Below, piece after piece: positions 1 through 64,000 of a stretch of DNA of 64,000 nt. Position 1 is the stretch's first letter, and each line of letters opens with the position of its first letter. This stretch comes from Candidatus Bathyarchaeota archaeon. GTDB lineage: Archaea > Thermoproteota > Bathyarchaeia > Bathyarchaeales > Bathycorpusculaceae. The stretch is from the NCBI GenBank assembly GCA_963767735.1, contig CAVYES010000002.1:216199-280198 (forward strand), given 5' to 3'. Under the pieces are notes generated by a model that had not been told where the DNA came from, ran no database searches, and worked only from the letters and a program-made list of their open reading frames with translations. A program made the translations under genes and the position numbers.

Positions 1-406
1 TGACGATGCGCGGCACTTTAATGCTGCCTAAAGTTTCGCAGTCGGGGATAGAAATTTTGACTTTGTCTTTTTGGTACCGCAAATTGAGGAATTCCACGCC
101 GTTTCGTTGGCACATTTCCTTCATGCCTGTGGCTTCATAGGCTTTGTCAGCGTTAGTCATGGTTGCGTCTGATTCCACAACGAAGATTTCAAGGGGCAAA
201 TCTCCAAGCTTTTTTATTATGGCTTCAACCACTATCGGGTCGGTTGTTGCTCCTGACTCCCATATTTCAGTGCATATGAAATTGACTTTTATGAGGGCTT
301 TCTTGTAACCCGAAAAGCATGATTTGTAATCTACTAAGTCAAGGGCCCTAAAAACAGGTTCATGCCCTCTCTCGCCCTTCACAACTGCGACCGTCGATTT
401 CTCCGT
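1..406 (-). CDS. DUF362 family (Fe-S) protein, 5' part; runs off the left edge
   Basis: Manual translation: TEKSTVAVVKGERGHEPVFRALDLVDY..ALIKVNFIC..SGATTDPIVVEAII..VVESDA, the typical DUF362 N-terminus. Frame opens at ACG 406 right after a TAA; first canonical start is GTG 382. Confidence 0.75.
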
Positions 407-914
407 TTAAGACACCAACCCTTATTGGCTCAATTAAGCTTTAAACGTTTACCATCACTCAACACCCACATTGGAAATACGCAAAATCAAAAAGCAACGT
501 TTCACGTAGAAAGTGCACGGCTTTAAGTCAGTGCAGTCCAATATTGAATTATGTCTGGAACCCATTGAAACTGCGTGAAAACTTGAGATAAGCCCTGACA
601 AATAAGCCATCTTAGGCATAAATGCTCTATTAGAACAGTCAGTCTATGTGGCCACCGCTTGGATAGTTTTGGAAGAAGAAAAACGGTTCCATTAAGCTTC
701 TTCTTCTCTTAAAAAAAACCGCCAATAAAATTTTGATAATCGCAATTGCTGGGGAGCGCCTATTTGGATCATGTAGAAAACCGGGAAGGCAGGTTGTGAG
801 AGAGAAAGACCAATGGGTAGGCTTGAGCACATAACTGCTGCTTCCTACAGGGTACCCTAATATTTGTGCAAAAAAGCAACCGCAAAAACCAGGACTAAAA
901 GCCCAACTTTTAAG

Positions 915-1499
915 TTAGCTCGATTCGTCGATGCTTTTTTTGTACAGTGCCTTATTAATTACTCGTACATCAAGGTTTTGTTTGGCAGCCGTTTTCCTAA
1001 TTACCCCGAGCAGTTTTAGGTAATTCTGGGCTGTTAACAGGTTAGGCGGTGGATTACCAAGTAGAGCCTTCCACACTGTTGCGTCAAAGATGCAGTATTG
1101 TTTTGGGTCGAAAAAAGCGAGGATAACGCTGGCTAACATGGGGCTTACCCCTTCGAGCAGTGTGAGGCAGTTCATTCGGTAAGCGTCTTCGCATGATGGA
1201 ATGCTTAAAGCTTGGCTGGATAAGCGATTAACCGTGTCCTCATTGTTTCGGCTTACTAACTCTAAAACCCGCGTTTTCTTCTCTGAATCTTCTATGAATT
1301 TCCATTCAACCACCTGAGCTAAGTCAGCTATAGTTAATGCTTTCGCTTTTCGGAATTTAGAGCCCAACTCCCGTTCTCTCTGAGCCTGCCACCCGAAGGC
1401 TTTATCGTATTTGCGGCTCCACTTCAAAAAATCAGCTTTATCCACGTAATCACCATGCAATGGATAATTGATAATTAGCTTCCTTTTCTGCTTTTGCAC
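915..1499 (-). CDS. Conserved hypothetical protein, HhH DNA-glycosylase-like fold
   Basis: 194 aa; VVEWK and LEGVSPMLASVILAFFDP..IFD..VW resemble a helix-hairpin-helix plus Asp motif. Confidence 0.55.
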   Translation of the reverse strand: MQKQKRKLIINYPLHGDYVDKADFLKWSRKYDKAFGWQAQRERELGSKFRKAKALTIADLAQVVEWKFIEDSEKKTRVLELVSRNNEDTVNRLSSQALSIPSCEDAYRMNCLTLLEGVSPMLASVILAFFDPKQYCIFDATVWKALLGNPPPNLLTAQNYLKLLGVIRKTAAKQNLDVRVINKALYKKSIDESS

Positions 1500-1537
1500 A
1501 AAAAACTAATCAAAAATAAATTAAGAAGGGGTGAAGG

Positions 1538-1663
1538 TTAGTTTTGGTCTACTAAATGGGCTGTTCCGTCGGGGCAGTAGACTTTTTCGTCTTTGCTGAC
1601 GCGTCTGTAGCGTTCACTGCACATGTGCAGGAGCGAGCATCCGTCACAATCTCTACTCAGCAT
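1538..1663 (-). CDS. 41-aa Cys-rich microprotein (possible metal binder)
   Basis: Below the ORF-track cutoff. MLSRDCDGCSLLHMCSERYRRVSKDEKVYCPDGTAHLVDQN; GAGGAGG 7 nt upstream of the ATG. Confidence 0.65.
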   Translation of the reverse strand: MLSRDCDGCSLLHMCSERYRRVSKDEKVYCPDGTAHLVDQN

Positions 1664-1858
1664 TTCTTCGCCTCCTCTTAGAGCGTTTAACATCGGTGAA
1701 ATCCGCTTATAAGGCTATGTAATATGCATGTATATACATACAAGAACAAATTACCTGCACTTCTTACGTGCAGTACATGTCTTGTAAGCAATGCAGTTCC
1801 CCGAGCAGGAGATGGCTACTAATAGTAAAAACGGTTGGGATTAACGCGCGGCTTTTTT

Positions 1859-2497
1859 CTAGCCGTTCTTATTAGATCTATGGGAAGGCCAGCATTTCTG
1901 GCAGTACACGGGTCGGTCAGCGTGGGGTTGAAATGGCACTTTACATTCGCAACCACAGTCGCTACAAACTGCGGTGTAAGCTGTTTCTTGATGAAACTGG
2001 CTAAACAAATGGTAGTTCTTGAGTCGCGGCCAACCTGTCTTGGCGTAGCGTAGCATATCAGGGTTATTTTTTAGCCAGCGCATCATATGAAAGAAGCTTT
2101 TACCTCTTTTTTCTTCACGTTCAGCCAACGGTTCGTAGCCTAAGTTGCGGATTTCGTCTAGGTAAGCGATTTCTGTTAGCCTCTGCGCTTCGCCGACGAC
2201 TCTTATGCGTTTAACGCGGTCTTCGCCGTAAACTTTGCGGAGCTCCTCAGCGGCTACGTCGAAGATGCAGCCTTGACAAATGTGAATTTCATCATCTGGC
2301 TTAAGGTTAAACCATGCAGCAAGTTTAGAAACGATGCGTGAGGCCTCTTGAAGGTACTCTTTTTCGCGAAAGATTTCTTGGTAGAATCTAACGTCAATCA
2401 TGTCGTATTTGAAGTCGCCTGTTTCTTCCCGGTAAGCACCGATTACTACGCCGAAAAGTAAGTCACCGCTGCCTGCATCGTCAACAATAAGCGTCAA
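1859..2497 (-). CDS. RNase HII/HIII-like fold protein with C-terminal CxxC-x17-CxxC zinc ribbon
   Basis: N-terminal VDDAGSGD..GVVIG resembles the RNase HII DEAGRG motif; C-terminal CSDCGCECKVPFQPHADRPVYCQKC; GAGGT SD before TTG. Confidence 0.6.
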   Translation of the reverse strand: MTLIVDDAGSGDLLFGVVIGAYREETGDFKYDMIDVRFYQEIFREKEYLQEASRIVSKLAAWFNLKPDDEIHICQGCIFDVAAEELRKVYGEDRVKRIRVVGEAQRLTEIAYLDEIRNLGYEPLAEREEKRGKSFFHMMRWLKNNPDMLRYAKTGWPRLKNYHLFSQFHQETAYTAVCSDCGCECKVPFQPHADRPVYCQKCWPSHRSNKNG

Positions 2498-2600
2498 ATT
2501 TTTAGTGACCTCACTTCATCCAAGCAATGCTTAATTGGTATAAAAATAATCCTCCCAAAAAGAAACAGAACTGATGGAGTTTATCTACCTGTTGCCGTCG

Positions 2601-3236
2601 CTAACTGCTGCTTAATACTTCAGCAGGGCTTTGTGACGTGCTTATTACGCCTTTTTTCCCAAGACGCAGTTGCTTCTCGCCTCTAAAAACGCATATATGC
2701 GAATTCTTTATTTCAATGTTATCTCCGACTGCGACGGCGTTTATTTGTCCTTCCCATAGGCAAAGCTTGATTTTTCCCGTTTCGTCTCCAACCAAAGCGT
2801 TAACTACTCTGACAGTATTGCCAAATTGCGTGTGAACCTGTACCGGCTTAGGAATCTCTAGAACCTCAGCTTTAACATTAACCCTTTTCATACAAGCTCT
2901 CAAATCGTGAATCGAAGTAAAAACCGAATCAATATTTTGTTTAGCGATTTTTTTGCATATTTTATCCGTTGTCATCCAGCTTTCGAAAGGATTGTCTTTT
3001 CTCAACAGGAATTCTTCATCGACTCTGAACTGAGCCACAGCGTTATTGTCTTTTTTTATTAGAAAAATTATTTCATCTTTCACTTTACCGCGGTATTCAA
3101 CTGTAAGGGTGCCGCAGACGGCTTTTTCGTTGTCTTTTGCTTTTATAAGCGCTTGGAAGACTTCAGAGGGGTAAATGTTGTGTTTTACTGAAAGAAGAGC
3201 AATGTGCTCTCCTAAAGTTGATTTTTTCTGTCTCAC
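2601..3236 (-). CDS. OB-fold (SSB/RPA-like) protein with uncharacterised N-terminal domain
   Basis: C-terminal half VNVKAEVLEI..TQFG..VNALVGDETGKIKLCLW..GDNIEI.N..FRGEKQL is an archaeal SSB-type OB fold. Confidence 0.75.
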   Translation of the reverse strand: MRQKKSTLGEHIALLSVKHNIYPSEVFQALIKAKDNEKAVCGTLTVEYRGKVKDEIIFLIKKDNNAVAQFRVDEEFLLRKDNPFESWMTTDKICKKIAKQNIDSVFTSIHDLRACMKRVNVKAEVLEIPKPVQVHTQFGNTVRVVNALVGDETGKIKLCLWEGQINAVAVGDNIEIKNSHICVFRGEKQLRLGKKGVISTSQSPAEVLSSS

Positions 3237-3598
3237 ATTTCTTCTCCCATGTGTCTGTCAGAGTAAGGAGAAAAAGCAAACACAAAGTGTTCCATACTTT
3301 CTCTCAATATTTTGAATGCCTACAATATAACGAAGCGTACCTATATTAGCTTGAATGTACAAAAAACGTTTTTTTCCGAATTTTTAAGGAAATTTTAAAC
3401 CTCGAGTCACAATAATAAAAAACATTCGAAATGCTCATCTTTATTTGTCTCTTTCTCTTGTAGAAAAGGTTGGGTTAATTTTTTATGGTTAAATCGAAGA
3501 TAGGAAGCATTCAATTTATAAGCGTGGAAAACAAGTTAAATGGTAGTGTGTAAAAAGCAATTTTTGCACAGCAAATGTAGTAGGAGTTGAAATAGCGA

Positions 3599-3739
3599 AT
3601 GTATAATAACCGAGAAATGCACAAGGCAACCTGCGCTGACTGCGGAAAAGAATGCGATGTTCCTTTCAAGCCAGACGGCTCCAGGCCAGTTTATTGCCGT
3701 GAGTGCTACGCAAAACGAAGACCACCAAGAAGATATTAA
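3599..3739 (+). CDS. Stand-alone CxxC-x17-CxxC zinc-ribbon protein (46 aa)
   Basis: Manual translation MYNNREMHKATCADCGKECDVPFKPDGSRPVYCRECYAKRRPPRRY; GGAG upstream and a T-rich tract downstream. Confidence 0.9.
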   Translation: MYNNREMHKATCADCGKECDVPFKPDGSRPVYCRECYAKRRPPRRY

Positions 3740-3835
3740 GCTTATTAGCTGAACATCTTTTAGTTTGTCCTTATTAGTTTCTTTTTATTTTTTATCTTTT
3801 TATGTTGCAGGCAACCGCAACTATTTACAATTTAA

Positions 3836-4621
3836 ATGCTAACAGAAATGAAACAGTTCCTCATTACGTCCTCAGCTGGAAAACGCTTAATCGCCAAAGC
3901 ATTAGCAAATCACCCCATAATTTTAAGCGCAATTAAAAATGGCACGCTTGTAATTGTAGCTGGAACAACGAACGGTTACGTCGCGAAAGAAATATTGAAA
4001 ACCCAAAAAATTTCATACGACTTCTCCAGAAAACGCTTTTTCCGCGGAATAACTTTGCCTCCCAACAAAACCCTAACGGTTAAAGGGCGAGTGGCTGACG
4101 AAAGCGGATTTCCCGGAGACGTAGTGATAACTAAAGGTATTTGGCAAAAAGGCAAAACGATATCCGATGTGGTTGACTCACTCAAAGAAGGCGACGTTAT
4201 CTTAAAAGGCGCAAATGCCTTGGATTTAGACCGCAAACAAGCAGCTATCTTAATTGGTCACCCGAAAGCTGGAACCATAGGTTTAGCGTTGCCCACCGTT
4301 ATAGGACGCCGCGTAAACTCATAATACCCGTAGGCTTGGAGAAACGCATAAACGGCGACATATGCTTTAGCTGAAAAAGTAAATGAATCTGGCGTAGGTG
4401 GCTATCGCTTGCTACCTGTTCCTGGACAAGTGTTTACTGAGTTGGAGGCAGTGAACTTTTGGAGTGGAGCCAATGTTGAATTGTTTGCGGCTGGCGGAGT
4501 CTGCGGTGCAGAAGGGTCATGTTGGCTGGCTGTTGCGGGCACAAAAGAACAGGAAGAGGGGGCAGAAAAAATCTTTGCTTCCGTGGCTCATGAACCACAA
4601 TTTAATCTTGATAGCCTTTAA
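3836..4621 (+). CDS. Conserved hypothetical protein, interrupted by two small deletions (about 4317 and 4362)
   Basis: ORFs 3836-4324 and 4409-4621 share a frame; the bridging frame reads [14 protein letters not shown], so a net 3 nt is missing. Confidence 0.65.
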
Positions 4622-4787
4622 GACCACAACCAGATTCCATCTCTTTAGTTAGCTGTTGGCTTTTGTTTGCTTTTTGTTACTGGATTTTGCGACAAATAGC
4701 TGGTACTCCTATAGGTCAAGCAGTTGTTTGCACTCTCTCAGCCTACTCTCGGTCCACGGATGTTCATGATCTCCGGCAAAACTTTAC

Positions 4788-5102
4788 CTATTTACTTATT
4801 TGGGCGCTTTCAATATACTCGGTTTTCGTGTAGTAATTAAAAGAACAATCAAAAGAGTAAGTTTGATTTTCTTGCAGGTTAAGATAAAGCGGTGTATTAT
4901 TTAAAATATACAATGTTTTTCCGCCCGAGAGTTCAACCATGTCTTCATTTGCGTTGATTACACTTTTTGAAACTATTAAGCCGTTTTCTCCTGAAGGGAT
5001 ATTCTTTAAATTGTCAAATACAATGAGGGCGACGATGCCTATTGTCACTATTGAAATTATTATAACAACAACAATTGTTAATACGAAAGGATCAGTTTTC
5101 AT
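4788..5102 (-). CDS. Small single-pass membrane hypothetical protein
   Basis: 104 aa with an N-terminal hydrophobic helix. Confidence 0.55.
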   Translation of the reverse strand: MKTDPFVLTIVVVIIISIVTIGIVALIVFDNLKNIPSGENGLIVSKSVINANEDMVELSGGKTLYILNNTPLYLNLQENQTYSFDCSFNYYTKTEYIESAQISK

Positions 5103-5206
5103 CGTTATTTCCGTTGTCTTCTTGGTTTGCTTTGTTTAAATGTCTTGCTGTTTTCACATCGCAGACTTCAGCTCTTGCCCGCAGCACCAAACCCCGTCCC
5201 TTTTGC

Positions 5207-6058
5207 CTAAGAGGAGGCAAGAATGTTCTCCTTGGCATTCCAATACCGTGCTAATGCTGTTAAGGCTTCTTCAAACAAGTAGTCCTGCGGCATCACATCA
5301 ACTTTTATGCCCATTTCCCTTAAGGCTTCGGCAGTTGTAGGTCCAATCGCAACAGTTGTAACTTTACTATTTATTAGGGCTCGGAGTGTTTCCATCGGTG
5401 CGTTTTCAGTGAGCATTTTGAAAATATTTTTGGCGCTTAATCCGCTGCCGAAAACAATTGCGTCAATTTTTCCAGAGGTTAAATCTTGAAAAAAATTGTC
5501 TTTCAATTTCTTGTCCACGGGCAAGCCTGACTCGTAAACGTAGACTTCTTCGACTTGGGCGCCCATTTCCTTGAGTTTCTCAGTTAAAGTTGGTGTTGCT
5601 CCAGTGGTTCTTGGAATGCGTATGGTTTTGCCTGAAATTTCTTTGCCCTGCAAGCACTCGATTAATCCTTCAGAACTGTACTTCAACGGGACTAAGCTCA
5701 CATGCACATGGTATTCTTCTTCCAGCGCCTGAGCAGTTCTGGGGCCAACAGCAATAACAAACGTCTTAGCCAAGCCTTCCTTCAATTGGCTGGATTGCTT
5801 TAGGGTTTCAGCAGCACTAAAAAGGTATTTCACGCCGTTAGTGCTCATAAAAATAACATAGTCAACTTGCCCCTTTAGCAGTTCACTGACAAATTTTTTG
5901 ACTGGTGAAAAATTGGTTAAACCTTTGATTTCTATGGCAGGTATAAAGTAGGGTATTCCGCCTTTTTCCTTGATTAGTTTGCCCGCTTCTTCCGCCTGAC
6001 CTGCTGGGCGCGTTATGGCAACTGTTTTTCCTTTCAGGCTAGGGGTTTTTTGAACCAT
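5207..6058 (-). CDS. hemD: Uroporphyrinogen-III synthase
   Basis: LKGKTVAITRP, FMSTNGV, AVGPRTA, VYVY, IGPTTAEAL; hem operon context. Confidence 0.92.
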   Translation of the reverse strand: MVQKTPSLKGKTVAITRPAGQAEEAGKLIKEKGGIPYFIPAIEIKGLTNFSPVKKFVSELLKGQVDYVIFMSTNGVKYLFSAAETLKQSSQLKEGLAKTFVIAVGPRTAQALEEEYHVHVSLVPLKYSSEGLIECLQGKEISGKTIRIPRTTGATPTLTEKLKEMGAQVEEVYVYESGLPVDKKLKDNFFQDLTSGKIDAIVFGSGLSAKNIFKMLTENAPMETLRALINSKVTTVAIGPTTAEALREMGIKVDVMPQDYLFEEALTALARYWNAKENILASS

Positions 6059-6789
6059 GCGAGTTTCCTGCCTAAGTTTGCAACTTCACCTATAACTATG
6101 ACTGCCGGCGGCTTGACCTGTTTTTCTTCTGCTTCTTTTGCGAGTGTGCCTATTTTGCCAATGATTGTTCTCTGATTCTTTAGGGTGCCTGATTCGATGA
6201 TGGCTGCTGGCGTTTCTGGGTTTAAGCCGCCTTCAATTAGTTTTTCCGTTATAGCTTCAAGCGATTCCACGCCCATCAAAATAACCATCGTGTCCACGGC
6301 GTCGGCTATTTTTGCCCAGTTAATTATTTTTTCCGCGTCGCCTGCCCTGTGTCCCGTAATGATTGCTACTGAAGCCGCGTAATCTCTATGCGTCAACGGT
6401 ATGCCCGCATACATTGGAGCGGCAACAGCTGAACTGACTCCAGGCACAACTTCAAATTCGATGCCTTTTTCCACAAGGGCTTCGGCTTCTTCGCCGCCTC
6501 TGCCGAAAACAAACGGGTCGCCGCCTTTGAGCCTAACAACTTTGCCGCCAAGTTGGGCTTTCTCAATTATCAACTCAGTAATTTTGTCCTGTGGAACCTC
6601 ATGTTTGCCTGTTCTTTTTCCAACATAAATTTTTTCTGCTTTTTCTGGGGCTAAGTTGAGAATTGATTCGCCAACTAGTCTATCATATATTACAACGTCA
6701 GCTTCTTTCAGCAACTCAACCGCTCTGACCGTAAGCAGTTTGGGGTCGCCGGGGCCAGCGCCTACAAGGTAAACTTTACCATGCCCCAT
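6034..6789 (-). CDS. cobA: Uroporphyrinogen-III C-methyltransferase
   Basis: VYLVGAGPGDPKLLT, YDRLV, RLKGGDPFVFGRGGEE, GIPLTHR. Confidence 0.95.
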   Translation of the reverse strand: MGHGKVYLVGAGPGDPKLLTVRAVELLKEADVVIYDRLVGESILNLAPEKAEKIYVGKRTGKHEVPQDKITELIIEKAQLGGKVVRLKGGDPFVFGRGGEEAEALVEKGIEFEVVPGVSSAVAAPMYAGIPLTHRDYAASVAIITGHRAGDAEKIINWAKIADAVDTMVILMGVESLEAITEKLIEGGLNPETPAAIIESGTLKNQRTIIGKIGTLAKEAEEKQVKPPAVIVIGEVANLGRKLAWFKKPLA

Positions 6790-7712
6790 ACTTTTCTCTC
6801 CATTCTTTCTCGAAGTCTTTGGCTCCTTGCTTTATGAGGCCTGCACCGACTTTTTCGCCGAGCATTTCAGCTTCAGCTAATGTGCCTTGTGCAGATGCGC
6901 TGATTTTTTTTCGCTCGTTAAGTGAATAAATGCAGCCAAAAAGCGAAAGGTTGTTGCCGTTTGCTTGTCCAACCGCGCCTATTGGCACTCGGCAGCCGCC
7001 TTCCAATTCAAGCACCAGGCTGCGTTCAGCCGATAATCTCAGCCCTTGTTGCTTTATCCTCAATAGACCGCAAAAACGCTATTATTTTTTCGTTGCCTTC
7101 TTTGGCGACTACTGCTAAAGCTCCCTGTCCCGCTGCTGAAGGGAACTGGTCAAGTGGTAAGCGCTCGGTTACTTCGTTTATTAAATTCATTCTTTCAAGC
7201 CCTGCTTCAGCAATGATGACGCCTGCAAACTCGCCTTTTCTAACCTTATTGATTCGGGTGTCCACGTTGCCTCTGATGGGTTGCACGTCTAAGTCTGGGT
7301 GAATGTACTTGATTTCCGCCATTCTTCGCAGGCTGCCTGTTCCAACAACTGAGCCTTTAGCTAACTCGTTTAGCGGCACTTTGCCCTTTGAGATGAACAC
7401 GTCGTTTTGCGAATCCCTCTTGGGAATTGCAGCTAAAACCGTGCCAGTTTGCTGCTCAACGATAGGCACATCTTTTAGGCTGTGAACGGCAAAGTCGATT
7501 TCGCCGTTGATTACTTGCTGGTCGATTTCTTTTTCAAAAATGCCTTTGCAGTCAATGGAGAATAAGGGTTTGCCTTGTTCTTTGTCGCCTATGGTTTTGA
7601 TGATTTTTAAGTTAAACTCAACGTCGGGATGTGCCTGCTTGATTTGTTTTAGAACTCGGTTTGTTTGTGCAAGCGCGAGTACGCTTCCTCTGGTGCCAAC
7701 AGTTAGAATCAT
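6776..7712 (-). CDS. hemC: Hydroxymethylbilane synthase (one frameshift near 7030)
   Basis: GTRGSVLALAQ, AVHSLKDVP, GTGSLRR, IRGNVDTR, AAGQGAL, then LEGGCRVPIG in a second frame. ATG at 7712. Confidence 0.9.
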
Positions 7713-9031
7713 TGAACTGGTTTTCTCCTTTGCTGCTTTAGCTAGTGCCTTGTCAAAAGCGTTTATTGTATGCTTCAAATCATCTTCCACTATGAGCTGT
7801 TGACAAGAAGCAGGTTTCAAACTGCGACGGCGGAATAAAAACGCCTTGCCTTAAGAAGCTCATGGAAGTATGCCGTAAACATTTGCGTGTCAGATTGTTT
7901 GGCGCAGGCGTAGTCGGTGACTGGTGCCTTTGTGAAGAATATTTGGTACATTGAAGCGATATTGTAGACTTGCGCTTGCACCTTGTGAGCTTGCGCTAAG
8001 TCAGTTAGGGCTTTCTTTAATTCAACGCAGTTTTTCTCAAGTTTCGGATAAATTTCGTTCTTCTTTTTATTCAAAATATTCAGGATTGTGAAGCCTGCTG
8101 TTGCTGAAACTGGGTTGCCGCTGAAGGTTCCAGCCTGATACACTTTGCCGACTGGCGAAATGTTTTGCATGATTTCTTTTTTTCCGCCGAAAGCTGCCAG
8201 CGGGAAGCCTCCGCCAAGCACTTTGCCAAGCGTCGCCATGTCAGGTTTCACGTTGAAGTATTCTTGTGCACCGCCTAAAGCTAAACGAAAACCCGTTATG
8301 ATCTCGTCAAAAATCAAAACTGTGCCATATTCGCTTGTTATTTTTCTTAAGTAACTCAAATAATCTTTCTTGGGCAAAATAAGCCCAACATTCGCCAAAA
8401 CAGGCTCAACAATCACTGCAGCAACTTCGTTGCCTTCACTGCTTCATAACTTCCTCTAAGGCTTCAAAATCGTTATAGGGCACAACAATTGTGTTCCGAG
8501 TTGTTTCCTCTGGAATCCCAAGCGAGTTTGGCGCACTAAAAGTTGTAGCTCCTGACCCTGCCTTAACCAAAACGCTGTCGTGAGAACCGTGGAAGCAGCC
8601 TTCGAACTTGATGATTTTTTTTCTTCCAGTGTAGCCTCTTGCAGCTCGGATGGCGTGCATTGTTGCTTCTGTGCCTGAGTTTACAAGCCGCAGCATTTCC
8701 ATGCAGGGTGACGATTTGGCTATTAGCTCGGCAAATTCAACTTCTCGTTCGGTTGGTGCGCCATAAAGTGAGCCTTTAGGCTAATTGATTCTTCACGGCT
8801 TCCACAATGTCTGGGTAAGCATGCCCCAGAAGCAAAGCGCCATACGCCATACAATAGTCGATGTACGTCGGCATCGTCTGCGCTGTACATTTTTGCGCCT
8901 TGGGCATGTTCCACAAAGAATGGGTAAGGCTCAAAGGCTCGGACTGGACTGTTTACGCCTCCGGGCAGAACTTTTTTGGCTCGCTCAAAAAGCGTCTTTG
9001 ATTTGGTTTCGTTCAAGTTTGATTCAACCAC
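7709..9031 (-). CDS. hemL: Glutamate-1-semialdehyde 2,1-aminomutase (several frameshifts)
   Basis: [64 protein letters not shown] spread over successive frames. Confidence 0.9.
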
Positions 9032-9993
9032 GATTTAATGTCTTTGGCAAAGTAGGTTATGATTAGGTCGGCGCCTGCACGTTTAATGCCTGTTAAGATT
9101 TCGCGGATTACGGTTTTTTCGTCTATCCACCCGTTTTGCGCGGCAGCTTTAACCATGGAGTATTCGCCGCTGACGTTGTATGCGACAATGGGCACGTTAA
9201 AGTTTGCTTTCGCAAGACTAATAATGTCCAAGTAAGCCAAGGCGGGTTTAACCATAATCATGTCTGCGCCCTCGTTGAGGTCTAACTCCATTTCACGCAG
9301 GGCTTCCTCTTGGCTTCCTTGGCTCATCTGGTAGCTTCTGCGGTTTCCAAACTTCGGCGTGGACTCCGCTGCTTCCCTGAATGGACCATAAAAGCCTGAA
9401 GCGTATTTTGCTGAATAAGCCATAATTGGCACCTGCTCAAAACCAGCATCATCTAACGCTTCGCGGATGGCGCCAACTTGCCCGTCCATCATGGCTGAGG
9501 GCGCCACAATATCCGCGCCTGCTTCTGCTTGGCTAACCGCAACTTTACCAAGAACATCAAGGGTTTGGTCGTTTAGGACTTCGCCGTCTTTAACTAAGCC
9601 GCAGTGCCCATGACTCATATACTCACATAGGCAGACATCGCCAATAACGACAAGTTCTTCGCCATAGGTTTTTTTCAACTCGTCGATTGCCTTTTGAATA
9701 ACCCCATTTTTGGCAAAAGCGCTTGTTCCTGCTTCATCTTTTTTGGCTGGAATGCCGAAGAGAAGCACGCTTTTTACGCCTTGAGCCAACGCTTGTTTTC
9801 CTTCATCTGCAACTTGATTAATTGGCAGTCTGCTGTATCCAGGCATTGATTCGATGGCAACGGGTTTTTTGATGCCTTCGTCAACGAAGATTGGGTAAAT
9901 TAGGTTGCTTGGCTGCAGATTTATCTGGTTTAGCATGTCTCGCATGGCTGCAGTCCTGCGTAGTCTTCTCATTCTAACGGTTGGAAAACTCAA
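9013..9993 (-). CDS. hemB: Porphobilinogen synthase (Zn-type)
   Basis: [57 protein letters not shown]. Confidence 0.97.
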
Positions 9994-9994
9994 C

Positions 9995-10648
9995 TTACTT
10001 TGTCTCCTTTTTCTCTATGAGTTTCATGGCTATTTCTTGAGCCTCACAAAGCTTTCCTTCTTTTAAAACTTGTTTAATGTTATCGTTATTAAGTATCTCG
10101 TATAACATTTTGCTTCTAACCTTCGGATCAGAAATCTGCTCTTTGAGAATACCTCGAACATGAGATTGCAGTTGAATTTCAAGCAAATCCTCAGGCGTTA
10201 TCATTTTCTCTATTCTTTCCCTTAGCGCTCTAGCCATGGCTGGGCTTTTTCCCGAAGTGGAAACCGCAATCTTCACATCGCCAACTTGCGCGACAGCTGG
10301 CAAAATGAAATCGCTCAAGGCGGGGTTATCAACTGAGTAAACCATGCATCCCGCAGACTTTGCTGCTTTAACCAGTTCAAGGTTAAGTTTAGGCTCGTTC
10401 GTAACTGCCAAAAGTATATCTGGCTTAGGATTAAGGCTGTCAACGAAAGCTTTTGCGTCTTGAATTTCAGTTTTAACCAAAGCAACTTTTTTTGCTTCGT
10501 CTAATTTTTGGATGCCGCTTGAGAAGGCTTTGCTTATAACCCAGATTTTTGCGCCTGAATCAACGAAGCTTTGGGTTTTTCGGTAGCCCTCTGAGCCTCC
10601 GCCGACTACTATGATGGTTTTTCCGTCAAGTTTGAGGTCTATGAGCAA
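9995..10648 (-). CDS. sirC: Precorrin-2 dehydrogenase / sirohydrochlorin ferrochelatase (CysG N-terminal/Met8 family)
   Basis: VVGGG..G.RK, VDNP..SDFILPA, IAVSTSGKSPAMA. Confidence 0.9.
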   Translation of the reverse strand: MLIDLKLDGKTIIVVGGGSEGYRKTQSFVDSGAKIWVISKAFSSGIQKLDEAKKVALVKTEIQDAKAFVDSLNPKPDILLAVTNEPKLNLELVKAAKSAGCMVYSVDNPALSDFILPAVAQVGDVKIAVSTSGKSPAMARALRERIEKMITPEDLLEIQLQSHVRGILKEQISDPKVRSKMLYEILNNDNIKQVLKEGKLCEAQEIAMKLIEKKETK

Positions 10649-12259
10649 TTTTGTGTTTTGCCACCTTCAGAAGCGTTAAGCTTATAGTTGGTTAGTAAAT
10701 TTTTGAATTTTTCCATAAACGCTGCATAATCAACTTGGTTTAGCTTTGGAGCGTCTGCAATTCTTGTTAGAGCATCCAAGTTTATGTATTGTTCTGCTGC
10801 TTCGATGGCTTGGGCTCCGAACTCTTCATATTTTATTTCGATTTCAGGTATCATGCCTCTTCCTTCCACGTCCATCCGCGGCACAATGCCCAGCAATTCA
10901 ACGCCTGCGTTTTCGAAGGCGCGTTTCATGGTCAGCTTGATTTCGTCGGTTAGGTAGCTTATGCGCGCTTTGTTTAGGATTACACCGGTTATTTTTACTC
11001 CAAGGCTTCTGAGAATATTCACGTAATTAAGCGTGTTAATCAATGCGCCTTCTATGCCTTCTTTGTCACAGCTAACCACAACAATGGTGGATGCGCCCAA
11101 AGCCGCTGCAACCTCAGCTGTTGAAGTCGGCCTCACAACTTTATCCATTAACAGCCCAGTGAAAGCACTCATAGCTCCTTCAACGAGAAGAAAATCGTGA
11201 TTTTGGCTGGCTTCCCCAACTGCTTCAGCTAAAGGTTTCCAGCCGCTTTCCCCAATTTTAATCGACGAATAAGCCTTAATCGGCTCTTTAATGAGGTAGA
11301 GTGCAGGCACGGCGTCTCGTATATCTCCGCCGACTTTAATGACTCCAACTTTGAAGCCTCTCTTTTTTAATGCGCCAGCGATTCCTGCCACGAGGAAAGT
11401 TTTTCCTGAACCGCTTCCTGTCGCCGTTACCAACAGTAGACGCGGCGTTTTTTGGTTGACTGGGTCTTGCTGATGGATGTTGGTTGAGATTCCGACTTCG
11501 CATTTAATTCGTTCTAAAAGTTTGGCGTTGGCGCTTCGAATTGCTTCGAGCTCGATTGCGTTTATGCCCAGCGATTTAGTGATGCTTTCAATAATGGTTG
11601 GGTTTTGATCTAATAATCCGTGGATGAATATGCCGACCACATTGCCTTCCTTGTTGGCTACTCCTGAAATCAAATCCTGAGGGTCCTTGTGATAGTTGAC
11701 GCGTTTGGCGTGTGAAACAAGAATGGTTTTTGCATCCTTGATGCAGCACGATTTTGCCGTAGGTGTGGCAGTGGAACCCTGAAACTTCTTTGCCGACTTC
11801 TTCTGTGATGAAGCTTTTATCAGTTATAGTGGCACTCACGCGGTCTGTGCAGATTAACGGCTTAAACTCTGCATCTAAAAGTCCTAAGCCTTCTTTAGTT
11901 ATGGGAACTGTTGATAGGCGCCCAACATCGGTTTCTTTTGCAAGTATTTGGAAGCCTGAGCAGATTCCAAGCACGAATTTGCCGCTGTCAGCCATTTTCA
12001 TTATTTCCCGCGCAACTTTCTTGTTAATGCTTTGTGATTCAACGAGGCTTCCGCCTGGGATAATTATCATGTCCAAAATTTCAGAAGCGGGTTTGCCGTC
12101 TACAAGCGCATCGGAGCAAACTAGGTCGGTTGGCAAGTTTCCGAAGTCTTCGAAGCATGGAAGCGCTCCTGGAAGGTAAACCAAACCGATTCTATGCTTT
12201 AAATTCGTCCAAACTTGCCCCCAACGCGTATTTAAGTAAAGCTTATATTTAAGCCGCAT
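10639..12259 (-). CDS. CobQ/CobB-like amidase with N-terminal glutamine amidotransferase and C-terminal CbiA-type ATPase (one frameshift near 11735; true start uncertain)
   Basis: IIPGGS, GICSGFQ, GLGLLD, GIFIHG (GATase) followed by TATGSGSGKT, VEGAMSAF, GVILN (CbiA/dethiobiotin-synthase-like ATPase). Confidence 0.8.
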
Positions 12260-13559
12260 GGTTTATCCAACCATGCATTCCTCGGCGAAGATAGACCACG
12301 TCATCAACGTTAGAATAACGCATAAAACAGCCCGAGTACCGTTAATGGAGGCTGTGGCGTTTAAAGACAAGGAAAAGGCGCTTGCCGAGATTCGTTCCCT
12401 TGAAGATGTGGAAGAATGCTTACTTCTTCAGACATGTAACCGCATCGAAATCTATGTTGTTACCGAAGATGCTGAAAAAGCCGTTAATTTGGTTAAGGAT
12501 TATTGGGTGAAAAAAGCCATGGCGCACACCGAGGAAGCATCTAACGCCATGGAAACTTCGATAGACAACGATGCTTTCAATCACCTCTTACGAGTTACTT
12601 CAGGTTTAGAATCAATGGTGATAGGCGAAGACCAAGTTCTCAATCAAGTCTGGAACGCTTACTTAGAAGCAGAAAACGCCAAAACAATCGGTCCAATCAT
12701 AAAGCACCTTTTTAATCGTGCAATGACCGTGGGCAGACGTGTAAGAAACGAAACAGGCATCAACAAAGGCGCAGTGTCAATTGGTTCAGCAGCGGTTGAA
12801 TTAGCCGTCAATTTGCTTGGCAATTTGGAAGACAAGAAAATTTTGGTTATGGGCGCTGGGGAAATAGGAACCCTTGTAGCTAAAGCCTTGGCACGGCGCT
12901 GTCTAAGTCCAATCTTTATTGCCAATAGAACCCATGAACGTGCGGTAAAATTAGCCGAAGACCTCTCGGGGCAAGCAGTAATGTTTAATCAGTTTGAAGA
13001 AGTGCTCGTTGACGCTGACGTGGTAATTTGCTCAACTTCGGCGCCACATTACTTGTTAACCAAAGAAATGGTCACACACTTAATGAAAAAACGCACAAAC
13101 AAAGATGACCTTTTAATTATTGATATCTCAAATCCGCGCAACGTGGAAAAAACTGTTCAGGAAGTCGCGAGAACAAAACTCTACAATATCGATGATTTGC
13201 AGTTAATTGCAGAAAAAAACAAGCAAGAACGAGAAAAAAGCATTGATCAAGCGGTCAAAATCTTAGATAAAGAAGTTGTCATTCTCAATCAGGACATGAA
13301 AAGCTTCTCGGTTCGCCTGATTATTTCGTCGCTGCTTTCCCAAGCCGAGGAAGTCCGGCAAAAAGAACTTGCAACCGCTTTAGGCATGATAGGTGATGTG
13401 GATGAGAGAGAGCGGGAAATTCTTGATGATTTAACTTCTATTTTGCTAAAACAAACATTTGTGCCGATTGTTGAAAACTTAAGGTTAGCCGCCAAAAACG
13501 GCGACGAGCAACTAATCGATCTGGCAGTTAAATTGTTTGAAAAAAAGGGGAAAAACTGA
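12258..13559 (+). CDS. hemA: Glutamyl-tRNA reductase
   Basis: QTCNRIE, GLESMVIGEDQVL, GAGEIG, ANRT, DISNPRNV. Confidence 0.96.
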   Translation: MVYPTMHSSAKIDHVINVRITHKTARVPLMEAVAFKDKEKALAEIRSLEDVEECLLLQTCNRIEIYVVTEDAEKAVNLVKDYWVKKAMAHTEEASNAMETSIDNDAFNHLLRVTSGLESMVIGEDQVLNQVWNAYLEAENAKTIGPIIKHLFNRAMTVGRRVRNETGINKGAVSIGSAAVELAVNLLGNLEDKKILVMGAGEIGTLVAKALARRCLSPIFIANRTHERAVKLAEDLSGQAVMFNQFEEVLVDADVVICSTSAPHYLLTKEMVTHLMKKRTNKDDLLIIDISNPRNVEKTVQEVARTKLYNIDDLQLIAEKNKQEREKSIDQAVKILDKEVVILNQDMKSFSVRLIISSLLSQAEEVRQKELATALGMIGDVDEREREILDDLTSILLKQTFVPIVENLRLAAKNGDEQLIDLAVKLFEKKGKN

Positions 13560-13560
13560 T

Positions 13561-14634
13561 TTGGCGAAGGCTACGTTGGATAATGTTGGTTTAATTCTGA
13601 TTGGGCATGGAAGCAAACTGCCTCATAACAGAGAAAACATTGAGAAGTTAGCTGAAATTCTGCGTCAACGGTCCAAGTTCAAGATTGTTGACATCGCGTT
13701 TATGGTTAAGGATACACCGACGATTACTGAAGCAATAGATTCGCTTGCAGTGAGGGGCGTATCTAAGATTGTGTTGGTTCCTGCTTTTCTTGCTCCTGGC
13801 GTGCACACTACACAAGATATTCCTGAGTTGATTGGTGTGAAAGAGAAGGAGTCTCAACTTAAAGCACGTGGAATAGAACTTTTTTATGGCGAACCTTTAG
13901 GCAGCGACGAGCGAATTGCCGACATCTTAGAGGAAAAAGCCCTAAAAGCGTTGGGGCAAGATATCAAGCGAGACGGCGAGATTGTTGATGCTTACTCTAT
14001 TGCTGCCTCAAGCAAGATTGTTGACAAAAGCATGATGCTTATCCGCGAAGCCATCGGTGATACTTTAGCTAACGTGCCTAAAAATCAAATTCCAATAATC
14101 GAGCGGGTAGTTCACACCACTGCCGACCCTGAATTCGCTAAACTCCTAGTCATCAGCGAAGACGCAGTGAACGCGGGTGTATCCGCGATTAAAGCTGGCG
14201 CAAAAATAGTGACTGATGTGAAGATGGTGAAGGCAGGCATCAATGAGGCTCGGCTTAAAAAGTTCAGCGGCAAAATCTCCACGTACATGAATGATGAACG
14301 TGTTGTAAAGCTGGCTAATTCTGAATCGTTAACGCGGTCTGCGGCTGCCATGCGTTTAGCAGTAAAAGACGGCTTAGATGGCGCTATCGTGCTTATTGGG
14401 AACGCTCCAACGGCGGCCTTTGAGCTTGCTGAACAGATAAAGAAAGGCATCGTTAAGCCAGCGTTAATAGTAGCTGTACCCGTCGGTTACGTGGGCGCAG
14501 CCGAATCAAAAGAAGTAGTCGCCAAACTCCCCGTGCCATTCATCATTACCAGGGGGCGCAAAGGCGGCAGCACCATTGCAGTAGCAGTCTTCAACTCATT
14601 GCTTTCTATGGCGGAAGGCAAAGCATACGGTTAA
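13561..14634 (+). CDS. cbiC: Sirohydrochlorin cobaltochelatase CbiX(S) fused to cobalt-precorrin-8 methylmutase CbiC
   Basis: LIGHGS..PAFLAPGVHTTQDIP..EPLG, then RVVHTTAD, TDVKMV, GNAPTA, PVGYVGAAESK, GRKGGS; TTG start at 13561. Confidence 0.92.
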   Translation: MAKATLDNVGLILIGHGSKLPHNRENIEKLAEILRQRSKFKIVDIAFMVKDTPTITEAIDSLAVRGVSKIVLVPAFLAPGVHTTQDIPELIGVKEKESQLKARGIELFYGEPLGSDERIADILEEKALKALGQDIKRDGEIVDAYSIAASSKIVDKSMMLIREAIGDTLANVPKNQIPIIERVVHTTADPEFAKLLVISEDAVNAGVSAIKAGAKIVTDVKMVKAGINEARLKKFSGKISTYMNDERVVKLANSESLTRSAAAMRLAVKDGLDGAIVLIGNAPTAAFELAEQIKKGIVKPALIVAVPVGYVGAAESKEVVAKLPVPFIITRGRKGGSTIAVAVFNSLLSMAEGKAYG

Positions 14635-14648
14635 CTGGGGCATGTGTT

Positions 14649-15749
14649 TTGGCGAGGTTTTTGAAATATGGCATAACAACAGGTGCATCCGCGGCAGCGG
14701 CTGCTAAAGCCGCCTTAATAGCTGTGCTTACGAAACCTGTTGACCGAGTGGTGATACCAACTCCGATTGGATTGCGCTTTGAGGTGCCTGTGAAATCGAG
14801 CAGAAAACTCGCCGCTGATACGGCAGAGGCTGTAGTTGTAAAGGATGCTGGAGAAGACATTGATGCCACCGATAAAATGGAGATAACTGCAACAGTAAAA
14901 CTAACAGACGACGGCAAAATCACCATTAAAAGCGGCGAAGGCATTGGGAAAGTTACAAAGCCGGGGCTGCAAGTCGCGATTGGCGAGCCAGCGATTAACC
15001 CAGTGCCAAGAAGCATGATAACTGAAGCAGTCAAAGAAGTGTTGCCTGCGGGCAGTGGCGTCGAAGTAACAATCACGGCGCCTGAAGGAGAAAGAATCGC
15101 TAAGAAAACATGGAATGCAAAGCTGGGCGTTGTGGGCGGTGTCTCCATTTTGGGTACAACAGGCGTAGTAAAACCGTTGTCTTCGGAAGCGTGCCGACGC
15201 TCGCTGGTTCCCCAAATTGATGTCGCCCTAGCGCGTGGCTACAAGCGAATATTCTTTGTTCCGGGGAATATTGGAGAAAAAATGGCTAAACAGAAGTTTA
15301 ATGCGCCTGAGGATGCGATAGTTCAAACTGGCGATTTTGTCGGTTACATGCTTGATAAAGCCGTGGAAAAAGGTGTTAAAGAAATCATTGTTCTGGGTCA
15401 TTCTGGGAAATTGGTAAAGTTGGCGGCTAACATTTTTAACACACACCATAAAGTCGGGGATGCACGCAACGAAGTTATCGCTTCTTACGCAGGCGCTGTC
15501 GGAGCCGACACCAAGACCATAAACGCACTATTGCAGGCTAACACTTCCGATGAAGCCTCAGAAATTCTTAAGCAAGCGAACCTGTTGGAAGCTGCTTATG
15601 ACAGAGTTGCTCAAAGAGTTAGTCAGCGGGTAATCGATAGGGTGGAAAGTAAAATTAAGATAAGCGTGGTAATTGTTTCCATGGATGGCAAAGTTCTTGG
15701 AATGGACCAGAACGCGAGGTGCAACCAACCTTGGCTAAACTTAACATAG
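14649..15749 (+). CDS. cbiD: Cobalt-precorrin-5B C1-methyltransferase
   Basis: YGITTGASAAAAAKA, KDAGEDIDAT, AINPVPR, GGVSILGTTG. Confidence 0.96.
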   Translation: MARFLKYGITTGASAAAAAKAALIAVLTKPVDRVVIPTPIGLRFEVPVKSSRKLAADTAEAVVVKDAGEDIDATDKMEITATVKLTDDGKITIKSGEGIGKVTKPGLQVAIGEPAINPVPRSMITEAVKEVLPAGSGVEVTITAPEGERIAKKTWNAKLGVVGGVSILGTTGVVKPLSSEACRRSLVPQIDVALARGYKRIFFVPGNIGEKMAKQKFNAPEDAIVQTGDFVGYMLDKAVEKGVKEIIVLGHSGKLVKLAANIFNTHHKVGDARNEVIASYAGAVGADTKTINALLQANTSDEASEILKQANLLEAAYDRVAQRVSQRVIDRVESKIKISVVIVSMDGKVLGMDQNARCNQPWLNLT

Positions 15750-16405
15750 TCGGCGCAGGTCCAGGTTCACCCGATTACGTGACGCCTGCAGCAAGAAAAA
15801 CCGTCCAGCATGCTGAGGTTGTTATTGGCGCCCAAAGAAGCCTAAACCTATTCGCCGAGGACATTAAAGGAGAAATTGTGGTTTTAACAGCTAAAAACCT
15901 AAACAGCGGCCTCAAGTTTGCGGCTGAATCAGCCCAGAAAGGCAAGAATGTGGTTTTGCTATCTACGGGTGACCCGGGCTTCTCAGGGCTGCTGCAAACC
16001 GTTTTAGAGAGCGGTTTGGTTACGGCAGAGGAAATTAACGTTGTGCCAGGTGTAAGCTCGATTCAAGCGTGCGCTGCCAGGCTAAGCATAAGCTGGGACG
16101 ATACGTGCCTGTTCACCTTCCATGAAGGCAACGTGACCGCTGAAGACAAAAACCATTTAGTTTCATGCGTTAAAGAAGGAAAAAATGTAATGCTTCTTCC
16201 AGACCAACGAGGCTTTCCGCCGAGTCAAATCGCAAGCGCTCTTCTCAACGCCGGAGTTGATAAGGAAACGGCTGTTTTTGTTTGTGAGAATTTAACCCTA
16301 GACGATGAGCAAGTTACCTTCAGCACTCTGGAAGAAATTTCTAAACAGGTGTTTCAATCTTTATGTGTAATGGTTATCAAAGGAAACCGTAACGGGAAAG
16401 GATAA
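15731..16405 (+). CDS. cbiE: Cobalt-precorrin-7 C5-methyltransferase
   Basis: IVGAGPG, LSTGDPGFSG, PGVSSIQ..AARL, CENLT. Confidence 0.92.
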   Translation: MAKLNIVGAGPGSPDYVTPAARKTVQHAEVVIGAQRSLNLFAEDIKGEIVVLTAKNLNSGLKFAAESAQKGKNVVLLSTGDPGFSGLLQTVLESGLVTAEEINVVPGVSSIQACAARLSISWDDTCLFTFHEGNVTAEDKNHLVSCVKEGKNVMLLPDQRGFPPSQIASALLNAGVDKETAVFVCENLTLDDEQVTFSTLEEISKQVFQSLCVMVIKGNRNGKG

Positions 16406-16410
16406 GTGGA

Positions 16411-17019
16411 TTGTGTATGGCTAAACTTTGGGCTTATAAAACTGCTGGAATACCGGACGAGTTGTTTAACCAAAATGATAAGGTGCCTGGTCCAACCAAA
16501 GAAGAAATCCGAGCAATTACAATCTCTAAAGCACGTTTATGCGAAGGCTCCATAGTTATCGACGTCGGCTGCGGCACAGGCGGCTTAACAGTTGAGGCTG
16601 CTCTGCAAGTGGCGCCAAAAGGCAAGGTTTACGCCGTTGACGAAGACCCAGCAGCAATTGACTTAACCAAGAGCAACGTGGAAAAGTTTGGCTTTAAAGA
16701 AAATGTCGTTATCTCTCTCGGCAAAGCACCCGAGGCACTTGCCAGCCTTCCATTGACGGATGCTATCCTGATAGGGGGCAGCGGTTTCTTGAGTGACGTT
16801 CTCCTTGTAGCCAAAGCCAAGCTGAAATCGAACGGCAGAATAGCCATCAATGCAATACTTTTGGAGACGGCTTGCACGGCAGTGGATGAACTAAAAAGTT
16901 TAGGCTTCAAAGATATCGACGTCTGCCATATCTCGGTGGCGAAAGGAAAGCAAATAAACAGCGGGACTATGATGTTGGCGAGAAATCCCATTACAATAGT
17001 TTCAGCCACGAAACCTTAG
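16411..17019 (+). CDS. cbiT: Cobalt-precorrin-6B C15-methyltransferase (decarboxylating)
   Basis: GIPDELF, PTKEEIR, DVGCGTGG, NAILLET, ARNPI. Confidence 0.93.
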   Translation: MCMAKLWAYKTAGIPDELFNQNDKVPGPTKEEIRAITISKARLCEGSIVIDVGCGTGGLTVEAALQVAPKGKVYAVDEDPAAIDLTKSNVEKFGFKENVVISLGKAPEALASLPLTDAILIGGSGFLSDVLLVAKAKLKSNGRIAINAILLETACTAVDELKSLGFKDIDVCHISVAKGKQINSGTMMLARNPITIVSATKP

Positions 17020-17802
17020 GTGAAAATTGATTTGGCTGGAACATTCATAGGCATCGGCGTAGGTCCAGGCGACCCAGAACTCATCACGATAAAAGCGGCA
17101 AAAGCTCTCAAGACAGTGGACGTCATCTGCGTACCAAAATCACACGCGAGTAAACCCAGCATGGCGCTAGGCATGGTTAAGAAAATTCTAGATGAACGCC
17201 AGAAACCCGCCGAGATTTTAGAACTCATCTTTCCCATGACCAAAAACGAATTTAACAACCGCAAACTCTGGGTGGAAAACGCCGCCATAGTTGCTGCAAA
17301 AGCCAAAAAAGGCAATGTTGCCTTCATCACTTTAGGCGACCCGATGCTCTACAGCACCTTCCTCTACCTCTATGAATGTGTAAAGGAAACCTACCCCGAA
17401 GTTGAACTAGAAATCATACCTGGCGTAACCTCGGTTAGCGCCGCAGCAGCAAGCTCCAAGTTGCCCCTAGCTGAGAAAGAGGAAGTGGTTACAATTATGC
17501 CATCAGACCTAAACCCTACATTAATAGAGAAAACCGCCAAACATGCTGACAATATTGTTTTCATGAAGTGCGCTCACCGCATTAAAGAGTTTATCCCCAT
17601 TCTTTTGAAGGCAGGTTTCACGGAAAACTCAACCATCGCCCTAGTCAAACGATGCACTCTGCCTGAAGAGAAAGTTCTCGTTGGCAAACTGGGTGAAGTA
17701 AATCAATGGGACATAACTGAAGATTACTTCTCAGTAGCCATCGTTAAGAAAAGCAAAGTTCCCATACACTGGAAACAAAACGGAAACGGTGGCAAAGCAT
17801 GA
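17020..17802 (+). CDS. cbiL: Cobalt-sirohydrochlorin C20-methyltransferase
   Basis: GIGVGPGDPELITIKA, FPMTK, ITLGDPMLYST, PGVTS, FMK. Confidence 0.93.
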   Translation: MKIDLAGTFIGIGVGPGDPELITIKAAKALKTVDVICVPKSHASKPSMALGMVKKILDERQKPAEILELIFPMTKNEFNNRKLWVENAAIVAAKAKKGNVAFITLGDPMLYSTFLYLYECVKETYPEVELEIIPGVTSVSAAAASSKLPLAEKEEVVTIMPSDLNPTLIEKTAKHADNIVFMKCAHRIKEFIPILLKAGFTENSTIALVKRCTLPEEKVLVGKLGEVNQWDITEDYFSVAIVKKSKVPIHWKQNGNGGKA

Positions 17803-18560
17803 ACAGAGTTGTTTTTATCGGCGCAGGCCCTGGAGACCCAGAGCTAATTACCCTCAAAGGAAAACGGTGCTTAGAGCAAGCTGAGGTGGTAATTTACGCT
17901 GGTTCACTTTTGAATCCACAAATCCTCAGTTACGCCAAGCCAAGCGCCCAGCTTTATGACAGCGCCAAAATGAGCCTGCCCGAAGTCCTAAAAGTCATGG
18001 TTGAAGCCGCCAGGGCAGGGAAGCTTGTGGCAAGAGTGCACGATGGAGACCCAAGCTTCTACGGAGCCATTCAAGAACAAATGGACGCGCTAGACAAAGA
18101 AAAAATAGAATACTTCCGAATTCCAGGCGTAAGCTGCCTGCAAGGAGGCGCAGGAGCCTTAAACCGCGAATTAACCTTACCTAACATTTCACAAACCGTA
18201 ATTATAACGCGTCCAGAAGGCAGAACGCCCGTGCCCGAAGCGGAAACCCTCAGCAAACTCGCCATGCACCAAGCAACCATGGTCATCTTCTTGGGTACTC
18301 CGCATATTGCGCGTGTCGTGGAGGAGCTTCTGATAGGAGGCTACCCGAAAGATACCCCCGCACAAGTTGTTTACAAAGCCACGTGGCCTGAGCAAAAAAT
18401 CGTGAAGGGCACATTAAGCGATATAGTCGCAAAAGTTAAGACGGCGGGCATAACTGAGACAGCGTTGATTTTTGTGGGAAAAGTCTTGAATCCGCAATCT
18501 TATGATTTATCAAAGCTTTATGACCCAAAGTTCACTACAGGTTTCCGTAAAGGAGAATAG
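17799..18560 (+). CDS. cbiF: Cobalt-precorrin-4 C11-methyltransferase
   Basis: YAGSL, RVHDGDPSFYGAIQEQ, ELTLPNISQTVIITR, KATWPEQ, SKLYDPKF. Confidence 0.95.
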   Translation: MNRVVFIGAGPGDPELITLKGKRCLEQAEVVIYAGSLLNPQILSYAKPSAQLYDSAKMSLPEVLKVMVEAARAGKLVARVHDGDPSFYGAIQEQMDALDKEKIEYFRIPGVSCLQGGAGALNRELTLPNISQTVIITRPEGRTPVPEAETLSKLAMHQATMVIFLGTPHIARVVEELLIGGYPKDTPAQVVYKATWPEQKIVKGTLSDIVAKVKTAGITETALIFVGKVLNPQSYDLSKLYDPKFTTGFRKGE

Positions 18561-18564
18561 TGAA

Positions 18565-19665
18565 ATGTACACTAATGGAATAGCTGTTGTTGCAATCACA
18601 GGGCGGGGCGTAGAAACCGCATTAAAAATTAAAGAAGCATTAAACAACGCAGGCCTATCATGCATCGTTTACGCGCCAAAAAAATACGTTCAAAACGGCG
18701 TTATCCCCTTAAATAAAAAAATAGATGAATTTGTTAAAGACACATACGATGAAGTGGACGCTTTAGTTGCGGTTATGGCAACAGGTATAACAATTCGGGC
18801 TGTAGCGCCTTATCTTGAAAGTAAGTTCACTGACCCAGCGGTCATAGGTGTTGACGCGGCTGGAAAATTTGTTATAAGCCTCTTGGCAGGCCATTATGGA
18901 GGGGCAAACGAATTAGCCAGAATAATTGCAGAAGGTATCGGCGGAACAGCAGTTATTACAACGGCATCCGACGCCACAGGTAAACAGAGCGTTGATGAGC
19001 TTGCAAGAATCCTGCATTTAACCATTCAGAACCCTGAAAGCCTCATAGCTGTTAACTCTGCTATCGTCAATGGTGGCCACTTGGTCGTGGTATTAATCGG
19101 CGACGTTGAAATCCCAACCAGCCAGATTGGCTGCTACGAAGTTAAAAAGACAGAAAACGCCTCTCAAGCCCTGGAAATAATTAACAGTTATGACGCGGGC
19201 ATCTTGATTTCAGCCGAACCTTTGACCCCGCAAGTTTTAAGGATTGACAAGTTTGTTAAGCCATTTACCATACTTAAAACTAAACTTGTAGTTGTCGGGT
19301 TAGGAGCAAGGAAAGACTCAAGCGCAGACAGCATAGTGGAAGCTGTGGACACTTCTTTAGAACGGGTACATTTGTCTTTAGCCAGCGTTAACCGTTTCGC
19401 TACAGTTGACATAAAACGTGATTCGCCAGCTATGCTAAAAGCCGCGGAACAGTTGGGTAAGCCGCTTGAGTTTTTAAGCGTCGATGCACTCCGTTCTCTA
19501 AGTCATAGGGATCTTTCGCCTGATTCAAAGATGGTTCAGGAAAAGATTGGTGTTGGAGGGGTATGTGAACGAGCAGCACTGATAGTAGCGGGAAAAAACT
19601 CGAAGTTAATACTCAAAAAGACCAAGCTCAACGGGGTAACTGTAGCAATAGCCGAGGGCGAATAA
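18565..19665 (+). CDS. cbiG: Cobalt-precorrin-5A hydrolase
   Basis: MATGITIR, DPAVIGVD, SLLAGHYGGAN, VITTASD, GVGGVCERAAL, GVTVAIA. Confidence 0.93.
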   Translation: MYTNGIAVVAITGRGVETALKIKEALNNAGLSCIVYAPKKYVQNGVIPLNKKIDEFVKDTYDEVDALVAVMATGITIRAVAPYLESKFTDPAVIGVDAAGKFVISLLAGHYGGANELARIIAEGIGGTAVITTASDATGKQSVDELARILHLTIQNPESLIAVNSAIVNGGHLVVVLIGDVEIPTSQIGCYEVKKTENASQALEIINSYDAGILISAEPLTPQVLRIDKFVKPFTILKTKLVVVGLGARKDSSADSIVEAVDTSLERVHLSLASVNRFATVDIKRDSPAMLKAAEQLGKPLEFLSVDALRSLSHRDLSPDSKMVQEKIGVGGVCERAALIVAGKNSKLILKKTKLNGVTVAIAEGE

Positions 19666-20393
19666 GCGTAGTCGGCATTGGACCCGGCAGCCTGGAACAT
19701 TTAACGCCTAAAGCAAGAAACGAAATTGAAAACGCCGACGTAATAGTCGGCTACGGCACATACATAAAATTAATCCAAGCCATCATCAAACCAAACGTAG
19801 AAGTGTTTTCTGGAACCATGGGTAAAGAGGTTGAACGAGCCGAAATCGCCGTTTCAAAAGCTTTGGAGAACTATCGTGTCGTGATAGTTAGCAGCGGTGA
19901 CCCAGGAGTTTACGGCATGGCTGGCATCGTTTTGGAAGTCGTTGAAATGGAAAAAGCAAATGTACCCGTTGATATTGTTCCAGGCGTTACAGCCGCAACG
20001 ACTGCTGCGTCAAAGCTTGGCGCCCCTTTGGTTAGCGATTTCGCAGTGATTAGCTTAAGTGATTTGTTGACTCCTTGGGAAAAAATTGAGCACAGGTTGG
20101 AAGCAGCCTCAGCGGCCGACTTTGCCATCGTACTGTATAATCCCCAAAGTCAAGGTAGGATTGAGCCGCTGACTAAAGCGTTCGAAATACTGCTCAAGCA
20201 CATGAGCCCTGAGACTCCGGTAGGCATTGTGAAGCAAGCTGGACGCGTAGGAGAAGAAGTCACTATTACAACGCTTAAAAACATGTTGACAGCTGAAATA
20301 GACATGGTTACCACAATAATTGTAGGTAACTCGGCAACCAAGACAATTAACGGCAAAATGGTTACCGCTCGCGGCTACGATCTTTCAAGTTAA
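19662..20393 (+). CDS. cbiH: Cobalt-precorrin-3B C17-methyltransferase; conserved N-terminus has no canonical start codon
   Basis: Frame of ORF 19803-20393 extends upstream as ISVVGIGPG..ADVIVGYGTY; SSGDPGVYGMAG, ISLSDLLTPW, LYNP, TARGY. Confidence 0.9.
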   Translation: MSVVGIGPGSLEHLTPKARNEIENADVIVGYGTYIKLIQAIIKPNVEVFSGTMGKEVERAEIAVSKALENYRVVIVSSGDPGVYGMAGIVLEVVEMEKANVPVDIVPGVTAATTAASKLGAPLVSDFAVISLSDLLTPWEKIEHRLEAASAADFAIVLYNPQSQGRIEPLTKAFEILLKHMSPETPVGIVKQAGRVGEEVTITTLKNMLTAEIDMVTTIIVGNSATKTINGKMVTARGYDLSS

Positions 20394-20637
20394 AATTAAT
20401 CCTGATATTGACCGGTCACGGACCGGGATTGTGGATAATTAGAGCTTGAACTGAGGTTGTTTTCGTTTTGTGATTGCAATCTTTACTTTTTTTCACTTGT
20501 TTCAGGAATTTAGGCAATGTCCAAGTTAAAACTAAGTTTGATTAAAACTTTGACAAACGCTCAACAAAATAAACCGGTTCTTTTTTCAACATAAATAGAA
20601 TCTTTTGAATTATAAAAAAGAAAGAAAAAGAGAATTT

Positions 20638-21420
20638 TTACTTTTTAGCTTTTTTGGTGTAGGTATATGTTCCGAATGCTACTGCGACTATTGCAATGAC
20701 CATGGCAAGTGTGGTTGCAGTTGAAAACTCGTTTATTGTTGGTGTGGGTGTTGGCAATGTTAGAGTGCTGCTGGTTGGAACGAAAATTGCTTCCATAGCG
20801 CATGTGTTTTGAGGTATGTTCAAGGTAAGGGTGCTAGAGGTGTAAGTTGAGGATGTCGATGTTACAACCATCCAAAAGAGGAAATTGAAACCGCTGGCTG
20901 GGACTGCTGTGAATGTGGCTGATTCGCCGATTGTATAATTGGTGTAGGTTATTGGTGGAGTGGATGTTAAGGAAGATGGAACTGTTGTTCCGCCTACTGT
21001 GAAGTATAGGGCAATCGTTGCTGTTCCACTACCAGAGCTTGATTGTACAGCATTAGTGGTTGGGATGAATATTGCTTCTATAGCGCAACCCGATGCGCTA
21101 ATAGTTTCGGTTACTGTACTAGCAGCTGAGGTGACGGCTCCTGACGGGGTAACATAGATCCAACCTAAGAAGTTGAAGCCTGCACTGGCAGTCTGAGAGA
21201 AGGTAACAACATCGCCGTTAGCATAAGATAGGCTTGATCCGCCTGCTGCAGCTGTTCCGTTTGCTGAAACTGAACCACCTATGGTTGAATAAACATAGAC
21301 GCTGTCTGTTGTTGCCGCTTTCGCGAGTGGCACCTGTGTATTTATAGCCGAAATTAAAAGTGCTGACGTTAGAAGAATCAAAGCTAAAACTTTAAAGTTC
21401 TTTGTTGAGTTCTTATTCAT
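20638..21420 (-). CDS. Secreted Ser/Thr-rich surface protein with two divergent repeat domains and a PEF-CTERM-like anchor
   Basis: Signal peptide; two copies of GG.V..Y..G....F......GFNFL.W......C..EAIF.PT; PTPTPTINEF + TM helix + KKAKK. Confidence 0.75.
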   Translation of the reverse strand: MNKNSTKNFKVLALILLTSALLISAINTQVPLAKAATTDSVYVYSTIGGSVSANGTAAAGGSSLSYANGDVVTFSQTASAGFNFLGWIYVTPSGAVTSAASTVTETISASGCAIEAIFIPTTNAVQSSSGSGTATIALYFTVGGTTVPSSLTSTPPITYTNYTIGESATFTAVPASGFNFLFWMVVTSTSSTYTSSTLTLNIPQNTCAMEAIFVPTSSTLTLPTPTPTINEFSTATTLAMVIAIVAVAFGTYTYTKKAKK

Positions 21421-21591
21421 TGAATCACCGAATTTTTCTGTCTTTTTATTGGATAAAAGGCGATATAAGCTTTTCTAAACCACCATGCCAGCGTTCTAAC
21501 GTTAGACTCGCAAAGCCGCGTCGCTCTAAGCTTTTATCAAAACAAGCACCATAACAAGTCCACGAAAACGTGATATTATCGGAGAATTAGG

Positions 21592-21689
21592 TGGTCGGGA
21601 GAGCAGGATTTGAACCTGCGACGGCTCGGTATCTGTGGCCTGTGCAGGCTAGAATGAAGCCCACCATGGGTAGACCTCTACAGCGTCTC
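21592..21689 (-). repeat. 98-bp perfect direct repeat of the 3' part of tRNA-Tyr (att-like fragment)
   Basis: Identical to 22386-22483; contains CCA, T-arm, the whole 37/38 intron and the anticodon, but no 5' exon. Confidence 0.95.
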
Positions 21690-21727
21690 TACCCAAGTAA
21701 GTTAGCTCTTCTTTAGTTGGAATAAAG

Positions 21728-21988
21728 CTATTTGTAAACATTATCATGATGTTCATATCTTCTTACCGTGACAACCTTCCTCGTCTCATCTATATCGTAG
21801 ACAAGAACGAATGAACCCACATGTACCCGACGCATGTGCTGCATAGGACTCTTCAAAGGCTTAAATTGCTGAGGATTTTCCAAAATCTCGTTTATCTTTC
21901 TAGATACCGCCTCAAACTGAGGCAAATCCTTCTTTCGCAATTTCTTGAATAGTCTATCTACTTTTTCAACCACTTCTAAAGAGTACAA
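21728..21988 (-). CDS. RelE/ParE family toxin
   Basis: 86 aa; ILENPQQFKPL..MRRVHVGSFVLVY.ID..YEHHDNVY. Confidence 0.88.
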   Translation of the reverse strand: MYSLEVVEKVDRLFKKLRKKDLPQFEAVSRKINEILENPQQFKPLKSPMQHMRRVHVGSFVLVYDIDETRKVVTVRRYEHHDNVYK

Positions 21989-21992
21989 GCAA

Positions 21993-22223
21993 TCACTTAG
22001 AATATCGACTGGCGAAGTCTTTGACTTTTATCGTCTTTTCGATCTCTGAGGCCTTTAGGCTTTCTATGAACTCTGGCTTTAGCTCTGGCTCCAGTACACA
22101 TTCTTCAAACTGTTGAGCCATCAAATTTATTGCCTGACTCTTGTCTTTGAGACCATACTTGGCTTTAACTATGTTGAGGATTCTGTTCGTTCGTTCGTCA
22201 ATAGTTACAATCGCCTTGACCAT
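21993..22223 (-). CDS. Antitoxin (DUF2683-like)
   Basis: MVKAIV.I...TNRILNIVKAKYGLKDKSQAI..EPELKPEF; directly upstream of the RelE-like gene. Confidence 0.8.
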   Translation of the reverse strand: MVKAIVTIDERTNRILNIVKAKYGLKDKSQAINLMAQQFEECVLEPELKPEFIESLKASEIEKTIKVKDFASRYSK

Positions 22224-22385
22224 ATTAACACCGTATTGATAGAATATTAACTTGGAATATATATGCTAATTGCTGTCCAATAATAGATTCAGCAAATACA
22301 AAGATCATTGACGCAATCAAATAGCTCATGCTAAAGGGCAAAAATTCATCTACATATAAACCCAATTTTCAAGTTTAGATTAAAT

Positions 22386-22539
22386 TGGTCGGGAGAGCAG
22401 GATTTGAACCTGCGACGGCTCGGTATCTGTGGCCTGTGCAGGCTAGAATGAAGCCCACCATGGGTAGACCTCTACAGCGTCTCCACCAGCTAAGCTTGTT
22501 AGCCAGCTCGAGAGCTCTGCCAGGCTGAGCTACCTCCCG
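22386..22539 (-). tRNA. tRNA-Tyr(GTA) with two introns: 30/31 (22479-22508, 30 nt) and 37/38 (22425-22471, 47 nt); CCA encoded
   Basis: Removing both introns gives a 77-nt cloverleaf with C1-G72, anticodon arm CTCGG-CTGTAGA-CCGAG and T-loop TTCAAAT. Both junctions fold as bulge-helix-bulge. Confidence 0.92.
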
Positions 22540-22660
22540 ACAAAGTCCATAAAGATTGGGGGAAAGAATTTATGTGTTTTGGCATTTTAGGCTGTGTCGA
22601 GCCATACTAAACATTTTAATCTTTTAGTAAGAGTGCTTAGGTAAAGACAGGTGTATTTAA

Positions 22661-23626
22661 TTGGCGAAAACTATCGGCATTGTAACTTCTGGTGGAGATG
22701 CGCCAGGCATGAACGCCGCCATCCGAGCTGTAACACGAATAGGCCACGCAAAGGGTTTTCAAGTTATAGGTTTCGAAAGAGGATGGGACGGACTTTTATC
22801 TAACTCGTTTAGAAGGTTGACTCCTCGAAATGTCGGAGGCATTATTCAGTTAGGCGGCACTATACTCCACACCATTCGATGTCCAAGTTTCGAGGAAGAA
22901 GGCAGCGCCGAAAAAGCGGCAGAAACATTGTCTGTAAATAACGTTGACGGCTTAGTCGTTATCGGCGGCGACGGCTCATTTAGAGGCGCCTTAGACCTAA
23001 GCAGAGAAAGCGACGCCTTAATGGTTGGGATACCCGCCACAATTGACAATGACGTTTATGGAACAGACGAGACAATCGGCTTTGACACTGCGGTCAACAC
23101 TGCGGTAGGCTCGATCGACAAAATTAGGGATACGGCGATTTCTCATGAAAGAATATTCATTGTGGAGGTGATGGGCCGGAAAAGAGGATTCTTAGCGTTG
23201 GAAGTAGGAATGTGTGTGGGCGCAGAAGTGATTTTGATTCCAGAAAACCCAATGAAAATTGAGGACATTGTAAAGTTTATGGATGAAAGCGAAAAGAAAG
23301 GCAAACGGGCTGGAATAATAGTTGCGGCAGAAGGCTTCAGTGACACAAATAAATTAGCTCAAGAAATGCAGCGGCAAACAGAATCTGAAGTCAGACTATC
23401 CATTCTTGGCTATGCTCAGCGCGGCGGAAGCCCCACAGCACGCAGCAGGTTACTGGCAAGTTTATTCGCCGATAAAGCCGTTGAATTAATTTGCCAAGAA
23501 CAGGGCAACGTAGCTGTGGGATTACAGAACGGCGCAGTTGTGGGCGTAGAGCTTGAGAAAGCCGCTAACAACAGGAAGCCGATAAACCTAAAGCTGTTAG
23601 AAGTAGCCGACATGCTTGCAACGTAA
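22661..23626 (+). CDS. pfkA: ATP-dependent 6-phosphofructokinase (PfkA family)
   Basis: TSGGDAPGMNAAIRA, GGDGS, PATIDND, GFDTA, EVMGR, LGYAQRGG. Confidence 0.93.
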   Translation: MAKTIGIVTSGGDAPGMNAAIRAVTRIGHAKGFQVIGFERGWDGLLSNSFRRLTPRNVGGIIQLGGTILHTIRCPSFEEEGSAEKAAETLSVNNVDGLVVIGGDGSFRGALDLSRESDALMVGIPATIDNDVYGTDETIGFDTAVNTAVGSIDKIRDTAISHERIFIVEVMGRKRGFLALEVGMCVGAEVILIPENPMKIEDIVKFMDESEKKGKRAGIIVAAEGFSDTNKLAQEMQRQTESEVRLSILGYAQRGGSPTARSRLLASLFADKAVELICQEQGNVAVGLQNGAVVGVELEKAANNRKPINLKLLEVADMLAT

Positions 23627-23750
23627 ACCTCCTTCTCTTCTTTTTAGGCAGTGTGATGCACGAAAAAACGCGATCAATTTCGTCTCCTGCAAAGCTTTTT
23701 CCATGTTGCTTTTTGGTTTAGAGTTTAAAATGTTTGTTGGTTGCGGCTAG

Positions 23751-23800
23751 ATTTGGTAGAAAATGGTAATATTTGGCGATTTATGGTAAAAAATGGTGAA
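23751..23800. repeat. Degenerate tandem array, 5 x 10 bp (wwwTGGtrrw)
   Basis: atttggtaga aaatggtaat atttggcgat ttatggtaaa aaatggtgaa. Confidence 0.6.
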
Positions 23801-23844
23801 AAAAGTTGTTTGCGCATTAGTCTACAAGAGTCGGCAAGGTTAGT

Positions 23845-25089
23845 TTACAGCAGTGACTCGTAGATTTTGCTTGTTTGCTCAGCAACTTTTCGCCAAGTAA
23901 AATACTCCAGCACTCTTCGCCTGCCGTTTTCGCCCCAGTTTTTGGCTTTTTCAGGGTCACGCAGCACCGCATTTATCCCCCAAGCTATGTCCGCAGGGTC
24001 TCCCCCGTTAACGTGCACTCCGTTTTGTTCAGTACCACCGGGTATCACTTGCTCTTTGAAGCCCACCACACCTCTCGCACCGACTACCACCGGTTTCTCC
24101 ATGGCCATCGCCTCTAAACTCACAATTCCAAACGGCTCATAAGTTGACGGAAAAACGCACACATCAGAGGCAGCATAGTGGAGGATCCGTTCTTTTTCAG
24201 ACACGAAGTCGAAGCGGTAAACGATTTTGTCCTTAATGTTCAGTCTTTCTGCTGCGTCAACGATGCTTTGCTCGTCGCCTTTGCCTAAAATAACCAGTTT
24301 AGTATTAGGGTTCTCTTTGAGAATTATAGGCATAGCCTGTAGTAAATTGTGTACGCCTTTAACCCAAGTGAGCCTTCCTACGAAAAGCAGCATGTTCCAA
24401 CCGTCAGGAATGCCATATTTTGCTCTGATTTGCTCAACATCTTGTTTTTTAACTTTGATCGGGTTGTAAATATCTGGGTCTACACCATTCCAGGCTACGC
24501 TGATTTTTGAAGATTGCCAGCCGTGCTTTATGAGGTCTTCTTGCATTGCGTAGCTGACGGTTATTATGCGGTCGGAGTTTTGAGCCATCGCGGTCTCCAA
24601 ATGGGACACTACTTCAGAGCCTTGCCCGCCGCTTCTGCCCCATTCTGTACTGTGCACATGGAAAACCACCGGTATTTTAGTTTCATTCTTAATTATTAAT
24701 CCTGAAATGCTGCTTAGCCAGTCGTGAACGCAGACGACGTCAAAATTGTATTTCTCTTTTTTAATTAAGGCATTGATGAATTTGGTGGCGCTCAAGACGT
24801 TGTACATGAAGATGTCGTTGAAGAATTTGATGTTTGTACCCCATTTTTTCAGGTCATCCGTCACAAAGAAGGGCCAAACGCTGCTGGCATCAGCGACTAA
24901 TGGTCTGTGAACTTCTACGCCTTTGAGGATTTCTTTTGTCTTCAACCCGCCGTTGTTGAGGGTGAATACTGAGACGTCATGCCCAATGTCAACGTATTCA
25001 TGAGTGATGTATTCTGCATAAGTGCCTAAACCACCAACAATTTGAGGAGGATATTCATACACAAAAAAGCCAATTCGCAAAGCCGTCAC
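23845..25089 (-). CDS. Glycosyltransferase family 4 (glycogen-synthase-like)
   Basis: EYPP..VGGLG, HDW, HVHSTE, NGVD, FVGRL..KG, YEPFGIVSLEAM. Confidence 0.9.
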   Translation of the reverse strand: MTALRIGFFVYEYPPQIVGGLGTYAEYITHEYVDIGHDVSVFTLNNGGLKTKEILKGVEVHRPLVADASSVWPFFVTDDLKKWGTNIKFFNDIFMYNVLSATKFINALIKKEKYNFDVVCVHDWLSSISGLIIKNETKIPVVFHVHSTEWGRSGGQGSEVVSHLETAMAQNSDRIITVSYAMQEDLIKHGWQSSKISVAWNGVDPDIYNPIKVKKQDVEQIRAKYGIPDGWNMLLFVGRLTWVKGVHNLLQAMPIILKENPNTKLVILGKGDEQSIVDAAERLNIKDKIVYRFDFVSEKERILHYAASDVCVFPSTYEPFGIVSLEAMAMEKPVVVGARGVVGFKEQVIPGGTEQNGVHVNGGDPADIAWGINAVLRDPEKAKNWGENGRRRVLEYFTWRKVAEQTSKIYESLL

Positions 25090-25210
25090 CTAAGCTCTTG
25101 CCTTAACTATGCCTTGAATGCTATTTATACTTTAAATCTGAATGAAAATTCTGCTATCTTTGCATAATTTTTCTATAGCCAATTTTAATTAGTTTTAGTT
25201 CGATAGGATG

Positions 25211-25273
25211 CTATAATTCGCTGCCGATTAGATACTCCATTCAAGCCCATGCATCCACTACAAATCTACTCAA
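25211..25273 (-). pseudogene. Truncated VapC/PIN toxin relic
   Basis: TTG start overlapping the AbrB stop region; reads MSRFVVDAWA*MEYLIGSEL*, a PIN N-terminus with TGA where Trp is expected; no further similarity. Confidence 0.65.
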
Positions 25274-25481
25274 ATGCTTTCAACTCATCGTCAACGGTGA
25301 ATGACTTCATGCCGTTGAGGGTACCGAAACCATTTTTCCGACATTTCTTCACGGTAACTTCGATGTACTCCTTCTCTCGGATGTTTTGCGTTTCAACCAA
25401 CTCTTTAGGCAAAGTAACCACGATTGACCCGCCTACTTTCCTATTTTTTGTCAAACACCTTGCCATGTAACCACCAGTCAA
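25266..25481 (-). CDS. AbrB/MazE/SpoVT family antitoxin
   Basis: RKVGGSIVVTLPKELVE..I.E.E..V.V. Confidence 0.85.
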   Translation of the reverse strand: MTGGYMARCLTKNRKVGGSIVVTLPKELVETQNIREKEYIEVTVKKCRKNGFGTLNGMKSFTVDDELKAFE

Positions 25482-25580
25482 ATAAAATTATACAACAAGT
25501 TATACTTAACAGTCCCTAAACAAAATAAAAAACAATCTCACGTTTTTTTCTTTGAAATTCTTATTTTTGCGAACCATTCA

Positions 25581-26105
25581 CTATTTCAGTAATGTGAAGT
25601 TCTCAATTAACCGCATAATTTCTGCATAACTCTCCAAGCTGCATCGCCAGCCAGCAGAAACCATGTCATTTATGGACTGCTTAGCTGCTTTTTTTGAAAG
25701 TAGCCCTTCAAAAACAGCTCTCACCAAAACGTAAGGTGTGCCCACATATTCGATTCCATAGACCTTCGCCGTCTTTCTTGCTACCTCATCATCAATAACT
25801 GCCAACGCTTTGTTTTCTTTGGCGAGTGACAAAACTTCTGCATCTGCTTCATGAAGACCGCGAGTCTTAGATAACTGAGAAAGAAAGACTGAATCTTTGG
25901 GCTTGCAAACCTTGAAAACGTGGTTATCAAACATTTTCTCCAATGCAATTGCGTCTGAAACCCCCTTGAGTTTGCCTTTATCCACGACTTCTGCCTTAAC
26001 CAGCGGAGAAGTTAATTTTTCCTCTTCTAAATATGTGATAATTCCGCTTAAGCCAGCTTTCGTCAGATAGATCAGAGGAGTGGAATTGAACACTAACGGC
26101 TTCAC
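25581..26105 (-). CDS. PIN-domain protein (DUF3368-like)
   Basis: VFNSTPLIYL, LHEADAEVL.LA, IDDEVARK.A, GT. Confidence 0.85.
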   Translation of the reverse strand: MKPLVFNSTPLIYLTKAGLSGIITYLEEEKLTSPLVKAEVVDKGKLKGVSDAIALEKMFDNHVFKVCKPKDSVFLSQLSKTRGLHEADAEVLSLAKENKALAVIDDEVARKTAKVYGIEYVGTPYVLVRAVFEGLLSKKAAKQSINDMVSAGWRCSLESYAEIMRLIENFTLLK

Positions 26106-26431
26106 TTATTCTTCGCCACCGATGCTTCCCTAAACTCCTTCTCTAAATCTTCAGGTTCATACCTGACCCATTCTATGTTGTGTTGTTTCACTAAATCAGC
26201 AAATTCCCAAAGCGAAAGCTTGGCAATGTCTGCTGCTTTAGCGAAGGTTGCTTTTCCCGATTGCAAAAGCTCCAGTGAAGTTTGTTTTCTCCACTCTATA
26301 ACGCCTGTTTCTAGAAGGTTTCGTACTACCGTTGCTTTATCGAGTTTTTCTTTTTTTATTATTTCAAGAATTTCTTTTTCTAGCTCAGCGGGAACTCTGA
26401 CAGCTAATGGTTTTAATGGCAACGCGACCAC
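26102..26431 (-). CDS. UPF0175 family antitoxin-like protein
   Basis: RHH-like N-terminus plus GKATFAKAADIAKLSLWEF; 4-nt overlap with the PIN gene. Confidence 0.85.
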   Translation of the reverse strand: MVALPLKPLAVRVPAELEKEILEIIKKEKLDKATVVRNLLETGVIEWRKQTSLELLQSGKATFAKAADIAKLSLWEFADLVKQHNIEWVRYEPEDLEKEFREASVAKNK

Positions 26432-26554
26432 TGTTTACAATAGGTGTCAAATGAATACATAAATCTTGTGTGAACATAATGCAGAAGCATTATTCAACAA
26501 TCCTAAAACGTTTTATCGTTAGATGAAGAAATAGTTTGTCAGGAGTCACGAAAT

Positions 26555-27091
26555 TTGAAGTCAGCTTTAATAGTTTATTGTTCAATCACAGGAAATACCC
26601 AAAAAGTTGCTTACGCGATTAGCGAAGGCTTGAAGGACGCAGGGTTAAAGGTTGATTTGAAGAATCCTCAAGAGGCCGCCGACGTGGACTTTTTTGTTTA
26701 CGATTTGGTTTGTGTTGGTTCGCCATCGATAGAGTGGCAGCCTGCTAAGCCGATGACTGACTTTCTTAAGGCTAAATTGGCTTTTTACCGTAATCAAGGA
26801 AAAATTAAGCCGTGCGCCCCAAAATTAGCTGGCAAAAACGCGTTGGTTTTCTGCACTTATTCTGGGTCACACACAGGCATCGCAGAGGCTACTCCAGCGG
26901 GAAAAACTATGCGGCAGTATTTCGAGCATTTCGGTTTTAACGTGGTCGGTGAATGGTATGTGCCGGGCGAGTTTCATGGAAGAGAAGATTTGAGCACGCA
27001 GGGCAGGCTTGGGGACATCAGGGGAAAACCAACAGCGAAGACTTTGGCGAAAATTAAAAAGAACGCGGAACAATTAGCAGAGCATCTGTAA
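26555..27091 (+). CDS. Flavodoxin family protein
   Basis: IVYCSITGNTQKVA.AI, DLVCVGSP, FCTYSG. Confidence 0.85.
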   Translation: MKSALIVYCSITGNTQKVAYAISEGLKDAGLKVDLKNPQEAADVDFFVYDLVCVGSPSIEWQPAKPMTDFLKAKLAFYRNQGKIKPCAPKLAGKNALVFCTYSGSHTGIAEATPAGKTMRQYFEHFGFNVVGEWYVPGEFHGREDLSTQGRLGDIRGKPTAKTLAKIKKNAEQLAEHL

Positions 27092-27384
27092 TGGTGGTTA
27101 TTATGGCTAAAACAGTTAATTTGCCCGATAAAATCTATGATGATTTGGCTAAGGTTGCTGAAGAATTAACTTTTATGGCTAAAAAGCCGATTTCACAGTC
27201 AATGGCGATAAACCTGCTGATTGAAGTTTACCATGCACACCTCAATAATCGATGTGCGCTTGACTCTTTCAGCCAGCAACTAGCCAGCTTAGACATAATG
27301 TCACCCGAAGAATTTAACAAATACTGGGATGAACCCGCAAAACCGCAGGAAAAAAAGCGTAAAGCAAAAGCCAAGAAACAATGA
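27091..27384 (+). CDS. Hypothetical protein, possible ribbon-helix-helix N-terminus
   Basis: KTVNLPDKIYDDL; coupled to the flavodoxin stop. Confidence 0.6.
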   Translation: MVVIMAKTVNLPDKIYDDLAKVAEELTFMAKKPISQSMAINLLIEVYHAHLNNRCALDSFSQQLASLDIMSPEEFNKYWDEPAKPQEKKRKAKAKKQ

Positions 27385-27599
27385 ATTTAGCTGGAAAAAT
27401 ATACCGAGCGGCGCGCCTAATTGCTTCAAGCCGGGGTTTGCTGGGACTCTGGAACACTCTTTGGAGAAAAGAAAAATGCGAAGGTTGCTGAACCTATTGT
27501 TTCTTGCAAATTTGACCAGAACCTTCTCAGCCCCATATTTTTCTCAAAGATTTTAAAACTAAAAAAAGGGAAAGATGGTTTGTTTTTGTTTTGGCTTTT

Positions 27600-27845
27600 T
27601 TAGGTGTGTTTTCTGAGCATTAGCAATATTACTACGGCGAGGCCTACGATGATTACAACGAATAGGCCTGCGATTGCGGGAACAAAGTATGTGTCAGCGA
27701 CGGATGTTGGGATTGCGGTTGGTGCTGCAGTGCATGCGGGTGTTGAAGTAGCGTAGAACGATGTTTCGACGTTAATTGGATAGTAAGCGTTGGAGCCTGC
27801 AAAGGTGGCGGTGACAGTGTATGAACATGGGACGTCAGGTGCCCA
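27600..27845 (-). pseudogene. Orphan C-terminal fragment of a membrane-anchored surface protein
   Basis: WAPDVPCSYTVTATFAGSNAYYP..PTAIPTSVADTYFVPAIAGLFVVIIVGLAVVILLMLRKHT*; no canonical start after the upstream in-frame stop. Confidence 0.7.
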
Positions 27846-28045
27846 AGGCAGCGCTTTAAAAATTTTAGAACAGGAACTTTCCCATAAAGGCTCCAGAATC
27901 TCTTATCAGTGTCCAAAAGAGGAGTGAAACCCAAAAAAAAATTTGCAGATGCCCTAAGCGAAATAACCAAATGCCTCGAAAAAACGGCTAGACCTGCTGG
28001 AACATAATCTACCCTAGTGGCACGCGACGGCAAACCAGAGGTAGC

Positions 28046-28180
28046 TCATTTAACTCTCAGGTTTTTGGTTTGGCGGATTACCTTTTTTTCGCCGGCTATA
28101 CACATGACCCATCCAACCACCCAAATGCAAACAGCGAAAGGTAACACGAGGAGTGAAGCTATTTTATTTCGTTTTGGCAT
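28046..28180 (-). CDS. 44-aa single-TM microprotein
   Basis: MPKRNKIASLLVLPFAVCIWVVGWVMCIAGEKK...; TATA-like TTTTAAG upstream. Confidence 0.5.
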   Translation of the reverse strand: MPKRNKIASLLVLPFAVCIWVVGWVMCIAGEKKVIRQTKNLRVK

Positions 28181-28286
28181 AGCAAGTGGTTACAGTAGAA
28201 CTTAAAATAAGGTTTGTTGAGAAACGCACTTTGCTAAATTTGTCAATTCCTGTCTTTTTTTCCAAAATGTAATTTTGAGGACTTAC

Positions 28287-28739
28287 CTATGGATGTGCTT
28301 CGCTCACTTGGATGTCCCAAAGCGACAGGCCAGTTACAGCGTCCTTTTTCCTTGCAAGTTTGTCTCCTGTTAGTTCAGTCAGATGAACTTCAGCAGCGAA
28401 AACTTTGCCCTCAAGCAGATGCCCAGCTTTCGCATTTCCATTTTTGTCAGCTAAAACTACGTGTGCATGAACAAAGGGTTCGCCGTCATTTATGGAAATG
28501 TTGCCAACACAACTTGCAATTTCCTGCGGAGCCGAAATCAAAGTCTCCAAATACTCATGTTTTTCTTGATCGTAAAATCCAATCTTGGCACATTTCAAAG
28601 CACCTATCGCCGTAAAGGTCGCGGCCATAATCGCGTTCCTCTTTGCCAATTCAGTTACAAACTCAATTATTTCCGAATCATGTTTAACGCGTACAAGAAA
28701 AATTTTCCCAACGTCAAGTTTTCTAAAGCTCATTTTCAC
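28287..28739 (-). CDS. PPC domain (DUF296) protein
   Basis: AIGAL, EIASCVGNI, HAHVVL, AGHL, VFAAEV. Confidence 0.9.
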   Translation of the reverse strand: MKMSFRKLDVGKIFLVRVKHDSEIIEFVTELAKRNAIMAATFTAIGALKCAKIGFYDQEKHEYLETLISAPQEIASCVGNISINDGEPFVHAHVVLADKNGNAKAGHLLEGKVFAAEVHLTELTGDKLARKKDAVTGLSLWDIQVSEAHP

Positions 28740-29107
28740 TTCTCCCCAATTCAGGTTATGCGTACCGAATAGATAATTTTAAAATTAATCAGTTATATGG
28801 ATTTTACTCTCAAATACCCTTTTCATTTCCCCTGATTCTAACTCAAAACGTTTCCTGTGAAAGCGTAGCCAAATCATCATTTAAAATTCAAAATGCATTT
28901 ACACCATAACGACGCAAAAAGACTATTAATCGGAATATTACTCGAGAAAGGGGCGAATCGAGGGTTAGCTTAAATGCAGCGTGATTCTCTCTCTCTTCCT
29001 GAATTTTTCGTTTGCGTTTAAGTTAACCTTACTTCGCTCGAACCCGCAACTATTTCATAATTTCATCAAATAAAAACTTAATGTATTTATTTTATTTACT
29101 GGGACAA

Positions 29108-29686
29108 TCATGAATTAATCTGTAACCTTTTTGGGTTTTGCGTAGCCATCACGATTTCTAAGGCTTTATTTTTTAGTTTCTCTGGCAGATTATTTCGATT
29201 TGCTAAAGTTACGATAAAAATCTCCGCATCTTCTCTTTGTTTTGCTTGAGTTATCAGCGGGTCTTTTGCTTTCAAGTGAACAACGGATAGAACCATTTTT
29301 TGGCTGTCTAACGCTTTTATAACGGATAGTTTGAAATTTCGGGAGAAAAGCTCCATGGGACCTATCTCGTCAATGGCGATAACATCTTTTTTCTCAACCG
29401 CATCAGCGATTGCTTTAGCCCCAATATTATCTAGGTCTTCTATGTTAACGTGGTACTTGTCCACTTGTGGACCCACTCTCTGATTGATATGTGCAAGCCA
29501 GCCGTGTTTGTTGTTGGTTAAGTCTATGATTTCAAAGCCGACCCGCGTACCGCCTTCTCTTGCTTCACGACTAATCATACCGCCGACTGTTATGCCCTAG
29601 GCTTTAAGCGAGTCAACTAATTTAATGAGCATAGTTGTTTTTCCAACGCCCGGGCTGCCAGTTAAAAGCAAAACTCGCTTCTGCAA
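29108..29686 (-). CDS. NTPase (THEP1/DUF265 family) with in-frame TAG at codon 30
   Basis: MQKRVLLLTGSPGVGKTT..LKA*GITVGGMISRE..RVGF..IDEIGPME; TAG at 29597-29599 separates Walker A from the rest. Confidence 0.85.
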
Positions 29687-29768
29687 TGCTTTCACGTTCC
29701 ATCTATTACCAGAAGTCTAATATGCCGATAAAATTCTTTCCATAGCAACATTCACTGGAGCGACACCG

Positions 29769-30974
29769 ATGGAAGAGTATAAGGCAGATTTCCCAAGCGA
29801 AATAATCAAAGAAGGAAAAATCCAAGTGTTAGTGCCCAAACTCGCAGCCTACGGAGTAAACCCGTCGGATTACGCGCCGTCTAAAGCTCCAGTGTTTTAC
29901 AATCCAGTGATGGAGTTTAACCGTGACTTAACGGTTTTAGCGTTCCGAGCCTATCAACGCATGGCTGGAAGAGAAATCAGCATTTGTGACCCATTAACCA
30001 GTCAGGGCATCCGCGGCGTACGTTTTGCCGCTGAAATTTTCGGCGTGAAAAAAGTGTTAATCAGCGACATTAACGAGAGAGCATACAAACTTGCAAAGCA
30101 CAACGTGCAAATCAACGGACTCGAAAAAACGGTCACTGTTAAGCATAAGGACGCGAACTGCATTTTAAGCTGCAATGCTTCGCCTAAGAAAAGGTTTGAT
30201 ATAGTTGATGTTGACCCGTTTGGCACTCCAGCCCCATACTTAGGCTCAGCTCTGCGAGCAATCCGCAACAATGGCTTATTAGCTTCAACGGCAACAGACC
30301 TGGCGCCTCTTTGTGGGGTGCACGCTAAAGCCTGCATTCGAAAGTACGGCGGCAGACCCATGCGAACAGAGTACTGCCATGAGCTTGCTGTTAGGCTTTT
30401 AGCCGGCTGCACTGCCACCTTAGCGGCAAAGCACGATATCGGCATCCAAGTCGTCTTCAGCCACAGCAGCGAACATTACATCCGACTGTATACTCAAATC
30501 TCATATGGTGCAAAGAAAGCGGATGAAAGCCTCAAAAGCCTGGGTGATATTCTGCATTGTTTTAGCTGTTTTCACCGCGAAACCAGGCACCAACCGTTCG
30601 GAAGCCTCCAATGCCCTGAATGCGGCCAAAAAATGGATTATGCGGGTCCACTGTGGCTTGGAAGCATTTTCGACCCAGGCTTCATCGAGTCAATGATGAA
30701 AGAAAACAAAACGGTGGCTTTCAGAAACAGCGCCAGAATCACGAAGCTTCTTACTTTAACCAAAGACGAAGCCCAAGCACCCATAACATACTACATTCTT
30801 GACAAATTAAGCGGAAAACTTGGCCTCCCATCACCATCCATACAATCCTTCATCGAAATGCTCCGCAAAAGCGGTTTTCAAGCGGTACAGACCCACTTTA
30901 ATACCAGAGGAGTAAGAACCGATGCTCCCGTGGCAGCAATGCATAAACTGCTCAAAGAAGCAAGCGGCAGTTAG
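29769..30974 (+). CDS. trm1: tRNA (guanine26-N2)-dimethyltransferase
   Basis: VFYNPVMEFNRD, GIRGVR, DVDPFGTP, TATDLAPLCG, CxxC..CxxC, GPLWLG, THF..GVRTDA. Confidence 0.95.
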   Translation: MEEYKADFPSEIIKEGKIQVLVPKLAAYGVNPSDYAPSKAPVFYNPVMEFNRDLTVLAFRAYQRMAGREISICDPLTSQGIRGVRFAAEIFGVKKVLISDINERAYKLAKHNVQINGLEKTVTVKHKDANCILSCNASPKKRFDIVDVDPFGTPAPYLGSALRAIRNNGLLASTATDLAPLCGVHAKACIRKYGGRPMRTEYCHELAVRLLAGCTATLAAKHDIGIQVVFSHSSEHYIRLYTQISYGAKKADESLKSLGDILHCFSCFHRETRHQPFGSLQCPECGQKMDYAGPLWLGSIFDPGFIESMMKENKTVAFRNSARITKLLTLTKDEAQAPITYYILDKLSGKLGLPSPSIQSFIEMLRKSGFQAVQTHFNTRGVRTDAPVAAMHKLLKEASGS

Positions 30975-31166
30975 ATAACAATTTATTTTCAGACAATCAG
31001 CCTGTCTCTAAATTTTTTGGTAATGCAATATGGTATTGGACAAACTTAGTTACGAACTCCCCATCAATTCAGCTTGTAAAAGTGATCTCATCTGAAACGA
31101 CACCAGTAAAGGCTAACCCTTTCTAGCTAAGGGAAACTTAAACAACTCTTTTTTTCAAAAAGCCGC

Positions 31167-31230
31167 TTACTTTTTATTACTTTCTTTTACTTTTCTTTAC
31201 TTTCTGTTACTTTCCTTTACTTTTCCTTAC
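31167..31230. repeat. Phased tandem array, 7 x TTAC at exact 10-bp spacing
   Basis: ttac tttttattac tttcttttac ttttctttac tttctgttac tttcctttac ttttccttac. Confidence 0.85.
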
Positions 31231-31384
31231 GCAACCTGCAAACGTTTCAAAGCCTAAACCAAAAAAGCAACAAAACTGTTTTTATTCTACTCAAACGAAT
31301 ACAGCAGTAAAATTAACGATGAAGCATTAGGCAACAAAAGTTTAAAGAGCAAAACAAGTGCTTAATGTAACAAAGTGAATAGTC

Positions 31385-32191
31385 ATGGACGATAAAATCA
31401 CGGTAATTGGCACTGGCATGATGGGTGGCGCCGTAATCAAAAGTCTGCTGAAAGGCGGCTACCAAGGAAAAATAACAGCGGTAGACATCGCGATTGAACG
31501 GCTCAAGGAATTTGAAGCTCTCGGCGTAAAAACATTAACAAATAACAAAAAAGCCGCTGCTGACGCCGACATCGTTTTTATCATCGTTAAGCCTGGCGAC
31601 GTTGAGAAAGTTCTCGAAGAAGTCAGCGGGGAAATTAAGGATAAACTTTTGATTTCTGTGGCTGCCACGGTTCCGTTGAAGTTTCTAAAGAAGAATGCGC
31701 CTGAGGCAAAGATAGTGCGGATTATGCCTAATCTTGGCGCGTTGGTTCAGGCAGCTTACACGGCTTATTGTTGCGAAGCAAACGTTACAGCGAAAGACAA
31801 AGAGAAGGTTAAGACTTTACTGAATATGATGGGCATCTGCGATGAAATGGATGAGAAATATATGGATGCAATAACCGCTGTTAGCGGCAGTGGACCGGGC
31901 TACTTGTCGATTATCATTGAGGCTATGACTTACGCGGGATTAAAGGTTGGGTTGCCGCGTGACATAGCGTTAAGCTGTGCAGCGCAAACTGTCATGGGTG
32001 CAGGCAAGCTTGTTACGGATTTACACTTGGATCCCTCAAAAATCAGAGATATGACAACCACTCCAGGCGGCACAACTATCGAAGCCATATACCAGATTGA
32101 ACAAAGCCAAATTAGACCAGCAATGATGCGTGCAATCGAAGAAGCCACCAAGAAAAGCCAAGCAATCAGAGAAAAACTAAACCTAAACTAG
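31385..32191 (+). CDS. proC: Pyrroline-5-carboxylate reductase
   Basis: IGTGMMG, VKP, RIMPN, TAVSGSGPGY, TPGGTTI. Confidence 0.95.
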   Translation: MDDKITVIGTGMMGGAVIKSLLKGGYQGKITAVDIAIERLKEFEALGVKTLTNNKKAAADADIVFIIVKPGDVEKVLEEVSGEIKDKLLISVAATVPLKFLKKNAPEAKIVRIMPNLGALVQAAYTAYCCEANVTAKDKEKVKTLLNMMGICDEMDEKYMDAITAVSGSGPGYLSIIIEAMTYAGLKVGLPRDIALSCAAQTVMGAGKLVTDLHLDPSKIRDMTTTPGGTTIEAIYQIEQSQIRPAMMRAIEEATKKSQAIREKLNLN

Positions 32192-32202
32192 CACGATCAG
32201 CC

Positions 32203-32859
32203 ATGTTTGAAGCAGTTATTTTTGACTGGGACGGAACCTTAGGCGACACGCGGAAAGTAATTGTTATCGCGTTTCAAGCCACGTTAAGCGAAATAAACTG
32301 CAGAGTCAGTGACGAATACATTGAACGCCGCATCGGAATTGGGGCAGCAGACACCTTCCGAGACATATTGCGGTCAGCTAAAACCCAATTCAACGAAAAA
32401 TTAATCCAGCGGTTAGTCGAGCGCAAGAGTCAATTTGAAATCGAGCTGACAGACCAAGTGAAACTGTTTCCGGGAGCCAGAGAACTTCTTGAAATGTTAC
32501 ATGGCAAAAAGAAAATGGGTTTGGCATCGATGAATAACCGCTCAGTAATCATGCACTTGCTCAAAGCAAAAGACATAGAAAAATGCTTTGAAACAGTTCT
32601 TACCGCTGAGTCAATTTCACATTCAAAACCAAACCCAGAAATTTTCTTAAAAATTGCATCCAAACTATGTGCGAACCCTGAAAAATGCGTGGTTATCGAG
32701 GATTCGATTTTCGGTGTCAAAGCTGCAAAAGCAGCAAACATGAGCTGTATTGCCGTTGTTACAGGCGTATATTCTAAGGTGGAGCTCGAAAAAGAAAAGC
32801 CTAATTTGACAGTTGAAACGTTAAAAGATAAGCAAATCATTCCTTTTATTCTGCAGTAA
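32203..32859 (+). CDS. HAD family phosphatase
   Basis: FDWDGTL.D, KPNPEIF, IEDS..GV.AA. Confidence 0.9.
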   Translation: MFEAVIFDWDGTLGDTRKVIVIAFQATLSEINCRVSDEYIERRIGIGAADTFRDILRSAKTQFNEKLIQRLVERKSQFEIELTDQVKLFPGARELLEMLHGKKKMGLASMNNRSVIMHLLKAKDIEKCFETVLTAESISHSKPNPEIFLKIASKLCANPEKCVVIEDSIFGVKAAKAANMSCIAVVTGVYSKVELEKEKPNLTVETLKDKQIIPFILQ

Positions 32860-32936
32860 TATAATCTTGTGGTAGTCTGTTAACAATCACATAGCTTTAA
32901 GAATTGTTCAAATTAAATATAATTTAGTCTCAAATT

Positions 32937-33227
32937 GTGGAAAGGGAATTATTTTTGAGCAACCTTTTTTCAAACAAAAAAACAAGGATTTCGCTATTCC
33001 AGGTTCTACTGCTAGACAACAACAACAGCGAAGACGTGGAAGTTCAAGAAGCGAAACAAGTGGACTTTTGCCAAGTCAAAAAACACCTGAAAAACGGCGG
33101 ATCAGTCTTCATCACAAGCAAAAAATCCCAAAAAATAGTCTACCCCAAAGCCAAAGCGCAAATAAACTACAGCAAATCAAGACAAAAATATGGAGCCCTC
33201 TTCCGACAACACTTGAGAAGTTCATAA
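32937..33227 (+). CDS. Hypothetical protein
   Basis: 96 aa, TATA-like element upstream; no recognised motif. Confidence 0.55.
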   Translation: MERELFLSNLFSNKKTRISLFQVLLLDNNNSEDVEVQEAKQVDFCQVKKHLKNGGSVFITSKKSQKIVYPKAKAQINYSKSRQKYGALFRQHLRSS

Positions 33228-33398
33228 ACGTGCGACGTGCATCCAAATAAATTAGCTTACCCCCTCTCTCTTCCACACATTTTTTGGATGCACGCCAGCT
33301 CCCACTCATAAATGAAGTTTTTCATGCACTTTAGGTTAAGAAGCCGATTTAATTTTCAAAGAAAGTTAAGAATAAGTTGGTCTTTGAACGGTGACCGC

Positions 33399-34505
33399 TT
33401 ACTCTTTTTGCCTTTGCGCTTTTGGAATGTAGGCGCATCTTGGGTCTGAACCTAAAATGTCTCCCGTGTAAAACAGTGCTGAGGAACGGCAGCCGCCACA
33501 AATGTCCTTGTATTCGCAGATGCCGCATTTGCCTTTTATGTTGTTTTTGTCTTTTACTTTGGTGAAGAACTCTGAGTTTTGCATTTCACTCCAGATTTCT
33601 TTAAGCGATTTATCTTTGATGTTTCCTATTCTGTAGGAGTCGTTGTAGCTGCATGGTATGGCTTCGCCGTTTTCTGCGATACTCATGAATTTGCCGAAGA
33701 AGCACCTGCCCAGAAAGAAGTTGTTGTACCAGTTGTCAAAATCAGGCATTCCCCGCTGCTTTGCAACTCGCGCGTAGAAGGGAATGTACACGTTAATGGC
33801 TGGTTTCCCTTTGTACTCTGTCGTTAAATCGTAGAGTTTGTTGCAAACCCATTCGTACTGTTGCGGTTTGAGGTCGGCTTTGAGGCTTTTTTTGTCTTTG
33901 CTGTATGGGATGAAGCCGTGAAACACCACCCAGCGAGCGTCATATTTGCGGGCTAAATCAAGCACATGACGCATATCTGCCTCGTTAGCGTTTGTAACAG
34001 AGCCGCCAGCGTTGGCAAAAGTGTAAACAAGACAGTTCAACAGTTTCTTTTCTGAAAACTTTTCAATCGCTGAAACCGCGGCTGCATAAGCGCCTTTGCC
34101 TCGAATAGCATCATTTGTTTTCTCTGCACCGTCGATGCTTACGGAAATTTTAACTTCATTTTTGAGGATGTTTTCAAAAACCGCCTGGTCCATGAGGCGC
34201 CCATCTGTTATGATGCTTGCGTTCAAACCAAGCTTTCTAGCATAACCTATTACTTCAAAAAGGTCCTTTCTCAGAAACGGTTGCCCACCAGTAATCCCGA
34301 AAAAGCTCGCGCCGAAATCGTAAACTTCATCAACAATTTTCATGGCGCCCACCGTGTCAACTTCGTCTGCAACAGAGGGTTTGCCTGCAGAAGTACAGTG
34401 CACACAAGTGCTGCCGCATTCGAAAGTGCATCGCCAAGGAACAATAAACAAGGGCCCCTTACTCTTCAACCTTAACTCCCCACTAGATATCCTAATCCAA
34501 AACAA
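33399..34505 (-). CDS. Radical SAM/SPASM protein (NirJ/AhbC-D/PqqE-like)
   Basis: CGSTCVHC, TGGQP, SIDG, C-terminal PC..KCGICEYKDICGGCR..DPRC; real start probably the TTG a few codons in. Confidence 0.88.
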   Translation of the reverse strand: MFWIRISSGELRLKSKGPLFIVPWRCTFECGSTCVHCTSAGKPSVADEVDTVGAMKIVDEVYDFGASFFGITGGQPFLRKDLFEVIGYARKLGLNASIITDGRLMDQAVFENILKNEVKISVSIDGAEKTNDAIRGKGAYAAAVSAIEKFSEKKLLNCLVYTFANAGGSVTNANEADMRHVLDLARKYDARWVVFHGFIPYSKDKKSLKADLKPQQYEWVCNKLYDLTTEYKGKPAINVYIPFYARVAKQRGMPDFDNWYNNFFLGRCFFGKFMSIAENGEAIPCSYNDSYRIGNIKDKSLKEIWSEMQNSEFFTKVKDKNNIKGKCGICEYKDICGGCRSSALFYTGDILGSDPRCAYIPKAQRQKE

Positions 34506-34651
34506 ATATGCTATTTAACACTTCACATTTTTTCTTAATTTTTCCAGGTTTAATTAAGTGATTAGATATTTAAGCGGGTTATATCTAACAACGTTGGATT
34601 CCAAAAGAGTTATTACTTTTATTTTACCTGATACTAGTTGAGGAAAGGAGA

Positions 34652-34825
34652 ATGGATGAGGAGAAGCTAGTGGAGACTAGCCGGCTTAATTGTGACCATG
34701 GAAATCAAAGATTGTACACGGACAGGCGCTTTGATATCGTTAATGGTTTTGAATTGAATTATACTCGCTGCATCAACTGCCACAAAATTGTCAGCTTAGA
34801 AGCAAAGAAATTTAGCAGTGAGTAA
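34652..34825 (+). CDS. 57-aa protein with CxH...CxxCH motif
   Basis: MDEEKLVETSRLNCDHGNQRLYTDRRFDIVNGFELNYTRCINCHKIVSLEAKKFSSE; purine-rich SD. Confidence 0.65.
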   Translation: MDEEKLVETSRLNCDHGNQRLYTDRRFDIVNGFELNYTRCINCHKIVSLEAKKFSSE

Positions 34826-34839
34826 ATTCTTAGCTGTGC

Positions 34840-35247
34840 CTAACGTTTTTTGTGGTAAAGATAAAGCGGTCCCTGTTTTAGCAGATCCAAAATTCGCTGC
34901 GTTTGACCAGTTGAAAGTTTGCATGTTTTTGGCTCAGATAGGAACGGGAGCTTTTCTGGTGCGTTTTGAATGATGTGAAGGTCTTCCCATGTTACTTTGA
35001 TGTCGTCGTAGGGGTATTGGTGTTCTTCATTTTCAACCCATGCGCCTGCATCTAATTCGTCGCCTTCAGGCAGCGAGGTGAAAGGCCCCACCAAACTCTT
35101 GTCATCGATGTTAAAGAGAAAGATCACAGAATTTGCTTTAATATCCTCTAAAGACTTCGATTCCTTGTCTGCGCAAGTATAGCGTTTTTCACTTAAACAT
35201 TGCTGCTGAGACACTTTATTGCAGAACAGCACATATCCATCGTACAT
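34840..35247 (-). CDS. DCD/EVE-like domain protein
   Basis: GYVLFCN....QCL....Y...IK..S.IFLFN.....L.GPF resembles the DCD domain pattern. Confidence 0.55.
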   Translation of the reverse strand: MYDGYVLFCNKVSQQQCLSEKRYTCADKESKSLEDIKANSVIFLFNIDDKSLVGPFTSLPEGDELDAGAWVENEEHQYPYDDIKVTWEDLHIIQNAPEKLPFLSEPKTCKLSTGQTQRILDLLKQGPLYLYHKKR

Positions 35248-35319
35248 ACCTAGTAAAACCTACCTTCGACTAATTGGGTGTCTCTCGGCGTTTATTTCCT
35301 TTTCTGCTTTGAATCAAAA

Positions 35320-36510
35320 TTAGATGGGTCGTTTTTTGACTGACAGCGCAACGGTATACAAAGTCACAGCCGCCACTGCTGTCAGCACTAAAATGAGGTC
35401 TGGACTGCCGAACTCCGGCACAGTTGGGCTTGGCGATGCAGATGATGTGGGACTGGGAGTTATAGAAGGGAGAGGGGAATCTGATATCACCGAAACTGTA
35501 TTGTTGGAAGGATTAGTTACGAATATTTCGCTCTTGAAAGAATCATAAGCTAAGCTTTGAAGTGCACTATTTGCTACAGTCACGTTTGCTATCACTGTGT
35601 TGTTGCCATCTGATATTACTGAGACAGTATTGCTGTAACCTGCGTAGGTTGCGAATATCTCGCCTTGTTTAGAATCATAAGCTAGGCGTACGGTAGTGGT
35701 CGGCATAGGGACAGATGCTACCACGGTATTAGTTTGGTCCGAAATCACTAAGACAGCGACAGTAGGATTAACCAACTGGTCTAGTTCGGGGTTCGGAACG
35801 CTTGCCACAAATATTTCTCCTTTGCCCGAGTCATAAGCCAAACCAAGGGGAATATTTTCCACAGTTACATTCGCAACTACGGTATTGGAGATATCTGAAA
35901 TTACAGATACCCAAGAGCTCGTATCTCCCTCAATAGACACGAACATTTCACCCAAGCCAGAATCATAAACTATCCCTTGAGGATGACCTCCGACAAGAAC
36001 AGTTGAAACCACGCTGTTACTCGCATCTGATATAATGGAAACGGGTCCTCCCGGGTACTGGCTTGCTACGAACATTTCTCCATTGGCTGAATCATAAGAA
36101 ATGCCAACGACGCTGTTGAATCCCAAGGTTATGGTTGCTACTATGGCATTAGTGCTATCAGATATTACGGAGATGGTGCTGCTGCTAAACGAAAGCTCGC
36201 CAGGGTTATTTACTACAAATATTTCTCCTTTGCCGGAATCATAGGCTAAATCACTTGGGTTCAAAGCTCCAGATGACAAAGGTATGGTTGCAACTACAGA
36301 ATTGTTAGCATCGGAAATGACCGAGACGCTGTTGGAATCAGAATTGGCAACGAATACCTCTGCCTTGCCTGAATCATACACGGCACCCATTGGGCCCGAC
36401 CCCACCGGTATCGTGGCGGTCACTTCAATCGCGTGAACCGCGTTGACCACTGATAATGCAAAAATAATAATGAAAAACATGCCCAAAACCTTCCAAGAAG
36501 TATTATTCAT
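35320..36510 (-). CDS. Secreted YVTN/YncE-type beta-propeller with PEF(G)-CTERM anchor
   Basis: Seven YDS..GE(I/M/V)FV..VSVISD..N.VVA repeats; PTVPEFG + TM + KKRPI. Confidence 0.9.
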   Translation of the reverse strand: MNNTSWKVLGMFFIIIFALSVVNAVHAIEVTATIPVGSGPMGAVYDSGKAEVFVANSDSNSVSVISDANNSVVATIPLSSGALNPSDLAYDSGKGEIFVVNNPGELSFSSSTISVISDSTNAIVATITLGFNSVVGISYDSANGEMFVASQYPGGPVSIISDASNSVVSTVLVGGHPQGIVYDSGLGEMFVSIEGDTSSWVSVISDISNTVVANVTVENIPLGLAYDSGKGEIFVASVPNPELDQLVNPTVAVLVISDQTNTVVASVPMPTTTVRLAYDSKQGEIFATYAGYSNTVSVISDGNNTVIANVTVANSALQSLAYDSFKSEIFVTNPSNNTVSVISDSPLPSITPSPTSSASPSPTVPEFGSPDLILVLTAVAAVTLYTVALSVKKRPI

Positions 36511-36652
36511 TTCCGCTTCACCCGTATAATACTATGGCGCCGCATTGGTAATAACGTTTAAGTTTAGGGAAAAATCCATCACCGAATCGTAAGATGATTT
36601 AAATTATGAATATTGCAATAGCGGAAGATTTAGAAAATTATTTAAAGCTAGT

Positions 36653-38065
36653 TTGATTGCTAACTCGTGTAAGGTGGAATGTGCTTTCAAAGCTCTTTCA
36701 GTAGCAAAATTCGGCGGCAGCCTCTTAGATGTGGAAGGTAAGGGAATCCCTAAAATCATCAAGCAGATAAAAGAAATCAGCAAAAAAGACGGCTTTGGCC
36801 CAATCGTTGTTTTTTCTGCGCCCATGGGCTGTACTGATGCGCTTATACGGATAGGTGAATCTTACGCCCAATCATGCCAGCTTCCTCTTGAGCCGGTGTT
36901 TGAGGTTTATGAGCGGCTGGCGAATGCGCATGTTAAAGGAGAATGGCATAAACAAGCGTTAAGGGAATTGTCGAATTACAAGGCGTTGACGCAAGCTGCT
37001 TTGAACTCGGTTAACAAGCGTTTCAGCGGCCACATTAAAGCAAAAATCCTAACTTTAGGAGGAGAACTTGCCATGTCCACTTTGGCAGATTACATTTTGA
37101 AGAGCAACGGTTTAGACTCTTGCCGACTCCCGCTGGAAGAGTGGCCCATTGTTACTGACGACAACTTTGAGGATGCCATTCCGAATTATGAGTTAAGCAA
37201 AAAAAGAATCCACACATTACTCGAACCGTTGGAAGACGGCAAAATAGTTTCTATGGCAGGCTTCTTAGGCGTCACAGCTGATGGTCTTGAAACCATATTG
37301 GGCAGAGGCGGCTCAGATTTAACTGCAGTTTTCACTTCCTGCCTCTTAAAAGACCTCTACAATACTGAAACATTATTGTACAAAGATGTGCCAGTTCAAA
37401 GCGCTGACCCCAAAGTAGTGCGCGGACAAAAAACCGAGCGCGTGAAGGCGCTTACTTATAATGAAGCCCATAAAGCTTCAATGATGGGCATGAAAATAGT
37501 GCAGAGCCCAGCAATCGCCATGGCCAGACGCTTCACGCAGCCCCTACGGGTGGTGCCGATTGATGAGACAAAAATGTACTCGAAAATTGAGGCAGAAACA
37601 AGCGACGGAGAAATCGTCAAGTGCTTAACAGGCAAATCAGGCTGCGCGATCCTGTCGATGAACGATGAGAAAAGCAGGTCGCTGGAGGATTCTCTGAGAA
37701 TATGGGAAAAAAGAAATGACTTCATGGATTTAGGCGCTGAAACCATGGAGACAGGAGATCGGATTCGTGATTTTCTCTTCTTAGACGCTGATTACCTAAA
37801 GCGGAATGAGGAAAAAATCAAGGGCTTTGATGAAAACATGAAAATAGAATACGGTTTAGGCGTAGTCACACTCATCGGCGACCGAATGAAGGATTCTCCG
37901 GGCGTTGCATCATTGGCTATTAGCGCAATTTCTGGAATCAACATTAAACGCGGAATCTTTGCACCGCACACGTCACAAATAATAATAGTTGTCCAAGAAA
38001 AAAACGTCCACACCACCGTCGCAGCCATACACCATAAGAAACAAGAAATGAACAAACCTGTTTAA
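36653..38065 (+). CDS. Aspartate kinase
   Basis: VAKFGGS, VFSAPMG.TD.L, GE..S, LGRGGSD.TA, KDV..SADPK, C-terminal ACT-like domain. Confidence 0.9.
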   Translation: MIANSCKVECAFKALSVAKFGGSLLDVEGKGIPKIIKQIKEISKKDGFGPIVVFSAPMGCTDALIRIGESYAQSCQLPLEPVFEVYERLANAHVKGEWHKQALRELSNYKALTQAALNSVNKRFSGHIKAKILTLGGELAMSTLADYILKSNGLDSCRLPLEEWPIVTDDNFEDAIPNYELSKKRIHTLLEPLEDGKIVSMAGFLGVTADGLETILGRGGSDLTAVFTSCLLKDLYNTETLLYKDVPVQSADPKVVRGQKTERVKALTYNEAHKASMMGMKIVQSPAIAMARRFTQPLRVVPIDETKMYSKIEAETSDGEIVKCLTGKSGCAILSMNDEKSRSLEDSLRIWEKRNDFMDLGAETMETGDRIRDFLFLDADYLKRNEEKIKGFDENMKIEYGLGVVTLIGDRMKDSPGVASLAISAISGINIKRGIFAPHTSQIIIVVQEKNVHTTVAAIHHKKQEMNKPV

Positions 38066-38176
38066 AAGCAAAGACGGCTTGTTTGAACTCTAACTTAGTT
38101 AAGCCTTAGCAGAAAAAGAATATAACTTCGTTGTGACAATATCATTGATTTCAGATTTTACTAGGAGTGGCTATAA

Positions 38177-39337
38177 TTGTCTTTAGCAAAATACTTCTCA
38201 ATCAAAAGGTCACTTCTTGTCATGATTGCAGGCTTGATAGTTTTCGGCATATACCTGTATTTCTTCATCGGCATCCACCAGATTTTCTCAGTTCTTGAAC
38301 ACGTAAACTCTGTGCAATACACATTATTCTATTCCCTTGCACTAATAGGAGTATTATCCTCAGTATTTTTTTGGTCGGCAGCCTGGAACAGCATCCTGAG
38401 AAGTCTCTCCATCAAAATTCCCTATAGACGCGCTTACCTGTATTACTGGGTCAGCTACTTTGTAGATTTAGTTATTCCCTGCGCAACAGTGTGCGGTGAA
38501 TTAACGCGATTGTACCTTGTCCAAAGTGAGACAAAAGAAAACTATGGCGCTCTTGGAGCGGTAGCGGTAACTAACCGCATAGTTGCCTACACAGTGGTAA
38601 CCGTCGGATTATACAGCGGAGCATTTCTTATATTTTTGAAACCCGGAATCCCATCAATCGTAACAAATCTTTTCATTTTATTTTTGGTGGGCGTAACAAT
38701 TTACATGGGGGTTCTTCTTTACTTGGCGTTTGGTAAACAAGCGGCAAGAAACATCACAAATCTATACCTTAAATTGCTCAAAATTTTCAGACCAAAACGT
38801 TACCATGTAAACAAAATAGAAGAAACCCAAAAATCCCTGGCACATTTCTACGAAGGATTTCAAACATTCCGCAAAAAACCGAAACTGCTAGTAAAACCCT
38901 TCATCCTCCACTCGATTTCGTACCTGCTAGGCTTATCTGTTTTCGTGTTTATTTTCTATGCACTGGGAATACCCGCGTCAACCCCAGAGTTCTACATAGT
39001 CGTTTTCTTCATAACAACAGCATTTCAAGATGCAACAGCAAGCTTCTCAGTTGGCTCACTTGAAATTTTTCTGGCAACTATTTTGGTGCTCTATGGAATA
39101 AGCCCTGGCTTCAGCGGGGTCGCAGCGATAGTATTGAGAAGTGCTTTCTTCTGGTTTCCATTATTAGTAGGCTTTATCTGCGTGCAAATTGTTGGAGCAA
39201 AGAACCTGCTTGCCCCCAAACCTGAAACCCCAAAAACTGATTTAAAACCTACTGAGAAAAAAATTGAAACTACAACGGAAAAGCAAAAAAATGAACCGAG
39301 AATTGAACCCGAAAGCTCAACTGAACAGCCGAGATAG
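38177..39337 (+). CDS. UPF0104 / lysylphosphatidylglycerol-synthase TM-domain (flippase-like) membrane protein
   Basis: Multi-TM; W..IL, P.AT..GE..R, G.LE, R...FW.P. Confidence 0.8.
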   Translation: MSLAKYFSIKRSLLVMIAGLIVFGIYLYFFIGIHQIFSVLEHVNSVQYTLFYSLALIGVLSSVFFWSAAWNSILRSLSIKIPYRRAYLYYWVSYFVDLVIPCATVCGELTRLYLVQSETKENYGALGAVAVTNRIVAYTVVTVGLYSGAFLIFLKPGIPSIVTNLFILFLVGVTIYMGVLLYLAFGKQAARNITNLYLKLLKIFRPKRYHVNKIEETQKSLAHFYEGFQTFRKKPKLLVKPFILHSISYLLGLSVFVFIFYALGIPASTPEFYIVVFFITTAFQDATASFSVGSLEIFLATILVLYGISPGFSGVAAIVLRSAFFWFPLLVGFICVQIVGAKNLLAPKPETPKTDLKPTEKKIETTTEKQKNEPRIEPESSTEQPR

Positions 39338-39852
39338 CTATGATTGCCTTGAAAGCGTCCTATTTTGAACGGCAATGGTCTGGTTTTTGTTTTTGCGTGA
39401 ATGATAAAGATTATCAGAATGCTTCCTAATACGGCGATAATTACCGTTATTATTAGGTAGCTTTGGGATACTCCTGCTGGGTTGATGCCCTGGATCACTG
39501 GGTTTGTCACATACGAAAATGTGACCTGAATCGAGTTGGACATGTCGTTTTCGAAATTCAACATGTATGTTCCTTTTTGCGTCGCAACGAAACTGAATGT
39601 GGTGGTTTTATCAATTATGCCTAAGTTAACGATTTCAGCATTGTTGGGGGCGCTCACCCAAAACTGAAGGGGTCCAGTGGTAGCGATAGTACCGTTAAAT
39701 GTGGCTCCTTGGGGTAGCGTATACTGTAATTGGTTTGATGATGCGGAAAGAGTGAAGGCGGGAACTGTAGTAGCAAACGCTTCAACCGCCATCAATGACG
39801 CTAAAAGCATAACTGCCAATGTAGCAGAAATCAGCAATTTGGTTTTTTTCAT
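39338..39852 (-). CDS. Secreted GOLD (emp24/p24-like) domain membrane protein; probable frameshift in the tail
   Basis: Signal peptide, FWVSAPN..FSFVA...GTY.LNFEN, TM helix. As assembled it runs to 39091 across the convergent gene; one extra base near 39396 gives a TAG at 39338-39340 abutting that gene. Confidence 0.7.
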
Positions 39853-40067
39853 TTTCCCAACCGACGGATGCTTTAGAAGTTAAGGCAGATGTTAATAAAA
39901 ATGGCGTTAAAAAAAAGAAAAAATAACTTTGCTGAGTCATAAATGTAATCAGGCTCTTTGAAGGTAAGTCTGGCGGATTAGGACTTGCGTGACTGTTGAA
40001 GACATGGGAAGTCTTCCGTAATTTCGATGTGAAAGCTATTATATTTGTTATAGCTATTATAATCTTT

Positions 40068-40337
40068 ATGACAACTATATCTGTTACAGAAGATGTTAAG
40101 CAAAAGCTACTGGAGGTCGCTTCTGAACTTCAGATTAAACTGGGGCACCGGGTAGACCTAAACGAGGCTTTACGGTTCCTGGTTGATCAGCGGGAGAAGA
40201 GCCCTCAACTACTTGAAGAGGCATGCAAACCAATAGTCGGAGCTAAAGAAGCAAGTGAAGAGCTGCAAAAGGAGCGAAAACTTGATGAAACCAGACTTGA
40301 AAGGAAAATTAGCCGTAGACACCAGCGCATTGATTGA
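40068..40337 (+). CDS. VapB-type antitoxin
   Basis: MTTISVTEDVKQKL..VDLNEAL; overlaps the PIN gene. Confidence 0.75.
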   Translation: MTTISVTEDVKQKLLEVASELQIKLGHRVDLNEALRFLVDQREKSPQLLEEACKPIVGAKEASEELQKERKLDETRLERKISRRHQRID

Positions 40338-40719
40338 GCTAATATATTGCGATGAGCCCGGACAGAAACTCAAAAAAGCTCTAGAAAGTGACCTCGTCGA
40401 AGCTTGGACTACAGAGGTGGCAGTTGCTGAACTGAGGTACGTTCTCTGCAGAAAACTTGGCTGGCATCAATCAGCTGAAAGAGTAAACAAGCTGCTTACA
40501 TCAGGATACATCAAAGTTGAAGACACATTAAAATTAATCAACCAAGCCTCCAAAACTAAATGCAAACGAGCCATTTCGCTACCCGACTGCTTCATCTTGG
40601 CTCTTGCCCACCAAATTGCCGGCGACGCACTTTTCGCCCGAAAAGAACAGGACCTAACAGCTGAAATGCAGAAAGAACCGTTTGAAGTCAACATAATCTT
40701 TCTAGAAAACGAAAAATAA
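40285..40719 (+). CDS. vapC: VapC PIN-domain toxin
   Basis: AVDTSALIE, AEL.Y..CR, SLPDC..LALA. Confidence 0.85.
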   Translation: MKPDLKGKLAVDTSALIELIYCDEPGQKLKKALESDLVEAWTTEVAVAELRYVLCRKLGWHQSAERVNKLLTSGYIKVEDTLKLINQASKTKCKRAISLPDCFILALAHQIAGDALFARKEQDLTAEMQKEPFEVNIIFLENEK

Positions 40720-40745
40720 AGTTAACAAAAAAGATCAGCGACCTT

Positions 40746-40823
40746 TGGTGGACCGGGCGGGATTTGAACCCGCGGCTTCCGCGTTGCGAACGCGGCGATC
40801 ATACCGAGCTGATCTACCGGCCC
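40746..40823 (-). tRNA. tRNA-Ala(CGC), CCA encoded, no intron
   Basis: GGGCCGG/CCGGTCC stem with G3-U70, anticodon loop TT-CGC-AA, GGTTCAAATCC. Confidence 0.95.
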
Positions 40824-40882
40824 GTTCTGGTGCTTTTCTGAAAAAAATACCTTATTGAGTACATTTAGGGCTTTCGGTTAGC

Positions 40883-41059
40883 TTATTCTTCGCCGTACCC
40901 ATGTTCTATTCGGCCATGTGTCCTGCGATAGGCTCCCTCGTGCACTTGCTTAGAATCGCCAAAGCAGCTTAGGTGCTTTTGTAGATCCGTTGTATTTAGG
41001 AATATGCAGGCGCAGTGTGGACACTTGTAGTAATGGTTGCTGTTTTTTTCTTCTGCCAT
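40883..41059 (-). CDS. Small C2H2-like zinc-finger protein (58 aa)
   Basis: YKCPHCACIF...DLQKH; SD GGAAGG before ATG 41059. Confidence 0.7.
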   Translation of the reverse strand: MAEEKNSNHYYKCPHCACIFLNTTDLQKHLSCFGDSKQVHEGAYRRTHGRIEHGYGEE

Positions 41060-41082
41060 GTTTTTTCCTTCCGCTGTTAGGT

Positions 41083-44000
41083 TTAATGGATATTTAGGTA
41101 TATCTTTTTGCCGTCCAGCTCGGATTCGTGCCATTCTGCATCGTGTTCTTCGGTTCGGCTGCCATGCAGGTAAACTTTTCTCGCTCGCACCAGCCCAGCC
41201 ATCTCCTCCAGATACTGCTCCAAAAGCGTCATGCTTTCAGCGTCCAACTCTGCAATGTGAACTGACTCCAGCACATCTGTCGGTACAAAACCCATCTCTT
41301 TGCGCAACGCTTGCACGCGGCGCGCCAAATCCCGCATTATGCCCTCGCCCAGCAGCGTATCATCTCTTTGCCCGCTTACCAACACGATTACGTCGCCTTC
41401 TTGACTAGAAACCCAGTTCTCGCCTCCAACGTACTCTGGAACCTGCACTGAGTATTCTGCGGCTTTCACGTTGGTGAGCTCCAAGAACAAGGCTTCAAGA
41501 CATTTTAATGCATCCAGTGTTTTTTGTGGGGCAACCACGATTGCTTTGCTTAGCGGCCATCGGCGTTTGAGCTTCCCTTGCTGCCTCGCAGCGTAACCGA
41601 TTGAAACTGTTTTAAGCAAAATGTCAAACCGTTCTTCTATGATTTTGTCGCGCATTTTCTCGTTTGAAGTAGGCCATGAATCAAGATTAACTGATTCGGG
41701 CAGTTGAGGTTCCAGTTTTCTGTAAATTTTCTGGTAAAGTGCCTCGCTCAGATAAGGAGTGATTGGGTTGAAGAGCAGCGTCACCGTCTTTAGCGTGTGG
41801 TATAGCAGTGCGTAGATGGTTTGGCGTCTTTCGAAGGTTTCAGGCTCGTCAGTCCAAAGTTCCTTTCGAATCATAGGCACGTAAAGTCTGCTGAGGGTTT
41901 CAATAACAAAATCGTCCAAGACCGCTACGGCAGCGTTGAATTCACACCTTTCAAGCTTGACACTATAGTCTTCGATTTTGTCTTGCAGCTTAGAGAGCAG
42001 CCACAAGTCAGCTGGCTGAAGCTTATTTGCCTCAAAAGCCCAAGCCAACGTATACTTGCCTGGGTTGAACTCGTCGAAGGTTGCGTTTTGCATAAAAAAT
42101 CTGCTTAAATGGTACAGAGTTGACAAGACTTGGTATGGGCGACGGTTTAGTTCTTGCATGTCAAAATTCATAAAATCAATGGGCGAGCATTTGCGTGTCA
42201 TATAAAAGCGGCACAGGTCAGCAGAGTTCTTCTCAAGCAGCTTGTTGGTTTCAACCACGTTGCCTAAACTTTTGCTCATTTTTCTGCCTTTCGCGTCCTG
42301 CGTTAAGCCTTGGAACAGAAACGACTTGTATGGAGCAACAGGTTCTCCGGTTAAAACAACGTGTTCTAAAAGAAGCGAGTTCGCCCAGCCTCGGGTTTGG
42401 TCGATGCCTTCAGTTAAGAAACTGGTTGGCACAAACTTTTCAACTTCTTCATCACTAAAACGTGCATATGGTGCAGCGCCACTGTTATGCCAAGTGTCCA
42501 ATACAAAGTCTTCACGACGCATGTTTCCGCCGCATTTTTCGCATTTAAACGTAATTCGGTCAACCCAAGGCTTGTGCAACTCAAAGTTTTCAGGAATCAT
42601 CTCTTGCGAATTTTCGATTAGCTCTTTTTTGCTTCCAACTATGCGTTTGTTTCCGCATTTTTCGCATGCCCAAATCGGAAGCGGTGTACCCCAGATGCGT
42701 TCTCGGCTTATGCACCATGGTTTTCCTTCTTTCAGAAAGCCTAAAAACCTGTTTTTTGGTTCTTCAAAGAAATATTCTACTTTTTCTGCCGCTTCCAGTA
42801 CCTTGCTGTTTAACTTGTCGGTGCGTAAAAAGTATTCTTTTCTAGCAAGCCAAACGAGTTTATGGTGGGAACGCCAGCAAGTTGGGTACTCATGTTTTGT
42901 CTTTGCAACTTTAACGAAGGCATTCTGGTTGCGTAGTTCTTCAACTATCAGGTAATCAGCGTCGCGGGCAAATACACCGTTGAAAATTCCGGCGTCTTTG
43001 GTGAATTTTACTTCATCATCATAAGGAGCGAAGATGGGGACGCCTCTGCGTTGAGCTGCCCAAAAATCGTCTTCACCGTTTCCAGGCGAGAGATGCACCA
43101 CGCCTGTGGCAGTGTTAACGTCAACGAAGTCTTCGCCGATAACCTTGTGAACGAGGGGATGCTTAGTTTCAAGCTCTGCTTGTTTAGGAATTAAATCCTT
43201 TAACGGGTAGTCATAGGCTGTGCCTTCTAAGCTTTTACCTGACATTTCGTCGGTGACTTGATACTTTATTATATCGAGTTCCTGCATGACTGGCTCGACG
43301 CGTTGTTTCACCATTATCCAGGTTTCTTCGCCGACTTTCACCTTTACGTATTCAGCGTTTGGCTGAACCGCCAGCATCGTGTCGGTTATTATTGTGAAGG
43401 GCATTGTTGTCCATACAAGGAAAAACTCGTTTTTGCTTCCCGAGACTTTGAATTTAAAGTATAATGACGGATCCTCCACTTCCTTGTAGCTGCCCTCATA
43501 ACCGACTTCCGCGCTGCTCAGCGAAGTTTGGCAGCCAGGGCAGTAAGCAACAACGTAGTGGCCTTCTTCGAGGAGGTTTTGTTCCCAAGCGCGTTTTAGG
43601 ATTTGCCACTCGCGTTCAATGTAGCTATCTTTGTAGGTCCAGTACGCTTTCTCTTGGTTGATGAAAACGCCGAGGTTTTTGTCGGCTTCAAGCCACATCT
43701 GATGGTAACGCAGGATTGTTTTTTGGCATTCCTCAATGAAACGTTCTTGACCAACATGTTCAAGGAGTTCACGTTTATTTTTGACCCCGAGAAGCTTTTC
43801 CACTTCCAGTTCCACGGGCAGGCCTTGGCAGTCCCATCCTGCCCAAAAAGGCATGTAATAGCCTTGCATGGTTTTCCATCGGTAGCGGATATCCTTCATC
43901 ACTCGACCACGAGCGTGCCCAATATGCGGGATACCGTTTAATGTGGGTGGACCTTCAACGTAACCTAAGACGCCCTTAGCATTCTTTTCAATAAGCTCAA

Positions 44001-44118
44001 GTTTGTCCCGAATTTGGCTTTTTATCCAGAACTCGCGGATTTCTTTTTCAAGTTCAAGTGGACTGTAATTTGTTGGCAAACTTTGGTTTAGGTTAGCTTC
44101 TTTTGGCTGGGCAGTCAC
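41083..44118 (-). CDS. ileS: Isoleucine--tRNA ligase
   Basis: EGPPTLNG.PHIGH, GWDCQGLPVE, WTT.P.T, WCISR.R.WGTP, DQTRGW, KMSKS. Confidence 0.96.
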   Translation of the reverse strand: MTAQPKEANLNQSLPTNYSPLELEKEIREFWIKSQIRDKLELIEKNAKGVLGYVEGPPTLNGIPHIGHARGRVMKDIRYRWKTMQGYYMPFWAGWDCQGLPVELEVEKLLGVKNKRELLEHVGQERFIEECQKTILRYHQMWLEADKNLGVFINQEKAYWTYKDSYIEREWQILKRAWEQNLLEEGHYVVAYCPGCQTSLSSAEVGYEGSYKEVEDPSLYFKFKVSGSKNEFFLVWTTMPFTIITDTMLAVQPNAEYVKVKVGEETWIMVKQRVEPVMQELDIIKYQVTDEMSGKSLEGTAYDYPLKDLIPKQAELETKHPLVHKVIGEDFVDVNTATGVVHLSPGNGEDDFWAAQRRGVPIFAPYDDEVKFTKDAGIFNGVFARDADYLIVEELRNQNAFVKVAKTKHEYPTCWRSHHKLVWLARKEYFLRTDKLNSKVLEAAEKVEYFFEEPKNRFLGFLKEGKPWCISRERIWGTPLPIWACEKCGNKRIVGSKKELIENSQEMIPENFELHKPWVDRITFKCEKCGGNMRREDFVLDTWHNSGAAPYARFSDEEVEKFVPTSFLTEGIDQTRGWANSLLLEHVVLTGEPVAPYKSFLFQGLTQDAKGRKMSKSLGNVVETNKLLEKNSADLCRFYMTRKCSPIDFMNFDMQELNRRPYQVLSTLYHLSRFFMQNATFDEFNPGKYTLAWAFEANKLQPADLWLLSKLQDKIEDYSVKLERCEFNAAVAVLDDFVIETLSRLYVPMIRKELWTDEPETFERRQTIYALLYHTLKTVTLLFNPITPYLSEALYQKIYRKLEPQLPESVNLDSWPTSNEKMRDKIIEERFDILLKTVSIGYAARQQGKLKRRWPLSKAIVVAPQKTLDALKCLEALFLELTNVKAAEYSVQVPEYVGGENWVSSQEGDVIVLVSGQRDDTLLGEGIMRDLARRVQALRKEMGFVPTDVLESVHIAELDAESMTLLEQYLEEMAGLVRARKVYLHGSRTEEHDAEWHESELDGKKIYLNIH

Positions 44119-44315
44119 TCTTCATCCCGTACCGCAAAATAGGCTAAAAGACTATATAAAAATATAAGTACCACAAGGAAAATAAGCGGTTAAACTTTCA
44201 CGTAATTTTTTCGCCTGATGTTAATATCATGGAGATGAAGAAACTTTTTGTACAAAATTGAATTTATGTAAAAATTTAGCAAAACCTTAATTTTAGTTAT
44301 ATACCCTAAAATGGT

Positions 44316-45332
44316 ATGAACAAAGTGAAAGTCTGGGTTAGCGAGCTGCGGGCTCCGTTTCTAACTGGAACCATTATCCCCATCGTTTTGGGTACAGTTA
44401 TCGCGTGGGTGAGAAACAGCGCGTTCAATCCGCTCTTTTTTGTGCTTGCCCTCATGGGCGGTATATTTGTCCACTTAGGAGCCAATGTGGTTAACGATTA
44501 CTTCGATTACAAGAGCGGCAATGACACACTCAACAAAGAGTTTGTACGCCCGTTCTCAGGCGGCAGCCGAGCTATTCCCTCAGGTCTGCTCACTCCAAGA
44601 GAAGTCTTAGCGGGCTCCATCGTCCTTTTCACACTGGCAACCATAATAGGTTTGTACTTCGCGCTGGTAGTCGGATATTTCGTGCTGGTTCTGGTAGTTG
44701 TTGGTTTATTTTCGGCTTATTTCTACACTGGTCGCCCTTTCAATCTTGCAGGGAAAGGCGTAGGGGAAGCAATTGTCGGATTAAACTTTGGGTTACTCAT
44801 GACCCTTGGAGCTTTTTACGTTCAAACTGGAGCTTTATCAATCGTGCCTTTAGTCGCTGCAGTTCCAGTTGCTCTTCTGATTACCGCCATTCTGTACATA
44901 AACGCGTTTCAGGACTACAGTGCTGATAAAGCTGTAGGAAAGAACACGTGGGTAGTTAGGCTCGGTAGAGAAAAAGCTTCTATTGCTTATGCAGGTATGA
45001 TGTATGCTGCTTACGCCGCCATCTTGGTAGCTGCCTTGTTGCGGGTTATCCCTGTTTACACCCTGATTGCCTTGATTACCTTTCCTTTGACAGTGAAATC
45101 GATTTCGAACGCAAGGCAGTTCCATTCAAGTTCTTTACAGCTTGCGCTCTCAAACGCACTTACAATAGTTGTACACCTGTTTACAGGCATCCTGCTGGTG
45201 TTGGGGTACATGTTGAGCGTTTTTGCTCCTTTAACTCTCGGGTTTCTTGTGGTTCTATCTTCAGCGGTCGTCTGCGTAGCATTGACTTTCTTGCTATTTC
45301 GGAAAATCGCTTACGGTAAGAAACCTGTTTAA
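44316..45332 (+). CDS. menA: 1,4-dihydroxy-2-naphthoate polyprenyltransferase (MenA/UBIAD1 subfamily of UbiA)
   Basis: RAPFL, N..NDYFDY.SG.D, GGSR, YT..PF.L..G.GE, N..QD..AD..GK.T. Confidence 0.85.
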   Translation: MNKVKVWVSELRAPFLTGTIIPIVLGTVIAWVRNSAFNPLFFVLALMGGIFVHLGANVVNDYFDYKSGNDTLNKEFVRPFSGGSRAIPSGLLTPREVLAGSIVLFTLATIIGLYFALVVGYFVLVLVVVGLFSAYFYTGRPFNLAGKGVGEAIVGLNFGLLMTLGAFYVQTGALSIVPLVAAVPVALLITAILYINAFQDYSADKAVGKNTWVVRLGREKASIAYAGMMYAAYAAILVAALLRVIPVYTLIALITFPLTVKSISNARQFHSSSLQLALSNALTIVVHLFTGILLVLGYMLSVFAPLTLGFLVVLSSAVVCVALTFLLFRKIAYGKKPV

Positions 45333-45368
45333 ACCTCAGTTACAAGTCTTTCAAGAGACGAAAACTAA

Positions 45369-46046
45369 ATGACGACAATTGAAAAACCACCGACCTACAG
45401 TGCCTTACCTGAAAATCGTACAACCTCAATTTTTGACAGAATAAGGCACAACTACGAACTGTTGACTCTTCCCCTGCCCTTTATCTTATGGTTTATCACT
45501 TTTACTAGGCCGCCTTTTGGTTTTTGGCCAACGTTAGCGCTCTCAACTGGCATACTCTTAGTTGTCTCCGTGCCTAGAATGCGTAAAATCAAAGTCCAAC
45601 CAACAATACGCGGTTTCGTTATTGGAGTCGCGTTAGGCGTTGCCCTTTTTGCACTTTTCTACTTCGGCGCTCAAATCGCTAACTCAATCCCCGGTTTTCC
45701 CTCTCAAGTTTCATCCGTTTACTCCTTCCGCGGGAATTTCCCTCTCTGGGCAATCGCAGGTCTTTTGCTATTCCCCATAGGTCTCGGTGAGGCAACGTAT
45801 TGGCAGGGCCTTATCCTCAACCACCTCGATAAACGGCTTAAACCGTGGGCTGCGGCTGTTCTAACAAGCTTTCTGTATACGATGATACACTTGCCAACGT
45901 TTAACCCATCACTTATGTTAGTGGCACTTATTGTCGGATTAGCTTGGAGCTTCACGTTTAACAAGTTGGGTAAAAACCTTTTTCCAATCATAGTCTCGCA
46001 CATTATTTTTGACGAGTTCGCCTTCGTCCTTTTCATGATTCCCTAA
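45369..46046 (+). CDS. CPBP/Abi (CAAX-protease-like) membrane protein with degenerate first motif
   Basis: GEATYWQG (expected EE..RG), LY..IH, SH..FD. Confidence 0.8.
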   Translation: MTTIEKPPTYSALPENRTTSIFDRIRHNYELLTLPLPFILWFITFTRPPFGFWPTLALSTGILLVVSVPRMRKIKVQPTIRGFVIGVALGVALFALFYFGAQIANSIPGFPSQVSSVYSFRGNFPLWAIAGLLLFPIGLGEATYWQGLILNHLDKRLKPWAAAVLTSFLYTMIHLPTFNPSLMLVALIVGLAWSFTFNKLGKNLFPIIVSHIIFDEFAFVLFMIP

Positions 46047-46218
46047 CTTTCATTACCCAAGAGAAGCAGAAAATAAAGAGGCGAGCTTTATCGTGTTAAG
46101 GTTTAGGGGCGGCGATGCTTGCTCTGTGAGCGTGGTAACTTTAGCACATTGAATATTTAGATGTATGAGGGGAAATCGCGTCACAACATCGATTTGCTGG
46201 TTCTTTCCCGAAATGCAG

Positions 46219-46677
46219 CTACTTCTTGCTCAGGTAACTATTACATGCTTTGAATCCTTTCTGTATCACGTCTGAATGCATTTTTCCAATGTCCACGAAT
46301 AGAGAGAGCAGGATAAGAGATAGTCTCTTAAGTCTGAAGTTAATTCGATATTGTACCTTCGTCTTTCCATCATTTGGCTCAAATGTCCATTTCCCAGTTC
46401 CTACAAAGTCACCTGCAACCTCATATTCTATCGACTTTGCTTCCACAATCTTCGTCACTTTGATTGAAAACTTTGCTGATCTTATTCTACTTGTAGGATT
46501 AATGGTTACAACAACAATTGCACCCTCACGGTCAATTGGATTATTCCCCATTAGCTTGAATTCAAGAATAGGCATCCACCAATGTGTGACCCCCGCGTGT
46601 TCGTTCAAAATAGCCTTATAGACTACCAAAGGCGGGCTATCTATAACGGCTTCATTAATAACATCATATTTTGGCAT
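46219..46677 (-). CDS. SRPBCC/START-fold ligand-binding protein
   Basis: AVIDSPP..VY.A...WW, G.WTFEP.DGKT.V. Confidence 0.8.
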   Translation of the reverse strand: MPKYDVINEAVIDSPPLVVYKAILNEHAGVTHWWMPILEFKLMGNNPIDREGAIVVVTINPTSRIRSAKFSIKVTKIVEAKSIEYEVAGDFVGTGKWTFEPNDGKTKVQYRINFRLKRLSLILLSLFVDIGKMHSDVIQKGFKACNSYLSKK

Positions 46678-47084
46678 AAAGCCATTGTTCCTTTCTACTT
46701 AAAACATTTTTCTCTTCTTGGTCCTAAAGTCATGCTGCGGGGATTTGAACCCAAGTTGTCAGGTTACAGAAATTAAGCACCCAAACTCACACCTTTGATG
46801 CAATAGTTGAATGTCACGCTGGAGGGCCATGCATTTCTCATAATAAACTGCGGAATGCAAATCTGTCAACTAAAAGCCTGCTAAAATTCATTAACACAAC
46901 GAAACATGAAAACGCAAACAATCAGTTAGTTTGCAAAGTATCTGATCTTTTGGCTTCGAATTGATTATGCGTGTTAACGGCTGTTGGGACATTAGAAGAA
47001 TGTTACGATTTAAAACTGCCTATTATTATGATTCTTTTATAGTTAGATTTATCAAGATGTGGCAGTATTAATTATTGGTCAACA

Positions 47085-47585
47085 ATGAAAGCATATATGA
47101 TATTATCCTGCAAAACAGGCACTTTCAACAGGGTTTTGGACGAGCTAATAAAAATGAATCTTTCCAAGAAAGATGTTTTCCTGCTTTTTGGCCCAGTTGA
47201 CATTCTCATCCAATTCCGCGAATTAAAAGATCTTGACGAATTCATCAATAAATGGTTTGATCCTATTAGAGTAATAACTCCTCAAGAACCGATGATTGAG
47301 AAAACGCAAACTCTCATAGTTATATCAGAAGGCAAGTCATTCGCAGAGGAGCCATATGCTTTCCTGTTCCTTAACACTCAGCCTAGAAATCTCGAACAAG
47401 TCCAACAACGGCTTCAAAGTATCCCTAATGTTTTGTCGGCTGATACGGTCTTCGGACCCTACGATGTAATATGCGCAGTTAAAGCCAGCGGCAAGGAAGA
47501 ACTAAAACAACTTGATTCTCAAATACAAAAAGAAGCCCCACAAATTCAAGGGACAGTCACTGCAATCGTAGCTCCACTTTATTGA
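47085..47585 (+). CDS. Tandem Lrp/AsnC ligand-binding-domain protein without HTH
   Basis: Two copies of A(Y/F)..L....V...L......(L/V)FGP.D(I/V). Confidence 0.8.
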   Translation: MKAYMILSCKTGTFNRVLDELIKMNLSKKDVFLLFGPVDILIQFRELKDLDEFINKWFDPIRVITPQEPMIEKTQTLIVISEGKSFAEEPYAFLFLNTQPRNLEQVQQRLQSIPNVLSADTVFGPYDVICAVKASGKEELKQLDSQIQKEAPQIQGTVTAIVAPLY

Positions 47586-47933
47586 AAGCGCCCCGACTCT
47601 TCAGTGCACACACAATAATCTCAGTAAACATAGCTCTCTCACACGCATTTCAATAGCTTGAAACAGAAAAAGAAAACGCAGTTAATTTAACTAAGAGGCA
47701 ACGCACTTCTTAATGATCTTGACCTTTAACATGAGATAGAGGCACATTCTCAGTCATTTTGGAAAAGATTTTCTGAGATGCATGTCAAAATGGTTAGTTG
47801 AGGCGCAAATCGTTCTTCTGAAGTGTGGGCATGTTCTTTTTTTCTGGATTATATCTTTTTTGAGAGAACAGTTTGCTGCTAAACGATAAAATAATGTTTA
47901 AAAAGAGAGAGAAAAAAGCAAGGAAGTTATATG

Positions 47934-48455
47934 CTACCAGTCAGGAAATAGGTCCATTGTATCGACAACCGAAGTAGTTAAATCCTTTACGCCAGGAATA
48001 CTCTCCATACTTGAGACAACCCGTTCACAATCCACATCGTCTCTTGCTTTAAATGAGCTTATTACACCGTAAGATCCAAATACGGAATCAGCTGATAGCA
48101 CTTGGGGAAGAGTCAGAAGCCCTGTTCGCACAGTTTCTAAATCGCTAGGCTGAGTGTTCATGAATACAAAAGCAAACGGCTTTTCTGCAGGAACCGGACC
48201 GGCTGATATGACAATGAAACTTAACATTTTTTTGATTAAATCCTCCTTTGCACCTATCATTCTAACAGGATTGAAACATTTAGTCATGAACTCCTGTAGA
48301 CTCTTTAACTTATTGAACTGCAACAGTATGTCAACCGGACCATCCAGCAGGTACATGTCACGTTGGTCAATGTTCAACTTGAAAAGCAGCTCTCTAAAGA
48401 GCTCCTCGTAGTTTCCATTCCCAAGTTTACAATTTAGGCCTAAATATGCTTTTAT
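47934..48455 (-). CDS. Paralogous tandem Lrp/AsnC ligand-binding-domain protein; apparent ATA start
   Basis: Shares GPVDIL.QF, P(F/Y)AF.F.NTQP, VLSAD.VFG with 47085-47585; frame extends to ATA-AAA-GCA-TAT at 48455. Confidence 0.8.
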   Translation of the reverse strand: MKAYLGLNCKLGNGNYEELFRELLFKLNIDQRDMYLLDGPVDILLQFNKLKSLQEFMTKCFNPVRMIGAKEDLIKKMLSFIVISAGPVPAEKPFAFVFMNTQPSDLETVRTGLLTLPQVLSADSVFGSYGVISSFKARDDVDCERVVSSMESIPGVKDLTTSVVDTMDLFPDW

Positions 48456-49924
48456 TTTACAACACCTCCTGATATTTTTTCAGTTAGTTTTAGGGGACTT
48501 TGACTTATGAGATACTCGTGTATATTCTGCGCTGCTTTTTTTCCTTGACCCATAGCACTGATGACGGTTGCCTCACCCGTAGCTATATCGCCACCAGCAT
48601 ACACACCCACAAAGCTGGTTTCTCCAGTTGTATCGTCAGTTATTATCGTGCCATCCCCAGCTGTTTTTAGTCCCTCAGTAGTGTTTTGGATTATAGGGTT
48701 TGGTGTACGTCCTATTGCGACAATTACTGTGTCAACGTCCATGACAGCTTTTGAACCCTCAATTGGAATGGGTTTTCTTCTTCCTGATTGATCTGGCTCG
48801 CCTAGGTTGCAAGATATGTACTCCATTCCAATCACCTTGCCTAGTTCGTTTCCTACGAAACGCGTAGGTGACGTTAGAAATTTGAACACTACGCCCTCTT
48901 CTTCTGCGTTAAGTATTTCCTCTTCTCTTGCAGGCACTTCTTCCCTTGATCTTCGGTAAACCAGCGAGACTGATTCGGCTCCTAACCTCAGCGCTGTCCG
49001 GGCTGAATCCATGGCTACGTTGCCGCCACCGATTACGACGACTCGTTTACCAACACTTATGGGGGTATCAGTCTCGGGGAAACGATAACTCTTCATGAGA
49101 TTAACGCGAATTAGGAACTCATTGGAAGAGTAGATTCCGCTCAGGTTCTCTCCAGGTACACCCATGAATTTAGGGAGACCAGCTCCTGTTCCTATAAAGA
49201 CGGCGTCAAAACCATTCTCAAACAGTTCTTTTATCGTAAACAGTCTACCTGCCAAGGCATCTGTGCATAATTCAACTCCCAGCTTCTCAACATATTCAAT
49301 TTCAGCTTGGACTATGCTCTTCGGTAGTCTGAACTCAGGAATTCCGTAGACAAGTACACCGCCAGCCTTGTGAAGCGCTTCGAATATTGTCACTTTATGG
49401 CCTAATACTGCCAAGTCAGCAGCGACTGTTAATCCTGCTGGACCTGCACCGATTACAGCTACTTTTTTACCTGTTGGAGCAGCAGTGACGCTTGGAACTG
49501 TTACGCCCCTTGTTCTTTCAAGGTCAGCTACGAATCTTTCAAGTCGTCCTATGGATACAGGTTGACCTTTCTTGCCTAACAAGCAAAATTTCTGGCATTG
49601 CTCCTCTTGTGGGCATACTCGTCCACATATAGCTGGCAACCTGTTTTGCTTTTTCACTACCCTTACGGCTTGGTCATAATTCTTTCCTTTTATGAGCTTT
49701 ATGAATTCTGGAATCTGAACTCCAACAGGGCATCCTTTCACGCATTGCGGATTAGGACAACTAAGGCACCGTGAAGCTTCCCTTAACGCCTGCTGTTCAG
49801 TATAGCCCAAGGAAACTTCGTCGAAATTGCGAATGCGTTCTTTTGGGTCTTGTTTTGGCACTGGAATGCTGTACAAATGATTCAAAACCGCTGTTTTCCC
49901 ATCTATGGGAGCAACCGTTTTCAA
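48452..49924 (-). CDS. nfnB: NfnB/SudA (GltD-like) flavo-Fe-S subunit
   Basis: RCLSC...CVKGCP, CGRVCPQE.QC, GAGPAGL, YGIPEFRLP, GGGNVAMD, AGGD..G.ATV. Confidence 0.9.
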   Translation of the reverse strand: MKTVAPIDGKTAVLNHLYSIPVPKQDPKERIRNFDEVSLGYTEQQALREASRCLSCPNPQCVKGCPVGVQIPEFIKLIKGKNYDQAVRVVKKQNRLPAICGRVCPQEEQCQKFCLLGKKGQPVSIGRLERFVADLERTRGVTVPSVTAAPTGKKVAVIGAGPAGLTVAADLAVLGHKVTIFEALHKAGGVLVYGIPEFRLPKSIVQAEIEYVEKLGVELCTDALAGRLFTIKELFENGFDAVFIGTGAGLPKFMGVPGENLSGIYSSNEFLIRVNLMKSYRFPETDTPISVGKRVVVIGGGNVAMDSARTALRLGAESVSLVYRRSREEVPAREEEILNAEEEGVVFKFLTSPTRFVGNELGKVIGMEYISCNLGEPDQSGRRKPIPIEGSKAVMDVDTVIVAIGRTPNPIIQNTTEGLKTAGDGTIITDDTTGETSFVGVYAGGDIATGEATVISAMGQGKKAAQNIHEYLISQSPLKLTEKISGGVVK

Positions 49925-50800
49925 TTGCCTCCTGCTTTTTCATGAAATTGTGCGGCCAACTTTTCTTCTTCCGGATAAATTTTTAAACGCTTAACAAGTT
50001 CAGCGAAATCGACTATACTAGGCATCAAATTCTGGACCGTCAACACAAGCAAACTTCGTCTTGTCTCCGACAGTAACTCGGCAAGCCCCGCACATGCCCA
50101 TTCCGTCAACCATGATGGGGTTTAGGCTTACCATAGTCTTTATGCAGTGAGGCTTAGTGACATTTGATGCGGCTTTCATCATTAACGGCGGACCAATGGC
50201 GTACACGATATTTATCGGATAACCTTTTTCAATGAGTTGGTTCAAAACTTCACTCACGAAGCCTTTGTGACCTTTTGAACCGTCATCAGTCGAAATATAA
50301 AGTTCGTCTGATACTTCGCGCATTTCATCTTCAAGAATCAGAAGGTCTTTGTTTCTAGCTCCAACAATAGAGATTACCCGATTTCCAGCCTCTTTGAACC
50401 CTTTAGCTATTGGATAAGCGGCTGCGGTGCCAACGCCTCCGCATACTATAACAACTAAACCAAGACTTTTTATTTCGCTTGGGTTACCTAGAGGCCCTGC
50501 AACATTTGATATCGTATTTTTGACTGGAAGTTTGCCAAGTTTCTTTGTGGAGACGCCGACTTCTTGGAAAATAAGGCTAATAGTTCCTTTGCTTTTGTCC
50601 CAGTTTACGAGTGTGAGTGGAAATCTTTCGCCATCCTCGTCTAATCGCAGCATTACAAATTGCCCAGGCTTAGCTTTCTGAGCAATTTCTGGGGCACAAA
50701 CCTCAATAAACTTTACTTGAGGAGACAGTTCTTGTTTAGATACAATTACGTTTCTGTTTATATTACAGTTACAATCTTGATCGACGTTTAAAATTTGCAT
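49921..50800 (-). CDS. nfnA: NfnA/SudB (PyrK-like) subunit; frameshift near 50020
   Basis: PGQFV, GER.PLT, GPLG.P, GGVG.A, DGMGMCGACRV..CVDGPEFD; tail VDFAEL..R in the next frame. Confidence 0.9.
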
Positions 50801-51202
50801 TTTACAACCCACCTCTGTCAGTAGTAGTATATACACATATATATCATATTTATCTTATAAATGTTTTTTTTAAACAAGCGGACAAACACAAGAAAGCCAT
50901 TCCGCTGTTTTAAAGGCGATGCCATGATTCTGATGGGTGGAAGAACATCCTGCTACCAGACAGAGAGAGACAGAGGAGAGCCCTAATTAAGGATTAAGCA
51001 TTCATCCTGCGACTAAAGTGACTCGTATTTTGCCAAGTCCGTAAATGATAGATAAGCTGGAAACTTTATAAACATTATAAAAATAATATTAATAAGAAAA
51101 TGTTTTTAAGGAGTTAAAGCACTTTATTGGTCTTTGACCTTAAGGTCTTTAAGTTAGTTCAGATGCTCTAAATATGATAGAAAGGTCCGGGGAAAAGTCG
51201 AA

Positions 51203-52204
51203 ATGAATCAACAATACTATGCCGAAATCGACGTAGAAAATGCCTTTACGGAATATTTTTCTAAAATAAAAAAGCAAGTTGAATCTGAACTATCAAAATT
51301 TGTTTTAACTATGCCACAAACAGATCTCAGGTCAAAAATAGAGTATGCAGTTTTGTCTGAGGGCAAACGTTTCCGCCCATTTCTGGTTATATTATCGGCA
51401 GAGAGCGTGGGGGAGAACCCGAGCAAGGTGATGCCTCTTGCATTAGCCTTCGAGCTAATGCATACATCCACCTTAATCCATGATGATATAATCGACCAAG
51501 ATGAGATGCGTAGAGGTCAACCTTCATTATACAAAAAAACGTCTATAGGCGAAGCTATCCTCGTCGGCGATGCTCTGATCGCCCTTTCAGTAAGTTTAGC
51601 ATCACCGTTCGGCGAGACCATACTTAAAGACGTGGCACAAAGCGCCCTCGAACTCTGTGATGGGGAAGACATGGACCTTTTAGACTCCTTAAAAACCGCA
51701 ACTGAACAAGCTTATTTTGAAAAAATCAGAAAAAAATCAGCCTCTCTTTGTAAATCTGCCACTTATTGTGGAGCAATAGCTGGTGGCGGATCACTTGCCG
51801 AGCAGTTGGCGCTCTCTAGATTTGGGGAGAGCTTAGGGATAGCCTATCAGCTGAGAGATGATATGCTGGATTTTACTGTTAATCGGGACTTAAATCTGAA
51901 AGATATTAGTAATGGAAGAGTTACTCTGCCCCTCATCTACAGTTATGCACACAGCACTCCGGATGAGAAAAAGGAAATTGAAAAACTTCAAACCATCATA
52001 AGTAAAGATCCATCAAGCGTTAGCGAGAAAGCAAATGACATAGAGCAAATTGTCCGCCGAAAAGGCGCATTTGATTACTGTGAAAGGAAAGTAGATGAGT
52101 ATCTAACGCAGGCTGTGACGAGCGTCTCAGCATTGAAGGATACAGCATACAGAGCTTATTTAATGGAAATCGCAAGAACGCTTAGAAGCTGGGAAACTAC
52201 GTGA
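51203..52204 (+). CDS. Polyprenyl diphosphate synthase
   Basis: GKRFRP, LIHDDIID.D..RRG, AIL.GD, KSASL, YQL.DD.LD. Confidence 0.92.
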   Translation: MNQQYYAEIDVENAFTEYFSKIKKQVESELSKFVLTMPQTDLRSKIEYAVLSEGKRFRPFLVILSAESVGENPSKVMPLALAFELMHTSTLIHDDIIDQDEMRRGQPSLYKKTSIGEAILVGDALIALSVSLASPFGETILKDVAQSALELCDGEDMDLLDSLKTATEQAYFEKIRKKSASLCKSATYCGAIAGGGSLAEQLALSRFGESLGIAYQLRDDMLDFTVNRDLNLKDISNGRVTLPLIYSYAHSTPDEKKEIEKLQTIISKDPSSVSEKANDIEQIVRRKGAFDYCERKVDEYLTQAVTSVSALKDTAYRAYLMEIARTLRSWETT

Positions 52205-52570
52205 AAAGCAAAACTTAAAGGCTTACTTATTGTTGTAAAGGTCTTAATGCAACGATTGTTTCAATTTATTTGGGGACGGCAATCGCGTGGGCTAGAAACA
52301 GCGCTTTAACTTATGTTCTTTATGCATGGCTTGGCTGAAAGCGCATTCCTCCACGCAGTGCAAACATTGCAAATGATTACTTTGACCATAAAAGCGTTCT
52401 AACCATTGCTTTTCATTTTATTACTAGCATCCTGATTTCCCTGCGGATATCTGCTCTACAAATTCGAAGGCATGCCTACAGCATATTTCCCGTAATTGCT
52501 ATCGTCGCTGTATTTGTTTTCCTGTCGATTCAGCTTTTAATAAAAAAAATTAAAGCCGCCTCTTACTGAA
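52201..52570 (+). pseudogene. Internally deleted, frameshifted menA paralog
   Basis: Fragments NATIVSIYLGTAIAWARNSA, ANIANDYFDHKS and LTIAFHFITSILISL match the N- and C-termini of 44316-45332. Confidence 0.75.
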
Positions 52571-52688
52571 TAATGCACGGCACAAAGGACTTAGATTAAA
52601 AATTTTGTATTTGGAAAGGTCATATTTCGAAGATTTATACTATAACTTTATAAGAAATATACTATTAAACGCAAGTCGGTGATGCTAA

Positions 52689-53417
52689 TTGTCTAAATTA
52701 GATGTCATGCGTGCACTTTCTAGCGAAGTTAGACTTGAGATTCTGAAACTCCTTTATCAGAAACCTCGTGATATTGAGGACCTTGCAAAAAACCATTTGA
52801 AGCTTCAACCTATAACAGTACGCCATCATATTCAATTTTTACAAGAAGCAGGCTTATTGGAATCCTATGAAGAAAGAACTGGTTCAGCAGGCAGACCTAA
52901 AACCTATTACAGGATAGCTAAAGGGCTTCCCCTCATTACTTTCCCAACAAGACGATACTTTGACTTATCCAAAGCAATGCTTAACACTCTTTCGCGCAAT
53001 CTGGGAGAAAAAAAAACCGCTGAGATGCTAGCGGACGTCGGTGATGAGTTGGGCAAAGAAACAGTAAAGTATTTGGAAACGACAAATAATATAAAGCAAT
53101 GGACAACGAAAGAATTTGCAGAAATTTTCGTCGAAAAATATCTAACAGAAGCCGGCGCTGAACCAGAAATTATCGAAAACAGTAACACCCGAGTAGTCTA
53201 TAGGACGCATAACTGTCTCTTCTTCGAATTGGCCAAGGAAACCCCTAGTTTAATGTGTGATGTGCTCCATCACCATTTCCACACCTCGCTTGTAAATGCT
53301 ATGAATAATCATTTCCAAGATACTCAAACAAGTTGCATGGGACACGGCGCCAACTGTTGCGAACATACCGTTGAATGGGTTCCAGAAAAGAAAAAACCGA
53401 TGGAACAGGATAATTAA
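52689..53417 (+). CDS. ArsR-type HTH regulator with Cys-rich V4R/SufR-like C-terminal domain
   Basis: R..IL.LL, VRHH...L...GL, GRP..YY; HNC.F...C..H..CMGHGANCC. Confidence 0.85.
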   Translation: MSKLDVMRALSSEVRLEILKLLYQKPRDIEDLAKNHLKLQPITVRHHIQFLQEAGLLESYEERTGSAGRPKTYYRIAKGLPLITFPTRRYFDLSKAMLNTLSRNLGEKKTAEMLADVGDELGKETVKYLETTNNIKQWTTKEFAEIFVEKYLTEAGAEPEIIENSNTRVVYRTHNCLFFELAKETPSLMCDVLHHHFHTSLVNAMNNHFQDTQTSCMGHGANCCEHTVEWVPEKKKPMEQDN

Positions 53418-53671
53418 GCAAATCGTGGCTGCTCAAATATTTCGTAAGCTCGGTTTTATTAGCCTGAGCTTTGTTGAAAAATGGCTTCTTTCCATAGATA
53501 CTTTTTTCAGTGGTTCTTAAAATGTACCTGGTAAAAGCGCATACGTAGAATCATCATCTATAAAATAACCCCAGCATAAAACGTCGGCATGGATTATTGA
53601 AAACTCGTGTAATCTTAGATTCAAGCGTACATACGTAATTAAGGGTCAATGTTTTGTTTGGTTTATATGGC

Positions 53672-54928
53672 TTATATTTGCTGCTCTATGCAAGTTTCCC
53701 TTAGATTATTGATTTCGCGGAGGAACTGTTGCATCATTACGCTTATGTTGTACATGCCTTTTTCTGTGACTCTGAGCAGGTCGCCATTGCTTCTTATAGT
53801 TCCGAAAAGCTTTAGAAGCCAAATTTCTTTGCCTATCACCGCGGATTCTTCGCTTCCTTTTCCGGGTTTTGTGATTCCCATGCTGAATAAGGAGATTAGC
53901 AATTTGTAGATGTAGTATTCACGCCTATTTAGCATCCTATATTTTATTACTGGAAAAGAGCCTTTTGAGACATATTTGGAATACCTTTCTAAGGAAAAAG
54001 AGTTGACATATACGGCATTATTCAGAAGAGTTATTGAACCCGAACCAATTCCCACGTACTCGGGATTATTAACAATGTACTCTTCAATATCGGTCTGTTT
54101 TTTTGAGAAGCACCAAACGTTAAGCGGGTGATAGTCATCAGCCATAAGATTACTTTTTAGGATATCGTAGAAGTGCTTTTCTCTTTTTGATCCTGTTGCG
54201 TTTTGTGAAATGGTCTTTTTGAACTTCCTTTCTATGATTGTACTCTTGTGTGGACCGGGCATTATAGGGTAGAAGGTGGCTTGATCAGCACCACAGGACT
54301 TGAAAAGCCTGATATCCTTCAGAAAAGAAACCTCGTTTTGGGCGGGAAAATTGAATATGAGGTCGATACCGACAGTATCGAACTTGCCACTTGCAATCTT
54401 TATCTTTTCAAGAGCCTCCGAACCTCTGTATCCCGAGCGCCCCAATTCCCTAAGAAGCGTATCGTCAAAGCTCTGCACACCTATCGAGAGCCGCTTCACC
54501 CCACAGCTTCTAAGTGACTCTACGAGCGTGTCATTTATCTCAATCGGGGTGCTTTCGACATCTATCTCTCTTATTCCAAAGATGGATTTTGCCTTGTCTA
54601 TGAAGAGCACTAGTTCATCCATTTGCACGGTCGGAGTGCCTCCGCCCATGGAAAGCGAACTAAACTTGTATCCCTTCTCTGCATACAGCTCCAATTCCTT
54701 GCTAAGATGCGCATAGTATGAACGTATCTTGGTTTCATTGAAAGGATAACGATTGAATGAACAAAAAGGACAGAGGCTCCTACAGAAAGGTATGTGGACA
54801 TAGAGGGGCAGAGCGGAATTTTTCGATCTGTAAGAAATAATTGACTTCTCCACGGAATCGTCGCGTTCGCTAAACTGCATCCTCTTCAATTCCTTTCCTG
54901 CATAATAAGTGAAGAGAGACTCTAACAT
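53672..54928 (-). CDS. HemN-like class C radical SAM enzyme, MenK/MqnK-like menaquinone methyltransferase candidate
   Basis: LYVHIPFCRSLCPFC, GGGTP, SIGVQSF, DLIFNFP.Q, QATFYPIM. Confidence 0.75.
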   Translation of the reverse strand: MLESLFTYYAGKELKRMQFSERDDSVEKSIISYRSKNSALPLYVHIPFCRSLCPFCSFNRYPFNETKIRSYYAHLSKELELYAEKGYKFSSLSMGGGTPTVQMDELVLFIDKAKSIFGIREIDVESTPIEINDTLVESLRSCGVKRLSIGVQSFDDTLLRELGRSGYRGSEALEKIKIASGKFDTVGIDLIFNFPAQNEVSFLKDIRLFKSCGADQATFYPIMPGPHKSTIIERKFKKTISQNATGSKREKHFYDILKSNLMADDYHPLNVWCFSKKQTDIEEYIVNNPEYVGIGSGSITLLNNAVYVNSFSLERYSKYVSKGSFPVIKYRMLNRREYYIYKLLISLFSMGITKPGKGSEESAVIGKEIWLLKLFGTIRSNGDLLRVTEKGMYNISVMMQQFLREINNLRETCIEQQI

Positions 54929-55352
54929 GCTACATCGCTTAAGACAAGTTGATATATTTCTTTTCTGATTAACTACCTTAGTTCATATCAAGCTTTTGTT
55001 TTTTGCGGCTTTGGGACACAACTCAGAGTAGACACCAGATTTAGCTTAATTGTTTCTGGGATCACACAATTTCTGTCAATATACTGTATCAGATTTAAAA
55101 TATTTCTATGTGAGTGAGCGCAAGAAACGATTTGCCCCAAAGCAGTTTTTTGTTTTGACTCTTTATTTGCAACATATTATAATTGCAAACCCAAAAATTG
55201 TGGAAGCCTACAAGTTAGTTAGGCAGATTGTGTCCAAGAAGGCTGAAAGCAAAACCAAATGCTGTTTAGCAAAAGCCCAAGCACTAAATTTAGTAAACGA
55301 ATGCCGCGTCTCCTCTCATGAAAAAAGATAAAAAAAGAGGTTGAAGTGAAAT

Positions 55353-55925
55353 TTAGCCGAATAGTGCTTTAATCCATGGATGTTTTTTAACGAAGTTTAG
55401 TTTGTGCACAAAGCTATCTAAGCCGAGGATTGTTCCACCGCCAAGTATCGCCAAAACAAAGAACATTGCAATGAGTGCAGCGCCAATTTCGAGAGGTCCA
55501 GTGCTCCAGCCGAGGTTAAATGGTCCTGTTGCAGCAACACCGTTAGATAGCTGTCTATACTCTGTGATCCATATTAGTCCAACTTCGATTGTGCCCATAT
55601 AACATGCAAAGCGTGTCAAAAGCCCAAGTATTAACGCCAAGCCAACACAAACCTCTCCAGCGACAACCAAGAAGTTAACTGCGCCAATTGTTGAAGATCC
55701 AGCTAAGCCAACATACCAATTGTGGAAATATCCGCCTCCGGCTACATGTGTTAAGTATCCTGCTGCGTTAAAAGGTACTTTGGGAGTAGCCCAATATTGG
55801 TTGGTTGCTTTTTCAAATCCTGCGAAGAACATACAGAAGCCAGCGAAGAGTCTAATTAGAATTGTTGCGTACGGTTTTCCGTAAACTGCGGGTTCACTTG
55901 CATCCGGTATCCATTTTTTTGCCAT
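55353..55925 (-). CDS. DoxX/DoxD (TQO small subunit-like) membrane protein
   Basis: IRLFAG...FAG.EK, V..GE..VGLALILGL.TR, GLD. Confidence 0.85.
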   Translation of the reverse strand: MAKKWIPDASEPAVYGKPYATILIRLFAGFCMFFAGFEKATNQYWATPKVPFNAAGYLTHVAGGGYFHNWYVGLAGSSTIGAVNFLVVAGEVCVGLALILGLLTRFACYMGTIEVGLIWITEYRQLSNGVAATGPFNLGWSTGPLEIGAALIAMFFVLAILGGGTILGLDSFVHKLNFVKKHPWIKALFG

Positions 55926-56551
55926 TATCTTTCCCTTTCTATACCCTCCAAAGATGTGCTTTTAGTATTTATTATTTTCCATATTTTTTATAAATATTTT
56001 ATTATAATTATAAAATTAGCAAATTACCCGATATTTTATTGTCATCTGATGAGATGAATAACTCGAATCAATACCTAACTCAAATATCATTGTCTACCGC
56101 CCTGTATACTGCTTGTTTTTCGAATTGGCATTTGAAATGACTGACAAGATGTTACGTTCTTCACGCCACTTTCCATGATGGAAATAACAAATTGACGGCA
56201 AAAAAAGTTAAAATCACTCGACTCCTATTGGAAAAGGCGATTATTACTGCGAACATGTCTGCGAGTGAATTGATAAAACGAGTGAAAAATACTTGCCTAA
56301 ATCAATTCCCCAATACGTTTGAAATATGGGCGGATGAAATAAAAAAAATAAGCACTAGAAACTTTGATAACTGCTGTCGAAATAATCTGTTGGGCTAGGT
56401 TTTTTGTTTAGAAAGTTTAGCTATCAAAAGATATCGTTGTAAAAAAGGAGAAAAGATAACTAACTTTTTTGCTGGTTTGAAACCATTAATTTAATGGTTT
56501 AGAAAATTAGGGAAAAATTTTTTAGCAATACTGCAAACTCTTTTTTGAATA

Positions 56552-57775
56552 TTGATGACTAAATGGATTCATGAACTTATTCTGGAAAAGCTTCCTCCTT
56601 TTAAGTGGGTGCCTGAAAACTATCGAGTTCTCGTGCAGTTGCTTGTAATAGAGTTAGTGGGAACTTCTTTAGCGATCCTTTTTTCTTTGCCTTTGTATTC
56701 AATTCTGCTCGGATCCTTGGCTGTTCTTGTAATCTCGATTTGGAGCTATCTGATATATCACATAGGTTTAACTATCCACAGATTGCAATCGCCTTCTGCA
56801 CCACTTGAAAAAAAGGTCATTGAGGACTACCAAGGAGCTCTATTCAACCGTCGGCACTACGAACTCTACTTAGGAGTAGCAATTCTCGGTTTCCTTGCAC
56901 TTTACCTCTTCGGAGTTGACCGAAGTCTCGTCAGCTACTGGCTTGGAGGAAAACTTTCCGTTGCAGGGCTTATTCTTCTAGGTCTCATTCTATGGGACCT
57001 GTCTTATAGACTGGGCGTGGGTCTGTGGTCAGCATTAATTGCCTTAAGACGCTCAATAAGTTTCACAAAAGTTTCGGGAATGCGAACAAAAATGAGCTAT
57101 ACTGCCTACCGAGAGTTGGACACTCTTAAACGCATGGATTCAATAAATTTGGTCTTCGGCCTGGTTACCTTGTTGCTTTACCCTATTTTTAGGTTTAATG
57201 TCCTACTCTTCATTGGTCTTATAGCCTATTCTTGCGCCATTCTGTTATTTTCAGCTGCCTCTCTTTTCCAAATGTCCAGTGTTCCAGGGTTACCTGGTGA
57301 AGTGCTTTGGCTTTTGGAGGAGGGCAAAGTGGGCTACGTTGGAACATCGGATAAAAACATGCAATCGCATTTAACTCCGGTCATCTTTGTCTTTGTTGGA
57401 AATAAATTGTACTTTGTTACATCCAAGATTTCTAAAAAACTTCGAAGTATTCGAGAAAATAAAAAAATTGCCCTGCTTATCGACATCCGTGATGAAACTA
57501 ACCTATATAACAATCGTGCCGTTTTGTTCATGGGTAACGCGAAAGTGTATAACCCCCTGAATTCTATTTGGGGATTCCTTAATCTAATCAAGGCTAGAAG
57601 AGCTTTCTTTAAAAAGTACCCAGAGTATATGCATGCATACCAAAAGGAAAGGCAAAATCTGCCTCTTGCTTGGCGAACGACGCTCTTCGTAAGCCGAATA
57701 CCCGTCAGCGTTGAACCTGAGAAAATCGTGTATTGGCGAGAGGCTAAAGCAATCAAACTTCCGTTAGGTGCTTGA
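56552..57775 (+). CDS. Multi-TM protein fused to a C-terminal PNPOx-like split-barrel domain
   Basis: About 6 hydrophobic helices, then GYVGT.D...HLTPV.F...T...SKK...I.EN.KIALLID. Confidence 0.8.
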   Translation: MMTKWIHELILEKLPPFKWVPENYRVLVQLLVIELVGTSLAILFSLPLYSILLGSLAVLVISIWSYLIYHIGLTIHRLQSPSAPLEKKVIEDYQGALFNRRHYELYLGVAILGFLALYLFGVDRSLVSYWLGGKLSVAGLILLGLILWDLSYRLGVGLWSALIALRRSISFTKVSGMRTKMSYTAYRELDTLKRMDSINLVFGLVTLLLYPIFRFNVLLFIGLIAYSCAILLFSAASLFQMSSVPGLPGEVLWLLEEGKVGYVGTSDKNMQSHLTPVIFVFVGNKLYFVTSKISKKLRSIRENKKIALLIDIRDETNLYNNRAVLFMGNAKVYNPLNSIWGFLNLIKARRAFFKKYPEYMHAYQKERQNLPLAWRTTLFVSRIPVSVEPEKIVYWREAKAIKLPLGA

Positions 57776-58292
57776 CATGGAGAAGCAGAAACTACCCCCA
57801 GAAATGACAGAAGTCTTAAGCACTGGTCACTTTTCGTATTTATGCACAACTGACAATGATAACCAGCCACATATAACTCCAATGTTCTTCGTCTTTGATG
57901 AGACAAACAATAATTTTTATGTGATGACATCTTCCGATTCGAAGAAAATGAAAAATCTCCAAGTCAACAGTAAAGTTTCTTTGTCAGTAGATATTAGAGA
58001 TGCAATGAATCCCTTCAACAACAGGGGAGTAATGGTGCAAGGCAAAGCCACAGTTGAGAAATGCGTCAAGTCTATGTCAGCAGTTGGTGATGATGAAGAA
58101 TTCATTACGACATGTGAAGACTTTCAAAGAAAATATTCAGTTCTTCTTCGAGAAGCAAAGTTTCCAGTCAATGCGGAATATGAAAAGTTCTCAGAGACTC
58201 TGGTACGAATAATCCCTGATAAAATGACTTACTGGAAAGGGCCAAACTTCATAACAGTCAATTTCGATGAACAAAAAAAGGTCTTAGCATAG
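57768..58292 (+). CDS. PNPOx-like (FMN/F420-binding split-barrel) protein
   Basis: YLCT.D...PHITPM.F...T...SKK..N...N.KVSL.VD...NRGV.VQG.A. Confidence 0.85.
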   Translation: MLDMEKQKLPPEMTEVLSTGHFSYLCTTDNDNQPHITPMFFVFDETNNNFYVMTSSDSKKMKNLQVNSKVSLSVDIRDAMNPFNNRGVMVQGKATVEKCVKSMSAVGDDEEFITTCEDFQRKYSVLLREAKFPVNAEYEKFSETLVRIIPDKMTYWKGPNFITVNFDEQKKVLA

Positions 58293-58371
58293 TTTAATTT
58301 ACAAATCAGTTCGATGTGGATGCCTGAATACAAAAGAAAAAAACTTTTCGAATAGTTGGTTGCTGCGTTTT

Positions 58372-59818
58372 TTAAATTGCCAATCTTTGAGCGATAAAAG
58401 GAGCAAGACCAAGCCCAAGAATTATTGTTAACGACACTGCGATGATTATGGCGATTACTTCTGGATCTTTAAGGCTTTCTTTCACTTGCATGTTCTCATT
58501 TTGAGGGTTCGAAAGGAATATGGATCTTATTATTTGACCATAGTAGCCAACGGATATTCCAGTGTTGACGATTGCTATTAGTGATAGCCAAGGTGCAACC
58601 TGTATTGTCGAAATAAAGAGGTAAAAGAACTTGCTCCAGAAGCCCAGCAACGGAGGCATACCGATCAAGCTGAGAAGAAGGATAGTCATGCCGATAGATA
58701 AGATCGGCATTTTTCTCCAAAGTCCGCCAATGCCGTTTAAGTCTGTCTTCATGCCTTTTTGCGTTATGTACGCTAATGCAATAAAAATTCCGGAAGTAGC
58801 TAAAACATAGGCGGTAAGGTGGAGAGCTATCCCTTGAACACCTATTGCCGCTCCCGTCCCGCTTGTTGCTGCCGCGAAGCCCACTAAAATATAGCCAACT
58901 TGTGCTATGCTGCTGTAAGCCATCATTCTTTGTACGTTTCGTTGAATTAGCGCGGCTATATTGCCAAATGTCATAGTAGCTATGGAGAGAATTGAAAAGA
59001 GAATGAGCCATTTATCGCCTAAGACTGCTGCGAAGGGATAAAGAATACGGAAAAGCGCCAGTACACCAGCCACTTTTAGTACAGTTGAAACAAAAGAGAT
59101 TGTAATGGAGTTCACGCCGCCGTACACATCAGGCAGCCAGCCGTGGAAGGGTACAATCCCAATTTTGAAGCCAATTCCTACCACTATCATAATAATAGCG
59201 ATCATGGTTAAGGGTAAGTTTGCGGTTGTGGCTACTTGTGCTATGGTAGTCAAATTGGTTGTGGTACCGGTTAATCCGATTAGGAGAAAGACTCCGAACA
59301 TCAGAAAAACTGAAGCTGTGACTCCCATAAGCGCGTATTTGCTTGCTCCTTCAAGCGACGCTTCATCTTTCTTTATTGCGACAAGGGCATAAGCAGCGAC
59401 TGAGACAAGAGACCATGCTGCTAGTAGAAGAACCAAATCATTTACCGAAATTAGGAAGTAGACACCAGCCGTAATTATCAGTAGCAATGAGAAGAAGCTG
59501 GGGGCGGTCGTCCAACCTTTAGTTTGCCTAAAAGAAGCCAGAGTAACTACGGAAAGAGACAATACTTACAATTAGGAAAAGGAAGGCGCCGTAACTATCG
59601 ATTTTGAGTGCATTGCTGTAAATAGTTAACGCACCTTGGTTTAGCGTTAAAGACAATAAGACGCCAGAAAGGACGATTGCTACCGCGGTTGCGGCTAAGC
59701 TAGCGTACTTGCTAACTTTCACTTTTAATCCGTAATCTATGGTCGGAACGACTAATCCAGTTCCAATTAGGATAATTCCGAGAGAATCTACTATAGCTTC
59801 GATGGCAGATATTGGCAT
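58372..59818 (-). CDS. nuoN: Complex I-like subunit N (frameshift near 59545)
   Basis: EGASKY, GFKIG.VPFH.WLPDVY, GN..AL.Q.N..R..AYSSI, SL.G.PP..GF..K; N-terminal helices lie in ORF 59528-59818. Confidence 0.88.
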
Positions 59819-61876
59819 CTAAAGTATCCCCCACAAGAATATTATTAGTAATATCACGAAACCGATGACCAGATACAGCAGGTAATAATTGATTTTTCCT
59901 GACTGAATTTTTCGGAAAGCGTTAGAAAGCTTCAGCGCCGCTTTTACTGTGGCATCGTTGTAGAATCTGTCTATTCCTCCTGTTTCGAAAAATTTGAACA
60001 TTCCCTGATATAGCTTACTTCCGCCGTTAACAAACACCCTGTAGTAGACAGCCTGAATGTACCAGCGGTCGTACAAGAAATTTTGAAGCGCCTTAAGTCT
60101 GCTGTTGACCGACACTTGTTGTGCCATGCGTAATTGATAGTTTGGTTTGCCGTATAGCAGATAAGCTAACCCGAGACCCAACGCCACCAATGCCAAGGAT
60201 AATCCAGTAGTTAACGGATCAAGGGTGACTTGGAGCGCCGCCGGGTTTCTAACCAAGCCAAGCACACTTCTTGTCAGTACCGAGTAGAAGTCGCCGCCGA
60301 TAAATACCCAGAACAAACCTAAAACTAAGGTAGCTGATGCCAAAATAAAGTAGGGTATCAGCATTGTCTTTGATGTTTTATGCAATTTTCCGTTCTCCAC
60401 TAACTTGGTAACGTTTTGAGATGGCTGAGTTTGGAAAGTTCTGAACACCATTCGAGCTGAATAGAAAGCCGTTATCGCTACAGTAGAGAATAGGAGGGCT
60501 ATTGGAATAAAAAGCCCAGTCTGGAAAACACTTCCCATAACACTGTCTTTAGTCCAGAACCCTAGGAGAGGCGGCAGACCAGCCAAACTAAGAGCCGAAA
60601 TTAACATTGCAATGAAAGTGTACTTCATGTACTTGGACAAACCGCCCATATCAGTTATGAATCTTGAGCCGACCGCATGAATAACCGCTCCGGCAGCCAG
60701 AAACAGAGCCGCTTTGAATATTGCATGGCTTAACAGTTGGTTAAAACATGCTATGAAACCGGCAGTAAAATTGGGAATAAGCCCAGCGGCACCAATGGCT
60801 GCGAACATAAATCCAAGCTGAGAAGCAGTTGAGAAAGCAAGAATTAGCTTGAGCTCTCTTGCGACGATTGCTTGTGTTGCCATAAAGAAGGCAGTGAAAG
60901 CGCCAATGTAAAGAGTTACCGTGAAGAATATCGTGACGTTTGAAGCTGAGGCAGGCATCACGGCAAGTAAAACTTGTAAAACTATAAAGAAGATGGGCAT
61001 GAATCGAAGCATAAAGAACACTCCTGCCTTCACCATGGTTGCCGCATGAATTAGCGCACTAACAGGACTTGGACCAGTCATAGCGGTTACAAGCCACTCA
61101 TGAAAAGGAAACTGAGCACTCTTGGCAAAAGCCCCTAAACTAAAGAACAGCAAAAACGGTAGTAGGATACCACGCAGAGCCATAGATGTGCCCCAAGCAG
61201 CGGCATTAGCGGACATAGCTGGAATGCTCAAGGAGTGAGTAAGAGCATAAATCAGGGCTATTCCAGCAATGAACCCTACGTCTCCAATACGGGTGAAGAT
61301 TAAGGCTCGGACACCACTTGTACTTGGTGAAAACTCCATTGAGGTGCCCAGTGCTTTTCGGTTCGGGTCACCTACCCAGTCTTTCTTTTCGTCAGTAAAC
61401 CAGTGTCCAATGAGGGCATAGGAAGCAAAACCAGTACCTTCCCAGCCGATAAATGTTAGCAAGAGGTTGCCTGACATCACGATAAGCATCATACAGCCTG
61501 TGAAGAAAGTGAAGAACAACCAGTACCTGCTTAACCCTGAATCACCTTCCATGTACTTGACGCTGTAAACGGAAATTAAGAAGCACAGCCAACTTACGAG
61601 GACAACCATGAAGGCAGCCAAAGTGTCAATGTACAATTGGAAGTTGACGCCTATGGAGGGAATCCAGGGAATAGTGAACTGGATAACACCACTGCTGCTC
61701 TGCAATACAAGTATAAGCAGAAGTGTTGAGAAAATGGCTGATACAAAAAGCGAACCAGTTGATATTAGATTCCTGAACTTATTTTTGTGTAATATTAATG
61801 ATAAGAAAAGCACGATGGCGGTTCCTACAAAAGGTGCTGCCCAAGCGACGTTAACTGCTATTTCGTTCAAGCTCAT
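59819..61876 (-). CDS. nuoL: Complex I-like subunit L
   Basis: GWEG.G..SY.LI, RIGD, KSAQFP.H.WL..AM.GP.PVSALIHAATMVKAG, HA.FKA.LF. Confidence 0.93.
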   Translation of the reverse strand: MSLNEIAVNVAWAAPFVGTAIVLFLSLILHKNKFRNLISTGSLFVSAIFSTLLLILVLQSSSGVIQFTIPWIPSIGVNFQLYIDTLAAFMVVLVSWLCFLISVYSVKYMEGDSGLSRYWLFFTFFTGCMMLIVMSGNLLLTFIGWEGTGFASYALIGHWFTDEKKDWVGDPNRKALGTSMEFSPSTSGVRALIFTRIGDVGFIAGIALIYALTHSLSIPAMSANAAAWGTSMALRGILLPFLLFFSLGAFAKSAQFPFHEWLVTAMTGPSPVSALIHAATMVKAGVFFMLRFMPIFFIVLQVLLAVMPASASNVTIFFTVTLYIGAFTAFFMATQAIVARELKLILAFSTASQLGFMFAAIGAAGLIPNFTAGFIACFNQLLSHAIFKAALFLAAGAVIHAVGSRFITDMGGLSKYMKYTFIAMLISALSLAGLPPLLGFWTKDSVMGSVFQTGLFIPIALLFSTVAITAFYSARMVFRTFQTQPSQNVTKLVENGKLHKTSKTMLIPYFILASATLVLGLFWVFIGGDFYSVLTRSVLGLVRNPAALQVTLDPLTTGLSLALVALGLGLAYLLYGKPNYQLRMAQQVSVNSRLKALQNFLYDRWYIQAVYYRVFVNGGSKLYQGMFKFFETGGIDRFYNDATVKAALKLSNAFRKIQSGKINYYLLYLVIGFVILLIIFLWGIL

Positions 61877-61877
61877 T

Positions 61878-63431
61878 TTATATTACTCCTGGAAGAGTGC
61901 TTGCGAACTTTATTAGAGGGTTAATGAAGATTCCCGGGAAGAAGAATAGCAAGACACCGACTACAGCAATTATTATGATGGGTATGTAAATGGACTTGTC
62001 AATTTCCAATCCGACGGCTTCTGGCTGATTCGGCGATGGTTGACCGAAAAAGATGCGTTTCATTGTGATGAAGGCATATCCAGTTGATAGCCCAATGGCA
62101 ATAATCAAGCCAATAACCAGAAGTATGAAGCTAACTGATCCGAGGGCTTGGGCTCTATCTACTGCGCCGAAGATTATCATGACTTCGCTCCAAAATCCAA
62201 GTGACGGCGGAATACCCGTTATCTGCATGAACCCAAGAAGCGCTAAACCAGCGGCTACGGGTACCTTTATTGCCAAACCGCCCATTTTGCTAATGCTTCG
62301 CAACCCGTTGAACTTGACAATGAGAACTCCAGCGACCGAGAATAAAACTGCCTTACCAACGGCATGAGTTACAAACTGCAGCATGGCTCCAGAAATGCCA
62401 ATTGTAGTCATACTGGCAACGCCTAACAGCAGGTAACCCATCTGGGAGATACTTGAGTATGCAAGCATTCTCTTAAAATCATCTTGAGCCAGAGACATGA
62501 GACCACCGTAAATCATAGTGATCAAAGCCAGAACCATGAGGTAAACCGAAGCATCTGAGAAAACGGTTGGAAACATGATATAAACAATCCTTACAAGTGC
62601 GTATCCTCCGATTCCTATGAGACAAGGTGACAACAAGGCTGAAACAGGTGTTGGAGCTTCAGCATGGGCATAAGGCAGCCAGATGTGAACTCCGAAGACC
62701 GCCATTTTGATGAACAGCCCAATCATTATAGCTAAAGCTGCAAAGATTAGAACGTCGCTTGGCAGCATTTCCCAAAGGGTCGTGTTAAACGTTAAGGTGT
62801 GCACGTTAAATATGTCAAAAGTTCCAGTATAGTAACCGAACGTTAAAGATCCAATTAGGAAGAGCAGAGCACCAACGTGGGTCCAAATGAGGTACATGAA
62901 GGCAATTCTTTCGCGTTTTCCATATCCATAGAACAGGATTAGCAGAAAACTTGGAACCAAAGTTAACTCCAAGAAAATGTAGAACTCAAGCAGGTTTGTT
63001 GATAGTGTTATGCCCAGCATTGCCGCCGAGAACATGACGAACAGCATGTAGTAGGTGCCCCATGCAGGCTGCTGGGAATCTTCCTTTTCCAATTCTTCAA
63101 AGCGGTGCTTCATGTAAGGTACTGAATAAAGTGAAACCATAGTGGTTACTAGCGCGATTGAAAAGGCGATGGGACCGCTTAGAGCGTCAAGTAACATTGA
63201 AAAGGAGCCAACGCGGGCGCTACTGAAGTAGATGGGATCAACGATGCCGACGCCTAATCCTGGAGCGAAAAGAGAAATGGTAACGACAACTAGCGGATAG
63301 GCAAGCAGAAGAGTGCTTATAGTTGCCAATGTTTTTGGCGCAACTTTTCGCCCAACTACGGGTAAGAAAAAAGCTGCTACAAGAGGAACAAGAACAGCCG
63401 AAAGCAGGATTGGTTGATTTAACTGAATCAT
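61878..63431 (-). CDS. nuoM: Complex I-like subunit M
   Basis: FY.F.E..L.P, K...F..H.WLP.AH.EAP, D.KR..AYSSISQMG, G.P...GF.SE. Confidence 0.93.
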   Translation of the reverse strand: MIQLNQPILLSAVLVPLVAAFFLPVVGRKVAPKTLATISTLLLAYPLVVVTISLFAPGLGVGIVDPIYFSSARVGSFSMLLDALSGPIAFSIALVTTMVSLYSVPYMKHRFEELEKEDSQQPAWGTYYMLFVMFSAAMLGITLSTNLLEFYIFLELTLVPSFLLILFYGYGKRERIAFMYLIWTHVGALLFLIGSLTFGYYTGTFDIFNVHTLTFNTTLWEMLPSDVLIFAALAIMIGLFIKMAVFGVHIWLPYAHAEAPTPVSALLSPCLIGIGGYALVRIVYIMFPTVFSDASVYLMVLALITMIYGGLMSLAQDDFKRMLAYSSISQMGYLLLGVASMTTIGISGAMLQFVTHAVGKAVLFSVAGVLIVKFNGLRSISKMGGLAIKVPVAAGLALLGFMQITGIPPSLGFWSEVMIIFGAVDRAQALGSVSFILLVIGLIIAIGLSTGYAFITMKRIFFGQPSPNQPEAVGLEIDKSIYIPIIIIAVVGVLLFFFPGIFINPLIKFASTLPGVI

Positions 63432-63432
63432 T

Positions 63433-63738
63433 TTAGCCTTTAGACTCCTCTAGTTCATAAACATCTGAACGCCTCTTCATACGGTACATTAGCATTGCAA
63501 TGGAAACCAGTATGCCTACGTCTGCAGCCGCGATTCCTGTGGCGATAACAGCGACAACTTCACCTGTAGCTGGCGAAGTGGATTGGGAAGCAAGGGCTAC
63601 GAGCGCTAAAATTGCGGCGTTGAAGTTGATTTCTGCAGCTAGCAACATACGTAACATCGTTCTCTTTGAGATAAGCCCGTACATCCCGATGGAGAATAGG
63701 ATTGCGGATAATGTTAAGAAAAGAACAATTATGTTCAT
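63433..63738 (-). CDS. nuoK: Complex I-like subunit K
   Basis: LF.IG.YG, L...EI..NA, IAAAD.G. Confidence 0.9.
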   Translation of the reverse strand: MNIIVLFLTLSAILFSIGMYGLISKRTMLRMLLAAEINFNAAILALVALASQSTSPATGEVVAVIATGIAAADVGILVSIAMLMYRMKRRSDVYELEESKG

Positions 63739-63995
63739 TGTTTAGTCTCCTCTTTACGAGCGATTGTTATAGCTTCAATTAAAGTTGTAATTAGAGTCAA
63801 AGAGGCAATTATTAGCGCGAAACCGTATTTTTGAGTCAACAGGCTAGCGAGATCCATGTAACTTGGAGATGAAATCGGAATTCCACCGCCGAGGTTTAAG
63901 CCGAAACCCAGTGCGAGCAAGGCTGCCACAAGTATTACGGATATTAATGCGACTATGCGGATAGGAGTTTCAACTTTGGGGGCTTCCTCAAACAT
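63735..63995 (-). CDS. nuoJ: Complex I-like subunit J, C-terminal part (split gene or truncated by the window edge)
   Basis: L..KY....I.SL.L.....AI.IARKE; position directly upstream of nuoK. Confidence 0.7.
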   Translation of the reverse strand: MFEEAPKVETPIRIVALISVILVAALLALGFGLNLGGGIPISSPSYMDLASLLTQKYGFALIIASLTLITTLIEAITIARKEETKQ

Positions 63996-64000
63996 TGTGA

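Follow-up and report, generated by a model that had tools for sequence, protein, structure and literature searches.

A soil Bathyarchaeon carries a genomic island that holds genes for the late assembly of an isoprenoid naphthoquinone together with a complex-I-type pump, and with oxidases encoded elsewhere in the genome these probably form a (micro)aerobic chain whose quinone ring is imported or supplied by an unknown route. Bathyarchaeia are usually seen as fermenters; here the tail-end genes of a vitamin-K-like carrier lie beside those of a complex-I-type pump. If the genes are expressed, a polyprenyl diphosphate synthase, a MenA-type prenyltransferase and a UbiE/MenG C-methyltransferase of the island would carry out the late steps of quinone synthesis, possibly followed by an extra, MenK-like methylation. 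The complex encoded by the 11 nuo genes would act as a complex-I-type ion pump. Because no NuoEFG genes adjoin the operon, we infer that ferredoxin is the electron donor, and the NfnAB of the island could keep ferredoxin and NAD(P)H in balance. Enzymes encoded outside the island would re-oxidise the reduced quinone, on the one hand a Rieske/cytochrome b complex, blue copper proteins and an aa3-type heme-copper oxidase, and on the other hand cytochrome bd; together the two routes would make the chain (micro)aerobic. The initial annotation had proposed a co-located system for making a quinone and coupling it to ion pumping. The analysis supports that reading on four counts: the class of the prenyltransferase, the absence of a NiFe site from NuoD, the co-location of the genes in relatives and the integrity of the contig.

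An insertion spanning two contigs

The window, the whole stretch of 64,000 nucleotides that was analysed, lies on contig C2 of a metagenome-assembled genome (MAG) that is 94.9% complete with 2.5% estimated contamination. Its genes were identified from open reading frames by Pfam and NCBIfam profile searches (Table 1). Homology to two relatives of the same genus (G038 and G237) ends at window position ~44,164-44,167 and restarts at ~12,486-12,490 of contig C7. In both relatives the IleRS gene is followed by the orthologue of C7:12554-13744, and the island is absent from this equivalent site (n=2 genus relatives examined). C2 abuts C7, given that NuoJ of another Bathyarchaeal genome, G076, aligns in a single frame over the junction of the C2 end and the C7 start. 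The end of the window covers the left two-thirds of a genomic island of ~32 kb, which continues to C7:12,487.

Could the module be an artefact of assembly or binning, in which foreign DNA was joined to a Bathyarchaeal contig? The estimated contamination and the location of the island at a contig break would fit such an origin. However, both flanks of the island are syntenic with the two relatives, G+C is even among the contigs of the genome (42.6-43.7%), MAGs titled Bathyarchaeota hold orthologues of NuoD (93% and 85% identical) and of MenA (86-88%), and the stretch recurs in independent short-read contigs of soil runs. We consider an artefact highly improbable. Among 15 genus genomes, 14 have an IleRS that is 75-89% identical to the one at the flank, and the contig is not chimeric. 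Assignment of the stretch to a probable Bathyarchaeon stands as well: Bathyarchaeota or Bathyarchaeia stands in the titles of all eight closest MenA loci, whose flanks are 73-83% nucleotide-identical to this genome.

Table 1. Features of the island, with window coordinates unless contig C7 is given. Scores are in bits; cut-offs follow "vs".
Feature	Coordinates	Strand	Evidence
Left part of ~32.3-kb insertion	44165..64000	.	continues gap-free into C7:1-12,487
MenA/UBIAD1-type prenyltransferase, 338 aa	44316..45332	+	UbiA Pfam 126; TIGR00751 menA 109.6 vs 102.15
CPBP/Rce1-like intramembrane protease	45369..46046	+	PF02517, 47
START/SRPBCC protein (START/Polyketide_cyc2)	46219..46677	-	PF10604, 29.1 vs 27.4
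AsnC ligand-domain protein	47085..47585	+	PF01037, 44.3
AsnC ligand-domain protein	47934..48377	-	PF01037, 37.1
NfnB/GltD-like FeS flavoprotein	48452..49924	-	TIGR01316 621 vs 471.75
NfnA-like FAD/NAD-binding subunit	50018..50836	-	NF004862 366 vs 220
trans-Polyprenyl diphosphate synthase	51203..52204	+	PF00348, 180
ArsR-type HTH regulator with Cys-rich sensor domain	52689..53417	+	PF01022 + PF14196 (ATC_hydrolase-like)
HemN-like radical SAM protein	53672..54928	-	NF006385 344.1 vs 355
DoxX-family membrane protein	55353..55925	-	PF07681, 24.5 vs 23.6
Membrane-anchored PNPOx-fold protein, DUF7530 N-terminal part	56552..57775	+	PF24374 + PF01243
Soluble PNPOx-fold protein	57768..58292	+	PF01243, 50.1; overlaps preceding gene by 8 nt
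nuoN, read as two ORFs	58372..59818	-	NF004445 319.7
nuoL	59819..61876	-	TIGR01974 416.1 vs 407.5
nuoM	61878..63431	-	TIGR01972 272.9 vs 263.8
nuoK	63433..63738	-	PF00420, 57.7
nuoJ, C-terminal part	63735..64000	-	PF00499 on both halves; N-terminal part C7:2-247
UbiE/MenG C-methyltransferase	C7:6003-6752		TIGR01934 201 vs 158.35

The nuo operon and its linkage to MenA

The nuoJ-K-M-L-N order first read in the window is confirmed by the Pfam and NCBIfam profiles, and C7 supplies nuoI-H-D-C-B-A along with an MFS transporter and UbiE/MenG. The 11 genes nuoABCDHIJKMLN form one complete operon over the C2/C7 junction. Upstream of nuoA lies the MFS gene on the other strand, and the operon examined holds no NuoEFG. 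A single surplus base near 59,550, most probably introduced by the assembly, causes nuoN to be read as two ORFs. NuoN of G076 is a single ORF of 478 aa that aligns to this genome in two frames, and at the break, near 59,545-59,560, the window is one base longer than the short-read contigs of three of four public soil runs. Contigs of runs X2, X3 and X5 are without one base at 59,550/59,551, one of them being otherwise identical, and the fourth run has no depth there.

The island NuoD has no NiFe ligands, with only three cysteines, no CxxC and neither an L1 nor an L2 motif, and its best PDB matches are complex I 49-kDa subunits (E 4e-85, versus 2.5e-50 for Mbh). NuoB keeps the CC...C...C pattern of the cluster N2 cysteines (C51, C52, C116 and C145 in the contexts ACCG, GACA and GCPP). 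A second 11-subunit complex is encoded on contig C1; its D subunit, to which the island NuoD is only 43% identical, carries CGICNPCH and DPCFSCTDR. These match L1 and L2 as given for Hfo, the Fpo-like [NiFe] hydrogenase of Bathy-6 Bathyarchaeia, in the available part of Loh et al. (bioRxiv 10.1101/2020.12.10.419648), and judged by these motifs the C1 complex is the published Hfo-type hydrogenase. The island complex shares with the Hfo described there the organism class and the 11-subunit architecture, but its D subunit is without the NiFe cysteines and it is a different complex. Given that this subunit has lost the NiFe site, we take the island complex for a complex-I-type ion pump and not for an Hfo hydrogenase.

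In complex I, a Tyr and a His of the 49-kDa subunit ligate the quinone. The island NuoD lacks the canonical pair: in the alignment a Leu takes the place that the Tyr has in the ovine and fungal chains, and no residue stands opposite the His, in a loop one residue shorter than that of complex I. Neither the Tyr nor the canonical His is found in any of the 11 Bathyarchaeal NuoD aligned, whereas three bacterial and two Thermoplasmata NuoD adjoining MenA keep both. Five NuoD of the Bathyarchaeal family f29 and that of G076 share GSGH[MF]R and DY[FW]PxEADR with the island NuoD. Archaeal 11-subunit Nuo/Fpo-like complexes without NuoEFG or FpoF, such as the ferredoxin-fed Fpo-like complex of Methanothrix and the Asgard Nuo, resemble the island complex in their subunits, in an operon without an input module and in a presumed membrane-carrier acceptor, as far as the portion of PMC9723677 at hand describes them. 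The island complex differs from them in its J-K-M-L-N order, in its linkage to MenA, the polyprenyl synthase (IPPS) and UbiE, and in a D subunit without the canonical Tyr and with a shortened His loop.

Does the pump use the quinone of the island? It might instead use another acceptor or be a ferredoxin-driven pump that came to lie near MenA as chance cargo, and the missing quinone-site Tyr and His would agree with this, as would the archaeal 11-subunit complexes with unidentified acceptors discussed in the available part of Loh et al. (bioRxiv 10.1101/2020.12.10.419648). However, MenA, IPPS and UbiE adjoin nuo in several Bathyarchaeal families and in other phyla, and the sole genome among 201 with a NuoD more than 55% identical (G076, 69%) has MenA ~4 kb off. 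Chance proximity thus appears improbable to us, and we favour a pump that reduces the island quinone. In G076 the genes nuoABCDHIJKMLN, 51-68% identical to those of the island, adjoin IPPS and MenA, and the same kind of linkage recurs in G013, G108, G036, G065 and G060, in line with the co-location originally claimed. Linkage of MenA and nuo is seen in 6 of 15 class genomes with MenA loci examined, a set picked partly because MenA and nuo shared one contig, and, for the MenA clade, in 11 of the 80 loci compared. In G248 a NuoD 93% identical apparently lies on the MenA contig ~20 kb off, as judged from record name and range.

The prenyltransferase, the head group and the methyl step

By its sequence the window prenyltransferase is a MenA-type enzyme, predicted to prenylate DHNA, as first annotated. 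UBIAD1 is its sole PDB sequence match (E 1.5e-21), and it scores as MenA rather than as DGGGP synthase or CyoE, with 109-159 bits for the MenA models of NCBIfam versus 36-37 bits for the DGGGPS models. Two Asp-rich motifs are the mark of UbiA-superfamily enzymes; here they read NDYFDYKSGND (N60-D61-YF-D64...D70) and DYSAD (D200-YSA-D204), and none of the motif residues varies among 13 homologues. Elsewhere the genome encodes four DGGGPS-type paralogues and a heme O synthase. The initial annotation had also placed a second, decayed menA in the window, where genome scans with PF01040 and TIGR00751 give only one UbiA/MenA match. The gene at 45369..46046 was rejected as a decayed menA, being the Rce1-like CPBP protease, and its counterparts adjoin MenA in three other loci (L014-L016, 81-89% identical). 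A second MenA-type gene, which is split, lies far off at C7:379,158-380,190.

No ring genes had been seen in the window, and this now extends to the whole genome, in which profile searches find no match to MenB, MqnA/D or MqnE/C and none to MenD over its cut-off. Among 201 sampled Bathyarchaeia, neither MenB nor MqnA/D exceeds its cut-off in a single genome, versus 17 with MenA over cut-off and many more at 60-98 bits. The quinone is therefore only putatively a menaquinone. Since both known ring pathways are missing, the cell would either import the head group as a DHNA-like compound or make it by an unknown route. Import has a precedent in bacteria that have menA and ubiE alone and rely on DHNA from outside, for example Prevotella melaninogenica, documented in the part of PMC5738691 available. 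The Bathyarchaeon resembles these DHNA auxotrophs in having MenA and UbiE/MenG without ring-forming genes as well as quinone-requiring respiratory enzymes. It differs from them in being archaeal and in an island that adds a polyprenyl synthase, a regulator and the complete nuo operon to these genes, and the class-wide pattern (MenB or MqnA/D in 0 of 201) fits salvage less well.

This pattern raises another reading, in which the head group does not stem from imported DHNA or from Men or Mqn enzymes and the altered NuoD pocket is adapted to the resulting quinone. Either an undescribed Bathyarchaeial ring pathway would exist, or a different aromatic head group would be prenylated by the MenA-like enzyme. 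In accordance, family f29 has MenA-model matches in 21 of 22 members and COX1 in 18 of 22, yet no ring genes, and it seems unlikely that a whole aerobic family lives on scavenged DHNA. The counts over the 201 genomes point the same way, as do the NuoD residues, which the 11 aligned Bathyarchaeal chains lack and the bacterial and Thermoplasmata chains keep, and the two motifs common to the f29, G076 and island NuoD. According to the accessible part of Zhi et al. (PMC3914697), Mqn or Men genes are present in the other archaeal phyla that have quinones. On the other hand, no candidate ring enzymes are found among the recurrent neighbours of MenA; within 7 kb of it, 95 loci hold polyprenyl synthase (33), geranylgeranyl reductase (25), UbiE (18) and CCG/HdrD-like proteins (17). 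Moreover, MenA exceeds an equivalog cut-off for DHNA prenyltransferases, DHNA scavenging has the precedent given above, and very divergent Men/Mqn enzymes can escape profile searches. On balance we think this reading less likely than not, but a real possibility. It is put forward tentatively that respiring Bathyarchaeia (this genome and f29) might feed a MenA-type enzyme from an undescribed ring pathway or with a non-naphthoate substrate, and bind the product in a re-modelled NuoD pocket without the canonical Tyr and His. If true, an archaeal group that is among the most abundant in soil and sediment would have a third way of obtaining a respiratory quinone, or would have a new quinone.

Is the quinone methylated further? 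Of the MenK/MqnK-like methyltransferase initially annotated, the HemN-like radical SAM identity is retained, albeit under the NCBIfam cut-off, and the "methyl" part stays hypothetical, since searches found the radical SAM gene in no genome but this one. No homologue is detected in 200 other Bathyarchaeia at E<=1e-40 or in four sister MAGs, and no such gene lies near MenA in 80 MenA loci. Compared with the six MKMT signature motifs of Wilkens et al. 2021, as quoted in PMC10320005 Table 2, the protein matches M1, M4 and M6 exactly, differs by one residue in M5 (QATFYPIM, L to I) and M3 (GYKFSSLSMGGGT, Y to S), and matches M2 only partially; the HemW motif HNxxYW is not found in it. Its likeness to the class C radical SAM menaquinone methyltransferases MqnK, MenK and MenK2 thus consists in the HemN-like architecture, the missing HemW motif, an exact cluster motif with two further exact signature motifs, and two near matches. 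Unlike them, it scores just under the family cut-off, keeps one motif poorly and does not co-occur with MenA in relatives, and its activity is predicted only.

It is a considerable possibility, somewhat short of an even chance, that the protein is a heme chaperone or another HemN-like enzyme, for example for oxidase maturation, and that the quinone is plain MK or DMK. CgdH2 of C. jejuni is a heme chaperone despite having all six motifs (PMC10320005, in the part available). The score slightly under cut-off, the three of six motifs matched exactly and the absence of the gene from MenA neighbourhoods agree with such a role. Both the radical SAM gene and, among the 12 genus genomes of the class sample, cytochrome bd occur only in this genome (G000), and bd is likewise absent from the four sister MAGs. 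Against a heme-related role, the gene lies inside the quinone island, the protein is without HNxxYW, and the ESM Atlas clusters nearest to it are bacterial families found most often in Campylobacterota, Pseudomonadota and Actinomycetota, which we take to be the phyla of the characterised MqnK/MenK enzymes, with CgdH2 and the MenK of Gordonibacter as instances. Motifs of the type of QATFYPIM and NSFSLERY are, moreover, reported in 0-2% of HemW proteins in the same part of PMC10320005.

Terminal oxidases and accessory genes

Quinol-oxidising enzymes are encoded outside the island. The genome holds CydA of cytochrome bd (299 bits) and COX1 (433.7 bits) with COX2, COX3, COX4, cupredoxins and heme O synthase, and genes for a Rieske protein, cytochrome b and a blue copper protein adjoin the second MenA-type gene. 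COX2, heme O synthase and the second menA are each split into two ORFs. COX1 is present in 12 of the 17 sampled Bathyarchaeia whose MenA exceeds its cut-off. The sister MAGs searched for cytochrome bd comprise three whole genomes and one 1.0-Mb record, and two of the four have MenA and an island-type NuoD. Peatland clades of Bathyarchaeia carry coxABCD, nirK, nosZ and SQR according to the available part of PMC11619403. The chain described here shares heme-copper oxidase genes with them, but quinone supply is not treated in that part, the chain is found here in a genus whose other sampled members are mostly without it, and its quinone and complex I part is a defined insertion.

Pfam and NCBIfam profiles bear out the annotation of the polyprenyl synthase, NfnAB, the START protein, the two PNPOx-fold proteins and the Cys-rich regulator. 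The polyprenyl synthase has small residues before its first DDxxD (TSTLIHDDIID). Both Nfn subunit families are over cut-off, and the two adjacent genes encode a candidate Nfn. The START protein may serve as a Coq10-like quinone carrier. In the ArsR-type regulator the Cys-rich part is the C-terminus, and orthologues adjoin MenA/IPPS in four other loci or genomes (L014, L018, L019 and G184). The DoxX/DoxD-like protein proves to be a member of the general DoxX Pfam family, but not DoxD, the thiosulfate:quinone oxidoreductase (NF041179 20.5 vs cut-off 300); at locus L019, on the downstream side of MenA, a DoxX gene is flanked by the ArsR-Cys and UbiE genes. The DUF7530 part of the larger PNPOx-fold protein has several hydrophobic segments by hydropathy, and the PNPOx gene pair adjoins MenA in two Thorarchaeota loci (L042 and L088). 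Two proteins with AsnC ligand domains, encoded on opposite strands between the START gene and NfnB, had been missing from the initial annotation.

An acquired island beside the IleRS gene

The respiratory gene module at the right end of the window is real, is larger than the window, and is an acquired island. Most of the genes listed in the initial annotation were found in their places by ORF listing, Pfam and NCBIfam (Table), and its reading of the UbiA protein as MenA rather than a DGGGP synthase was borne out. In NCBIfam profile searches the protein passes the TIGR00751 cut-off and reaches 159 bits with another MenA model, as against 36-37 bits with DGGGP synthase models and 56 bits with a chlorophyll synthase model; it carries both Asp-rich motifs of UbiA-superfamily enzymes, and human UBIAD1 is its sole sequence match among solved structures (E 1.5e-21). 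The second, decayed menA proposed for the window had to be given up: MenA's neighbour is an Rce1-like CPBP protease, and genome-wide scans with PF01040 and TIGR00751 match the window once only. The assignment to a Bathyarchaeon is supported, as the eight closest MenA loci are all labelled Candidatus Bathyarchaeota or Bathyarchaeia, the flanks of two of them being 73-83% identical in nucleotides to the genome studied here (G000).

Features of the island and of related loci in genome G000 (C1, C2, C5 and C7, contigs; L numbers, fetched loci)
Feature	Location	Strand	Remarks
tRNA-Ala	window 40746-40823		nearest tRNA to the island
MenA/UbiA protein	window 44316-45332	+	TIGR00751 109.6, cut-off 102.15
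START-fold protein, then two AsnC-domain proteins	window, downstream of MenA		
NfnB-like and NfnA-like genes	window, downstream of MenA		each above its cut-off
Polyprenyl diphosphate synthase (IPPS)	window, downstream of MenA		
ArsR-type regulator	window, downstream of MenA		Cys-rich C-terminus (ArsR-Cys)
HemN-like radical SAM protein	window, downstream of MenA		
DoxX protein	window, downstream of MenA		
DUF7530-PNPOx protein and PNPOx protein	window, downstream of MenA		the first membrane-anchored, the second soluble and overlapping it
nuoN, L, M, K and 3' part of nuoJ	window end	-	
5' part of nuoJ, then nuoI, H, D, C, B, A	C7 start	-	
MFS transporter, then UbiE/MenG methyltransferase	C7, beyond nuoA		transporter on the strand opposite to nuo; methyltransferase TIGR01934 201, cut-off 158.35
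InlB B-repeat protein, HTH protein, three ORFs of 274, 452 and 133 aa	C7:7088-11878 (L012)		island right end; the three ORFs without Pfam match
GT4 glycosyltransferase	C7:12554-13744		
Second 11-gene set: A, B, fused C-D, H, I, J, K, L, M, N	C1:12,981-22,682	-	
Cytochrome bd subunit I	C2:123,319-126,569 (L117:10320-13570), with the 318-aa ORF and the second polyprenyl synthase		299 bits; ~93 kb left of the window
Heme-copper oxidase cluster: COX1, COX2, COX3, COX4, heme O synthase, two cupredoxin or sulfocyanin-like proteins	C5:550.6-556.3 kb (L120:7631-13268)		COX1 484 aa, 433.7 bits; COX2 read as 122 + 104 aa, heme O synthase as 200 + 123 aa
Rieske protein, cytochrome b, blue copper protein, UbiE-like methyltransferase	C7:374.4-378.3 kb		Rieske protein with TAT signal and cytochrome b5-like N-terminus; cytochrome b 501 aa
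Same locus with an AsnC-domain protein	C7:374.4-380.2 kb (L124:8422-14191)		

The window ends where contig C2 ends, and the nuo genes that remained to be sought, A, B, C, D, H and I, were all found at the start of C7, in one operon with those of the window. The NuoJ of G076, a Bathyarchaeial genome of a different family, aligns in a single frame over the join; thus C2 and C7 abut, and together they carry all of nuoABCDHIJKMLN; nuoEFG genes do not adjoin the operon. Of 15 genomes of the genus, 14 have an IleRS 75-89% identical to the one directly left of MenA. In two of these relatives, G237 and G038, IleRS is directly followed by an orthologue of the C7 GT4 glycosyltransferase and then by more C7 genes. 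Nucleotide homology to both ends at window ~44,165 and restarts at C7 ~12,487, and these break points therefore delimit an island of ~32.3 kb, made up of ~19.8 kb of the window and 12.5 kb of C7, which is missing from that site in both relatives. The IleRS-GT4 interval of G237:C1 holds a different insert of ~3.7 kb, with ORFs of ~697 and 346 aa, which suggests that this intergenic site is an insertion hot spot. A tRNA was considered as the integration site and rejected, since none lies at the island borders and the nearest is on the other side of IleRS. That far side may be variable as well, because the window ORFs at ~19.8-41 kb find no match of at least 50% identity in G237:C1:806,000-823,700, the 17.7 kb that lie past the opposite end of IleRS. 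In MAGs assigned to Bathyarchaeota the MenA-CPBP pair, at 80-87% nucleotide identity, adjoins genes whose G000 homologues are on contig C6; given this arrangement, the island looks mosaic in origin.

The proposed co-location of MenA and nuo genes extends to relatives. Of the 80 loci returned for the MenA clade, 11 have, by tblastn with window proteins, at least two nuo subunits no more than 10 kb from MenA, which lies between nuoH and nuoI in two Gemmatimonadota-type loci and abuts nuoN in two Thermoplasmata loci. G076 has the closest NuoD of our class sample (201 evenly drawn Bathyarchaeia genomes), 69% identical and with MenA ~4 kb away; its nuo operon, 51-68% identical to that of the island, is followed by IPPS and MenA. 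Five further class genomes (G013, G108, G036, G065 and G060) have MenA, IPPS or UbiE 2-13 kb from nuo genes, and the resulting 6 of 15 fetched class genomes is a biased rate, as these were picked partly for having both genes on one contig. In G248, one of four sister MAGs, NuoD is 93% identical to that of the island, and its gene seems to be on the same contig as MenA, ~20 kb away.

A complex I-type pump in addition to the hydrogenase

Among the archaea of soils and sediments, Bathyarchaeia belong to the most abundant; models of the group mostly make them fermenters or acetogens and take their 11-subunit complex for a hydrogenase. The description of Bathyarchaeum tardum (PMC10477458) repeats the account of this complex given by Loh et al. 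(bioRxiv 10.1101/2020.12.10.419648) for the Fpo-like [NiFe] hydrogenase, Hfo. In line with the initial reading of the island operon as complex I, its NuoD has three cysteines, no CxxC among them and neither NiFe motif. Among solved structures NuoD matches the 49-kDa subunits of complex I best (E 4e-85, versus 2.5e-50 for an Mbh hydrogenase subunit), and NuoB keeps the four cluster cysteines. The second 11-gene set of G000, on C1, encodes a fused C-D protein of 524 aa that carries CGICNPCH and DPCFSCTDR, so that by the motifs of Loh et al. this complex is of the Hfo type. Given that the island complex is without NiFe motifs, while the C1 set classes as Hfo, the former comes on top of the hydrogenase that is usual in the lineage and is no variant of it. 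When the family was sampled with one genome per genus, all NuoD matches outside G000 were 36-45% identical, and about half of them were open frames of 530-660 aa like the Hfo type. G000 holds a hydrogenase-type complex and a separate non-hydrogenase complex I-type pump, and the latter is tied physically to quinone tail-end genes on a 32-kb insertion.

The quinone head group of complex I is ligated by a Tyr and a His. Island NuoD has a Leu aligned with the quinone-ligating Tyr of ovine and fungal complex I, and its His loop is one residue shorter than theirs, with a His two positions later. Leu for Tyr and the shortened loop recur in all 11 Bathyarchaeal NuoD aligned (G000, G076, G013, G108, G036, G065 and five of the oxidase-bearing family f29); Tyr and His are both kept in five NuoD encoded beside MenA of this clade, three of them bacterial and two from Thermoplasmata. 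GSGH[MF]R and DY[FW]PxEADR are common to the five f29 proteins, G076 and the island. Given that four of these five f29 genomes bear heme-copper oxidases, the variant pocket is probably functional, and it may bind its carrier differently.

The nuoN gene is cut into two ORFs by one surplus base at window 59,545-59,560 relative to short-read contigs of X2, X3 and X5, three public soil metagenome runs from three studies; one of these contigs is otherwise identical, and a fourth run has zero depth there. The split is probably an assembly indel. The nuoN-nuoL stretch is covered by contigs of four soil-metagenome runs, two of which match at 99% or more; no RNA data set was found for it.

Quinol oxidisers encoded elsewhere in the genome

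The best reading of the island, we propose, is that it supplies quinone assembly and complex I to a (micro)aerobic electron-transport chain. A full quinol oxidiser set is encoded elsewhere in G000: a genome check for such enzymes found cytochrome bd, a heme-copper oxidase and Rieske/cytochrome b, all outside the island. Cytochrome bd subunit I is accompanied by a 318-aa ORF without family match, possibly subunit II, and by a second polyprenyl synthase whose match stops at position 193 of the 251-position profile. After the Rieske/cytochrome b genes of C7 comes a second MenA-type gene, in the form of two overlapping ORFs of 182 and 269 aa. Given that the nuoN split is a one-base excess over the short-read contigs, the splits of this gene, COX2 and heme O synthase may likewise be assembly indels. 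Rieske matches number seven in G000 and 3-4 per genome in three relatives; most are soluble types of 103-122 aa, rejected as parts of the chain, and only the 318-aa Rieske protein beside cytochrome b is relevant. An SdhA/FrdA-like flavoprotein was rejected as island-linked, since it is present in all four genus genomes searched and does not track the island. We detected in G000 neither the NrfD family nor any ORF of at least 60 aa with two CxxCH motifs (multihaem c-type cytochromes). The molybdopterin oxidoreductase family PF00384, which includes formate and formylmethanofuran dehydrogenase subunits, was likewise without a match, an odd absence for a lineage described as acetogenic.

Cytochrome bd occurs in 4 of the 201 class genomes, in none of 11 other genus members and in none of the four sister MAGs. 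COX1 was found in 24 of the 201, 18 of these in f29; it is present in 12 of the 17 genomes with MenA above cut-off, interrelated genomes to which no statistics are attached. Respiratory genes in some Bathyarchaeia clades (PMC11619403), fpo-like clusters in hot-spring members (PMC8407382) and Nuo-plus-menaquinone models for Asgard lineages (PMC9723677) have been described, and a full-text literature search returned no title or abstract on quinone biosynthesis in Bathyarchaeia, although supplementary tables may list menA. The genome studied here offers a concrete case of how an anaerobic lineage may gain a respiratory chain in blocks.

Head group, methylation and recurrent MenA neighbours

The lack of ring-synthesis genes observed in the window extends to the whole genome. 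In profile searches of G000 (94.9% complete) MenB, the MqnA/MqnD family and MqnE/MqnC-like radical SAM proteins all went undetected and nothing passed the MenD cut-off, the controls being detected in the expected model organisms. Across the class sample the MenA model is above cut-off in 17 of 201 genomes, with many more at 60-98 bits; MqnA/D has no match in the 201, and MenB is above cut-off in none, the best score being 302.8 against 342.7. That score belongs to C3:20397-21194 of G128, an f29 genome which also has cytochrome bd, and the protein may be either a genuine MenB or a paralogue of the BadI type. In other surveyed quinone-bearing archaeal phyla Mqn or Men genes are reported (Zhi et al., PMC3914697), and salvage of DHNA by bacteria with menA and ubiE only is documented (PMC5738691). 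The MFS transporter encoded between nuoA and ubiE might import a head group. Because both known ring pathways were missed in 201 sampled genomes and the quinone pocket is altered, the identity of the Bathyarchaeal quinone and the origin of its ring are now a directly testable question.

The island radical SAM protein is a candidate methyltransferase of the MqnK/MenK type. It scores 344.1 with NF006385 (cut-off 355) and far lower with HemW, HemN and ChuW models, and it does not have the HemW motif HNxxYW. Against the six MqnK/MenK/MenK2 signature motifs of Wilkens et al. 2021, as quoted in Table 2 of PMC10320005, three are exact, two are one residue off and one is partial; according to the same source CgdH2 has all six, yet is a heme chaperone. 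A preprint on bacterial quinones (10.1101/2025.09.17.676790) calls menK gene detection unreliable. In the ESM Atlas the island protein lies nearest to clusters of bacterial 'coproporphyrinogen III oxidase family' proteins, found most often in Campylobacterota, Pseudomonadota and Actinomycetota. Homologues are absent from the 200 other class genomes (E<=1e-40) and from the four sister MAGs, and none lies near MenA in the 80 loci.

Four MenA homologues, P0115-P0117 and P0120, are 510-519 aa long, and P0120 has a precomputed PNPOx_N domain (PF01243) ahead of its UbiA domain (PF01040). This PNPOx-UbiA fusion counts for no more than a weak hint, its PNPOx part being barely similar to the window PNPOx proteins (E 0.017 and 0.86, from single comparisons). 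The DUF7530-PNPOx/PNPOx pair itself stands beside MenA in two Thorarchaeota loci, and the ArsR-Cys regulator beside MenA/IPPS in four Bathyarchaeal loci; in the class genome G184, IPPS-MenA-ArsR-Cys adjoins an HdrA/FlpD-like protein.

When all ORFs within 7 kb of MenA were clustered across 95 loci, the recurrent families were polyprenyl synthases (33 loci), geranylgeranyl-reductase-family flavoproteins (25), UbiE (18), CCG/HdrD-like FeS proteins (17) and FAD_binding_4 proteins (16, some fused to NuoB), five families that belong to quinone or membrane redox contexts. The last are FAD_binding_4/FAD-oxidase_C proteins, GlcD or lactate-dehydrogenase-like, found at L031:12524-14533 and in 15 other MenA-clade loci. 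The L031 protein is fused to a NuoB domain, a hint that in Thorarchaeota a substrate dehydrogenase may feed directly into a complex I-type module.
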